Assembly (NCBI GenBank): GCA_965112735.1
Contig: OZ218951.1
Location: forward strand, 4,340,001 to 4,404,000
Source: Phaeosaccion multiseriatum
Lineage: Eukaryota; Protista; Ochrophyta, other classes
Reading direction: 5' to 3'
Length of the DNA stretch: 64,000 nt
Shown here: positions 1 to 64,000 of the stretch, piece after piece
How positions within the stretch are numbered: the first letter of the stretch is position 1
Layout of the letters: every line of letters starts with the position of its first letter
Position numbers and translations under genes: made by a program
Notes under the pieces: model-generated
Told to the model about the DNA's origin: nothing
Databases searched by the model: none
What the model saw: the letters and a program-made list of their open reading frames with translations, nothing else

Positions 1-304
1 CCACTCCGTCTGACTGCTGAGTAGCTGCCACAGCCCCGATTCCCAAGGCTACAGCCATCAGCGGTCCGGCCGCAACGAGACCGACGGCCGCTCCGGCAGC
101 TCCCGCTCCCATCACTTCCTCTTTTGACGGACCCCTTCCTTCATCACTCTTATCCACCTTCTGCATCTTCGTAGGGGGAGACATCTTCTCCTCCAGGGCC
201 TTCTTTAGCAGCCGCTCGACAAACGAGTTGGCTGCTAGGGCGGAGGTGACGGAAATGAGCAGCAGGAGCAGCAGGCACGTGGAGCCTCTGGTAACCAAAA
301 TCAT
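1..304 (-). CDS. 5' part of a gene for a signal-peptide protein with a glycine-zipper-like hydrophobic segment; runs off the window edge
   Basis: Minus-strand frame from ATG 304 is open to position 1: MILVTRGSTCLLLLLLISVTSALAANSFVERLLKKALEEKM...EVMGAGAAGAAVGLVAAGPLMAVALGIGAVAATQQSDGV. It is divergent from the b561 gene and absent from the ORF track (no stop in window). Confidence 0.6.
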   Translation of the reverse strand, partial: MILVTRGSTCLLLLLLISVTSALAANSFVERLLKKALEEKMSPPTKMQKVDKSDEGRGPSKEEVMGAGAAGAAVGLVAAGPLMAVALGIGAVAATQQSDGV

Positions 305-596
305 GCAAAGCTTGGCCTCTTTTGGTGTGGAGTGCAATGCGATGGGATTCCCTCTCTTTCCCTCCTTCTGAGTTCTGAAAATTTCTCATCGCATCTGGTA
401 GTCGCTTGTCATCTGTGACTCCGTATCCGCGCAGCCCACACAGGCAGGCCCCACCTGCCCTTTTGGAGCAGGAATCTGCAGCGTACGCCACCCAACGTAG
501 CAGCCAGAAGGAAAACAGCCACAGTACATACCAAAGCACCGACAGAAGCAGCAACAGCAGCAGCAACAGCAGCGCAGCAGCGTTACAGGCCACGGA

Positions 597-1828
597 ATGT
601 CACTCGAGAAGCTCTCCCTGTACACCGCCTTGGTTGTAACCGGCGTGGTCATCCAGCTCGCGTATGACACCAGTGTTGGGCCGCTGGAGCAGGCTCTGTT
701 TGCCTATCATCCCATTTGCATGACCTTGGGGTGAGAAGCAAGTAAAATGTCCGCCCTCTTGAGCATGAACGTGTCTTTCTGCCCTTCTCCGTCCCCCTCC
801 TTTCCTCTTCGACACCTGACAACTCCCCGTCTCCCTCGGCCCTGACCTGACACCCCTCTAGGACTGTGCTCATGGCGACAGCCTCTATCCTGGCCACGCG
901 CTCTCGGCACCGGGTGGACACGGTAGCCTCCAAGAGGCTCCGTGTGGTGTGGCATGTTGCGCTCAACGGCGCCGCTGTCCTCTTGGCGGGTGGCGGCTTC
1001 TACAGCATCTGGGAGAATAAGAATATACGAGGGAAGCCGCACTATACCACCTGGCACTCCTGGGTTGGTATAGGAATGGGAGCTCTTTGGTTCCTGTCTG
1101 CCTCACAAGGGAGCTTCAAGCTGGCCGCAAGCGGGGGCAAGGGCCTCAAGGTACGCTCCTGAATGAGCCAAGGGTGCCGAACGCGAAAGGGTGGTGCTGA
1201 GGATAGTCTCTCTCAATGTGAAGTCTTGGTTTGCTGCTGGTTATGACTCGTGGGATGAGAAAGAACATGACGGCCCTGTGACCCTCCCCTCTACTTTTGT
1301 GCCCTCCCTCTCTCTCTCTCCCTCTCCCTCTTCTCTCTCCATTCCCCCTCCCTCCCTCGCTCGCTCCGTCTCTGTCTCTCTCTCCGTCTATGTCTCTTCG
1401 CCTCTTTCTCTGTCTCTTTTGTCTCCTTTGCTGTCTCTGTCTCCCTCCTCCCTCCCTCCCTCCCTCGCTCCCTCCCCCTCTCCCCCCCCCCCCTCTCTTC
1501 TCTCTCTCTCTCGCTCCTCCTCTCCCAGTGGTTGTGGGTTTCCATGATTCACCGCTTCTTGGGCCTCTTTGGCTTTCTCACCGGGCTCGTCGCCGTGGGT
1601 CTCGGCTTTCAAAGCAATTGGGCGCGCAAGAATATGGGCGAGGGTTTGATTCAGGCCCTCACTCTGCTTCTGGTGTTGCTCGGCGCGGTCATAGCTCTGT
1701 CACCGCTGATAGAGGGGAGGGGGAAGTCGCGAGGAGGAGCAGCAGGGGGCCAGGGGCAAGGGGCGGGTGAAGTCGTCGCAAGCGGCTCATCGTCATCTTC
1801 GAATAAGGAGGGAAAGAAAAAAGCTTAG
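597..1828 (+). CDS. Cytochrome b561 / ferric-reductase-like transmembrane protein (CYB561D-like), 3 exons: 597-730, 862-1150, 1529-1828
   Basis: Spliced product carries the four heme-ligating His motifs: FAYHPICMTLG, WHVALNG, TTWHSWVG, IHRFLG. It has multiple TM helices and GT-AG introns. Confidence 0.85.
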
Positions 1829-3338
1829 TGAGTGAGTGAGTGAGTGACTGACTGGGTGAGTGTGTGTGTTTGTACGTGAGGGTACGTGTGTGTGTGTGTG
1901 TGTGTGCGTGTGTGTGTGCGTTGCATGTGTGTGCGTGGGTGTGCGTGCGTGCGTGCATGATTGAGTGAGTAGTGAGTGAGGTGGTGTTCACACGTTAGAG
2001 AAAGGGGAAGGCCCCGCATGATGAGATCCTTGCGATACGCTTTGTCATCGCTTTCCGAATACGACTCTCGGCGCTTTGGGCGACCGTACTATTGCCAATT
2101 GAAAGACAAGAGGCCGCAGCGAGCAGCAGCAAAAGAAAGTTGCCTACTCACCCACCCAAGGGCATCTCGTGTAAAAGAATTTGTACATTTATCGTATACA
2201 TTGGAAGTTAGGCAGGGCTTTCAGCCCTGGTGGGGCCCCTGCCCCTGCCCCTGCCCCTACCCCGGCACTGCGGTAGCCCTGCTCTACCTCTCACCTAGCG
2301 CGGCCTTTCGATCCCCTCTCGGAGCCGAGTCTGTTCTCTCCTGGCCCGATTGGCTTCCTTTTCTCCTCTCCCTCCGCCCCCTTCCCTATTCTACAATGCG
2401 CCTAAAGCCTCTGTCCTGGCAAGTCTCCTTCGTTTGCTGCAAAAAGCCCTCCTCCTTCGGCTCCCCAGGTTGTTACGCCACATCAAAATCTTCCCTCTCT
2501 TTGCAAATATACACGTTCGGCCTCTGAACCCGCCCTTATCCTTCCTGCCCACAATTATTTAGCGTAGGGACTAAATCTCCAGCTTGACCATCCAGAAGAA
2601 GGCCAAGCCCGAGAACATCACAAATAACTCCAGGTTATTGGAGGAGTGTGCCCCCCAGGGCTGGGAATCGAGATATGGATGTCGCTCCGGCTGCGGTGGT
2701 GGTTGTTGTTGCTGATGATTGTGGTATCGGAGGCTCGCCCCACCCCATGGCACGGCTGCGATGGACATGGAGAATGGCCCGCAAAATCCCCCGCTTGCTG
2801 CTCTTTACCAGCCCGGCTCCCGCCACACTCGGATGCTTGTCCTCACGCCCTTCTTCGTGTTGAGTTCGCCCGTCTTGAGAGCACAAGGGGGGGCAAAGAA
2901 GGAGGAAGTTGAAGGAATGCTCGGATCCTGCGAAAAGATCTGAAAGATCTCCACCTCAGACACGCAGCTTTAGTCCTTCTGTTGCTCCTGCGTCTTCTGC
3001 TGCTTCTCTTGCTCCTCCTAAGTTATCTCTATCTCTCTGATGGGCCTATTATTCTCTTTTCTTCAAGATGGGGTTGGGACCCTTTTGGGGGGGGGGGTCG
3101 TGGCCCCCCTGGGGCAATTTCCAGTTTCGATTTTTTCTTTTCTTCTCCCACCTCTTTCAACGCGAACCTTGCATTCCCCCCCCTTCCCCCCCCTTGCAGT
3201 CTGACCCCCCCCCCTAAGGGCAGGACAGATCGGCCATCGCACATAGACACCAACCAGCGCGGGCGGCCCCCCTTCAGCCCTTGGTTTGAGGTCTAACGAC
3301 CACCAGATTGTATTTACATTGACTGCCACCCTTCTCCT

Positions 3339-4394
3339 CTACAGCATGACTCCTCCTTCTGGGGTCCGGCCCATGCCTGCAGTGCCACTCTGCCCTGCTA
3401 CGTCTTCCTCTTCGTTGCCGCCCATCCCTCCCGGCAAGCCCATGCCAATGCGGCTACTGCTCCTGCTGCTGCTACTGCTACCACCACTGCCCACACCGCT
3501 CCCTGCGGTGGCGCCTCCCTCTTGCTTCGGCAAGCTGTAGCCCATGCCCAGCAGCAGCCGTTTCATGACTTCGGCTCTCTTTCGCTTCACCTTGAGGGCC
3601 ACTTGGTTCTCAGACAGCGCCTGCTTGAAGTCGTGGTCGTCAGGGCTCTCCCTGCCAAGTCAAAGTGAAGCAAGCCGCGAAGTGTGCGCATGGAGGAGGA
3701 CGGGGGGCAGGTCAGAGAGAAAGAGAGAGAAAGGGTCATCGGGAATTTCATCCTCCAGTCCATTCCACGGTTCAAGCCCTGAGCTGGCATCATAACGAGC
3801 AAGTCGAACAACAACGGCCCCCCGAGACCACGATAGGTTCGCCCCCCCTCCGTCTGTGGTGCAATTGTGTTTGTTCAGCCGCAGCCCACCCCAGTTCCCA
3901 CGAACCGCCCGCCTCGTGGCTTACGTGAGTGCCTTCTCTAGCTCGACATTGCTCCTGTCGAGGTGCTTGATGCTATTCTCTAGCTCGTTGAGGTCGGCCT
4001 CGATCACCTACACGCACAGGGGGGAGGAAGGGCGGTCAGGGAGTTAGAGAAACAACCGCGTGCATCAAAACTTGGGCATTGCTTGCTCTTAGCAGTAGGG
4101 TGCGGGGGGGGGGGTGTTCTCCGCTGCGGAGAGGTCAGCGAGAGCGCCACAAACCTTTCCGTTTCGTGCCCCGACCGACTGAACTTCCCTCTAACTTCTC
4201 TCCCTCTCCCCCCCATCCGGTAGTCAACATCCCCAGCACCAACGAGCACTCTTCGAAGGGAAAGAAGTCACCTGCGGTCTCCTCTCTTTATAGTCGTTTC
4301 CCTCCGTACGAAGCTTGGCCTCCAAGGCATCCAGAGAGGACTGACAGGAATCGCCACTCCGCTCAGGCAGCGGGATGGCGATCGGATCCACCAT
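3339..4394 (-). CDS. Tma17/Adc17-like small coiled-coil protein, 3 exons: 4394-4272, 4007-3925, 3651-3339
   Basis: Spliced: ...VIEADLNELENSIKHLDRSNVELEKALTESPDDHDFKQALSENQVALKVKRKRAEVMKRLL...EGGVML*. From recall, this resembles yeast Tma17 motifs EIENSINHLQRSN and DSVRENEIVL and its short hydrophobic C-terminus. Intron phases are consistent. Confidence 0.6.
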
Positions 4395-4790
4395 CCTCTC
4401 CTCTTCCCCCCTCGTTGGTCGCGGAATAAGGGCAGCCCGTGAGGAGCAAGAGCAGCAGGAGGAGGAGGAGGGAGGCGGTAGAAGGGAAGCACGTAGAGGA
4501 GCAAGAGCGATATCCAAGAGCAAGAGCCGAGCGAGAAATTAGGAAGAACCAACGTACTCACAGATGGCCACCCACGGGTGCAGGAGGGGGGAACTGTGTG
4601 TTCACCTTTCCTTCCCCCTCTTCTAACACAACACCTCGATGCATCAGCAGGAGGTTAGAGGATAAGTCGCTGCCAGTCTCTCTCTCTTCTACTTTGCAAC
4701 AAGCGTGTGGCTGGCTACAACGTTCAAAGCTTTGGACTGAGGTCAAAAAGCCTTGCGATGTGTCAGAAGGCACCTACTCGCGTGAGGGCG

Positions 4791-6582
4791 ATGGCCGTTG
4801 GCATGGTGCTCAGCCTGACCTTCGTTTGCCTCCCACCTTGCCTCGCCTTCATGGGTCCTCTTGGGGGAAGACCCGTAGCGGGAAGGGGACTGAGTATTGT
4901 GGGGGGAAGCGGCAACATCGGCAGCAGTGGCAGCATATGTTCAAGAAGCAGCCGGAGCTGCACGGATCGAGGCAGGACTGTGGCAGGACGCCGGTGTCGT
5001 GCAGCGAACAGCAGCCGCAGATGGGCAGTGAAGCCCGGGAACGTGGTGCAGAGGCCGACAGACAAGGGGCCCTGCGAACTCGAGCTGTTCTGCCCGGCAA
5101 AGGTGCGACACAAGGCGGAGAACACAGGACCTTGGTTGAGGCACGAGGGGAATCGCTTGTGGGGAGGCGCGGGGGGGATGGGGAGGAGGAAGGGTTGCTT
5201 GAGCAAGGGTGCATTGAGCTTTGCACCGATGTTGCACAACCTTCTGTGGGCGTGGGTGTTGTTGCGTGTTCATCAGTGGCAGGCATGTTCCTTCCCCTTC
5301 CGTGGAGAAATAATAACGCCCCACTCCTGCTCTATCCCTCTCGTGAACTATTCTGCTGTTTGCATGCCCTCCGTCGACAAGATCAACCTCTTTCTGCGGA
5401 TGATGGGCAAGAGGCCAGACAACTACAACGAGTTGGCGTCGCTATTTCAGGTCAGTGAACAGAAGATGGCAGTAGGCGATCGAAGAGGATTGACTACAGT
5501 ACAGACCTCGTATGCTCCGCTGTGTTTCCTCGCTGTCCCTCGGGTTGGTGCGAAAGGTGTATGCTTGAAGCTCACTATGCACCCCACCCCCACCCCCCGC
5601 CCCTCTTCCCCTCCCTTTCACACCAAACGCATGGAACCCGGACTTATCGTCGTTGTTGTTGCTACTGTTGATGCTGTTTTTGTTCTTGCTGCTGCTGCTA
5701 CTGCCATTGTCGTCTTCATCGTTTTTGCTGTTACTTTAAAGACGGTGGGCTTCGGGGACAAGCTGTTTTTCTACCGCCTCGGGCCCGACGCACAAGACGA
5801 CTCCATGTCGTGCACAAACACAGACCTGCCCACAGGCAAGACCAACCTCATCATTAGGGCCATCGAGGTGTACAGGGAGGTCACCGGCATCGAGGACTAC
5901 TTCCATGTTAGTATATGAGAGAGAGGAGGAAGTGAAGTGCTTCGAGCGGTGTCTACAGTGCAAAGCGGTCTCTCCCTATGTATCTATCGATGTATCTACA
6001 TCCCGCGAGACAGTCTTCTTCGTGGTGTGTGTTCTGTTTCTGTTGTATTCCTTTGTCCGCCCCTGATTGCGGCTTGGGCCATTCTTCCCCCACCTTTCAC
6101 CTCCCACCCCCGTTCGCTGCTTCACTCTGTGTTGCCCCTCACTCTCTTCCCCGTCATTCCACTCCCCCCTCCCCCCCCCTTACTTCGTTTCCTTTAGATC
6201 CACGTGGAGAAGCGCATTCCCCCACAAGCTGGTATGGGAGGGGGCAGCGCCAACGCCGCCACCACTCTGTTTGGGCTGAACGAGCTGTGCGGTCGTCAGT
6301 GCACTCAAGAGGTGAGGGAGGGAGAGAGAGGGGGCCAGGAGAGAGGATGACCCATGCCGCAATCAGTGTCGGAGAAGGGGGGACGAGCAGGGTGTGAGGC
6401 ATCAAGTCATTACTGAGAGAGAGGCAACCCTTGTGGGCAGCCTTCCTTCCCTCCTCAGTACACCGCTCCTCCTCCTCCTCCTCCTCCTCCTCCTCCTCCT
6501 CCTCCTCCTCCTCCTCCTCCTCCTCCTCCTCCTCCTCCTCCTCCTCCTCCTCCTCCTCCTCCTCCTCGTCCTCCTCCTGCTG

Positions 6583-6641
<59 letters not shown>

Positions 6642-8097
6642 GCCGCTCTTGTTGCTGCTGCTTTTGACCCATACAATGCTGCTTGTCCCTCCCTTCCACC
6701 CCTCCTCCCCCCCCCTATCAGCAACTGGGGGAAATGGGCGCGGAGCTGGGGTCGGACGTAACGTTCTTCTTCAGCAGAGGCACCTCTTACTGCACGGGCA
6801 GGGGAGAGATCCTGCGCAATGTCAAACCCCTTCCGCAGACACAGTAAGTTGCCAAGTCTCGCTTGCACCATCCACTGCCATCCTCTCTCTCACTCCCGCC
6901 TCCCTTCTCATTACCCTATCTCACCCTACCCTACTCTGTGCGGATGATCTCTCTAACCTGATACCTTCCTTCCTTCCTTCCTTCCTTCCTTCCTTCCTTC
7001 CTTCCTTCCTTCCTTCCTTCCTTCCTTCCTTCCTTCCTTCCTTCCTTCCTTTTCCTTCTTTCCTTTCTTCCTTCCTTCCTTCCTTCCTTCCTTCCTCGGT
7101 CGCGTCGGGACAACAGAGTTTGGCTCATCAAGATCCGCGAGGGTCTCTCCACGCCACTGGTCTTCAAATCATTGGACTATGACATGGTCTCTTCAGTGGA
7201 CCCCGAGCAGCTGCTAAAGGAGTTTATGGAGAAGGAGGACCCGGCAGAGGCCACGTATATCAACGATCTGGAGGTGCCTGCGTTCAAGGTGCTGCCCAAG
7301 CTGGCAGAGGTCAAGAAGGACTTGGAGGTACGGGAGTTGGTGGTCAGGGAGGGGAGGGAGGGGAGGCAAAGGGGAGGGCAGGGAGAGGGGAGGGGAGGGA
7401 GGTAAGGGATGGGGGGGGAGGGGAGGGAAGGGGAGGGGAGGGGAGGGGAGATGAGGATGAGGGGAGGGGAAGAAGGCTGAGCAGAGCATGAGCAGAGCGT
7501 ATCCGTGCACGAGAGGGGAGGAGGCGTTGTCCACAATACCTAGCGAGTGCTCTATCAATCGACCGCTCCATCAGTCCACCAATCAATCAGATTGGGCCAG
7601 GCCACGCATTCACACAGTTCCTTCCCTCCCTCCTCTCTCTCTTCTCTCCCTCCCTCCCTCTCCCTCCCTCTCTCTCTCCCCTTTGGTGCGCACACACACA
7701 CACACACACACATCACACACAATAGGCCTACGGCTTCCCGAGAGTGATGATGAGCGGCAGCGGCTCCACCATCTTCTGTATCGGCCTTCCCTCCGGAGAG
7801 CTTGCCGCCTCCTGGCCGCGCCCCTTCCTCGTCAAGTGGGACTGCTCCATTTGGGTCACAACCTTCATCAGCAGGTTGGTTGGGTGGGTGGGTGGGTGGA
7901 TAGGTGGTTGGTTGGTTGGTTGGGTGGGTGGGTGGGTTGATAGGTTGGTTGGTTGGTTGGCTGGTTGGCTGGTTGGTTGGTTGGTTGGTTGGTTGGTTAA
8001 TCGTCGGTTGGTGCGTCGGTCGATCTGGTTTGTTTCGGTGGGATCTAAGAACGGACCAGAGAGAGGAAGAGAGAGCGAGAGAGAAGAGAGAGAAGAG

Positions 8098-8134
<37 letters not shown>

Positions 8135-8637
8135 CAGAGAGAGAGAGCATTCATGGAGGCACACAGCAGCACCGCACGCGGGGAAGGACAGAACACCCAG
8201 CCCCCCCCCCCCCCCCTCTCTTCTCCTCCTTGCAGGGTGTATTGGATTGGATTGGATTGGATTGGGTTGGGGCTGGTTCATTGCCTCTCTCCGCCTTGGA
8301 TGCAGCAACCATCCCTCGTTGCTTCCCTTGTGACTGGTGGAATTAGTCCCCTCTCTACGCCCCTCCCTCGCCCCTCCGTTTCCCATACTGACCTCTGTGT
8401 ATATGCGTATGTGTGTGTGCGTGCGTGTGTACGTGTATGTATATGTGTGTGCATCTCTCTCTCTCTCTCTCTGTCTGTCTATGTATGTGTGTGTGCGCGC
8501 GTGCGTGTTTCAGGCCCGAGGACGAGCACCTCTGGTACAAACAGGAGACTCCGTACGCCCCCCCCACTGAAGCAATTAGCGGTAGCAGCAGCAGCAGCAG
8601 TAGCAATGGAGGTGGCGTTTCCCCGCCACCAGCTTAG
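4791..8637 (+). CDS. ispE: 4-diphosphocytidyl-2-C-methyl-D-erythritol kinase (MEP pathway), plastid-targeted, ~8 exons
   Basis: Motifs CPAK|INLFLRMMGKRPDNYNELASLFQ, KRIPPQAGMGGGSANAA (GHMP kinase), LGSDVTFF, TGRGE, NDLEVPAF, MMSGSGSTIF. N-terminus MAVGMVLSLTFVCLPPCLAF is a signal peptide with an A-F cleavage motif followed by a Ser/Arg-rich transit peptide. Alternative start at 4758. Confidence 0.95.
6467..6640. repeat. (CTC)n then (CTGCTC)n microsatellite in an ispE intron
   Basis: Directly visible. Confidence 0.95.
6964..7095. repeat. (CCTT)n microsatellite in an ispE intron
   Basis: Directly visible. Confidence 0.95.
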
Positions 8638-8816
8638 GTATCACATATCACATCACCGCCTTCTCTTACTTGAGCCATTAATGAATGTTTCGAGCATGGT
8701 ATACTCACGCTTTCCTACCGCTTGCATGATGTTACACCACATAAGAACATCCCTGGCACATTCCACGTGTGGGCCTTGAAAGTGTCCTTCCCGTTTCCCG
8801 TCCTCGCCCCACCAGA

Positions 8817-8936
8817 TCGACCCCTGACACGCTATCCGCTATCCGCTGTCGCCGGCGCCAGCCGATCCGCTATTCGGCGGCCGATAGCGCGATAGCGCGC
8901 TGTCGAGAAAGTGGGCGACAGCGTGTCAGGGGTCGA
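8817..8936. mobile_element. ~120-bp MITE-like element with terminal inverted repeats
   Basis: TCGACCCCTGACACGCT (8817-8833) is the exact reverse complement of AGCGTGTCAGGGGTCGA (8920-8936). The IR extends by GTCGCC if an internal ATCCGCT duplication is removed. Intergenic; no clear TSD. Confidence 0.5.
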
Positions 8937-9481
8937 CCATCATCCTGTATTGCTTACGGTTGGGCCAGATATTGCTTACGGTTGGGCTAGCCGCTAAGTT
9001 GGTAAAGCGGAAAAAAGAAAAAACAAACCAGTGTGTCTGTGAGAGAGAGAGAGAGACGCCTTGCAGCCTGGGTTGTTGTTTTTAAACGCTGGGGTAGACT
9101 TGCTATAGCATTGGGAAACAGTTGGTAAGACGGGAAGACGGCAAAGTAAGAGAGAGAACATTGAGGGAGGGGGGGGGGGGGTTGGGAGGGAAGCCGGGAG
9201 CGAAAGCAGCAGGACCATAAGTGGCTTCGGCTTCGCTTACGACTGTGGACTATATTTTCTTTGTTCTTGCGCTTCGTTAATATGGCTGGGCGGCATGCCT
9301 GGTGGTGTATTTACTTGCCTCAACCCTCGTGTTGTTCTGCACAGTTCCCCTGTGTCTCTTGCGTCCCCTTTGTCCTCTTCTTTTGATTTCCTCTCCCTCC
9401 CTCCACCCTTGCCTCGTCGCTCCCTCGCTCTTTGCCTTACGTGTAATGAATTCAAGACCGGGGGCAAATAGGCGGGCAACC

Positions 9482-10720
9482 ATGTGGGAAGCAGAGACGA
9501 TGGAGGTGGATGCGGATGGTGTGGTCATCGAGATTGACAAGGACCCTGAGGGTGAGTAGCGGACTACCTTGAGCTTGACGGTAGCAAGTGAGCACAACCA
9601 CTTTCTGTCACCTCTCTCCCTCTCTGTCTCTCTCTCTCTCGCTCTCCCTTCTATCTCTCCGTCGCGCTCTTCACCCCCCTCCTTCCCCACTCTCTCCTCT
9701 TTTCTCTGTCTCCCCCCCCTCTGTCTATCTCCCTTTCCTGTTCACTCTTCCCCTTCTTCGCTCCCACCGAACGATCTTCCCCCTTCTCGCTCCGTCATTA
9801 TCTGTTCTCTCTCTCTCTCTCCCTCTCTCTCTCTCTCTCTCGTTCTCTCTTCTCTCTTCTCCCCCCACCCTCTCACCCCCGCCCTCTTCTCCTACCTCAC
9901 ACCGGACTACCTCTCTCACTCCCGCCCCGTATCTTCCTCCCTTCTCTCTCTCCTCCTCCTCCCTCCCTCTCACTCCTCTCCTATCCTTCCCTCCCACCGG
10001 ACTGGCCTCCCTCTCTCTCCCTCTCTCTCTCAGGCACTAAATTACGCTGTCAGCTCGACGCAGTCACCGCTGCATTCGAGAGCAGTAAGGACGATCAGGC
10101 CGCGATTAAGGGGTATAGAGAGATTTTAGACTACCAGCAGGAGGTAAGAGAGAGCACCGCGAGAGGGCACAGCACCAGTCTGACTGAATGGGCTTCATTG
10201 GATGAGATACCCAATACCAGCCATCCTCCGGACCTTCCTCCATGCGCTCAACTCACTCAAATCTAGTCAAGAGAGGCGGCAATGAAGACACGAACAGTTG
10301 TTGTTGGCGGAATGGGATTTGACTTTCCTCTCGAGCGTGCGACTCATTCAGAGATCCCGGCTCAATGAGGCAAAGAGGCAAAGAGGCAGCGGGTGGTGGT
10401 GATGGAGGGAACTGAAGAAGCCTTGCAGGGGGAGGGGGGGGGGCTTCAGACTTGTACAAGGGAAGGGAAGAAGGGGGTCTGGAGTGGCCATTGTTGTCAT
10501 CGCCATTTCCCCTCCACTTACTTAGGGAGGGAGGGAGAGGGAGGAAGGAAGGATTGATGGATGAATGGACGGATGATACAGGAATAAACAGCCTGATGGA
10601 GGTGCCTGACCCGGGGGAGGGGGTGAGGGGGGTGAAGATGAGTGTGGGGACTTGATTGAAGCGGCGGCTGCGCTCCTTGTTGTGGCCCAGCCCCCCCCCC
10701 CCTTCCTTTCCCCTTATCCT

Positions 10721-10786
<66 letters not shown>

Positions 10787-11738
10787 TTGTTGTTTGTTGC
10801 GTCCACTCTCCTCGATTAGGAGGTGCCCACGACAGACACGGAGGAGGGAGAGGATGGAATGGGGGCAGCATCGAAAGAGTCGGGCCCTTCGGAGGGGGTG
10901 CAAAAGGCCAAGGAGATGGCTTTGTACAAGCTGGCCAGGACGTACGCTGATGCAAAGGTGAGGGAGGGAGGGGGGGAGGGAGGGAGGGAGGGAGGGAGGG
11001 AGGGAGGGAGGGAGGGCAGGAGGGAGGGAGGATGGACGGAAGGGAGGAACGACGAAAGGAAGGAAAGGAAGGAAAGAAAGAAGTCCATCGATTGATAGTA
11101 GTGACGGATGTCTCAGTGCTAATTCACTGGTAGAAAAGCCCCGACCCCCATCGCATGGGTCGCGTCCTCTCTCCGGCCTTCCCTACACTCTGCCTCTCCT
11201 CTCCTCCCCATGTGCCTCACCTCTTCCCTGTGCTGCTCTGCCCTCTGCGGCTCTGTGCTGCCCTGCGCTCCTCTCCTCTGCTGTGCTGTGCTGCAGGAGT
11301 TTGCCAACGTGATGGACCTTCTCCGATCAGCGAATGACTTCTTCACAACAATCCCCAAGGCAAGGACCGCCAAAGTCGTGCGGACAGTCATCGACATCGT
11401 CAGCCAGGTGCGCGTGTGTGCGTGTGTCCGTGTGTGCGTGTGCGTGTGCGTGTGCGTGTGCGTATGTGTCCATGTGTGTGTCGTGTCTGTGCGCGTGTGT
11501 GTATATATTCATGCCAAAGTCACCAGTTGTCAAAAGTGAACTCAGTGGTCTTGCGTTGGCTTTTGTTGTCCATCTCTTCCTCTCTCCTAAGCCCAAGAAC
11601 TGGTTTCAGCACTCCCCTCCTGACACACTGTCTTCCCCCCGCCCCTTCTCTTTCGTGGGCCCGTCTTCTGCCCCCTTGGCTGCCTGCCTGTCGGCCGGCC
11701 TGCCTGCCTGCCTGCCTACCTACCTACCTGTCTGTGTA

Positions 11739-11815
<77 letters not shown>

Positions 11816-11830
11816 GTATCTGTCTATCTA

Positions 11831-11889
<59 letters not shown>

Positions 11890-14800
11890 GTCTGTCGGCC
11901 TGTCCGTGCGTGCGTGCGTGTGTGCGCGTGTGTGTGCGTGCATGTGCGTGTGTTTGCGTGCGTATGTGTATGTACGTGTGCTTGCATGTGTGCCTGTTGG
12001 GGTCCACAGGTGCCGGACTCGCTCCCTCTGCAAGTGGACCTCTGTCTGCAGGTCATCGAGTGGTGCAGGTCAGTCAGTCACACGCAGTCTTTTGGGCAGA
12101 CAGACAGACAGGCAGGCAGGCAGACAGACGGGTAGACAAGGGCATATTGCCAGGAAGGGGCCGGGAAGGCAGGTAGAGACCAGACAGACCAGCTATTCAC
12201 CCACCCCCACACAAACCCACCCACCCACTGAATCGTTGACTTCACCCACAGAGCGGAGAAGCGAAGCTTCCTTCGTCAGCGTGTGCAGAGCCGCCTGGCC
12301 AACCTCCTATTCGAACAGGGCAAGTACCAGGAGGCCGTGACGCTCGTCAACAAGCTCCTCAGAGAGCTCAAGAAGCTTGACGACAAGCAGGTAGGCGTAG
12401 GTGGAGGCAGTAGGCGTAGGTTGAGGCAGTGGATACATGCGGGTAGGCGTAGGTGGAGGCAGTGGATACATGCGGGAAGGGGGGGGGGGGGACGTGCGTG
12501 TGTAAGAAGCTTGACGGACGAGCAGGCAGGGGGTTTGGGAGTGCACAAGGAGCTTGACGAGTCCCTCTCTCCCTCCCTCCCTCCCTCCTCTCTCTCTCCC
12601 TCCCTCCCTCCCTCCCTCCTCTCTCCCTCCCTCCCTCCCTCCTCTCTCCCTCCCTCCCTCCCTCCCCCTCCCTCCACCCACCAGCTGCTCGTGGACACCC
12701 ACCTGATCGAGGCGCGCATCCACAACGCCCTTCGCAACCTCCCCAAGTCCAAGGCGGCCCTCACCGCGGCTCGCACCTGTGGTAACGCCATCTACATCTC
12801 TCCCTTGGTCCAGGTAAGGGCTGTGTGTGTATGTGTGTGTGTGTGTGTGTCTACGTCTCCCTCTTGATGCAGGTGAAGTAAGTATTGCGCACATTTCGTT
12901 CTTAATTTTTTCCTTCCTTCCTTCCTTCCTTCCTTCCTTCCTTCCTTACTTACTTCCCATGCCTCCCATTTCTCTCCTCCGATTGACCTACTCCAATCGG
13001 TCATCCCATCCACTACCATCCCAGCCCATCCCATCCCATCCACTGCCATCCCATCCCATCCAACCCCAAACCCCCCAACCCACAACCCCAACTCCATCCA
13101 CACCCCTCTGTCCTATCACCCACTAACCCATCTTGTGTGGCGCCCACCCACCCTCTGTCCTGACACCCATCCACCCTCTGTTCTGACACCAACCCCGCAA
13201 CCTCCCAATCGACCAAAGGCTGAGCTGGATGAGATGAGCGGCATGCTTCACTGCGAGGAGCAGGACTACAAAACCGCTTTCAGTTACTTTCTGGAGGCCT
13301 ACGAGGCCTTCGATTCCTCCGGAGTGCCCAAGGCTTTGAGGTCTTTGAAGTACATGATGTTGTGCAAGGTGCTGCAGGGAAGCGCTACAGAGGTGAGTGG
13401 AAAGGGTGGGGAGGGTGGGTTGGTGTCAGGGCAGAGGGTAGGTGGGTGGGGGCGTGGGTGTGGGTGGGGAGGGTAGCATGTCAGGACATGGGGTGAGTGA
13501 GGTGGATGGCCGGGTGTCAGGACAGAGGATGGGTGGATTTGGGTTGTGTGGAGGGAGAGTGAAGGGGAGGAAGAGAGAGCGGGAGAGACGGGAAGAGTCA
13601 TGCATGTGCTTACGTCATGGCCTTCTATGCGCATCGAAGGCCTTCGGACTCGACCTCACATATCCCACACCTCTCTCTCCCCTCTCCTTCTCCCGTCTGT
13701 CCTCTCCTCTCTCCTTCCTCTCCCCCGTCTTCCCTCCTGTCTCTCCCATCTTCCGTCCCTCCCCCCCCTCTCTCCTCTCAATGCCCTATGCCCTGCCCCT
13801 TGCCCTGCCCCTACCTCACCAACCACCTCCCCCCCAAGGTGGGTGCCCTGATGTCCGGCAAGTGGGGCATCAAGCACTCTGGCGACGATCTGGATGCAAT
13901 GGCCGCTGTGGCTGAGGCCGCTAAGAACCGATCGCTCGAGGAGTACGACGCCGCCGTCAGCAAGAACGAGGTGAGTGAGGAAGAAAGTGAGGGGGGGGGT
14001 GAGGGGGAGGGAATGGGGAGGAGAGGGAATGGGGAGGAGAGGGAACGTCAGGAAGGGTACGTGAGAGGTCGAGAGGGGGTGGGGCGACGAGGGAGTGAGG
14101 GAGTGGGAGGGCGAGGAAGTTCACATGCCAATGCGAATGTGTGTGTTGTGTGGACGTGTATGTATGCGTATGTGCATGTGTGGTGTTTGTGCGCATGCTC
14201 TGTTTTCTTTCCCCGTAACGCCTCCCCTTACCTTCCCCACCTTACCAGCCATCTCCACCCGACCTTTATCTGACCACATCACCCTACCAACCCCCTCCTC
14301 ACCTCTATAACCCTGTCACAGGACCACCTGAGCAAGGACCTGTTGGTGAAGCACCACCTCCGCCACATGTACGACCAACTGCTGGAGGCCAACCTGTTGA
14401 AGATCATTGAGCCCTTCTCGGTGGTGGAGATTAGCCGAGTGGCAGAGCTCATTCGCCTTCCCCTGGACAAGGTACGGGGGTGGGCATACTCACTCACTCA
14501 CTCACTCACTCACTCACTCACCCGCCACTCACTCACTCTCACTCATTCGCTCACCCACTCTCTCACTTCTTCGCTCACTCATTCACTCGCACTCGCTCGC
14601 TCACTCACTCACTCACTCACTCACTCACTCACTCACTCACTCACTCACTCACTCACTAACTCAATCACTCACTCACTCACTCACTCGCTCACTCACTCAC
14701 TCACGCACCCCCCTCCGACTACCCACTCCCTCCCCACCCCTCTGGGACAAACAACAGGTGGAGCGCAAGCTGAGTCAAATGATCTTAGACAAGAAGATCT

Positions 14801-14952
14801 CCGGCATCCTTGATCAGGGCAAGGGGCATCTCATAGTGTATGAAGAGACCACCAACGACAAGTGCTTCTCCGATAGTTTGGAGGTCATCGGGAACATGGG
14901 GGATGTGGTCAACTCGCTCTTTTCAAGGGTACAGCTGAACCTGTGCCACTAA
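9482..14952 (+). CDS. RPN6: 26S proteasome regulatory lid subunit RPN6/PSMD11 (PCI domain), ~11 exons
   Basis: Exons give [131 protein letters not shown]. Confidence 0.97.
11730..11895. repeat. (TCTG)n microsatellite in an RPN6 intron
   Basis: Directly visible. Confidence 0.95.
14488..14703. repeat. (CACT)n microsatellite in an RPN6 intron
   Basis: Directly visible. Confidence 0.95.
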
Positions 14953-15334
14953 GCTGTGGTGCGGTGCGGTGTGGTGTGGTGTGGTGTGGTGTGGTGTGAT
15001 CATGATCAAACCGCAGCGAGCTGAACCTTTTGCGGTGGAGTGGAATAGCGAGGGAGAGAGAGGTCGATTCACGTTTCGCGAGGATGGCAGCTGAAGCTCA
15101 TGACACTGAAGTGTGCAAGTGGAAGCGAAGTGAAGTGAGAGAGAGAGAGAGCAGACGCACGCAAACACGCACGCACGCACGCACGCACGCACCCACTTAC
15201 GCAATCGCAGGGTGGCTCCATCCTTGCCTGGCGGGGCACGCTAAGAACGAGTCCTTTCTATATATATATATATATAAGAGGGCAAATCAAATCGAATGAA
15301 ACAGTCAGTCAGTCAGTCAGTCAGTCAGTGCCCC

Positions 15335-15695
15335 CTATCTTCCTCCTCCTCCACCTCCTGAGGCTGCAGGCTGATTGCTGCTGACAACTTGGTCCGTGCC
15401 GGTGGCGCACTCAGAGGTACTCGTTGTCAGGGCTTCGGCAAGTATAGACATTGCCATAATACCCCCTCCTCCTCCTCCTCCTGCTGCTGCTGCTGCTGCT
15501 GCTGTAGCTGCTGATGCTGATGTTGGTGCATCGGCCGCGGCAGTCGTTGCCAAGTGCTGCAGCTCAGCAAGACGGTCTTCGTTCATAGCGATGGCGAGGA
15601 GACGCTTTTTGTGCTCCATCTCGGGACTGGTGGTACTTGCCCCTGCGCTGCTGCTGCCCATATGACTGCCACTGCCCCCATGGTTGCTGGTGCTG

Positions 15696-15731
<36 letters not shown>

Positions 15732-18700
15732 TTGCTGCCCATGTAACTGCTACTGCTGCTACTGCCGCTGCCTATGTATGTGCTGGTGCTGGTGCTGCTG
15801 CTATTGCTGCCAAAGTTGGCGGTGCCGTATTTACTACCGTCGAGATGAGCGCTGCTCTCCTCCTCCCCCTCTTCCCAAGGTTCAGCGTCAAAGCAGGCGG
15901 CAAGAAAGTCCGCATCGCTGACAACACCGTCTTCACCCTCCGGTAGCCCAACCCCCCCCTGACTGCTGCCCAGATGACTGCTGCTGCTACTGCTGCATAC
16001 ACTGCTACTGCGACTGGCAGTGGGAATGAATGTCGTGGTGGTGTTGGCAGTGGTGTTGGCCGTCGTGGTGGCAGTGGTGGGACTGCTTCCTTCTTGGCTT
16101 CCCTCTCCGACCTTGCGGACAGCGAGGTCCGTCAGCGCGCTCGTAACCACGGCCAAACAGTAGCCCTCCTCCCCGAGCTTGAGGTGAGAGGGAAGGAGAG
16201 ACTCCGTCAAGGTCACTTGCGCCAGGACGTTGCGGAGAGGAGGCAAGGAAGTCCGTGCCTCCTCCTCCTCCTCCTCCTCCTCATCCCCTACCCCGGCTGT
16301 CACGTTAAGCAATGGGGTGGGTGGAGTGGAGTGGAGTGGAGTGGGGTGGGGTTGAGTGGATTGGAGTGGACAGGGTGGGTGGTGTGTGTGTGTGTGTACG
16401 TGCGAGCGAGTGGGCATCCTACGTCGCAGTACCCCCCCCCCCCCTCCTTCCCAATAGCACACATACACACCTGCGTTAGTGCTCCAGCCCTCGACATCCA
16501 ATCTGTAAGCTGCCAAGATCACAAAGCCCATAATCGGCAGTAGATCATCCGCCGCCACAGGAGGAGGGGATGGCACCGACTGCGGAAGAGATACATCCAA
16601 CTCCTCCTTCTCCTCTTTCTCCTTCCTGGTCCGCTTGCAACTGTAACTGTAGTACCGCTGCACCGCTGCCACCACCGCCCGCACAGAGCGCACCAGACAC
16701 GCCGCCTTGGCAACTGGCGATGGCGCTTCCTGCATGTCGAGCAGGGCAAGGATGGCGTGTCGATAGGCTGCTCTTGATCGCAAGTGTCGGCATCTGATTC
16801 TGTGGCTGCGTCGTTGCCCCCTCGGCTTGCGCTGCATGCCCACCTCATCCTCCTCCTCTTCATTCTCCTCCTTCTCCTCCTCGGCGTTTGCGTCAGGCCT
16901 TTCAGACCCGTCCAGGCGTAAGGCGGTTGGCACCCCACACTGCTCCATCACGCTCTGAGAGTGGTACATAGAGATGAGAGGGGGAGAGAGAGGGGGAGAT
17001 AGAAGACACACACACGCACATAGAAGAGAGAAACAGAGAGGACGAGAGAGTGGTTGAGAGACAAGAGAGGGGGGGGAGGAGAGCGAGAGACTACGGGAGA
17101 GGGAGAACAGAGAGACAGACTCAGCAGAGAGAGAGGCGAGACAGCTGAAGACGTGCAAGGTGGGCGCTGACTGGTGCGAGGAGGACAAGATCGCTCGGAG
17201 GAAAGAACCCGATGGAGTAAGTGGTCAGGACAAGGAGAAGAAGAAGAAGAAGAAGAAGAAGAAGGAGGAGGAGGAGGGGGGGGGGAAGGAGGAGAAGGAG
17301 GAGGAGGAGGAGGAGGAGAGGAGAGAAGGAGGAGGGTGAGAACGAGGAGGACGATGAGGAGGAGGGTGGAGGATTAAGAGGGGGAGGAGAAGGAGGAGGC
17401 GAAGGAGGAGGAGGAGCAGAAGGAGGAGGAGGAGGCTTTCCGGTCGGTCCTTACAAGACTCTTTGCCTCTCACCTTGATCGTCCTTGTCCTTGCCGCCCC
17501 CCCCTCGCCCCTGCCTCTAAGGGCGGCCAAACCGACCATGTCTTGCATCCTCTCCTTCAGCGCCTCCTCCTCGCGAATGTACAGGGCACTCAGGACAATG
17601 CCCACTTCCGGCACCTGCGGCATTAGCGCGCCTTGTCGTGGTTGAAGTTGAAGTTGTTGTTGTAGTTGTTGATGTTGGTGGTGGGTGGTGTAGTGGTGCA
17701 CAAGGAGAGTGAAGGAGGGAGGGGGAAGAGAGAGGGAGAGGAAGAGCGCAAGCGAGGGGCCAGCGGTGAGCTCGAGCGAGGACGGACGCACAGCGTACAC
17801 ACACACACAGCACACACACACACACGCACCCACACTATCTACAAACGATCAATAGTAGGTCCAAGGTCTATCGAAGGTCCAACTAAGTTCCAACTCACCC
17901 AAGACGGCTTCAAGAAGGAGGTTCCTCGCCTCCCCGCTGCCCCTCTCGCTGTCCTCACAGATGACAACATGCCACTTCCAAAGCAGCGCGTTGTGCAGGT
18001 GCAGGGCAATCTCGCCCACCATTCGAATCATTCGCCGCAGCCACACCACCAAAGGAACTGCACCCAGTTGATCGGGAGCCCCTCCTCTTCTTCCTCCCCC
18101 TTCTCCTCCTCCCCCTCCTGTCCGCCCTCCTCCGCCCTCTGCTGCCATCTGTAGCAGCTGAGACAGGGCGTGACGCATGGCACCAGGAAAGATGGACCTA
18201 AGGAGGAGCAAGCACTGAGAGAGGGCCCTTCCCAGAGAGTGAAGACCGAGGGTGATACCGACTCTTGTCAGCAGCACCTCGGCATCGCTAGACATGAGGG
18301 CCGGGGGGACTGTAACAGAAGATCGAAGAGAGAGAGAGAGAGATGGGGAGTGAGAGGTAGGGGGAGGGAGAGGAAGAGGAGGTTGGAGAGGGAGAGGAGG
18401 GTGAGAGAGAGAGGGTGAGGGAGAGAAGAAAGAGAGAGAGCCAGGCACAGACACGCCAGGACCTCCCTCAGTCCTCAAGCTTAGACAGTCCTCAAGCTCA
18501 GACAGTCCTCAGGCTCAGACAGTCCTCAGGCTCAGACAGTCCTCAGGCTCAGACAGTCCTCAGGCTCAGACAGTCCTCAGGCTCAAACAGTCCTCAGGCT
18601 CAGACAGTCCTCAGGCTCAGACTGGTCTTCAGGCCACCTATATATCTACATGTCTATATGCCTGTTCGCTCATACGCCTGCCTGCCCATTTGCCTTTGTG

Positions 18701-20546
18701 GCCGTTACTCACCTCTCAGCACGCACTGCAGATAGGCCTCGAGGCAGCGTCTGACATCGGAGCGGGCCGCGGGCTCTGCCAGGCTTCCTTGGCCTTTCAT
18801 TGCCACCGACAGCTGCTGCAGCGTCTGAAGCGACATACACACACAAAAGGGACATGCGTAGCACACACACACACGCATGCACACATTCACACATTATTCG
18901 TCAGAGAGGCTTGCCTTCTCGGATAACTGAGAGAGAACGCGAGAGAGAGAGGCAGAGAAAGAGAGAGCGAACGCGCAATAAAGATGAAACACACACACGC
19001 GCACACCTTAGCGAGCTGTTTCTGCATGGCTTCGTCCATGGTCCTACTTGTCACCAAGCGCAACCCGTCCACGCTCTGATCGTTCTCCCTCTCCGGCACG
19101 TGCTCGAAGAGTAGCTCCAGGGGGTGTGCCTCAAGCTCAAGTCCTTCGTCTACATCCACGTCCTCCTCCATCCCATCTTGGTATTGGGCATCGTCGTCAT
19201 CAATGCCCAACAGGTCCCCACCCTGCCCCTGCTCCTGGCCTTGCCCAGCAGTACTCCTTATTCTTCTCCTCCTCCTTCTCCTCCTGTTGGCGTTGGTACT
19301 GGCGCCCCCTCCGCTGCTGCTACCATGGTGCATGTAACGCCTCTGTTGTCGTCTCTGCCAATCCTCCTGTACCTCTTCCAAGCTCCGCGCCACAGTGGAG
19401 TATCCGAAGCCGTCCTGCTGCTGCTGCTGCTGCTGCTCCGCTGCGTCCATAGCACCACTCTGGTATGCGTGGCCGTCCGTCGATCGAGGACGTTGACCGA
19501 AGAGCGGATGGAGGAGGAGTGTCCGTGCGTAAATGAGGGGAGGGGAGGGGGGAGGGGGCAGGGGGGAAAGGCAAGGGCGAAGGGCGATGTTTGTTTTTTA
19601 TTGGATGGATGGTATGATTGGAGTGGCATCGCCGTCCATCCGCCACAGTTAGTAGCAGCAAGAGGTGCATGCAAAGGCCTCTCCCCTCCCCCCCCCCCCT
19701 GTTCTTCTCTCCTTCCCTCTCTCCCTCTCCCTCTCCGCGGCACATTTTGGGCACACTCACCCACTGTCTTAGAAGGGGGGGGTGCTGACTCGCCATCATG
19801 CCCTGCCAAAGTTCCGCGACCTTCGCCGCCTTACCCTTCTCCTCCTTTCTCCTCTCCGTGTGCCATAAGTGCCTCTCCTCCACAACGCTATTGTGGCGTA
19901 GCCGTAAGGTCGTCATCTTTTGCCGCCGCTGCGCGTCGAGGGCGACGGCTTGACGAGCCTTCAGGACCGCATTGACGTTGGCCTCCTTCACGGACTTACT
20001 CCCTTCCTGCTGTTGCAGTTGTCGGCCCTGCTCCAGAAGCTATGCATGTCATGGGGGAGAGCAGAGGGGGGAGGGGGGGGCGCGAGGCAGCCAGCAGGGG
20101 TATGACCTCTGAAATAATATCAAACGTGAAATGCCCGCCTCCTTCTTGAAATACCTGCACGGAGCCCAGCATCATCACACCCATCTATCTCTCACCTTTT
20201 GGATGGCCGCCTTTGCCCTCCTCTCCGACAGCTGCACTTCATACTTGGCCTGCTCGGCGTGCCAATCGTAGGACAAGGGCTGGAGCTGCCGGCGAAAGTC
20301 CGCTCCTGCGATACTAGGCTTCCGGGTGGAGGTCGGTCGTGGTGGAAGCGGCGGCGGTTTCTTTTTACGCGATTGCTGTGACGGTGGCTCTTGTCGATCA
20401 CGGGGGGGAGGGGGGGGCTGAGGTGGCACCACCTCCCGACTACTCGCAAGATACTCGGGTTGCTCTGTCCCCCCTTGAAGCTCCTCTCCGCCAAATAAGC
20501 TCTCCTCCAAGTCAAGCTCGAAGTCGTCTTCTCCCGCATCCACCAT
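15335..20546 (-). CDS. VPS9-domain protein (Rab5-family GEF), multi-exon, low-complexity termini
   Basis: C-terminal exons: AILALLDMQEAPSPVAKAACLVRSVRAV...AADDLLPIMGFVILAA...GEEGYCLAVVTSAL (VPS9 ADDLLP and GExGY motifs). Upstream exons lie at ~17470-17630, 17930-18290, 18710-18830, 19005-19500, 19835-20040 and 20196-20546. The start is uncertain. Confidence 0.75.
18469..18621. repeat. Minisatellite: 9 x 17-bp CAGTCCTCAGGCTCAGA in a VPS9-gene intron
   Basis: 153 bp = 9 head-to-tail units with few substitutions and no spacers. Confidence 0.95.
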
Positions 20547-21129
20547 TTCTCTTTTTGCTCGCTCCTCATCTTCCAGAGGATCCAGCGTGTACAATTTTAC
20601 TATTAGGCGGGTGTTTTACTATTATGCTCTCCATTCGCTCTTTACCGCTCTCTATCCCCGCGCCTTTCACTATCCTACACGATACAAGCGCCCCCCCTCC
20701 TATCCCACACACTGATCTCCCACTCTACTACGTTGTGGGGCCTTTGCTCCACTCGCGTTGGTGCCTTCGACCTACTTGCACGCATCCGAGGAGTGGGGCG
20801 GATGTCCTCATGAGTAGTACCCCAGCTTTTCTTCCTCTCTTCCTCGGCTCACGCCACCACCATTTCACCTTCCCAGCGCCGACTCCACACCGCAGGCGAG
20901 ATACACACGCCCCTTTCATCATGCCATCTCCTCCGCCACCTCCTGCAGCACCTCAAGGCTAAGCAACCTCTCTGCGACACCTTCAGCCTCCCTTCCTTGC
21001 CAAAGAGACGGTCAGTGCCCCGCATCAGGTCCAACGCGCTTTGTGACGCAAATGCTGTCTGTCCGTGGCCAGAAGGAATTGAAGCTCCTGCATCGTTGAG
21101 CTCTCGCGCTTTTGTCAAGGCCTTTGCCA

Positions 21130-21935
21130 GTGAGGCCCCTTCGAGGAGAGCAGCTCCAGCGTCGCCCCGCTGTGGCCTTTCATTGCCGCATGAAACAAGG
21201 GCATTCCACCGCCGTGCATAGCTATTGCTCTCATTGTCAGGATCAGCCCCCCGCAGACAGCAGCACACGGATCATTGCCCCACGGCAATTCACAGTAGCC
21301 GTCAACAAAGGTGCAACCCCATTGCTGTTCAGCATCTCCACATCGGTCGCTCATGAGATGAGCTCCTCCACGACCCGAGCATGGCCCCTTCCGTTTCGAT
21401 GCCCTTCAAAACTGTGGTAGAGCTGCCTCGCTCTTCGCACACCCTACCATCAACGCTGTTCTCCCCGCCTCACCGCTACGGCTCTCAGGGTCATTCCGTC
21501 GCGGCTGTTATGAGTCGCTCGTACTTTCTGCTAGATTTCCACATTCACATCTACCCCGGAGGTGATGAGCAGCTGCGTGACCCTGTGGTGTCCGTGTTAT
21601 GTCTCCATCACTACTAAGGGGGTGCGGCCATCAAAATCTCGTACACCCACGTGGTGAGGATTCGCGCCGGCCGAAAGCAGCTGCTGCTCCACGGCACGGC
21701 ATAATGCCCGGTCTAGGAGGCAAGCGGCAAGGCTTCAACACCTTCGAAATCTGCCTTTTCGACCTCGCTCCGCGCCGACAGAGTGGAGCAGCTGGAAGAT
21801 ACTTTCGTGTCCTTCCTCCACAAGTGAGGCTTGAGGATGGAGCGCCGTACGCCCCTTCCTCGTCACCCAGTCCACCTCTGCCCCCGCCGACAGCAGTTCC
21901 TGCGCCACTCCATGAAAGTCGTAGTCTGCCGAAGC
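21130..21935 (-). pseudogene. Degenerate ankyrin-repeat gene fragment (C-terminal part)
   Basis: Minus-strand pieces broken by stops/frameshifts: FHGVAQELLSAGAEVDWVTRKGRTALH; EEGHESIFQLLHSVGAE; QQLLSAGANPH..RDFDGRTPLVVMET*HGHHRVTQLLITSGVDVNVE; GHARVVEELIS*ATDVEMLNSNGVAPLLTA..MIRVLLSAG; MPLFHAAMKGHSGATLELL. Confidence 0.8.
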
Positions 21936-22561
21936 CCACTAGTACTAGATCAGGCCTTCTCGGCTCAGGCTGCCCCTCCTCCTTCTTGTTCCCCTCCCCC
22001 TCTTCAACCCCTCTTTCTTGTCCTTCACCTTCTTCTCCTTCTTCTCCTCCTCCCCCACCCCTCTCTCTCTCTTATTGCCCCTCGCTCGCGCTGCCTTGCT
22101 CTGCCTCTGCTGTTGCTTGTGGGTATGGGGGGCGGGGGGAGGGCTTAAATATATATTACACCCTTACAAGGTGGTGCTTCGGGCTGCGCCCTCGGCAGGG
22201 AGGAAGAGGAGGGGAGAAGAGGGTTGGAGTTGGCAAGAAGTGGGAGGAGAAGGGAGAGTGGAGGAGCGTGAGCGAGGAAGGTGAGGAAGGAGGAGGGACA
22301 CACAAATGGCGAGTGCAAATTCTAATTAATTATTCTTTATTCTGGAGCCGAATACACCCTTAAGTGCCATCTATGGTTGTCGGGAGGGATTTGAGTAATA
22401 ATAAGTCAAGGAAACATTCTGTGTGAGATGAGATCACGCTTAAGCCTCCTCCTCCACAGAACATACGACTCTAATTAACAAGAGACACAAGCAGCAGCAG
22501 GCACCAGATAGGAGGTGGCTGTCAGGAGAGGGTGCAGCGGGTTCCAGAAGTAGAGGGCTCC

Positions 22562-25500
22562 ATGGTGATCATGGGCCGTGCAAAAGAGAGCGGCGAGAAG
22601 GGCGGCCCTCGTGTGACCCCGGGCGACATTGCCATTGTGGGAATGGGCTGTCGCCTTCCTGGGGGTGCCAACTCTGCCCGTGAGCTATGGGAACTGCTCT
22701 GCAGGGAGGGTAGCGGCATAACAGACCAGCCTACCGACAGGTGAGTCTTCTTGGAGACGGCCGTGTAGCTAGCGATGCGCTGCATGCGCTTGATGGCTTT
22801 GCCCCACGAGCTAAGGGTTGATACAGACAGAATCCTCGTGTCTTTGACTTTCTTGAGACTATTTCCTTGAGCTGAGCACAAGTGCCAGTCTGTTGCTGGA
22901 CTCGCTGCTGGAGCATTCGACTTGCTTCGGGCAGCAGTCCCCAGCGAGATTGGGATAAGAAGGCTCTGGGGCACTGAGTGAGGAGCGAGAGAGGGGAATC
23001 GCCGAAGGGGCGTGGTCATGGCTGGCTGGCTGCTCTTTCTCTCACTCACTCTGGCCGGCTGCTGTGTTGCCTTCAGATAGGCACACTGCCCACTTTCTTT
23101 AGAAGGTAGCTACCGAGTTCCCGACAAAGAGGGAAATTCTTACCTTATGTTTAAGGAAGCTTTCCAATCGGTCTATACGGGTTCAGGAGTGAGAAAGGGG
23201 GCCAGCCGCCCCCTCAGATCCGCCCTTATGCTACCCTTACATAACTGCCTACAGCCACAGCAAATAGTCACCTAAGTAGCCAAACCAAACACCTCCCTCC
23301 TCCGCGCCTCGCTCTCTCAGATGGGAGCCTGGGGCCCTGGACAAGCTCAAGAACGGCGGAGGCGTATACCCGACCCGGGGGGGCTTCCTACCCAACGTAG
23401 AGCTGTTCGACAACGCGTTTTTCAGCATTCCGGACACGGAGGCAGCCGCCATGGATCCTCAGCAGCGAGGTGAGCAAGGCTTCGCCGGAAAGGCGGGTCG
23501 GCGACAAGTCGGCTTTCTTTCCTGCCCCCCTTTCTTCTGCGCGTGCCAGACTTCTTGTTGTATCCCTCGTACCCTCCGAGTGCATTTCTTCAAGGAATCT
23601 GAAGACTTCTTGCGGGCTCTCCCCTCTCCCTCTTGCGTTTCTCCACTCGCGCCGGCACACGCAGTCATGCTGGAGGTGGCAGTCGAGGCCTTCCACGACG
23701 CGGGCTTCGGAAAGGAGGCTCTTGCCGGCAGCCGAACAGGTGCGTCGATGACCTCTCTAGTAGTGATGACTTCTCAGCGTTACATACTGTTTGTTTGGCG
23801 AGGTGCCAGTCCCTGCCTGCACTCTATTTCTGATGACGATAAGACCTCCAGTAGTACTGCACCACCCTACCTTTTGCCTGCGGTCCTGCTTGTTGACTGT
23901 CACATGCTCTTGTCCACGAACGGCCCAGGCGTGTTCATTGGGTGCGGCAGCGGAGACTGGACCTCGAGAATGCAGTCCCACGCTCCTGGCCCGTACGTCG
24001 CTACCGGCGCCTCGGAGGCCCTCGTGTCCAATCGGGTCTCCTTCGCTCTCGATCTGACGGGACCCTCCCAGACTGTCAACACCGCCTCGTCCTCCGCTCT
24101 CGTGGCCGTGCACCAGGCCTGCCGAGGCCTTCAGAGCGGCGATTGCGACATGGCCCTGGCTGGAGGGGTGTCCATCATGACCAGTCCCGAGGCCTGCTCC
24201 GCCATGTCCTTCCTGCACGTGCTGTCGCCTGACCAGCTGTGCATGACCTTCGACGCCTACGCCAATGGCTACGTGAGAGGAGGTGAGCAGGAATCGATGA
24301 TGTGAATGACTCATGACATGTGGGAGGAGGCTGGTTTCCGAAACGGCTTTCATCTCTTCATCCAGGCGAGTCACGGTCCCACTCATCGCTCACTTCTGTT
24401 GTCGAAATGTGTGTGTGTGTGTGTGTCTGTCTGTTTGTTTGTTTGCTTGCTTGTTTTTTTGTTTGTTTGTTTGTTTGTCTGTGGGTGAGAGCAGAGGGCT
24501 GTGGCGGTGTCGTGCTCAAGCGCCTCGCAGATGCCACAGAGGCCGATGACACCGTCTTGGCGGTGATCCGAGGCTCCTGCGTCAACCACACGGGCCTCGG
24601 CCCGACCCTCACCGCCCCCAGCGAAGCCGCGCAGCGGGCTGCGGTATTCGACGCTGTGGCGGAGGCAGGCGTCGCCCTGTCGGACGTGAGCTACGTCGAG
24701 GCGCACGGCACAGGCACGCCCCTCGGGGACAGCACGGAGTGGGCGTCCATCGCCGCTACCTACGGAGACCCCAACCTCGCGGGCGATCGCCCTCTCGTCA
24801 TCGGAGCCGTCAAGACCAACATCGGGCACGCGGAGGGCGCGGCGGGCATCGCGGGCCTCATCAAGGCTGTGCTCGTGCTCAGGCACGGCCAAGCACCCCC
24901 CAACCTCAACCTTTCCACGCTGAGCCCCGCACTCAAGACGGAGGACAACACCGCGGTACTGCCCCCCCTCGGTCGCATGACTACAATTCAGAGCCGAATC
25001 GGAGGTGCGTGAGGGTACTCTTGTTTTAAGCGTTGCTTTTGCATAAACTCATACCTCCTAGTCTGAATAGAGTCGTGAAGGGGGGAAATGGGAGGAAGAT
25101 TAGCAACGTATCATGCTTGTCCTCGGTGCCCGCCTTGCTTGAATGCTGAGTGGGACTACGCCCTCACCCAAGCGTCATCTTTCTTCCCGTGGTCATGGGT
25201 CGCCAAACAGAAATGCTTTCTTGAGTGCGCATGCACTATGGTAAATAATGCCCTGACTAATCCTCCCTCGATCCTCCCTCGTCCTCTCTCGTGCTGGTTG
25301 CTTTGCTCTCTTCTTCCCCTTGCAGCCGTCAACTCCTTTGGGTTTGGCGGCGCCAATGCCCACGTCATCCTGCAGGGGACGCCCATCCGCCCGTCTGAGA
25401 AGAGGTCCGAAGTGACACAGCCCCTCTTCAAGAACAGGAAGGCGTTCAAGTTGCTACCCGCCCTACCAACATCCGCTGGAAGCTCCTTGGCCACAGAGCT

Positions 25501-28500
25501 CCGCGGCTTCAGCCGAATCGAGCGCCACGAGAGGCTCTGTTCTATCATCACCGACATGGCTCTTTCCAGCACGGCAGGCACGGCCAGCATGGACGTGAAC
25601 AAGCCTTTCATGGAGGTTGGTGTGGACTCGTTGGCGCTCATGGAGCTGAGGCAGCGCCTGCACCTGCGCAGCGGCATTCCCGTGAGCAGTGCCGCCCTCT
25701 TCGCCCACCCCACCGTGGCGGCCTTGGCGGAGTGGTTGGACACTGCGCTTATGGAGGGGAGCGCGAGCAGCCTGCCCAGAAGGATGCCACCGTCTCAGGC
25801 GGGGAGTAGTGCCTCTGCCCCGCTTGCTGTGGTGGGCATGGCGTGTCGCTTCCCCGGAGGCGCAGACAGCCCGGAAGCTTTCTGGGCCATACTGATGAAG
25901 GCAAGGGACTGCATCAGCGCCATGCCCCCGGGAAGACTCGCTGGTGCAGGGAAGGAGTGGCACGGAGGCTTCATCGACGGAGTGGAGATGTTCGACAACG
26001 CCACGTTTGGCGTCTCCGTGGCTGAGGCCGAAGCCATGGACCCCACTCAGCGCATCATGCTCGAGGTCGGCTACGAGGCGCTGCACGAGGCAGGCTTCTC
26101 CATGGACACGCTGCGCGACAGCAACACCGGAGTGTTCGTGGGCGCCATGCAGCACGGCGACTGGGCCGCGCTCAACAAAGACGGGGCCGCCAAGACCCAC
26201 TCCATGATGGGCGAATCAGCGGGCTGCCCTGCAAACCGCCTGTCCTACGCGCTGGGCCTGCGAGGCCCGAGTATCTCCGTTGATACGCTCTGCTCTTCTT
26301 CGCTCGTTGCGCTGGACACGGCGTGTCGCTACCTTCGCTTCGGCACGTGCGACGCTGCGGTGGTGGGAGGAGTGAACCTGCTGCTCGGCTCGCGGTCCTT
26401 CGAGCAGCTCGACAACGCAGGCTTCCTGTCCAAGGACTGGTACGTCATAGATACCAGGGCCTATCTTTGGGAGTATCGAGGTGCTCTACTGCGAGTGGAG
26501 TCGTGGAACTTTTTGTTTGATAGGTAGACCACAAGCATTTTGTCGCTCTCAATGCCTTGACTTGACGTCCACCGCTCCCGTCTGTTTCGTTCTCGTACCC
26601 ACCGCAGGCGCTGCAAGACGTTCGACGTATCGGCCAACGGGTACGTCCGAGGAGAGGGCTGCGGCGCCGTGGTGCTGAAGCGGCTTGATGACGCGGAGCG
26701 CAACGGAGACAGCATTCTCGCCGTCGTGCGGGGAAGCTCCGTGAACCACAATGGGCGCTCTATGCGGCTCACAGCACCCAGTCCAGACGCACAGCAGACG
26801 CTGATTGAGGCAGCCTTGGAGGAGGCCGGCGTAGCAGGCTGTGAGGTTCACTTCGTGGAGACGCACGGCACCGGCACGGCTCTCGGAGACCCAATCGAGA
26901 TGAGCGGCCTCAAAGCCGCGTATGGAGAAGGGCGGGAGATCTCTTTCCCACTCACGGTCGGAGCCGTCAAGACCAACATTGGTCACTTGGAGGGCGCGGC
27001 AGGCATCGCCGGACTCTTGAAGACCATCCTCACATTGCAGCACAGGGCTGCTCCAGGCAACCTGCACCTCAGAAAGCTCAATCCTGAGCTTGAGGCTGAT
27101 GGATTTGCGTTATTCCCGTCCTCGCCGGGACTATCTCCACTGGGTGCCGGTGGCGAGGGACACCCTCATGACTCCGACGAGGTGCTGTACGCAGGAGTAA
27201 GCTCGTTCGGAGCAGGAGGCACCAATGCCCATGTGGTGCTGAGCAGCGCTACGCTGAGGGTGGAGGGGCAGGTTCCAAAGCAGCCAACGAGAAGTGGTGA
27301 TGCGGAGGTCGCCTCACCTACGCACGTCTTTCTCTTCACGGGGCAAGGCTCCCAGTACCTCGGAATGGGCAAAGCGCTCTACGAACAGGTTAGTTGACTC
27401 GCACCATGTTCGTCTGTCTCCGCTCTCCTCATTGCTTCTGTCGGGTTCCATCATCTCGCCCATACACCCTGTTTCTCATCTTCTTGTCTGTACGCTGTGC
27501 TCTCCTCTCTATGCTGCTCTTGTGGGGCTTCAACAGCATGACGTCTTCCGCGAAGCTGTTCACCGCTGTGATGGTCTCCTGCAGGCCCGGGCCTGGCTGG
27601 ACAAGTCCGTGGTGGAGCTCATGTACCCGGCTGCCGTTGGGGAGGAGCAGGAGGAGCGTGCACAAGCGCTACTGAAGGAGACGCGCTACTGCCAGCCGTG
27701 CCTGTTCGTGCTGGAGTACGCACTGTGCGAGCTGTGGAAGTCGAAGGGCGTGGAGCCGTCCGTGGTTATGGGACACAGTCTGGGAGAGGTGGTGGCGGCA
27801 TGCGTGGCTGGCGTCATGTCGCTGGAGGACGGGTTGATGCTGTCCGCCAAAAGAGGAGCCGCCATGCAGGCGTGCCCCGAGGGGGACGGAGTGATGGTCG
27901 CAGTACGGGCAGGCCGCGAGGCGACCGTGGCAAGCATCGACGCTGCGGGGGTGGCAGGCGAGGTGATGCTGGCGTCCTCCAACGGCCCTCAGGCCTGCGT
28001 GATCTCTGGCGCTGGCACCGCTGTGGCCAAGGTGGTGGACAGGCTTTCAGCGGGTGGGGTGGGGTGCAAGGCCTTGGAGGTGTCGCACGCCTTCCACTCC
28101 CCCCTGATGCGGCCCGCTGTGCGCGCTCTGGAGGAGGCACTGAGGCAGGTGTCGCTGAGCCCCCCACGCATCCCTCTGGTGTCCAACGTGACGGGCGAGG
28201 TGGTGAAGGCGGAGGAGGTGACGAAGCCCGACTACTGGGTGCAGCACATGCTGTCTCCGGTGCTGTTTGCGGAGAGTGTTGCCACTCTGCTGCGGGAGAT
28301 CCCTGGAGCCGCGGTGCGAGTGGTAGAGATAGGGCCAAGCCCTGTGCTGACCAACATAGCGCGGCAATGCGCGGGGGAGAGGTCGGGCGTGATGTGGCAG
28401 CCCTCCATGCAGCAGCAGCGCGAGGAGAGCGACGCCACCTCCTTCGACTCGGCGGTGGCCGCAGTGCTGGGCAAGCCCCTTCCTCTGTTCCCATCGCGCA

Positions 28501-31500
28501 AGGCCTTTCGATGGTACACACCACAAACCACAGCTGTCAAGGAGGATGACCACGGTCCGCTCTATGTGCTTGACTGGCACGTGCTTGAGGTGCCGACGTC
28601 TTCGCAGCAGGCTTTGCCAACCGACAGCGCCCCGTGGCTCGTGGTTCTCCCCAAGGGGGCCACAGAGGAGCACACATCGAGCGCCCACGGAGCCTTGGAT
28701 GCTGTCCGAAGCGCAGCGGAGACATGCAGTATAGAGATGCGTGTGGTGGAGGCGATCACTTTGCGTGAGCCGCTGCGCGGCTCCCATCTCTTCTACTTGA
28801 CATCAGCAACGAGCCCAGCGGCTGAGGGGGCAAGTAACTTTGTGCAAACTGTACAGCATTTAGGCGGAGTCGACTCAGTGATGCCGGTGACCGTGGTGAC
28901 AACGGGCGTATACAGCGGTGTGGGCTGGCAGAGCAGCTGGGCAGTGGGGCTGGTGAGAAGCGTACGTCTCGAGCGGGGCGACGTCGTCGTGAACCACGTC
29001 GACCTTGCCACTGCCATGGCTGAGCCTTCTGAGGACGCTCGATCTGGAGTAGACGACACGCATGCTCAAGCTGCCTCCCAGGCTATGATGCTGTCTTCGA
29101 CTCCACCTGCCGGAGGGCGAGGTATGGATCTGCTGGTTCGAGGATGTGAAATCCTTTCTCCGAGGCTGGTGCCGAGCTCATTGAGCCTAAGCTCAGCACG
29201 AGAGGATGGCGTTCCTTGCAAAGAGGACGGGACGTACTTAATCAGCGGTGGGCTCGGGGGCCTTGGTCTGGTGACGGCAAAGCACTTGGTTTCCAGGGGC
29301 GCCCGGCACCTGCTCCTCCTGTCTCGACGCGGCCGAGCGGCTGAGGAGGTTTCAGAGCTTTGGCAAGCGCTGCAGAGTATGGAAGGCGTCATCGCCTTGG
29401 CCGTGGCCTGCGATGTGTCGGACATGAGACAGCTTCGAGCTGCTGTAGGAACCGCTGTGGAGGGGCTGCCTCCCATTCGGGGTGTGATTCACGCAGCGGG
29501 AGTGAGCGGCGCAAAGGGAATGATATCGGGCGAGTCTGGAGAGAATCTGCAGAAGGTTTTCGCCGCCAAGGTCCAAGGGGGGTGGAATCTCCACACGCTC
29601 TGCCTTGAGTGGGCGGCGAGCAGCAGGGAGGAGGTCGACTTTTTCGTCTCGTACTCCTCGACTTCCGCTTTTCTCGGCCTTTCCAGTCAAAGCGCCTATG
29701 CCGGGGCCAACGCTGCTTTGGACGGGCTGATGCGGTACCGCTGGAGCCAGCTTGGCTTGCCTGGTTCCAGCGTGCAATGGGGGCCCTGGGGCGACGTGGG
29801 CATGGCTGCGCGGTCCGGAATGGTGTCGAAAGCCGCGGAGATGACTGGCGTTGGCCTCATATCCCCGACGCTCGGCATGGAGGCCTTGGATGCGGTCCTT
29901 GTAAGCCAGACGCAAACCAACGCGCAGGAGGTGGCCGTGATGCCGGGCATGAGGTGGGAAAGGTTCAGAGCGAGCCTGGACCCTGTGCATCGCGATTTCC
30001 TCGGGCAACTGGAGGACAGGAGGCGGGGTGGCAGAGAGTCAAACAGCCCCAACAGAGTCAACGCCGAGGTGAGGGAAGAACTGCTGCGCATGTCGGAGTC
30101 AGCACGGCGGGAGAGCATCGAGCATGTCCTGACGGACATGGCGGTCGAGTGCATTGGTGACGACGCCACTGTCAAAGCAACAAGGCCCTTGATGGAGGCC
30201 GGACTTGACTCACTAGCATCTGTGGAGTTCCGCGGGCGGATTGAGGCCTGGAGCGGTGTTCCTGTCTCGAATAGCGCCTTCTTCTCGTATCCATCGGTGG
30301 CAGTACTGGCCGCGTGGCTCGAGGCTCAGATTCTGGAGGCGCCGGATGCTCATGTAAGAGGTGACGGGGTGCTGCTGAGGCGGCAATCGTCCTCGGACTC
30401 TCGAGCCCCCATCGCCGTAGTGAGTATGGCGTGTCGCTTCCCCGGTGGAGCCAACAGCCCTGAGCAGCTGTGGTCCGTACTGTGCGAGGGCAGGGACTGC
30501 ATCACGGCAGCGCCGCATGGCAGGTGGGAGAGCAAGGCGGGCGATGCCGAGCTGCAGGGAGGGTTCATCGAGGGTGTGGAGATGTTCGACAATGCCTTCT
30601 TTGGCATCAGTGCTCCTGAGGCAGAGGCAATGGACCCCAACCAGCGCATCATGCTGGAGGTAGCCTTCGAGGCCTTGCATAGTGCGGGAGAGAGCAAGAG
30701 CAGCCTTCGGGGTAGCAACACTGGGGTGTTCGTGGGCTTATCGGACACGGACTGGGGATTTGTGGCAGGAGGAGATGCCGCTGAGGGTGCCTACGGTGGT
30801 ATGGGCCTGACGGCTTCGAACATTGCTAATCGCGTGTCCTACACTCTGGGCCTCTGCGGTCCCAGCGCGCTGCTGCAGACAGTCTGCTCGTCGTCTTTGG
30901 TGGCCCTGGACGCTGCCTGCAGCAACCTCCGCCTGGGCAAGTGCGACTCGGCGGTGGTCGGTGGCGTGAACCTACTGCTCGGGAAGAGCGCCTTTCAGTC
31001 CTTGACTGCGGGGACATTCCTCTCCTCCGACGGGTAAGTGGCGCGAGCTGCGCCACACAGCATTGCATTGCACAGCATTGCATTGCACAGCATTCTTTTC
31101 TTCTGGGCTCATTCTCCCTCTCTGGGGGCTCTCCTTGTCCTGCTCTGCTCACACTCTGAACTACTCATCACTGTCCTTTGTGCTTGGCCGACTTTCGGGG
31201 CCGAAGAGCACTCTTCTAACGTCAGCTTTGTACATTTCTTCCACCAACAACATGCACTGCCATATCTCTCCTTTGAACCTTCTCAGGCGCTGCAAGACGT
31301 TCGACGCCTCGGCCAACGGATACGTGCGGGGTGAGGGGTGCGGTGCCGTCGTGCTGAAGCCCCTGGACGACGCCCTCGCTGCGGGAGACAATGTCCTGGC
31401 CGTGATTGAGGGCTGTGCCGTGAACCACAATGGGGCCAGTGCCCGCCTGACGGCCCCCAGCCCTGCGGCCCAGCGAAGGCTCATCGAGGCCGCGCTGAGT

Positions 31501-34500
31501 GAGGCCGGTCGGGAGGGATCCGAGGTGCGCATCGTGGAGGCGCACGGCACAGGAACCTCGCTCGGCGACCCCATCGAAATGAGCGCTCTCAAGGCCACGT
31601 ACGGGAAGAACCGTGACGAGTCTTTCCCGTTGGTGGTGGGTGCGGTGAAGACCAACATCGGCCACTTGGAGGGTGCGGCGGGCCTTGCGGGGCTCATCAA
31701 GGCCGTCTTGATGCTGCAGCACCGCGCCGTGCCCGCCAACCTCCACCTCGAGACCATCAACCCGGAGCTGGACATGGACGGTTTCCACGTGCGGCTCCCG
31801 GAGGTGATGGTGCAGCTGGAGGATGAGGGAGACGTGTTGGTGGGCGTGAGCTCGTTCGGGGCGGGAGGCACGAATGCGCATGTGCTGTTGAGGAGCCATG
31901 GGGACAAGAGGGAGGGCTCGACACGCGCTGCTCATGCCCCTCGTCATCATGCAGAGACTCCGGTGGGCTTCTTGTTCACGGGACAGGGCTCGCAATACGT
32001 GGGCATGGGCAGGGAGCTCTATGAGGAGGAGGCCGTGTTTCACGAGATTGTGGAACGGTGCAGTGGACTGCTCATGAAGCGGTCCTGGCTGGACAAGTCC
32101 GTGGTGGAGCTCATGTACCCGGCTGCCGTTGGGGAGGAGCAGGAGGAGCGTGCACAAGCGCTACTGAAGGAGACGCACTACTGCCAGCCGTGTCTGTTTG
32201 TGCTGGAGTACGCACTGTGCGAGCTGTGGAAGTCAAAGGGCGTGGAGCCGTCCGTGGTGATGGGCCACAGTCTGGGAGAGGTGGTGGCGGCGTGCGTGGC
32301 TGGCGTCATGTCGCTGGAGGACGGGTTGATGCTGTCCGCCAAGAGAGGAGCCGCCATGCAAGCGTGCCCCGAGGGGGACGGAGTGATGGTCGCAGTACGG
32401 GCAGGCCGCGAGGCGACCGTGGCAAGCATCGACGCTGCGGGGGTAGCAGGCGAGGTGGTGCTGGCGTCGTCCAACGGCCCTCAGGCCTGCGTGATCTCTG
32501 GCGCTGGCACCGCTGTGGCCAAGGTGGTGGACAGGCTTTCAGCAGATGGGGTGGGGTGCAAGGCCTTGGAGGTGTCGCACGCCTTCCACTCCCCCCTGAT
32601 GAAGCCCGCTGTGCGCGCTCTGGAGGAGGCACTGAGGCAGGTGTCGCTGAGTCCCCCGCGCATCCCGCTGGTGTCCAACGTGACGGGTGAGGTGGTGAAG
32701 GCGGAGGAGGTGACGAAGCCCGACTACTGGGTGGAGCACATGCTCTCTCCGGTGCTGTTTGCGGAGGGCATCCACGCGCTGGTGGACAACTTCATGGAGG
32801 ATGGGCAGGGTCTGAATCTTGTCGAGCTGGGGCCCAATCCAGTGCTGAGCAACATGGGAACCAAGTGCCAGAGTCGAGAGGGGCTGGCCTGGATACCCTC
32901 CTTTACGCGCGAACAGAAGGCCGATGAGTCGTTTGGCGAGGCGCTGGGCAGAGTAGCCGGGCCAGAGCACCCCCAACTCTTCCCAACACGCCGGTCGTTT
33001 CGCTGGTACACGCCTCCGCTGGCATTCTTTTCGAGTGGTCAGCTGTCCCAAGAGGGAGAAGGGGTCCGGCTCTCGAGCCCTTTTTCTCCTCACCTGAAGG
33101 ACCTCCTCAAGGACCATGCCGTGAACAAGGTGGTGATCATTCCGGGGGTGACGTACATCGAGGTGGGCGTCGTCGCTGCTCTTGGAGGGACACAGCTCGG
33201 GGCACAGCAGCAGGTAGTCCTGCAAGGCGCCAACTTTGTGGTTCCGTTGGAGGTGGAGGGTGTCCAGCAGACTGGCGCGGCCAAAGCGCACAGCCTCAAC
33301 ACAATTGTCTGTGGCGGCCTGAGTACCCTGCACGGGGGAGATGGAAGCATGCAGTTTTTCGGAGGTGCCGAGGGCGACCGCGGCACGACCGCGAGGATGG
33401 CCCAGGTGTCTGTCACGGAGCGAGCGGAGCCGCGTGACCCCCTCGATGTAGAGGATATCAAGGGACGCGTAGGGACAGTCGATATCGCGTGGAGTTTGTA
33501 CAAGGCAATGGCGGATGCCAATTTCAATTATGGCCCTCGCTTTGAGCGGAATGCGCACATGTTCGCTAATGACGGAGAGGTGTTGTCGATAGTGCGTGCT
33601 CTCGACGCGGAGCTGTGCGAGCCATGGGAGGTGGCGGGGTTTGCAGTCCACCCTGCGGTGCTCGACAATGCGACTCACTCCATCCTACACGCAATCCCAC
33701 AGCAGCTGCTGAAAGCGAGTGGCAGAGCTCCATTCCTTCCCGTTGGCTTCGACGAGGTTGTCGTCTTTGGCGGCATTAGAGGAGAGAGGGTGTGGGTGCA
33801 CACAAGATTCATCGAAGTGGAGGAAGGGGGAAACAGCATCAAGTATGACATCAAGATTGCTGATTTCGAGAGCAAGCAGATTCTTGTGGAGATGCGGGGA
33901 TTCCGCGTGCAGCGAGCGAGAGGCTTCGCCCGCTCCAACCCACTGCGTCGCGCCATGTACACGCTGGAATGGGAGGCCACTGAGTCTCACTTGCCCGTAG
34001 AGCTGCCTCCACATGACCCTGAGGCAGCGCGGCAACGATGGCTGGTGGCTATTGCTCAAGAGGAGGGGGAGAGTGAGCCTGCTATCATTGCAGCAGTGCG
34101 GCGCTCTGTTCCAGCGGGTGTGGACTTGCGCACTCGGTACGGAGGAGGGACGGACGGCTCTTGGGATGGTGATGCGCTTCTTCTTGGAGAGGCCGAGTGG
34201 TCTCGAGTCTTGTACGTGCTCATCCCCGGGGATGGGGACGGCAAAGATGAAGCACAAGGGGTCCAGCTGGCACGAGCGGCCTTCGCCCTCATGGCCCTAC
34301 TCAGGCGCCTGCCCACTGCCTCGAGTGTACCGCTGACTATCTTGACGAGGGGCGTCCAAAGTGGCGAGGACTGGCGTCACAGCTGGGTGACTGGGCTGGT
34401 GCGGACTGCGAGGATGGAGCACCCCTCCATGCTCATTGGTGTGGTGGACCTTACCGACAAGGAGACGGAGGACAGCGAGCTTGTTTTAAGCTTGGCCATG

Positions 34501-37500
34501 CCTGCCACCACAGAAAATGTGTGGGTTCGCGACGAGCAGTGCTGGCGGCCTCAGCTTGTACTACACCAATCCCTGCAGCTTCCTTTCGCACTCGACTTGA
34601 AGGCACGAGGCAGCATCGCCAATGCCTTTATCCTTCGTGATGTGGAGGTTGGAAAAAACCAGCCCCTCGACTCAGCTGGAAGCTCCGTAGAGGTGGCGGT
34701 GAGGGCGGTTGGCCTCAACTTCCGCGACGTGCTGAATGTGCTGGACATGTACCCGGGAGACCCTGGAGACCCTTGCTCCGAGTTCGCCGGGGAAGTGATC
34801 AGTGCTGGCGGAGACTCTTCCTTCCACGTCGGCGACGCAGTGTTTGGCTTTGCTGGTGCGGGATGTTTGTGCTCACATGTGGCAACGAGTGACGCGTGCC
34901 TGGCCGTGATGCCATCCGTACTGAGCTTCGAGCAAGCAGCAGCACTTCCTACGGTGTGCTTGACGGTGTTAAGGGCCTTCCATGACCTCAAAGCTGGTGA
35001 GAAGGTGCTGATCCATGCTGCGGCCGGCGGGGTGGGCCTTGCCGCCGTGCAGTACGCTCAGCGGGTGGGCGCAGAGGTGTACGCTACTGCTGGTGCTACT
35101 TTCAAGCACAACTTTCTCCGAGGCGTAGGAGTGGAGCACATTGCAACGTCGAGAGATGCACAGGCATTCAAGGAGTCCATGGGTGAGGTGAAGGTGGATG
35201 TGGTGCTCAACTCTCTCAGTGAGGACTACATTTCCTTTTCGCTGGACATGCTGAGCGAGGGAGGCAGGTTCGTCGAGATTGGCAAGCGAGGCGTGTGGAG
35301 TCACGAGCAGATGCACACCGCCAGGCCCGACGTAGGGTACGAGCTGATCGCACTGGACAGCATGATCGAGGCTGACTTCTCAACGGGAGAGCGAGGATGG
35401 ATCAGCGGCGGGCTGCAGCGTATTGCCGAAGAGTGTATGTCTGGCGCTATGCAGCCATTGCCCGTCACGCCCTTCGACCTGAGGAAGGATGCTCAGAAGG
35501 CCATGGCCTTCTTGAGCCAAGCGAAGAACATCGGCAAGGTGGTGCTAACCAACCCGTCGTACGGTGTGCCAGTTGCGTCGGATGGCACGTACGTCATCAG
35601 CGGGGGCCTGGGGGCTCTCGGTCTCATCACAGCGCACCATCTCGCGGCAAGAGGGGCTCAGCATCTAGTTCTGCTGTCGAGGAGTGGAAGGGTTGCTGAG
35701 GAGATAACGGAGCAGTGGCAGCAGCTTCTGGGCATGACGGAGCTGACTGTCCACACTCCTGTTTGTGACGTCGCTGATGCCGAGGCGCTTCGCACTTGCC
35801 TGGGTACCGTGCTGGCTGTGCTTCCCCCCGTGCGCGGCGTGGTACATGCCGCCGGGGTGCTGGACGACAAGCGGCTCACAAAGCAGACGGAGGAGAGCGT
35901 GGTGAAGGTGTTCCTACCCAAGGTGCAGGGAGCGGTGAACCTGCACGAGCTGTCCTTGGCTTGGGCAGCGGAGGAGCGCCCTTCCAGCCTTGATTTCTTC
36001 GTGTGCTTCACATCCATGGCCGGAGTACTGGGCAATGCTGGACAGGCCAACTACGCTGCGGCGAATGCCGCTGTGGACGGGCTGATGCGGCACAGGCGAC
36101 GCCTCGGGCTGGCAGGGACGTCATTGCAGTGGGGCCCGTGGGCTGACGTGGGTATGGCTGCACAGCTCGACATTGTTCAAAAGCAGTTGGAACTTGCGGG
36201 TGTGGGCACGGTGTCAGCGGAGCTGGGCATGGATGTTTTGGATGCCGCTGCGATGCCGTCAGTGGCCGCGGGTGATGTGGCTGTCTTGCCTGACATGGAC
36301 TGGACCATGTTTGTGGACAGCCTGGGGATGTCCCGCAGTCCGTCCCTACTGTCAGAGCTTGTCTCAGCATCAGCAGGAGCAGGTGCATCGAACAGCACCG
36401 CGGCCAACAGACAAGTGCGCGAGGAGCTGTTGGGGCTGTCTCCTGGAGACCGGAAGCAGGTGGTGAGCCTTGCTGTCATGGACATCGCCAAGGAGTGCAT
36501 CGGGGACGGTGCCGAAGCGCTGGATGAAACGACTCCGCTGATGGAAGCAGGCCTTGACTCGCTGTCCCTTGAGGAGTTCCGTCATCGCGTGGCTTTGCAT
36601 TTCGGTGTGCGGATGAATAATGGTGTGATCTACGCCCATCCGACTACCACAGCCTTGACAGAGTGGCTGGCACAACAGCTGGCACAACAGCTGCTCCCAA
36701 TGGCTGAGCCGCCCGGGGCAGCAGCTCCACCCCCTCCTAGTCGGCACTCGACAAAGAAGCCCTCGAGCAAGCGAATCGCCGTGGTCGGAATGGCATGTCG
36801 GTTCCCGAGCAGAGCAGATGACCCGGACTCGTTCTGGGCCAACCTCATGCAGGAGAAGGACAGCGTCAAGCCTTTACCATTCATGAGTGAGCAACAGGAG
36901 AGAGTGAGCTTTGGGGCATGTATCGAGGACGCTGATCTCTTCGACAACGATTTTTTCGGCATCTCGGCAGCGGAGGCAAAGTCAATGGACCCCAACCAGC
37001 GCCTCCTGCTGGAAGTGTCATATGAAGCTCTCTCCCGAGCGGGCTACTCGCTGGACGGGCCCCGCAGTATGAGGGGCTCGAGTACGGGGGTGTTTGTCGG
37101 CTCATCCTCTCACGACTGGAGTGAACGTCAAAGAGCCTGCGGGGTTGAGGCTGACAAGTACTCCCTCACTGGGGCAAGCTCTTCCGCCGTAGCTGGGCGG
37201 ATCAGCCACGTGCTGGGCTTGTCGGGCCCTTGCTTTGCCGTCGACACGGCGTGCTCTTCATCCCTCGTGGCGCTCGAGGCAGCGTGTGAGAAGCTTCAGC
37301 ATGCAAAGTGCGATGCCGCGGTGGTCGGAGGCGTCAATCTCTTCCTCCACCCAAGCTCCTTCGCATCTCTCGACAAGGGCGGGCTTCTCTCTCACAAAGG
37401 GTAAGTTGGGCGCGCTGCTCGCAGCGACGTGCCTAATGGGGCACTTGTTCCTCTCCTCCATCTATCTGCCTTCTCCTCCCATTCCTCTGTTCCTTTTGTT

Positions 37501-40500
37501 TCGCTGGTCACGAACCCTACTTACCCTGAACCATCGCTTCAACCTCTTTGCCAGTCGCATGGCCTCTTTCGCGGCGTCTGCAGACGGCTACGTCAGGGCG
37601 GAGGGATGTGGAGTGGTCGTCCTGAAGCGGCTCGAGGATGCTCAGGGAAGCAATGACAACATTTTGGGCGTCATCGAAGGGTGTGCTACCAATCACAATG
37701 GCGAGATGATGAAGATGGGCGCGCCCAGCGGCGCCGCACAGGAGGACGTCATGAGGAAGGCCTTGGCAGACGCTGGTGCCTCCCCTCGCGACGTCGTTTT
37801 CATCGAAGGGCACGGGACAGGCTCAATGGCGGGTGATATCATTGAGATGAACGCGATTAAGGCAGTGTACGCGGCTGCGGAGGACGAAGTGAATTCGACG
37901 GTGGCACCACCCCTTGTAGTCGGTGTGGTCAAGACCAACATTGGTCACATGGAGGGAGCTTCCAGCATGGGCCAGCTCATCAAAGCGCTCTTGGTCCTTG
38001 GAAAGAACTTCGTGCCTCGCAATCTGCACCAGGAGGTGGTCAGTCCCCGCATTGTGCGACATCTCCAGGGCACCCGTATTGTGCTCGCCAGGACGCCTTC
38101 TGCTCTCTCTGTGTCGCCCTCCGAGGAGCCCCCCCCTGCCGCACGCCTTGCCGCTGTTCACTCCTACGGCATTGGGGGCACCAATGCGCACTGTGTTCTC
38201 AGCGGGTGGAAGCCGTTCGGAAGCAAAACCACTCCCGACGGAATGAACGGCCGAATGCTTGCGGGGCAGTCCCGATTTCCGGCACGCATGCCAAATGACG
38301 TGCAGCAGCAGGAGGAGACACCCGTCTCACGCCTTTGGCCTCCCAGGCTGGCTTCTTCTACGCCTCGCACTGGAAGCATTTCCGCCGTTGTCGAGAGTGT
38401 GCAGTCTGAGAAAAAGGACCACCATCCTGTGGGCGTCGCGTCAGCGCCCCCTTCCAAGGGTAGGGAGCGGACGGCAGCAGACGGAGGAGGGGAGGCCTTC
38501 AAGCTCCGCAAGGCAGGCTCTCCAGATGACGGGGAGGGGGGAGGGGACATGAAGTCTCTGCCAGTACTCCGTATAAAAGGCGTGGCCGCAGCTGCTGGGG
38601 CTTCTCCTCGCGCTCCTTTGCTGGCGAGGGCGCAGCAGGTTGCGACTGAGCTTGGCGACAAGCCCTTTGCATTTTGGTATGATGGCAAGGGCCGGGATGC
38701 GGAGAGGTACACGTTCAAGCGTATGTGGGATGAGGTAAGGAGTCGCAGGAGGCATGGCGACCGATTCGTAAGCGGTGACTTTGATGGTGCCTCGCTTGAC
38801 TTGCCGCGTTGATCCTCTTCCCCCCTTCCCCCCTTCCGGCAATCTTGACGGCGAGGAGGGGCTAACCAGGGCTTTGTGCCTGTCCTCCTTCTTTCCCCCC
38901 GTTTTACCACCTGTTCAGGCGGGCAAGATCGCGTACATGCTGCGCGAAGAGTGGGGCGTGCCCAAGGGAGCCATGGTGGTGCTGTGCTACGGGCCGGGCA
39001 TGCACTTCTTCGCGGCCTTCCTGGGCTGCCTGAGAGCGGGCGTGGTGGCTGTGATGGTGTACCCGCCCGCCCCTCCCCTGTCCAAGTCCCTGCCCAAGAT
39101 GAGCAAGATCGTGGCGGACTGCAAGCCCCTGCTGTGCCTCACCAACTCCAAGATAGCGGCTTTGCGCAAAGTGGACAGGGCCAATCCGCTCTCTGACTCG
39201 GGCAAGCTGTGGCCGGAGGCCCTCGACTTCAAGGCCACAGATGGAGGGCTGCTGAAGAGCTTCTTTTCCTCGTCCTCTGCCTCGTCGTCGAGGAGCTTCG
39301 ACGAGCCGAGCGTGGCCGAAGAGGACCTGGCCTTCCTGCAGTACACCAGCGGCTCCACTGGCGATCCAAAGGGCGTCATGGTGACCTTCGGTGCCCTCAT
39401 GGCCAACGTGTACCTCCTGACCAGCCACCGAACAGGCATGGTCAAGTGGGCCCGGCGAGAGAAGAAGGATAACCATTGGGCTGATTATGAGGCACCTGTT
39501 GACCATGCACCTCGAGGGGCGGGTCAGGGAGGGGGGAGCGCTGCCGGTCAGGAAGTGATCACCTTGTCGTTGACCGGCTTCTCGTGGCTGCCTCAATACC
39601 ATGTGAGTGAGGGCGTTGACTGACCGACTGACTTGACTGAAGACGTGAATAAGTGCGTTAGCGAGTGGGTGGGTGGGTGAATGAGTGCGAAGGAGAGTGA
39701 GAGAGGGAGAGAGCAAATCAGCGAGTGAGAGAGGGATCGAGTGACTCGGTAAGCGAGCGAGGGAGTGAGTGCGAGATGAGTGAGGCTGAGCACGGCCGAG
39801 AGAGAGAGAGACCAAGGGGGGGGGGGAAGGGTCCATCACTTGACTTCGGTTCGGCAATGATGGAGCGGGGTGTCGTTCGTTTTCCTCGCATGTGAAGCAA
39901 GAGCATGGTCTGACGCCAACCTCGCCGCTGTGTATGCTCACTGACTGTCCCCACGCCCCTCTGTACCGCAGGATATGGTCCTTGTGGTGGGCCTTGTGGG
40001 CCCTTTCCTGACGGGCATGACTATGCACTACATGTCCCCCGTGAGCTTCATCAAGCGGCCCCTGCTGTGGCTGGAGCTCATATCCAGGCACCGCGTGGAC
40101 TGGTCCATTGCCCCTGACTTCGCGTACGCCCTCTGCGCCCGCTACATGGCAAAGGTGCGCGGTACTCGCAAGGAGCCTGTGCTGGACTTGTCTCATGTGG
40201 TGTCCTTGTGCAGTTCAGCCGAGCCGATTCGGAGAGAGACCATTGAGAGGTTCGAAGAAGCGTTCCGTTCACATGGCCTCCCAGACAGGTATGAGGGTGC
40301 AGTGGCTAGGCGGGCATTGTGTGATTCTAACCATAAAAACCCTCCGCAGTACCTGGCTGCTCATCAATTCTTTTTCTTTCCCCACTCTCTGCTTCTCGCG
40401 GCTCAAGAAGGGGGAAATGCTGTCTCCCTGGTTAAGCTGCGCCAGACCAATGCTATCCCTGACACTCCTGTCACCTCCTTCGCTCAGGTGGTTCTCGTCG

Positions 40501-43500
40501 GCCTACGGCTTAGCTGAGCATGTGGTTTTAGGTACGTAATCGGCCGGCCATTTCGGGGTGGCGGGCGAGGTGCAACGACGCTCGGCCCTCGCTTCCATAA
40601 TTCTTCTTATTCTGTCTTGCGTCCCTCTCTTCCTTGTTGGGTGGTGCACAGCTTGCTCGATCGACTCTCTGCACAGATCCTCCGCGAGACCAGAACTCAC
40701 CAGCGTCGGCTTCCCGAGCGACAGAGCGGACTTAGCGGACTTTCGAATCGTCAATCCGGACACTATGATCGAGGTCAGTGAAGCCGGAGCGACGGGAGAG
40801 ATCTGGGTTTGCTCGCCCTCCGTCACCGCCGGATACTGGGGCAAGCCGGAGCTGTCGGAGGAGACGTTCGGTGCCAGACTCGCCCTCCCCGATGGTGATG
40901 GCATCTCGCGTCGCCGCCGGTACCTGCGGACGGGGGACCTTGGCTTCGTGGAGGAGGGGCTGCTGTACATCTGCGGCCGCATAAAGGACCTCATCATCCT
41001 CAACGGGGTCAACCACTATCCGCAGGACGTCGAGTTCGCCGTGCAAGAGGCGTCCGACGCCATTCGGCAGGGCTGCGTGGCGGCCTTCTCCTCCGACGAG
41101 ACGGAAGGGGATGGCATGCTGGAGGTGGTGTTCGAGATCCGCCGGGAGCGAGAGGGCGAGGCCCAGGCAGTGATGGAGGCCGCTCAAGCCGCCCTATCGT
41201 CTTCTTTTGGCCGTCGAGCGGCCAAGGTGGTGGCCATAAAGCAGAAGACCGTCCCCAAGACCACAAGCGGCAAGATCCGACGGCGGGCCACCAGACAGGC
41301 CCTTCACAGTGGCGGTCTGCAAGTTGTCCACGAGCTGTGTGAGGACACCGCAAGTATCCAAGACGGGGCGGCGGACGGCGCCAAGCGGTCTGATGCCTCC
41401 GTTGGTGGCAATGGCACACCAGCGCCGAGGAAATCAAAAGCGCGGTTGGCAGGAGCAGCAGCAACGGGCGCGAAGAGCAAAAGGGCCCACTACATGAAGC
41501 GAATGGCGTGCCCGCGATGGCCACCATGGAGGGAATGGGCAAGGCTGCTCGAGAGGCGCTCATCCTCGAACGAGTTGTCGAGTCTGCCAGAGACGCGTCC
41601 GGCAACCCCGGCCTGCGGCCCACGGACCGCTTCATGGACGCAGGTCTCTCGTCCGTCGCGATGGCCGAGCTGGCGGTGACTCTGGAGGACTTTCTTGATA
41701 GCGGCATGGCGGGGGGAGGGGGCTTTGAGATGGAGACCACAGACTTCTTTGACTTCCCCACACCTGCGCTGCTGGCAGCGCATCTCGAGGAAGTGCTCTT
41801 TGGGCGAGGAGAGAGAAGCGCGCGTGGCTCTGCGTCGTCGCTTCCCCTCACTCCGCTGCTTGAGCCTGCAGCTGCCGACGGGGACATTGCGATAGTTGGG
41901 ATGTCATGCCGCTTCCCGGGGGGCTGCAACAGCCCGGAAGATCTCTGGGCCACGCTGTGCGCCGAGCAGGACTGCGTCTCCGAAGCGCCGGTCGAGCGAG
42001 GGTTGGGGCCCGGCATTCAAGGTGAGAGAGGGGCTCTTGCTTCCCCACTGCTCGGCGCTCCTCCTCCTCCTCCTCCTCCTCGACACGGAAGTGGCTGATC
42101 CTTGTCACCTCATCTCCATCTCCTCCTCCATGTCTCTCTCTCGTTTTCCCTCTCCTTCTCTTCTTGAACAGGTGGCTTTATCAATGGGGTTGACAAGTTC
42201 GACAACGCCTTCTTCGGCATCTCTGAGGCGGAGGCGGAAGCGCTCGACCCCAGCCAGCGCATCATGCTGGAGACTGCGTACGAGGCCCTTTACAGGGCGG
42301 GCTTCGACCAAGGGCTGGAGAGTCTGCATGGCCAGGATGTCGGGGTGTTCATTGGCAAGTCCGGAGCAGGAGAGTGGAGCGTGTTGCAGCAGGAGAGAGG
42401 CGCAAAGCAAAGCACATACTCCCTCGTCGGGGCAAGCACCGCGTGCGTAGCGGGGCGTGTATCGCACACCTTGGGCCTCACGGGCACTTGTTTCACCATA
42501 GACGCGGGATGCCCTTCCGCCTTGATCGCACTTGAGACAGCTTGCAACACCCTCATGTTGGGGAAATGCAGCGGCGCTGTGGTGGGGGGCGTCAACCTTC
42601 TGCAGCACCGCCAGACTTTCGGAGCACTCGACAAGGCAGGATTTTTGTCGAAATACGGGTGAGTTTGACCTTCGCCTCGCCACATCTTTCGAATGACTAC
42701 GCTTTCCCCTTTCCTGAGTACGCTATATCTCACTCCGGCCTCACTCTTGCTCCCTCTTAACCCTCTATCCCGATCTCTCGTCAGACGCTGCAAATCCTTC
42801 GATGTCAAGGCGGACGGATACGTCCGAGCCGAGGGTTGCGGAGCGGTGGTGCTGAAGCGCTCGGCGGATGCGAAGCGCGATGGCGACCGCATCCTTGCCA
42901 CCATCAAGGCGGCAGCGGTGAGCCACAATGGGGTCAGCAGCTCCCTGTCCGCGCCGAAAGGCGTGGCGCAGCAGAGTGTGGCTGCGGCTGCTCTCTCTCG
43001 CGCGGGCTACAGGGGCAGTGAAGTGTCCTACGTGGAGGCACACGCTACGGCCACCATCACGGGAGACGCCATCGAGATGGGTAAGGAGTTGGTGATACAG
43101 CTCCTTTGAGGGCCTGCTGCATTGTCGGCCCCCGCGATCCTCTTTGCTCGGTGTCGTGGAGTAGTTACGTAGCTACCGGAGCTGTTGCGATTGAAATAAT
43201 AATGAGCGCCCCCCTCCCACCTCCTCTCCCCTCCCCTCCGCTGCGTTGCACAGGCGCTCTGAAGGCCGTGTATGCAGGCGGTCGCCCCCCTCAGTCTCCT
43301 CTGGTGGTGGGCACCGTCAAGACCACCCTGGGCCACATGGAGGGAGCCTCGGGTATGGCGCAGCTCATAAAGGCCATCTTGGTGCTCCAGCATGGGGCAG
43401 CGCCTCCCAACCTTCACCTCAAGGAGGTCAATCCCATGCTGAAGCTCGAGGGGCTGCCCGTTGTTCTTCCCACGCAGATGACTGCGTTGGCGGCATGCTG

Positions 43501-46500
43501 CGGCGACAGGGGGGAGAGCTTGCTGGTTGTGGGCATCAACTCTTTTGGGTTGGGTGGATTCAATGCCCACATCATTCTAGAGGGGCGGCAGCAGAGCCCC
43601 TCCACGGCTTCCACTACGCGACAGGAAAAGGTCTGGGGAGGATTTCAGACGCAGCACTCTTTCCCGCTCCCCCATCATGCTCTGGGCGCTGCTGGTGCGG
43701 CTGCTACGAAGCGTCTCGGCGCACCGGGGCAGCTAAACGAGCTTCAAGCAATGACACCCTCGCAGAGGGAGGCGTCTGTGAGGCAAATCGTGAGGGCCGC
43801 CGTAGAGAGCGTCTGCAGCACCCCAGAGGTTGCTACAGACCCAAACGCTAACGTACTTGAGGCGCTGGGACACGACTCCACCGCAATCGCAGAGGTGGTG
43901 GAGCGAGTGATCGACACTATTGAGGGAGACCAAGGTGATGAGAAGCATACGGCTGGTGAGGGCGAGGGCCTTCGATCCGTTATCACTCCTGCAACCCTCT
44001 ACGATATGCCAACATTGGATGCGATTGCGAGCTTCATCAGCGAGGCATGCCTGACGACACACGGGGGCACTGCTCGAGCTCCAGGAAAGTTGGGCACCTT
44101 GCGGGCCTTGCCCGCCGCAACGAGAGAGGAGGAAGTACGTCTTATTGTGCTGGACGCCCTCGAGCAGCAAGTCGCTGGCCAAAGCCCATCAGATGGCGGC
44201 CCAGAGACCGCGCTGGATCTGACCGCCCACGATCTGGATATATTGGAGGTATTGGCTGACGACTCACAGGCTGCCGCAGAGTTTGTCGTGCGGGTTGTCA
44301 ATGCTATCGAGGGAAGAGACGAGAGCACAAGTGCTCACCTGGAGAGCGATGGTGGCGACGAAGCCAATGGTCTCCTGTCTGTCGTGACACCCGCCGCGCT
44401 CTTTGACATGCCAACCGTGGATGCGTTTTCGAGCTTCGTCAGCGAGGCGTGCCTGACGCACGGGGACACTGCTGGCGCGGATCATGCACATGAGACGCGT
44501 TCCTCGAGCTGGGCAGTGAGGAATTCCGATCGGCAGTGGCAGGCCTCCGACGCACACATGCCCGCGGAGCGCAAGGCGGAATTGGGCTACACAGCTCTCA
44601 AGCTGGTGACTGTGGCAGCGGCTCAGATACTGGGCCTGCTCGCTGTTGTGTTTGTCGCTTCTGTGCTGCTGAGCAAAGTCCCCTTGAGCGTCGGGAGCCT
44701 TGTGTCTGGCTTTCCGGTGCTGAACACCTTCCAGGTACGGCAATGCACTGCGGTGTTGGTGGCGGAGAGAGGGAGTTGGCGGCAGATTGGAGCAAGGGAT
44801 CACCGCGCACATGCGGTCTTGCAGTCTCTCGTGAGGCTCTCATACGCTTCCGTCGCCCCTCTTTCTGCCCTACACGGGGCCATGATGTATTGCCGACGAT
44901 AACACTCCTTGCTTTTCCCGCCCTCGCTCGTGCTCTCTCTCTCTCATGTACCACTGTAGACGTTGAAGCTACTTGAGTTCCAAGAAGATTTGACGAGAGC
45001 GGCGACTGCGGAGGTCCTCGGACGAAATCCTCTCTTCCAAAACGAGTACCTCAACATAGTACTCAGCGGCATGCTCGGTGCAGCAGGCTTCTTGCTCGCC
45101 GCAATGCTCTCCGCACCTCTGGTCAAGTGGGGCGTGGTGGGCCGCTACAAAGCAGGGGTGTTCAAGGTGTACAGCTGGTACCATCTGCGCTGGTAAGCAT
45201 GCATTCTTGCATTATTTTGCAATATTTTCCTTCTGCTGTGGTCATCCATCATCCCCTGGTACTATCGTATGAGCTTCGCAGGCGAGTGGTCATAACGTCA
45301 AGCCTCGACACCTGATTTTCCGCTCCCCCCCATTCGTTCTGATCACAGCTGGCTAGTGGACCTCTACCTTGACTACTTCTTCTACCCTGTAGTCTTCTTG
45401 CTCGTCCGGGATTCCGTCGTGCTGGTCCCACTCTATCGCCTCATGGGAGCGAAGATCGGCCACGGAACGGACTTGACAGGGGTGAGTTCTGGGCTTAGAC
45501 TGCATCCTTTCCATCTCCGCGTTCTTGCTCGTTTCAAGTGCGTACTCACCAGCCACCACACCTCCTGATGCTCTCATTTGCCATCCCACAGGTGCGTCTG
45601 AGTGAGTTTGATCTCGTCAGTATCGGCGAGAACTGCTCTGTTGCCGGCCGGGCCATCATCACTCCCAAGTCCCATATCGGAGGCATGAGGCTTCAATACG
45701 AAAAGGTACTGTGTGTGTGTGCGCTTCTGGACATGGAACGAGGCCCATGTTCAAGAAACCTGGTGCACTACCGATCACTAACCCTCTCTTCTGTGCCATT
45801 CTCGTTCTTGCTTAATACCGCAGGTCGTCATCGGCTCAGACTGCGAACTGGGAATAGGAAGTGTCGTGCATGGGGGCAGCGAGCTTGAGGATGGCGTGCG
45901 TCTTCACGTGAGAGCAACTGTGCCTCCCGGTACCCGACTCGCAGGCCCTCGAGTGTACCAAGGCAGCCCGGCGACGGTGGTGCCAAGAAGGAGTATGCCC
46001 GCGCCCGTTGTGCCGGTGGACCAGTGGATGTCGCTGAAGAAAGGCGCCTTCTTTTCATTCTTTGCCGGGCTCGCGGTGCTTCCAGGAGCGGTAGCTTCAA
46101 TCGCGATTCACCTCAACGCTTCCAACGGAATCAACGCGGGTGCGTGCATCTGCTGCACGACTTTTTTTTGCCAGTAGAACCACCGGTATTGCTCCCCCCC
46201 CGCCCCCCTTCTGATGCGCCCTTTCCCTCCTCTCTTCATGCTTTTCCCCTCTTCAGGGCGATACACCGGGATTCTGCTGCTCTTCCTTTATATCTCGCTG
46301 ATTAATGTGAGTACAAATGGCGAGGAGCTGCGAACTGAACGCGACACACACACGCGCCCTTAACTTACTACTACCTGCCTCCCCTTCCTCTTTGCTCGCA
46401 CAAGGTCGTGACCGTTTGCACCACCATTTTGCTGAAATGGGTGCTTGTGGGGAAGCTGAGGCGGGGCGTTATCGTGGCAGAAATGGGAGACTGGGCGGTG

Positions 46501-47967
46501 CTCTGCAGGGAGACTGCCAATCGCCTCAACGGACTGGCAGAGCTGATTCTTGTCCGCTTCTTTCATTTTGCAGAGGGTGCTGTGATCTACTACAGACTGC
46601 TCGGAGCATCCATTCACCACACCGCCATACTCGGAGGCGCTGTTGTCTTGTCTGACCCAGACACTATTGAGATGAGGGCGCTGTCTTTCGTTGGCGGGGC
46701 CGGGGCTCTTTTGACAGAAACCTCCGATGGTGTGCTTGAAGGATGCACGCTTGAACGAGGAGCTACCGTCGGTGACATGGGCATTGTAGGCGCAGGGAGT
46801 CGCCTGGAGACGCTGGCGTTACTGACTTCCAGATCTTGGCTCGGTGAACGAATGGTGATGCCGCCGAATTCCACAGGAAGGGGAATTCCCGCCGGGGTTG
46901 TTGTCGTTGCACCCTCCTCCACTGGGGGGAAGAAGGCTGGAGATGGCGTCAAGAGACTTCAGCAGAAGGCGCCGAGAGGCCGCGTATTGAACCTCGTTCC
47001 AGGCACCCAGTTCCTTACCCAGATCGTGATCATGTTTGCGCATTTGCTTCGCCTTTTCGGAAGCGCTGTTCTTGCCTATGAGTTCCTCGACCTCTTCCAA
47101 GAGCCAATCGATGAATGGTACGCCGCGAGGGTCCTTGAAAGCAGTATTGCCACCACAGTGCAAGACGTGTGGACGAGATTCGACACGCAGACGCTCCTTC
47201 TCCCCGTGGCGTACCTCCTCTACCTAGCGGGAGGCCTTCTGTCGTCGCTCGCTGTGACGGTGAGTGCGATGCTGCAATTGCCGGTCTGACACTCGTCGCA
47301 CTTCTTGTCATGTATATATGTACTATCTCTCTCTCCCGTGAAACGAATTACCTGGCGCGGCCTTTGCTTCAACCCCTACCCACCCGTCAACCCTCCCTCT
47401 CTTCTGCTCCGCGTTATCATGCAGAGGCTCTTCGGAATGTTTCCAGAAGGGTCCATAAATTCGTTTAGCTGGGAGGATCTGCGGTACAAAGCAGTATTCC
47501 TGTTCGACGTCATGGGGAGGCCGCTTACATCCTGGATGTGGGGAACTCCCATCTGGCCGGCCTATCTTAACCTCCAGGGGGCGGATGTGAGCACTTCAAG
47601 CTATATCGAGACTCATGCCATGTTTGACCCCAGCTTCCTCACCGTAGGGGATGGGGTCACTATTGCCAAAGGAGCGTGTCTCAGTCCTCACACAATTCTG
47701 GGCAACGAGACCGAATTGCTGCCCATCCACATTGGCCATTCTGTGGTTCTGGGCGTGGAGAGCCGAATGGTGGGGGGTGGCGTTGCGAAGCCGGGGACCA
47801 TTGTTGGCGACAACTCGCGTCCAGGCAGGGGTCAGGTTCTTCGCCCCCCCCGGTCTGCTTCCGTAGGCCATGCTGGAGGAGAAGAAGGACGGAACAGGGA
47901 GGGCACATGGCACTTCGCGGGGGTGCCCGTGAAGCCCTTCAAGGCGACGCCTTATGGAGATTGCTGA
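22562..47967 (+). CDS. Giant modular type I PKS / FAAL / Pls-like membrane megasynthase (~24 exons, ~7,000 aa), with an apparent frameshift near 41390-41500
   Basis: Five KS, two AT, one DH, one ER, two KR, six ACP-like domains, one fatty acyl-AMP ligase and three TM+LbH repeats, read from spliced ORFs. 23 GT-AG introns are phase-consistent. KS4-FAAL, ACP4-KS5 and KS5-ACP-ACP-TM junctions each lie inside single exons. Confidence 0.9.
22622..25750 (+). other. PKS loading module: KS with active Cys->Ser (KS-S) + ACP, no AT
   Basis: DIAIVGMGCRLPGG; TVNTASSSAL (TCG at 24087-24089); HGTGTPLGD; NIGHAEGAAG; NSFGFGGANAH; then directly ACP FMEVGVDSLALMEL...HPTVAALAEWL. Confidence 0.9.
25820..30335 (+). 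other. PKS module 1: KS-AT(malonyl)-KR-ACP
   Basis: VDTLCSSS, HGTGT, NIGHLEG; AT GQGSQ, GHSLGE, VSHAFHS; KR GGLGGLG...YSS...QSAYAGAN; ACP GLDSL. No DH or ER. Confidence 0.9.
27592..32767 (+). repeat. Near-identical ~680-bp direct repeat: AT1 core (27592-28275) and AT2 core (32084-32767)
   Basis: By-eye alignment from CCTGGCTGGACAAGTCCGTGG to GTGCTGTTTGCGGAG shows only ~20-25 mostly synonymous differences. Confidence 0.95.
30405..36690 (+). other. PKS module 2: KS-AT(malonyl)-DH-ER-KR-ACP (fully reducing)
   Basis: LQTVCSSS, HGTGT; GHSLGE, HAFH; DH LKDHAVNKVVIIPG...HPAVLDNATH; ER GLNFRDVL, LIHAAAGGVG; KR GGLGALG, HAAGVLDD (B-type), GQANYAAAN; ACP GLDSL. Confidence 0.92.
36770..38205 (+). other. 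AT-less KS (KS4)
   Basis: IAVVGMACRFPS, VDTACSSS, EGHGTGSMAGD, NIGHMEGASSMG, HSYGIGGTNAH. No AT or ACP before the FAAL. Confidence 0.88.
38610..41310 (+). other. Internal fatty acyl-AMP ligase (FAAL)-type adenylation domain
   Basis: AFLGCLRAGVVAVMVYPP, LAFLQYTSGSTGDPKGVM, SWLPQYHDM, FIKRPLLWL, APDFAYALC, AEPIR, YGLAEH, GEIWV, YLRTGDLGF, GRIKDLIILNGVNHYPQDVE, PKTTSGKIRR. Confidence 0.92.
41530..44460 (+). other. ACP (GLSS) - atypical AT-less KS5 - tandem divergent ACPs (GHDS, ADDS)
   Basis: FMDAGLSSVAMAEL...DFPTPALLAAHL; DIAIVGMSCRFPGG, IDAGCPSAL, EAHATATITGD, TLGHMEG, NSFGLGGFNAH; LEALGHDSTAIAE...DMPTLDAIASFI; LEVLADDSQAAAE...DMPTVDAFSSFV. Confidence 0.85.
44580..47967 (+). other. Pls/PosA-type NRPS terminal domain: three repeats of TM helices + hexapeptide left-handed beta-helix
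   Basis: Repeat 1: LVKWGVVGRYKAG..SWYHLR..YRLMGAKIG..DLVSIGENCSV..IGSDCELGIGSVV. Repeat 2: LLKWVLVGKLRRG..YYRLLGASI..DPDTIE..LERGATVG. Repeat 3: WGTPIWPAYLNLQGADV..DPSFLTVGDGVTI..IHIGHSVVLG..WHFAGVP. Confidence 0.85.
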
Positions 47968-48544
47968 GGAAGGAGCGAGGCGGCCGACACAGTCAGGCCA
48001 GCGCTGCTAATGAACCCTTGGTGATGGTACGATAGCAATGTTGATAGGGCACCAGCCGAGGACCTCGGGAGAGGATCCTCCTGCGTAGGTAATACAACTC
48101 GTTTTTTTTCTTGCTTTGGCAAAAGGCAGCCAGTATCTTTGCTTGTTGTTGGTAGGCAGCCAGCCAGTGGTGTAGCTACTAGCTAAGCACGCCACTTACC
48201 TTCGGGGACGGCTGGGCCCTTCTCTAGCTCTAGACAGGCTGCTAATAGTCACTTAGACCACTAGACAATTGTGAGCATAGCTGCTGTGCGTGGCCCGTGA
48301 GCAAGCCTGCCCGGCCCGCTTTGTCACTTACACCTCACCAGCTCTGAGCTCGTTCTGCCCTTGTGCCTCGGCACCCCGGGGGTCCCGACCACAGATGCCG
48401 TCAAGGCTCTCGTCGCTAAGAAGCAACGGGGGGAGCACGGCGTGCTGGACTTGGACGAGCCCCTTGACTCGATGAGGCAGGGTATCATCTGGGGCTGCAC
48501 CCACTCGGCCATAAAAAATCAGAAGCAGGGGTGACATCATAACT

Positions 48545-48880
48545 CGTTTGCTGCGAAATGTTACTCCGTTGATGACTGGTTGCATTTGCTGTTGCCTGGC
48601 TGCCCTGGCTGCGATCATGCAGGAGCTCTTCTCTGCTGGTGGTCACGTGAATGCCGTGCTGAAAGATGATGGATATTCGGCTCTTATGTGAGCCGCCTCA
48701 GTCGGATCCGTTGTGATTGTGCACAAGCTGCTTGCCAACGGTGCCGATGAGAGCTTGGCCAGGAATGGTGGCGTGACGGCATTGATCTTGTCAGCAGATG
48801 AATGCTTTCATGCAGTGGTCCAACAGCGGCTGTCGGCGGGGGCAGAGGTGGACTGGCTGGGTAGCTAAGGAGGGGGCGTG
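48545..48880 (+). pseudogene. Degenerate ankyrin-repeat gene fragment (N-terminal part)
   Basis: NVTPLMTGC..AAIMQELFSAGGHVNAVLKDDGYSALM*AASVGSVVIVHKLLANGADESLARNGGVTALILSADECFHAVVQQRLSAGAEVDW, with an in-frame stop and a terminal 4-nt duplication. Confidence 0.8.
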
Positions 48881-48970
48881 CGCCGACTAGCTGGGGATGG
48901 GGACGGCAGCTTACTGTCGGCAGAGGAAGAGTCCGGAGAGACACTCATGAGGTATGCTAGGAGCGGGCAA

Positions 48971-49447
48971 GAGGAGGAGGAGGAGGAGGAGGAGGAGGAG
49001 GAGGAGGAGGAGGAGGAGGAGGAGGAGGAGGAGGAGGAGGAGGAGGAGGAGGAGGAGGAGGAGGAGGAGGAGGAGGAGGAGGAGGAGGAGGAGGAGGAGG
49101 AGGAGGAGGAGGAGGAGGAGGAGGAGGAGGAGGAGGAGGAGGAGGAGGAGGAGGAGGAGGAGGAGGAGGAGGAGGAGGAGGAGGAGGAGGAGGAGGAGGA
49201 GGAGGAGGAGGAGGAGGAGGAGGAGGAGGAGGAGGAGGAGGAGGAGGAGGAGGAGGAGGAGGAGGAGGAGGAGGAGGAGGAGGAGGAGGAGGAGGAGGAG
49301 GAGGAGGAGGAGGAGGAGGAGGAGGAGGAGGAGGAGGAGGAGGAGGAGGAGGAGGAGGAGGAGGAGGAGGAGGAGGAGGAGGAGGAGGAGGAGGAGGAGG
49401 AGGAGGAGGAGGAGGAGGAGGAGGAGGAGGAGGAGGAGGAGGAGGAG
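48971..49447. repeat. Perfect (GAG)~159 trinucleotide tract, intergenic
   Basis: 477 bp, uninterrupted. Confidence 0.97.
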
Positions 49448-50145
49448 GCCGCACGTGTCCTTAATCGGCAGAGACTTGGCCGTTAGCGACCCCTCTCTCC
49501 TGCGGCTACCGTCCTCTCTTATTCGGCTTCCGCATCAGCCTCCTCACCGCCCCCACCGTGTGCCTCTCTTCGCTTGGATAGACTCCTGGCCAATAAGAGG
49601 CTCGGGCAGCCGAAGAGGAAAGGAGATTCGACAGGGGCGGGTGATGCTAAACGGGAGGGGGGTGAAGAAGCCAGCAGAGAAGTTTTGAGAGGACTTTGCT
49701 TTTGCCGTGCTCGGCGAGGGCAAGTAGTAGCCTTGGCGAGCCACCTCCTCATCTTCCCTTTCCCCTCTCGTCACATCACCACCCCCGGCGACTTCACACA
49801 CACACACACTTTCAGTTTCTTGGGTGATTCCTATTAAGTAATGAAACTCCCGGCGCCTTCTGCACGCCTCCTGCAGCGCCTTCAGCAGCCCCTTCTGGCA
49901 GCGAGTCTGTGTCGTCCAACGCAAAGTCAAGCTCCACGTTCTGCCGCCTCCTCTGTTGTTGCTTCTTCCTCCGACATACCCCTTCGGACCCTCCTGCTGC
50001 TGCCGACGTCTTTTCACATCTCAACGAGGCAGTCAAGTGAGAGGGGCGGGTCGGAGCCAGCAGGGAGCCCGTCTCTCTCGGTCTCTTCTCGCGCGAGCAC
50101 AACAGAGCTGCACGCTTTCCCGTGAGAGCGTGGTCATCCGCGAGC

Positions 50146-50184
50146 TCAACCCTTGCCCGTTCTATTCTTCTTTTGCGCGAGGGC

Positions 50185-50216
<32 letters not shown>

Positions 50217-53200
50217 CGCCGTCACTACCGCCGCCACTTTCGCTGCTGCTGCCGCTCACCTCCTTGTTCTTTCGCCCACGATCGACTGCGACAAATGCAG
50301 CGCTATCTACACTCTCGCTATCGCTGCCGCTGCTAGCGCTACCCTCGCCGCTGTCCTCCGTCTCCGAGTCGGCTTGCTTCCTCCTCACGGGGGCAGCAGC
50401 ACGCTGGCCACCCGTAGGCTTCTTGGTAGCCACCTTTTTGGCTCCCACCACCTTCGTCTTGGCAGCAGCAGGAGCCTTCTGAGCCTTCTTACGGGGCGTA
50501 GCGACTGCCTTCACAAGAGCCTTCGGAGGTCGAGTCCCTCCCTGCACCGACGGCGGCTGCGAGTCGTCATCAGATGAGTCCCAATCGTTGGATGACGAGT
50601 CCGAATCCGAGGAGTCGTCGTCAACACGCTTCCCAGGCCCAGGGGGGGCAGCCTTCTTCCCCCCCGGGGCAGGCTTCTTCTTGTCGAGCGGTTTGGCTGC
50701 TACCTTCTTCTTGGCAGCAGCTGTTGGTGATGCAGCAGCAGCAGCAGCAGCAGCAGCAGGCCTTTTCTTACTCGTCCCCACGCTTTGCCTTGAGCTGCCA
50801 TCGGAACTGTCGTCGTCGTCGGACGTATTGCTGCCCTTTGGAATGCGGCGGCCACTGACAGAGCTGCTGCTGCTACCGCTGCTACTACCGCTGCTGCCGC
50901 TGCTCTTCCTGATCACCCTCTTGGCCTTCGAGGCGTTCCTCTCGGCGGGCATCACCCTCTTCGCACTCCTCGGAGCGAAAGGTTTCGCCTTCCTTCCTGC
51001 TCTTGCGGCCGTCGTACGACGCGGCGGTGACGAGTCCCCCTTCTTGCTTGTCTGTGGAGAGGCCCGCGGCTTGCTCCTGGCAGGAATGGCAGCGGCCTTC
51101 TTTGCTCGGCCGCGGCTGCTGCTGCCGCTGCTATCTGAAGAGGAGGACGAGCTGACAACAGAGTCCTTGTCTTCGGAGGAGGAGTCCGTTGATGCGAGCG
51201 ATGAAACCGCCGACCGTTTGGGTGTTGCTGCTGCTTTCGCTTTTGCTTTCGCTTTTGCTTTCACAGCTGCAGCGCTGTCTCTTACCGATGCCCCCTTCTT
51301 CTTGGAACCGACCTTCCCGGCCCCAGAGCTTCTTCTTCTTCTTCTTCTCGCATCTATCTTGTCGTCGTCACTATCGTCACCTTCACTGCTACTATCGCCA
51401 CCACTGCTACTGCTGCTTCCATCGTCCACTCCGGCCTTCTTTGTCCTTCGCCTCTCCTCCTCTTTCTGCTGCTGCTGCTTCGTCGCCGCCCCTTTCTTCT
51501 TTCCCCCGCTCTCGCTCGTCTCGCCAGGCCCTCTCCCTTTTCCTTTCTCCTGCTGCTGCCGCTGCTGTCGCTGCTGCTTCTCCTTATCCAGGAGGCCTCC
51601 CTTCCTCTTGCTCGGCTTCCTCGTGCTCTCACTCTCATCGCTGGAATCGCTTTGATCGCTGTCACTGCTATCACTACCCTCACTGTCCTCTTCCTCCGCC
51701 TTGCTTCTTGACCTGCCTTTGGCCTTTGGCTTCTTCGCAGACGAGGTCGTCGCTCGTTGGGCTTTCTCTGCTGCTTCTCTCTTCTCGTTGGGGCTCCTTC
51801 TTGCCTTGCCTCCCTTCTTCCCATCATTCTCTGCTTCCCCCCCCCCTTCCTTGCCCCCCTCTCCCTTGCCGCCACCCCCCTTCTCCCCCTCCTTGTCCTC
51901 TCCCTTCTCCTTGTCCGTCTTGTCCTCTGCCCCGGCCCCCCCGTTCTTTTCCTTCTGCTCCTCCCTCTCCTCCTCCTCCTCCTTCGTCCGTTTCTTACCC
52001 TTCATCGCCTGCGCCACATCTGCAATCGCATCCTCCTCGTCCGTGCTGAAGCGCCGAGAGCTAAATCGTCGCCACTGAGTCTCCTCAGTCCGACGCTGAC
52101 TTCCCTTACTACTCCCTTCCTCCCCAGGGGCAGCAGGAGAAGGAGGCCCACTCGCACCCTTCTTCTCATCCCCTGCTACACTACCTCTGCCTCTACCGCT
52201 ACCTTCGTCTCTGCCATTTCTGCCGCTGCCGCCTCCGATGGGCTCGTCCTTTGGTGCCTCACTTGAGCCATCCTCCCTGTCCCCACCGATGCCTGTAGCG
52301 TTACCCTCGGCCAGCGGTGACCCCCCCTTCGCCCCTCCTAGCAAACGATCGGAAGGTACCGACGACTCTGCTTCTATTGTGTCTGGGGAGCCATCCAGGA
52401 ATGAAGTACTCTCGTCCTGATTTTAGGAGGAGCAGGTTTGAGACGGAGCAGGGTAGAACAAGGGGAGGGAGGGAGGGAGGGAGGGAGGGATGGAGTGAGG
52501 AGGGGAGAGGGAGGACGGGAGGAAGGGAGGAAGGGAAGAGGGAGGGGGAAGAGAGGGAGAGGGAGGGAGGGAGGGAGAGAGAGAGAGAGGGGGGGGGGGA
52601 AGGGGGGAAGCAAAAGCAACGGGTGGGAGGGCGGGAGAGAACGGCGCGACGGAGAGATGTGCGTGCGCATCCCTTTCACTCTAATCCCTATGGCTTGTTT
52701 GGACTTGCTTGACTTGCTGCTGAGCTTGCTTAGCTTGTTTGCCTGCTCGATCGCTTGCTTGCTTGCTTGCCTTGCTTGCGAGCTGGCTTGGCTCGCTCGC
52801 TTGCTTGCTTGCATGCTTTCTCGCTCGCTCTATTGCGTGCTTGTATGTTTTGCTCGCTCGCTTGCTTGCTGGCTTTTCTCGCTCGTTTGCTTGCTTGTTG
52901 CTTGTTTGCTTTGCTTTCATCTTCACCTCCTCGACGTACCTCCGCTGCTATCTTGAATCCCTTTTGCAGTCCCTTGTACTTTTTCAGACCCGGTATCACG
53001 AGGGTGCTGGGCCTTCTGCTGAGGAACCGCCCTCCGGCATTTCTCCAGCGGTTTCCCTGTGCCAGTCATCAAAAGTATCATGGTGCGATAGTTGGGTTGG
53101 TTTCGAAAGTGAGCGATGAAGGTATGTGCGAGCCAGTGGGGCACGTACCCGCCCGCCCCCTTGCTCATTCATAGCTCTGCAGAGCCTTCTACTCCCTGCT

Positions 53201-56200
53201 TTGCAGAACGGACTGACTGAATCACATCCTCTGATTCCTTCCCTCCCCTTCCTCCCTTCCTCCCTTCCTCCCTTCCCTCCTTCCTTCCTTCCCTCCCTCC
53301 CTCCCTCCCTCCCTCCCTTCCTTCCTTCCCTCCCTCCCTCCCTCCCTCCCTCCCTCCCTCCCTCCCCCTTCTCCCTTCCTCTCCTCACCTGCTTAGAGTC
53401 CTCTTCCTCCACAGGCAGCAGCTCACCACTGAACCCCTCCCCCTCTCCGAACGAGCCCATTGAGTCGACTCTGTCGAATCCTCCTCCTAACACGGCCCAA
53501 GGTCGGGCCCGCTTGAGGCCCTTTCGGAGGCGGCTCTGGGAAGGTGTGACCTTAGAGGTTGTCGCTTTTGAGTGCGAGGAGAGAGAGAGAGGGGGGGAGG
53601 AAGGGAGGGACGGAAGTGGAGGGAATGGGGGAGGGAGGGAGGGAGAGAGAAAGGAAGGAAGGGAGGGAGGGAGGGACGGAGGAGGAGGGAATGGGGGAGG
53701 GAGGGAGGGAGAGAAAATGAAGGGAGGGAGGGAGGGAGGGAGGGAGGGAGGAAGGGAGGAAGAGAGAGAGCGCAGAAGGAGGGTGGGGGGTGGGGGGTGG
53801 GGGGTGGGGGGTGGGAGGGAGTAGAGTGGTTAGCCTGTCTACACGCGCAAGGCTTCATGTCATGCATGTAAGAGGGCAAAAGAAAAGCAGAAAGAGCAGG
53901 ACGGACCAAAGGCCAAAGGCCAAGTCACACGCCGACTTGGCTGTGGAGATGATTGAATAAGTCCTTCACCCCCCTTGTCCTCTTGTAAAAGTCTCCTTCC
54001 TCTCTGCCCCCCTGCGCGTCTGACCCTCTGGCCTCTCTGCCTTTTCCTCCCCCCCCCCCTGTCCCACTGCCCTCCCACCGCCGCCCCTCGCCACTGCTCC
54101 CTTACGTTCTTCTTCCTCCGCTCCCCCCCCCAGTGAGCACTGATCCCCCTTGGCCATGGCAACGAGGGCAGAGAGGCTGCCAGTGGTGCCCGCCATTGTT
54201 GCTGTGGGGGACGACACGATACTTGCCCCCTCAGCGGCAATCGCCTCCTGTTAGGAAGTCAAAGGGGGGGCGCACGCGCGCACGCACACACACACAAACA
54301 TACACACACAGAGAGAGACATACACACATACACCAACACACAGAGAGGGAGGGGAGGGGACACAATCACACACAGAGAGAGAGGGGTGGACACATAAACA
54401 CAAAGAGAGTATCCAGGCATAGGTGTGAGGGAGGGGCTTGGGGCTTGGGGGGAAAGGAAGGAAGGAAGGAAGGAAGGGAGGAAGGGAGGAAGGGAGGGGG
54501 GGAGGAAGGAAGGAAGGAAGAGAGGAAGGGAGGGAGGAAGGGAGGGAGGGAGGGAGGAAGGAAGGAAGGAAGGAAGGAAGGGAGGAAGGAAGGAAGGAAG
54601 GAAGGAAGGAAGGAAGGAAGGAAGGGAGGAAGGGAGGAAGAGAGGGAGGGAGGGAGGGAGGAAGGAAGGAAGGAAGGAAGGAAGGAAGGGAGGAAGGAAG
54701 GAAGGAAGGAAGGAAGGGAGGAAGGGAGGAAGGGAGGAAGGGAGGAAGGGAGGGAGGGAGGGAGGGAGGAAGGAAGGAAGGAAGGAAGGGAGGAAGGAAG
54801 GAAGGAAGGAAGGAAGGAAGGAAGGAAGGAAGGACGGAGAGAATGAAGGAAGGAAGTTAGGAAGGAAGGAAGGAAGGAAGGCAGGCAGGCAGGAAGGAAG
54901 GAGCGAAGAAGGGAGGGAGAGAGGGAGGGAGGGAGCAAAGGATGGAAGTATGAAGGGAAGGAAGGAAGGAGGGAGGGAGGGAGGGGAGGGAGGGAGGGAG
55001 GGAGGGAGGGAGGGAAGGAAGGAAGGAAGGAAGGAAGGAAGGAGGGAGGGAGGGAGGGAGGGAGGGAGGGAGGGAGGGAGGGAGGGAAGGAAGGAAGGAA
55101 GGAAGGAAGGAAGGAAGGAAGGAAGGAAGGAAGGAAGGAAGGAGGAAGGAGGAAAGGAAGGAAGAAGGGGAGGAAGGAAGAAAGGAAGCCAGGCAGGCAG
55201 GAAGCAACAAAGGAAGGGAGGGAGGAGGGTAGAAAGGAAGGAGGGGTGCAAACAAATGCCCGGAGGAATGGCTTTGTCTGCCTTCGTTGGATGACATGTT
55301 GGGTATGTAAAGGAGTGCTAGAGCGGAGCATCGAGGCATCTCCCCATCCATTGCCATCCACCCACTGCCATCCCCCCCTTTCCCCCCCCCGCTGTTCGTT
55401 ACCTACTCATACCTGCTCCTTTTGGATGCTGACGAGGAGCTGAATGAAGTTTGCCAAATCCACCCCGGTGCCCGAACTGGCATGGGGGTCACAACGAGTC
55501 ATCATTCGCTTGATCTGTGAGGGAGGAGGCAAGGGAGGGGGGGAAGTTGGTGATACGGCAGGGCAGGGGAGGGCAAGACAGGGAGGAGGGGAGGGAGGAA
55601 GAGAGAAAGGGGGGCGGGGGGGATGGGGGCAAGGTCATCGTTCCTTCGTTAGCCCACTCACTCACTCACTTACTCACTTGCTCACTGACACACTGACTCT
55701 CTCATTCACTCACCAACTCACTGTCTCACTCACTCACTCACTCACTCAGTCAGTTACTCACTCAGATACTCCCTCACTCACTCACTCACTGACTCACCTG
55801 CTGCATCTTGCTCTTCTTGCCAATCGCCATGAGCCCTTCGAGGAACTCCACCTCATCAATCACGCCATCTCCGTTCAGGTCCAGCTGGTTGAAGGTGCGC
55901 GTGTACAGGTCCAGGCTGGAAGGGGGAGGGGAGGGGAGGGGAGGGGAGGGGAGGGGAGGGGAGGGGTCGGTGGGTGGGTGGGTGGATAAGTGGACAGATG
56001 AGTTACTTCATGGGCTGGCGCGTCACCCCACCCACTCTACGATTCAGGTCGGCTCGCTCGCCGCTGCTCTCTCTCTATCCATCCCCTCCTCCCTCCCTTC
56101 CTCCCCCCTCTCCTCACTACTCACTACAACTCACCGCGCAGGAGACATCCTCTCCTTCTCCACCACCATCTGCACGAGCCTGTCTCTGCTCGTCTCGCTC

Positions 56201-56643
56201 TGAAGCTCATCCGTTGCCTAGAGAGGGGGAGGGAGAAAAGGAGGAAGGGAGAGAGGTGGAGAGAGGTAGGGAGACGGGGAAGGAGAGGGAGAAGGAGACG
56301 GAGGAGGGGGGTGAGAAAGGGTGAGAGTGAGAGAATGCAAAGAGAGAGAGGGAGCGAGTGAAAGAATGCAAAGAGAGAGAGGGAGAGAGAGGGAAGAAGG
56401 GAGAGATAGAGAGGCAGCGAGACAATAGAGAGAATCCCAGATGACGACGATCCACACGCACACCCACCTTCTCCATGCTCGTGGTGACGACTCCGATGAA
56501 GAGCGTGAGCAGCACGAGGGCGGCGATGATTGTAAACACTACAAAGTACGCCGCTGCCCAGTAGCCCTGCGCTTGGGGGCTCACACACAAACCGTCGAGG
56601 TCCGGCGAGTCGTAACCATACTTGTCGCAGCCGTACCTATGAG

Positions 56644-56678
<35 letters not shown>

Positions 56679-59600
56679 GAGGAGGAGGAGGAGGAGGAGG
56701 AGGAGGAGGAGGAGGAGGAGGAGGAGGAGGAGGAGGAGGAGGAGGGTTTGGTGTGGGTGATAGTCAGCTCGTCGGTCAGTCGGTTGGTCATAAGTCACTA
56801 CACAGTCAACAAGCCATTGTTTTATCCAAGCCATCCAAAGAAGCCATTCATCCCCCTCCTCCTCTCTTACATGTTGATGTACATAACCCATGCCCAGTCC
56901 TCGAGTGTGGAGCAGCGAAAGAGCGTCAACATTGTGATGTGCAGAGAGCCGAAGTGCCAAGGATCGTTCTCTCGGAAGATGGTCATGCCCACGATGGCGA
57001 AGAAGTAGAAGACGAGGAACAGAATGACTCCGATGAAGCCAATGCTGTTCATTCCCATTATCATCGCGTTGATGATCACGCCTGTTGAGGTGGGGTAGGG
57101 GAGAAGGGGGGGCGGGGAGGAGTTGGAGTGAGCGGGAGGTAAGACCACATGCATCCACTGCCATCTACTTCATGTACCATCTACTGTCATTCGTGGCCAT
57201 GCATTACCATCTGCTGCGAAACCACGCGTATTCACTCACGAACCCATGTACCAACGTGCGCACACAAATATTCGTACACACGTACGTTCCCCCACACCCA
57301 CACTCACACCCACACTCACACCCACACCCGCACCCACAAACGTTGGTGATACACACTCACCTAGCTGAGGAAAGGCGCGGACAAGCTTTAGCACTCGGAG
57401 CAGCCTCAGCAGCCGCAGAGAGGCAATGAGCCTGCTCCCGGTGGGGAGGTACATGCCCACCACGATGAGGACGTCAAACACGTTCCACTTGTTGCCAAAG
57501 TAGAGCCATATCCGAAACTCCTCGGCTACAATCTTGAGCAGCACTTCGAGAGTGAAGGTGATGGTGATGAACCAGTCGGCCACGTGGATCACCTGAGAGA
57601 GTTGCGGTGCGAGAGTGGAAACAGTCCCAGCAGTATAGTACAGGGAAGGGAGTAAGAGGAGCGGGGGGGGGGGAGGGGAGTTTGAGTTTGAGTTTGTAAG
57701 GTTGGAGTACATTAGTCTTAGGTTGGAGTGTTCAGAGTTCAGGCGTCAGTGTATTGACCCTCGACTTCGATCCATTCCATCAATGTCGACAAATGGCGCA
57801 CATATCGAATGTCGACATCGATACAATCATTCACTGACTTACTGACTCACTGACTCACCTGTGCCGCGGTGCCGGTGATATTCCAGGTCTGTAGCCCGAC
57901 AAGCAACCCCGCCACCACGATGATGGACGTCACGAACAGGTTGAAGCGCTTATCCTGCGCACAAGAGGGAAACGGGAGAGCAGAGACCGCGATGAAGGGG
58001 GGTGAGAAAGAGCATGACGGAGGAGAGATGGCAATCACTCAGTCACTCAATTCTCTCACTCACTCACTCACCGCTGTGCGTCCTACCCAACCCATTCCTC
58101 TCCCTCCCCTCACTCACGCACTCACTCCCTCACTCCCCTTGCTCACCCACCCACTCACCCACCCACCCCCCACCCACTTCCCGATCCTCACCCACCCACC
58201 CCATCCACTTAGTCAGTCACTCACTCTCTCCCTCCCTCCCTCCCTCCCTCCCTCGCTCCCTCCCTCACTCACTCACTCACTCACTCACTCACTCACTCAC
58301 TCACCGCTGTAATGGTCTGGCACAACTTGGACGCCTGAAGATAATGCTTCATAAAGGTGGGCATTAACTCAATTACAGAGGCCTCATTTACCCCGTGCGG
58401 CTCCTCCTCCATCACCGTCCCATCCCAGGCTTGCAAGAGGGCCCTCCTCACAGCCTTGGCTCTCTCCACGCTGCGAATCTCGTACATTTGCGCCACCAAT
58501 TGTGTGGCGTACCACCACGTGCTCTCCCCCTCCCCGATGCTTGCCAGGTAGCGCACTGTCTCCACTGTGATGCGCTCCTGTTTGTGGTTGTTGTGGTTGC
58601 GTTGCATTAGAAGGTTGGTGAGGGTTGGTTGTGTTCGTGCGGTTGGCTGGTTGGCTGGTTGGTTGATTGGTTAGTTCGTTCTTTTTTTTTGTTTCTTGCT
58701 TTGCTGTTTTCCACAGAGCTGACAGGACTTGAAGAGAGCAGTTTCTCCCCTCTCGCTCCCCCCTCCCCCGCTTACCTTCCTGAGCCCCTTGCGCTGCAGC
58801 TTGACGCCTCTCTCCCTCCTTTTCTTACGTGCTTCGAGGTCAGCGTCTTGCTTGAGCTCCTCCATGCTTGCCGTCATGCTCATCGTCACCGTACCTGTCA
58901 CAGATGGCGGTGTGTATGTGTGTGTGCGTTATGGTGTTGCAATTGGGTGACCTATGCGCTGACTTTGGTGATTCGTTTCGTTCGGGCTGATTACAGACCG
59001 ACCGATCGAACAGCATCAAGGAGAGGATATAAAGAGATCATGGAGGGGTAGATATAGAGATCATGGAGGGGTCCATATAGAGAGCATCGAGGGGTCCATG
59101 TAGAGAACATCGACGGATCGACATAGAAGACACAGAGGAATCGATGTAGAGAGTTTTGTACGTACCGACGAAGAGAGAGAGCATGATGAAGCTCGCCACA
59201 GTGACGAAGATGATAAAGTACACGGGTGTGAACAGCGGATAGGCCAGCGAGGAGCTGCACTCGTTCATGGGCCAGCTCTCCTGGTCGTCATCATCTGTAG
59301 GCAGGGTGTAGTCCCCCGGGAACTCATCGCAGCCAAAGATGTTGACATACATAATGGTGGTCCAGTCGTCGAGGGTGGCGCATTGGAAGAGTGTAAGGAA
59401 GGAGCGCTGGAGGTTACCAAAGAAGAACGGGTCGTTTTCTCGGAAGGCGTACACTCCGACCACTCCAAAGAGGTAGAAGAGAAGCACGAGTAAGAGCATA
59501 ATGTAACCGATGCTCGCCAGCCCGCCGAGGAGACCCATCACAATCATCTGCAGCTGTGGCACCTGTTGGTGATATGAGAGACATGTGCGTGATACGCCAG

Positions 59601-59948
59601 CCGGTGAAACCGACAATGAAGATGGAGAAGGGTCGTTCAGTTTCTAGTTGCTGTTTCGGGTGTTTTGACCCTCGATCAATCAAGATCGATAGTACATCGA
59701 TATAGATAACTCAATGAGCCCCATGTGCTCGTGTGCTGCTTACCTTCTTGACGAGCTTCACCACTCTCAGCAGCCGCAAGAGGCGCAGTAAGGCAGTGAA
59801 GTTCGACAGGAGCTCATCCCAGATGGGAAGACTGGAGCGGCGTGGGGGGGAGGGGTGGGGTGGGACGGAGGGAGGGGCAGGCAGGAGGCAAAGAGACAGA
59901 GCAGGACAGAGCCGGGCAGGAGGAAGAGAGGCCAGAGCAAAGGGGGGC

Positions 59949-60004
<56 letters not shown>

Positions 60005-63000
60005 GAGAGAGAGAAGGTGGGATGCCTAAGGTCAGAGAATGACGTCTTCAGAGGTGGATCCGCGGGCGGGAGGGGGACAGGGGGATGCTTAGACCTTTAA
60101 CCTTCGGTCGCCACCGCATTATCACGAGTGGAGAAGCACTTTCGCTTATATCAAACACACTTTGCGATGTACTTCAAGCCGTCAATGCGTGCGTAATTTT
60201 ACCTGAGGATGACGATGACGAAGTCAAAGTTGTTCCAGCGCCACTCGCTCCCAATGAAGAAGATCCAAGGGGCAAGAGCCTCCATCCACAGCTTCAGAAC
60301 GAGCTGAGGAGTGAGGGAAGGACGGACGGACGGACGGAGGGAGGGAGGGAGGGAGGGAGGGAGGGAGGGAGGGAGGGAGGGAGGGAGGGAGGGAGGGAGG
60401 GAGGGAGGGAGGGAGGGAGGGAGGGAGGGAGGGAGGGAGGGAGGGAGGGAGGGAGGGAGGGAGGGAGGGAGGGAGGGAGGGAGGGAGGGAGGGAGGGAGG
60501 GAGGGAGGGAGGGAGGGAGGGAGGGAGGGAGGGAGGGAGGGAGGGAGGGAGGGAGGGAGAGAGGGAGGGAGGGAGGGAGGGAGAGAGGGAGGGAGGAAGG
60601 AAGAACATTCCATGGCATGGGTGGAATGGTCAACGAAAGGGTCAAGACGGCAGCTGGCCGTGCATACATACGCAGGGGAGGCAGTACAAGACGTTGTGAA
60701 AGGAGACATTGGCAGGCATATGGGTGGAGAAGGGCGGGAGGGTCGAAGAGATGGTGGAAGGGTACTCACTCACTCACTCACGCACTCACGCACTCACGCA
60801 CTCACGCACTCACTCACTCACTCACTCTCTGACTCTCTCCCTCACACTATCTCATTCACTCACTCTCACTCACCCATTCACCACCTACCCACCCATCCAC
60901 CCACCCACCCATCCACGCACCCACCCAGCGACCCACACACTCACCCACCCACCCACTAACCCACACATCCCGCCCACCCATCCACCCATCCAGTCACTGA
61001 CCCAGCCACCCACCCACCCACACACCTACCCGCCCACACACCTACCCACCCACCCACCCACCCACCCACCCACCCACCCACCTACCCATCCTCACACCCA
61101 CATGCCCACCCATGGACTTACCTCGAAACCGAAGACGAAGAGGATGGCCATGTCGAGAAACACGACAATAGCGTTGCTTTCCAGATGGGGGTACGTCTGC
61201 ACCCCCACCAACACCCCCGCCAGCACGATCCATGCGATAATGAAGGCTGTGAATTGTGGAGTACCAACACCAGTACCAAACGTATCAATATCAAGTAGTG
61301 CCAGAGCCAGAGCCGAGCCGCCACGGCATGCAGGGTACGACCAAAGTGAGTGAAGCCCCCCCCACCCAGTAGGGGGAGAGAGTATCGCCAATGAAGACGT
61401 GCCACATCCACCGTCGCCGCCAGTGAAGGTATGAAGGTATAATGAGGGAGGCCCGGACACGATCCCACAAGTCCGATGAAAGACCCAAAAGGCAGCAAGG
61501 GAAGCCAAGGCAAGGCGAGGCGAGGCAAGGCAAGGGATAGTAAGAGGCGAGCATTGCCGCGTCCGTACGTCCGTCCGTTCGTTCGTTCGTTCGTTTGTTC
61601 GTAGATAATCATTCGCCGCACCACCGCGGAAGAGAGCGAAGAAAAGGCCGAAGAAGAGCCATCCCATTGCACAGCAGGTGCATGTATGCGTCAAGTATGT
61701 CACCATCGTCAGGACCAACGTCGTAACGGCAAAGGGCCGATCGCAGCAATAGCCAGCAGCCCAGCAGAGAACGCAGAAAAGATTGCACAACACGCAGCAG
61801 AATCACCGTCAGCACCACCATCAGCACCACCACCACCAGCAGCAGCAGCAAGTAGCGGCGATACCCGAAGCGAGAGAGGAAGGAAGGATGAGGGAAAGGA
61901 GGGAAGAAGAGAGAGAGGGAAGTGAGCTCAACCGCACAGCGAACAGAGGACGAGAGAGACGAGAAAGAGAAAGAGGGAGTCTTGTGAAGTAGGGGAGAGG
62001 CAGAGAGAAAGGTGGCCTTGGAGAGAGCGTAAAACAGGTAGGAGCGGAGTTCGTGGCGGTGATTGGGTATGGGCCTCGCTGCTCTGCTCAGTCGGTGCAG
62101 AGCCACGGCTGGTCGGAACGGAGGAGCATCACGGGGGTTCAAGACAGTTTCAGGGAGGAGAGAGCATGCCCACTTGGCTGGTCTGACTACCCACTTCACA
62201 TGAGCGAGCAGCCGGGACAAGCAGGACCAGATGCCTCGGAGCATCATGAGCGGTTCCCGCCCCTTTGGCTCGTCTGTGCCTCCCCCCCTCTCTCCCTCTC
62301 TCCCTCCCTCCCTCCCTCCCTCCCTCCCTCCTTCCCTCTTGCCACTGAAAGTCGCCCAGCGTCACTCCCTCCCGCCTCCTCCTCTTCTGCCCTCATTATA
62401 TTATGCCTACACATACCGTTGAAGTTCTGACTATGTACGACCCGCTCTATGAAGTCAGCAGAGGCGCAATACTTGTGGCCGAGCCAGCTGCTCGGCTGTG
62501 GGCGGCGCTTACGAAGCTCTGCCCGTATCCGCATCGCCAACTACAGTGAAGGAGAATTGAGGACGCAGGAACGGGGTGAAAAAAGGGAGAGAAGTGCGGG
62601 GGGGGGGGGGGGTAACTCAGGAGGTAAGGTTTTCCGACGCTGCCCTCGCCCACCATGTCGACCAAGCCGAGAGTGTCTATGACCATTGCATGCCACACCC
62701 AAGGCCCCTCCTCCTTTGGCTGCACGTGAGGAGACGTCACTGCAATCAAGCGGCGCCCCTCTCGTCCATTCATAAACCACACACTCGGGCTCAGCCCCTC
62801 CACACCTCTCTCCCACACCCCACCCAGTACGTTCTTTCCGTCTCTGATGCCCTCCGAAACACTAGCCAAACCATTTCTTCCAGGGCGAAAATTGCCGCTC
62901 ACCTCCTTCTTGTTCTCGGCCACTGTGTTGGCCAGCGAATAGGCTGACTTCTGAGGGCGCAGCTTGTTCTTGCGCTTGAGCGCCAGGGGCGTGATGTATT

Positions 63001-63070
63001 CCCCATTATCTTCAGACGACCTCCGACGCCCTCTGGCATCGAAGGCCAACGCTGTCCCTCTTGCATACAT
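50146..63070 (-). CDS. Two-repeat (2 x 6TM) voltage-gated Ca2+/Na+-type channel with C-terminal EF-hand(s) and a long K/S/E-rich tail, ~19 exons
   Basis: Domain I: WNNFDFVIV, S4 LLRLLRLLRVVKLVKK, pore FLTLFQCATLDDWTTIMY, S6 FIMLSLFVG. Domain II: WNVFDVLIV, S4 LRLLRLLRVLKLVR, pore MLTLFRCSTLEDWAWVMY, S6 LLTLFIGVV. EF-hand DLNGDGVIDEVEF. Phase-0 joins EDSKQ|GNRW..IAAE|DEST link the 50146-52415 low-complexity exon. Confidence 0.88.
54455..55240. repeat. (GGAA)/(GGGA)n compound microsatellite in a channel-gene intron
   Basis: Directly visible. Confidence 0.95.
56655..56743. repeat. (GAG)n microsatellite in a channel-gene intron
   Basis: Directly visible. Confidence 0.95.
60337..60595. repeat. 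(GAGG)n microsatellite in a channel-gene intron
   Basis: Directly visible. Confidence 0.95.
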
Positions 63071-64000
63071 GGTGCTGACTCCCTCCCCTTCTCCTCACCC
63101 CTTTCTCAAGCGACCGCAGAGCAGAAGGACCCCCACGGGTCCCTCTGCAGCGGTGCCAGAGAAAGGGGAGAGGCAACTTCTATTTCATGAGCTCTTGCAT
63201 GTGTTAATGAATTTCCTCCGCGCTGGAAGCACACTGTGTGCCATCGACTCCCTGCACTACTTGTGCTCCAACGCGTCAGCAGGTGCAAGGCCAAGCTCGC
63301 GCCTGCCAGCCCATTTCTCTCCACTCTCCCACCTCCTCCTCCGGGGCTCTGCCTCTGATCTTCTTTTCAGGTATCTACCTAGTACTTCACCGCTGTCTGT
63401 CAATTAAAGAAACTGGGCTCCTCATCATTGCTAGAACCAGTCCTTTTCCTTTAACCACTCGTATTACGGTATGTATGGTATGAGACAAAATACGGTTTCA
63501 ATCGAGCTCGACTTTTTTTGTCGAGGTCAAATTAGCGAATTACCAAAAAAGGGAAACGGCAAGAAAGAAAAAAATTGAATAGAGAAAGAAATACGTATGT
63601 GTAGCAATAGGGAAAGTGGTAGTAAGAGCAGTAGTAGCAGTAGGCCTTGATCCCAGAGGGGTAACTGAAAAGGGGCCTTGGCCCACCGGAAATCTGCAGT
63701 TTGGCTGCTGTTCTGTTGAGCCACTCTGGACTCACATATGCCCCAAATGCCCTGTGTGTAGCCAGTCACCCATGCCTGCTGCGTTGAAGAGGTCCCTCCC
63801 AACAAGCACCCATGGAGGCTGCCTCTAGCGTGTCTAAGGCTGGAACTGGCTCGCGGAACAAAGGCTGTGCAAGTTTTGCAAAAGATGAGGGCTTGGAGGG
63901 GGGGACGGCCACCAGCAACAGTAGTAGAAGCAGTGGCGACGCCCCTTCTTTCTCGTCTTCGTTGTCTTCTTCCATCTCCCTCAGACTGTGGAAGCCGCGA

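Follow-up and report, generated by a model that had tools for sequence, protein, structure and literature searches.

How does a polyketide assembly line with no recognisable release domain let go of its product? The question is raised by a gene in a 64,000-nucleotide window of Phaeosaccion multiseriatum (contig OZ218951.1), which joins a polyketide/fatty-acid assembly line to a membrane end domain of the bacterial polylysine-making kind. At about even confidence, we read it as a type I polyketide/fatty-acid megasynthase that is anchored in a membrane, is entered at two points and would release its chain by Pls-type acyl transfer.

The gene model was built on genomic DNA alone, with domain continuity as the guide in joining frame-compatible GT-AG sites.

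22562..47967, + strand: whole coding region, 25 exons and 24 introns, 6,904 aa, one open frame

The first ATG lies at 22562 and the stop at 47965-47967, and removal of the 24 GT-AG introns (96-580 nt) leaves a single open frame of 6,904 codons. Exons have a GC content of 0.620, compared with 0.546 for introns. Four sequencing runs cover the locus, and since their reads span the introns and contain no splice joints, all four are DNA runs; a search for RNA-Seq runs listed none. In the last 4.2 kb of exons, the variants seen in the DNA runs comprise 16 synonymous and 17 non-synonymous changes, a dN/dS of roughly 0.3. The fusion of the assembly line is solid at the DNA level, because exon 10 (37555-38734) encodes both the C-terminal half of KS4 and the start of FAAL, while exon 18 (43254-44734) encodes the C-terminus of KS5 together with TM1 and the two carrier repeats. 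In the best explanation, the locus is a single large spliced gene in the nucleus of an ochrophyte-type alga.

Pfam and NCBIfam scans of the stop-free plus-strand pieces reveal a first run of polyketide domains.

22562..25400, + strand: KS1, loading-type, active-site Cys replaced by Ser (five exons; Pfam ketoacyl-synt and Ketoacyl-synt_C)
25586..25843, + strand: ACP1 (PP-binding, E 7e-12; GVDSL motif)
25820..30347, + strand: module 2, KS2-AT1-KR1-ACP2 (Pfam KS, Acyl_transf_1, KR, PP-binding)
30408..36690, + strand: module 3, KS3-AT2-DH-ER-KR2-ACP3 (Pfam KS, AT, PS-DH, ADH_zinc_N, KR, PP-binding)
36760..38221, + strand: KS4 (Pfam; TACSS, HGTGS, NIGH)

Most features of a modular type I PKS are present: KS triads, AT GHSxG motifs, recognised carriers ACP1-4 and KR, DH and ER motifs. 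The Cys-His-His triad is intact in KS2 to KS5, the exception being KS1, where S188 (24087-24089) of the motif NTASSSA replaces the active-site Cys and HGTGT and NIGH are retained. AT1 and AT2 are 81% identical, and both carry GHSLGE and HAFH, the latter malonyl-type. Module 3 shows the motifs DHAVNKVVIIPG (DH), HAAAGGVG (ER) and LDD (KR2), and KS4 has neither an AT nor an ACP of its own. The canonical release domain of such synthases is lacking, as no Pfam or NCBIfam match to a TE, reductase or C domain occurs anywhere in the 6,904 aa. This first block, KS(Ser)-ACP, KS-AT-KR-ACP, KS-AT-DH-ER-KR-ACP and KS4, would turn malonyl units into a partly reduced chain, either short or lengthened by iteration.

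A second block follows, opened by an adenylating domain.

38549..41337, + strand: FAAL-type adenylating domain (four exons; AMP-binding and DIP2-like AMP domain)
41547..41804, + strand: ACP4 (PP-binding, E 2e-6; GLSS motif)
41832..43633, + strand: KS5, AT-less (Pfam; DAGCPS, HATAT, TLGH; Cys and both His retained)
43736..44458, + strand: two divergent carrier-like repeats (ACP5a 43736-44053, GHDS; ACP5b 44096-44458, ADDS)

Against NCBIfam, the C-terminal FAAL exon scores best with PRK05850 (157 bits), followed by other named FAAL families (PRK12476, FadD21/32/28) at 131-151 bits; PRK09192, a fatty acyl-AMP ligase, and PRK07768, a long-chain-fatty-acid--CoA ligase, reach about 112 bits each, and the remaining CoA ligase families stay below that value. 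By these scores, the adenylating domain appears nearer to FAAL than to acyl-CoA synthetase families, with its own carrier behind it. ACP4 and the start of KS5 align with positions 32-140 of Pks13. The whole FAAL-ACP4-KS5 segment is collinear with a Chrysoparadoxa PKS that opens with FAAL-ACP-KS (about 1,000 residues, 43% identical), and for this reason the mid-line FAAL is best taken as a second fatty-acyl entry of the ordinary kind, fused behind the first PKS block.

As in FadD32/Pks13, FAAL-ACP4-KS5 and the two carrier-like repeats would thus form a fatty-acyl-primed PKS start: FAAL would adenylate a fatty acid and load it onto ACP4, from which KS5 would accept the acyl group and condense it with a unit on the downstream carriers, themselves loaded by a cis AT or by a trans AT. 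The roles of KS4 and KS5 are inferred, and the two blocks may or may not act on one product.

The domain order and coordinates given by the initial annotation were reproduced by these scans, as were its Cys-to-Ser exchange in KS1, its FAAL assignment, for which fatty-acid--AMP ligases are the best NCBIfam families, and its statement that TE, reductase and C domains are absent. Its pair of carriers behind KS5 held in part: ACP5a and ACP5b are 50% identical, and their Ser and 'PT' motifs fall in register with ACP1-4 (hhalign, E 0.003), but ACP5a lies below the PP-binding cut-off (E 0.0014, 19.3 bits against 20.8) and ACP5b has no Pfam match. That these last two carriers are barely recognisable was counted against the best explanation. 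Four further proposals of the initial annotation, namely a convergent two-arm chemistry, an (omega-1)-hydroxy chain, an iterating module 3 and a polymerising or exporting terminus, found no support here and stay conjectural.

The integrity of the second block depends on the linker between FAAL and ACP4, where the reading frame changes.

41339..41499, + strand: change from frame f0 to frame f2 in the FAAL-ACP4 linker, provisionally modelled as a GTGAGG...AAG intron

Coding potential follows f0 up to about 41390 and f2 from about 41420, passing straight between the frames; the segment has an exon-like GC of 0.63, and no good intron was found that would explain the change. A real lesion may underlie the frame change at about 41.39-41.44 kb. 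In that case, a first protein running from KS1 to FAAL would end at the f0 stop at 41677-41679, and either ACP4-KS5-carriers-Pls-like would be a separate product or the gene would be a decaying pseudogene, a reading that would also suit the Kozak-like GCCACCATGG at 41520-41529 in the new frame and a gene known here from DNA runs alone. We nevertheless consider such a split or damaged locus unlikely, since all 11 further exons downstream are open with canonical splice sites, downstream variants show a synonymous excess, and FAAL and its ACP form one unit in every relative. The site also contains AAAA, GGG and CCC homopolymers, which make a 1-nt assembly error plausible.

Taken as a single chain, the synthase ends in a domain that stands where a TE would be expected.

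44603..47964, + strand: Pls/PosA-type terminal domain (phmmer, own profile, hydropathy, AF2, fold match)
44603-44659, 45056-45112 and 46052-46108, + strand: TM1, TM2 and TM3 (hydropathy)
46265-46419, 47023-47079 and 47194-47250, + strand: TM4, TM5 and TM6 (hydropathy)
45113-46051, 46420-47022 and 47251-47964, + strand: soluble domains C1, C2 and C3 (hexapeptide/LbH segments)
47689..47691, + strand: His6813 in C3, candidate catalytic base (invariant column in a 66-sequence C3 alignment)

Hydropathy places helices at aa 6114, 6190, 6394, 6426, 6646 and 6703, in three pairs. The resulting layout, 2TM-C1-2TM-C2-2TM-C3, is that of Pls and PosA, each of the three repeats matching the family unit; a family layout of about 700 aa with six TM helices and three soluble domains has been published (PMC8117764, PMC10522769). 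In single exons, the TIGR02353-type match is weak (18, 20.7 and 29.9 bits, E 1e-4 to 2e-7, all under the curated cut-off of 423), and it becomes strong only once the exons are spliced: 156 bits against one TIGR02353 protein (phmmer) and 145 bits against a profile that we built from 61 bacterial Pls/PosA domains. With that profile, true members reach 490-890 bits and other eukaryotic Pls-like members 137-223, comparable to the terminus here. AF2 models (pLDDT 81 and 83) show helices and beta-helix. The best Swiss-Prot fold match of the exon-24 model is PosA residues 679-839 (E 4e-8, rmsd 3.0 A over 171 residues). Among 1.84 billion representatives, exon 24 has no close relative (best E 1e-9), which was counted against the best explanation. 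The terminus is genuinely, though only distantly, homologous to the Pls/PosA terminal domain. The initial annotation had described three TM-plus-LbH units and had staked its reading on the resemblance to Pls/PosA; both are borne out, the latter in sequence, topology and predicted fold.

Conservation within the domain is uneven. The 66-sequence C3 alignment has only two invariant columns, and both are kept here, His6813 being one of them. The family motif QTHLFEDR reads SPHTILGN, so that the His is kept and E-D-R, which is 98-100% conserved behind the C3 His in 61 bacterial A-T-Pls proteins, is absent. C1 retains K-W...G, R-x-W and G-A-x-x-G, and C2 is without several near-invariant residues. 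Overall, bacterial members have 137 columns with a conservation of at least 90%, of which 40 are retained here and 36-42 in other eukaryotic members. The strong divergence of the terminus, its E-D-R loss and its degenerate C2 were counted against the best explanation.

For Pls and PosA, the donor in the reaction of the terminal domain is the thioester on the carrier, and the acceptor is free (PMC8506220, PMC8117764, PMC10522769). By analogy, the terminus most likely stands in for a thioesterase and offloads the chain onto an acceptor through acyl transfer: six membrane helices would carry three beta-helix domains packed as a pseudo-trimer, and His6813 would serve as general base in passing the carrier-bound acyl group to an acceptor nucleophile, presumably an amine or hydroxyl, at the membrane. 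Since the family members characterised use aminoacyl rather than acyl donors, analogy is what this step is drawn from.

Two other functions for the terminus can be weighed against acyl-transfer release. The Pls-like end could serve chiefly to anchor or scaffold the synthase at the membrane and be catalytically weak or inactive, the chain being released by another enzyme (thioesterase, acyltransferase or reductase) from a different locus. The loss of many family-conserved residues, notably in C2, together with E-D-R of C3, would fit such a role, which we regard as improbable: both universally invariant C3 positions (the His included) and the C1 motifs are kept, and other eukaryotic members, though just as divergent, are conserved in both pelagophytes and land plants. 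No release enzyme was found near the locus, and biosynthetic clustering is not expected in eukaryotes. Alternatively, in the strongest reading of the initial annotation, the terminus could work iteratively like Pls, the hydroxyl of a free hydroxy-acyl chain reacting with a carrier-bound hydroxy-acyl group to give an estolide, polyester or algaenan-type wall polymer. Every characterised family member is an iterative polymerase (PMC8117764, PMC10522769), the KR-only module 2 would leave a hydroxyl on the chain, and Nannochloropsis PKSs with TM helices, Pls-like or other, are dark-induced alongside hydroxy acids (PMC6872974). Polymerisation is possible yet unsupported: the sequence gives no sign of iteration, the E-D behind the catalytic His that is invariant in polycation synthetases is absent, and C2 is degenerate. 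We thus hold a lipid polymerase to be quite unlikely, and slightly more so the fuller version in which PKS- and/or FAAL-derived carrier-bound hydroxy-acyl groups are esterified one after another to a growing free chain, giving an aliphatic polyester of the algaenan or cutin kind, perhaps extruded, with FAAL-ACP-Pls-like relatives in pelagophytes and early land plants doing likewise.

Acyl-transfer release can be set beside several known systems. With Pls (epsilon-poly-L-lysine synthetase, Streptomyces albulus) and PosA (delta-poly-L-ornithine synthetase, Acinetobacter baumannii; TIGR02353), the synthase shares a homologous C-terminal domain, directly behind a carrier in place of a TE or C domain, with the same order of six TM helices and three beta-helices, predicted fold and invariant C3 His. 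It differs in its donor, which would be a PKS/FAAL acyl- or polyketidyl-ACP rather than an aminoacyl-PCP from an A domain, and directly upstream of the terminus lie a KS and carrier-like repeats instead of the A domain and PCP of poly-amino-acid synthetases. Moreover, E-D-R and an intact C2 are missing, identity to bacterial members is about 20-28%, and the terminus belongs to a eukaryotic gene and is interrupted by seven introns.

Closer in architecture are uncharacterised eukaryotic proteins from Aureoumbra lagunensis (A0A7S3K042), Chrysophaeum taylorii (CTAYLR_009920), Marchantia (MpACOS18), Cryptomeria (LOC131036185) and Adiantum (GOP47_0027675), which likewise combine a DIP2-type FAAL, carrier(s) and a Pls-like domain in one chain and in that order. 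The FAAL described here groups with those of these pelagophyte and land plant proteins (258-368 bits), the Aureoumbra protein being closest (368 bits). They have no KS, and the plant proteins carry an extra amine oxidase at the N-terminus as well as a catalase-like insert, whereas here KS5 and two odd carriers lie between FAAL-ACP and the Pls-like end, behind a fused three-module PKS. For the Pls-like domain, these relatives (59-83 bits) are not closer than bacterial ones (100-156 bits).

Mycobacterial mycolic condensation by FadD32/Pks13 offers the same feeding of a KS by a FAAL-loaded ACP, and the Pks13 product is released by transfer to the acceptor trehalose at the membrane. Unlike that system, the second block has no AT or TE, the proposed release domain and the Pks13 TE are unrelated, and there is no sign of a carboxyacyl partner. 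Algal type I PKSs (Shelest et al. 2015, PMC4661987; Balzano et al. 2019, PMC6872974) are likewise intron-bearing giants, with growth by module duplication, AT loss and a terminal KS with altered HGTGT in common. Nannochloropsis PKS-Clade II combines AMP-ligase, ACP, KS, AT and KR with TM helices, and its AMP-ACP-KS-AT-KR synthases are dark-induced with long-chain hydroxy acids and diols, the building blocks of algaenan (PMC6872974); a Pls-type terminus is described in neither study. In the literature searched, no characterised synthase has the architecture found here, in agreement with the initial annotation, which had recognised it from no characterised PKS.

The beta-helix fold also points to a wider, distant kinship. 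The C3 model resembles maltose and galactoside O-acetyltransferases (TM about 0.5), and the C3 profile also matches LacA and the acyl-ACP-dependent LpxA/LpxD at about 1e-7. These LbH acyltransferases are soluble homotrimers without TM helices, a packing that the three repeats of a single chain imitate here, and LpxA and LpxD take acyl-ACP donors.

Between 22.5 and 48.0 kb, the plus strand carries a series of long stop-free stretches whose reading frame changes from one to the next, which is the pattern of a spliced eukaryotic gene. The gene model was obtained by enumerating frame-compatible GT-AG introns and selecting those that restore domain continuity. It comprises 25 exons separated by 24 introns (96-580 nt), with donors of the GTGAG, GTAAG, GTACG or GTGCG types and a GC content of 0.620 in exons versus 0.546 in introns. 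The resulting CDS (22562-47967) encodes 6,904 aa with one stop, the terminal one, and its start and end coincide with the locus ends named in the initial annotation. An upstream extension through the open frame at 21581-22360 was rejected because this 260-codon frame, which has no family match and resembles low-complexity sequence, looks non-coding. Within intron 4, positions 24330-24480 contain TG/TTTG microsatellite-like sequence, which translates in an open frame to a 14-letter protein string.

Pfam and NCBIfam scans of the individual stop-free stretches give, in order, KS and PP-binding; KS, AT, KR and PP-binding; KS, AT, PS-DH, ER (ADH_zinc_N), KR and PP-binding; a further KS; AMP-binding with a DIP2-like AMP domain and PP-binding; KS; and hexapeptide repeats. 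Together with the gene model, these scans reproduce the domain order previously read from the sequence alone. The features of the PKS domains are as follows.

Catalytic motifs of the PKS domains (22562-47967, plus strand)
KS1: NTASSSA, with Ser188 in place of the active-site Cys and both His motifs retained; loading-type KS
KS2, KS3, KS4: Cys-His-His intact
KS5: DAGCPS / HATAT / TLGH, the three catalytic residues retained and their neighbours changed
AT1 (27340-28600) and AT2 (31972-32923): GHSLGE and the malonyl-type HAFH in both
DH: motif DHAVNKVVIIPG
ER: motif HAAAGGVG
KR2: motif LDD
KS1, KS4, KS5: without an AT of their own

KS4 additionally lacks its own carrier, and changes similar to those in KS5 have been described by Shelest et al. 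in the terminal KS domains of algal PKSs (PMC4661987). Two carriers had been proposed after KS5. In hhalign comparisons with ACP1-4 (E 0.003), the GHDS and ADDS motifs of ACP5a and ACP5b fall on the phosphopantetheine serine and their 'DMPT' on the helix-IV 'xPT' motif, which favours the proposal, but ACP5a stays under the Pfam cut-off for PP-binding (E 0.0014, 19.3 bits against 20.8) and ACP5b has no Pfam match. The two repeats share 50% identity, and searching them against the carriers of other Pls-like proteins gave no match.

The history of the modules can be read partly from their introns. A phase-2 intron lies at the identical codon (FLSxDG^RCKxF) in KS2, KS3, KS4 and KS5, with donors at 26440, 31034, 37401 and 42659, while the intron pattern of KS1 is unlike that of KS2-KS5. 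This shared intron points to multiplication of the modules inside a eukaryotic genome, later than the intron gain, and rules out contamination or a recent transfer from bacteria. AT1 and AT2 show 81% identity, with an identical 19-residue block, VVMGHSLGEVVAACVAGVM, versus 65.5% identity for the flanking KS2 and KS3, which suggests a recent AT duplication or gene conversion. The reductive module shows 34-40% identity to bacterial and Chrysoparadoxa PKSs.

The joining of PKS, FAAL (fatty-acid--AMP ligase) and Pls-like end is written in the DNA, since its key junctions lie within single exons. Exon 10 (37555-38734) contains the C-terminal half of KS4, the linker and the first FAAL residues, and exon 18 (43254-44734) spans the KS5 C-terminus, the two carrier repeats and TM helix 1 of the terminus. 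Between the FAAL end and ACP4, the frame changes from 0 to 2, for which there is a single canonical solution, a GTGAGG...AAG intron spanning 41339-41499 whose GC of 0.63 is exon-like. A codon-usage scan places coding signal in frame 0 up to about 41390 and in frame 2 beyond about 41420, the two not being separated by a non-coding gap, and the site contains AAAA, GGG and CCC homopolymer runs. We read the change as either an assembly that is off by 1 nt or a very short intron, although a real frameshift in the FAAL-ACP4 linker may also account for it. Positions 41520-41529 hold a perfect Kozak-like GCCACCATGG, which is in the downstream frame.

Four sequencing runs contain 43.0-48.0 kb; they cover the introns at exon-like depth and show no joints, and are therefore DNA. 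A run search restricted to RNA-Seq listed no library for the stretch. Over 4.2 kb of exons, the DNA runs hold 16 synonymous and 17 non-synonymous variants, and the dN/dS of roughly 0.3 suggests constraint, although the variants may be alleles or stem from close paralogues. Within the loop between TM5 and TM6, a 41-nt segment (47123-47163) carries six non-synonymous and two synonymous changes, one of the latter sharing a codon with the last non-synonymous one, and the 110-nt intron 45482-45591 carries seven variants. Both clusters may reflect heterozygosity of the individual, a mixture of strains or a nearly identical paralogue.

The C-terminal domain resembles the terminal domains of the epsilon-poly-L-lysine synthetase Pls and the delta-poly-L-ornithine synthetase PosA. 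TIGR02353 (NRPS_term_dom), which like Pfam was applied to separate pieces, matches three unspliced pieces weakly (E 7e-4, 1e-4 and 2e-7). The spliced terminus (residues 6081-6904), scored by other searches, reaches 156 bits against a protein whose own TIGR02353 score is 635 bits, and 145 bits on a profile built here from 61 bacterial Pls/PosA terminal domains, on which other eukaryotic members score 137-223 bits and true bacterial members 490-890. Hydropathy gives six helices in three pairs, hence 2TM-C1-2TM-C2-2TM-C3, where C1-C3 are soluble left-handed beta-helix repeats; this layout is identical to that published for Pls and PosA (PMC8117764, PMC8506220, PMC10522769). AlphaFold2 models, which cover exons 24 (pLDDT 80.6) and 25 (pLDDT 82.9), show helices followed by a left-handed beta-helix, and the best Swiss-Prot fold match of the exon-24 model is PosA residues 679-839 (E 4e-8, rmsd 3.0 A over 171 residues). 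With these splicing-dependent scores, shared layout and fold match, the Pls-type C-terminus of the initial annotation is borne out. A sequence search of the PDB for a solved Pls-type terminal domain found none, and Patel and Gulick likewise report none; their AlphaFold model contains six bent helices together with three beta-helices, the packing resembling that of a sugar-nucleotide acyltransferase trimer (PMC10522769). Searching exon 24 with phmmer against 1.84 billion representatives returned 19 matches (best E 1e-9) and no self match, and an Atlas search for relatives of the terminus gave family-level leads only.

In an alignment of 66 C3 sequences, just two columns never vary, one a Gly and the other the His of QTHLFEDR; both residues are kept here, as G6776 and H6813. 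The E-D-R that follows this His in 98-100% of bacterial A-T-Pls proteins is replaced by L-G-N. C1 is the best-preserved repeat, and several near-invariant residues are gone from C2. When whole domains are aligned, the three internal repeats slip out of register. Overall, 40 of 137 bacterial-conserved columns are kept, compared with 36-42 of 137 in pelagophyte and plant members. The low scores and few kept columns indicate that the terminus is a distant Pls/PosA homologue outside the curated equivalog TIGR02353. Structure search matches the C3 model to maltose/galactoside O-acetyltransferases, and the C3 profile matches LacA, LpxD and LpxA at about 1e-7. Profile positions 29-156 and residues 48-183 of 1kqa are compatible ranges, so that His6813 may correspond to the catalytic His of LacA/Maa.

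Proteins in which a FAAL is followed by one carrier or two and then by a Pls-like end occur in Aureoumbra lagunensis, Chrysophaeum taylorii, Marchantia (MpACOS18), Cryptomeria and Adiantum. The plant proteins measure about 2,200-2,470 aa and begin with a flavin amine oxidase; those of Cryptomeria and Adiantum have two PP-binding stretches and MpACOS18 has one, and the Cryptomeria protein contains a catalase-like insert. None of these pelagophyte and plant proteins is characterised, and a literature search on the land-plant amine oxidase-FAAL-Pls-like proteins, including MpACOS18/ACOS18, found no paper. The top-scoring families for the FAAL exons are fatty-acid--AMP ligases, in agreement with the earlier assignment. 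This FAAL scores 368 bits to Aureoumbra and 258-279 to full-length plant proteins, with bacterial A domains much farther, whereas the Pls-like domain scores 59-83 bits to eukaryotic FAAL-Pls-like proteins versus 100-156 to bacterial ones. The FAAL type is thus shared with the Aureoumbra and plant proteins, but the Pls-like domain is no closer to theirs than to bacterial ones. Additionally, a partial PKS of Chrysoparadoxa australica begins with a FAAL-ACP-KS that is collinear with FAAL-ACP4-KS5 at 43% identity, and ACP4-KS5 aligns to Pks13 positions 32-140; both argue that the mid-line FAAL is a fatty-acyl loading unit of the ordinary sort, now placed behind another PKS block. The pelagophyte and Chrysoparadoxa matches agree with an ochrophyte source. 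The initial interpretation is partly supported, in its FAAL and its Pls-type terminus; the chain from modules 1-3 may or may not meet the FAAL-loaded chain, as the proposed convergent synthase would require. With the Chrysoparadoxa FAAL-ACP-KS as query, no FAAL-PKS protein with a hexapeptide end was found among the best 120 matches.

To our knowledge, product release by giant algal PKSs is largely unsolved, most lacking a recognisable release domain, and the Pls-type terminal domain has been known solely from polycation synthetases of bacteria and fungi. Literature searches for an algal PKS joined to a poly-lysine-synthetase-type domain returned nothing, and those on TIGR02353 and Pls-type/PosA-like domains returned nothing or only unrelated topics. 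By its domains, the gene is a PKS with a putative Pls-type release domain, made of parts of known kinds, in which this domain occupies the thioesterase position and keeps the invariant His. Pelagophytes and land plants have lipid-activating proteins in which this type of FAAL is again coupled to a Pls-like domain. In the Pls family, the donor of the terminal domain is a carrier-bound thioester and the acceptor a free nucleophile (PMC8506220, PMC8117764, PMC10522769). By analogy, the terminus would most likely release the acyl chain by moving it from the last carriers onto an amine or hydroxyl of an acceptor at the membrane, with His6813 as the base; since the acidic pair beside this His is lost, a cationic amino acid is a slightly less likely acceptor. 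An attractive but less likely alternative is that the terminus may polymerise hydroxy-acyl-type chains. Every characterised relative of it polymerises, and Balzano et al., writing on hydroxy acids, diols and algaenan, described Nannochloropsis PKSs that are induced in the dark and combine AMP-ligase, ACP, KS, AT and KR domains with TM helices (PMC6872974). As an acyltransferase, the domain would represent a new membrane offloading route for polyketides and fatty acids; as a polymerising enzyme, it would be a candidate for making resistant aliphatic wall polymers, the synthesis of which is unsolved. Either way, His6813 and the ACP5-terminus didomain offer a concrete testable target.

Among the neighbouring genes, nothing biosynthetic was recognised, and the long open frame at 50149-52422 (minus strand) has no Pfam match. 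The sole neighbour of a recognisable family is an open frame at 15338-17224 (minus strand), which contains a VPS9 domain (E 2e-8).
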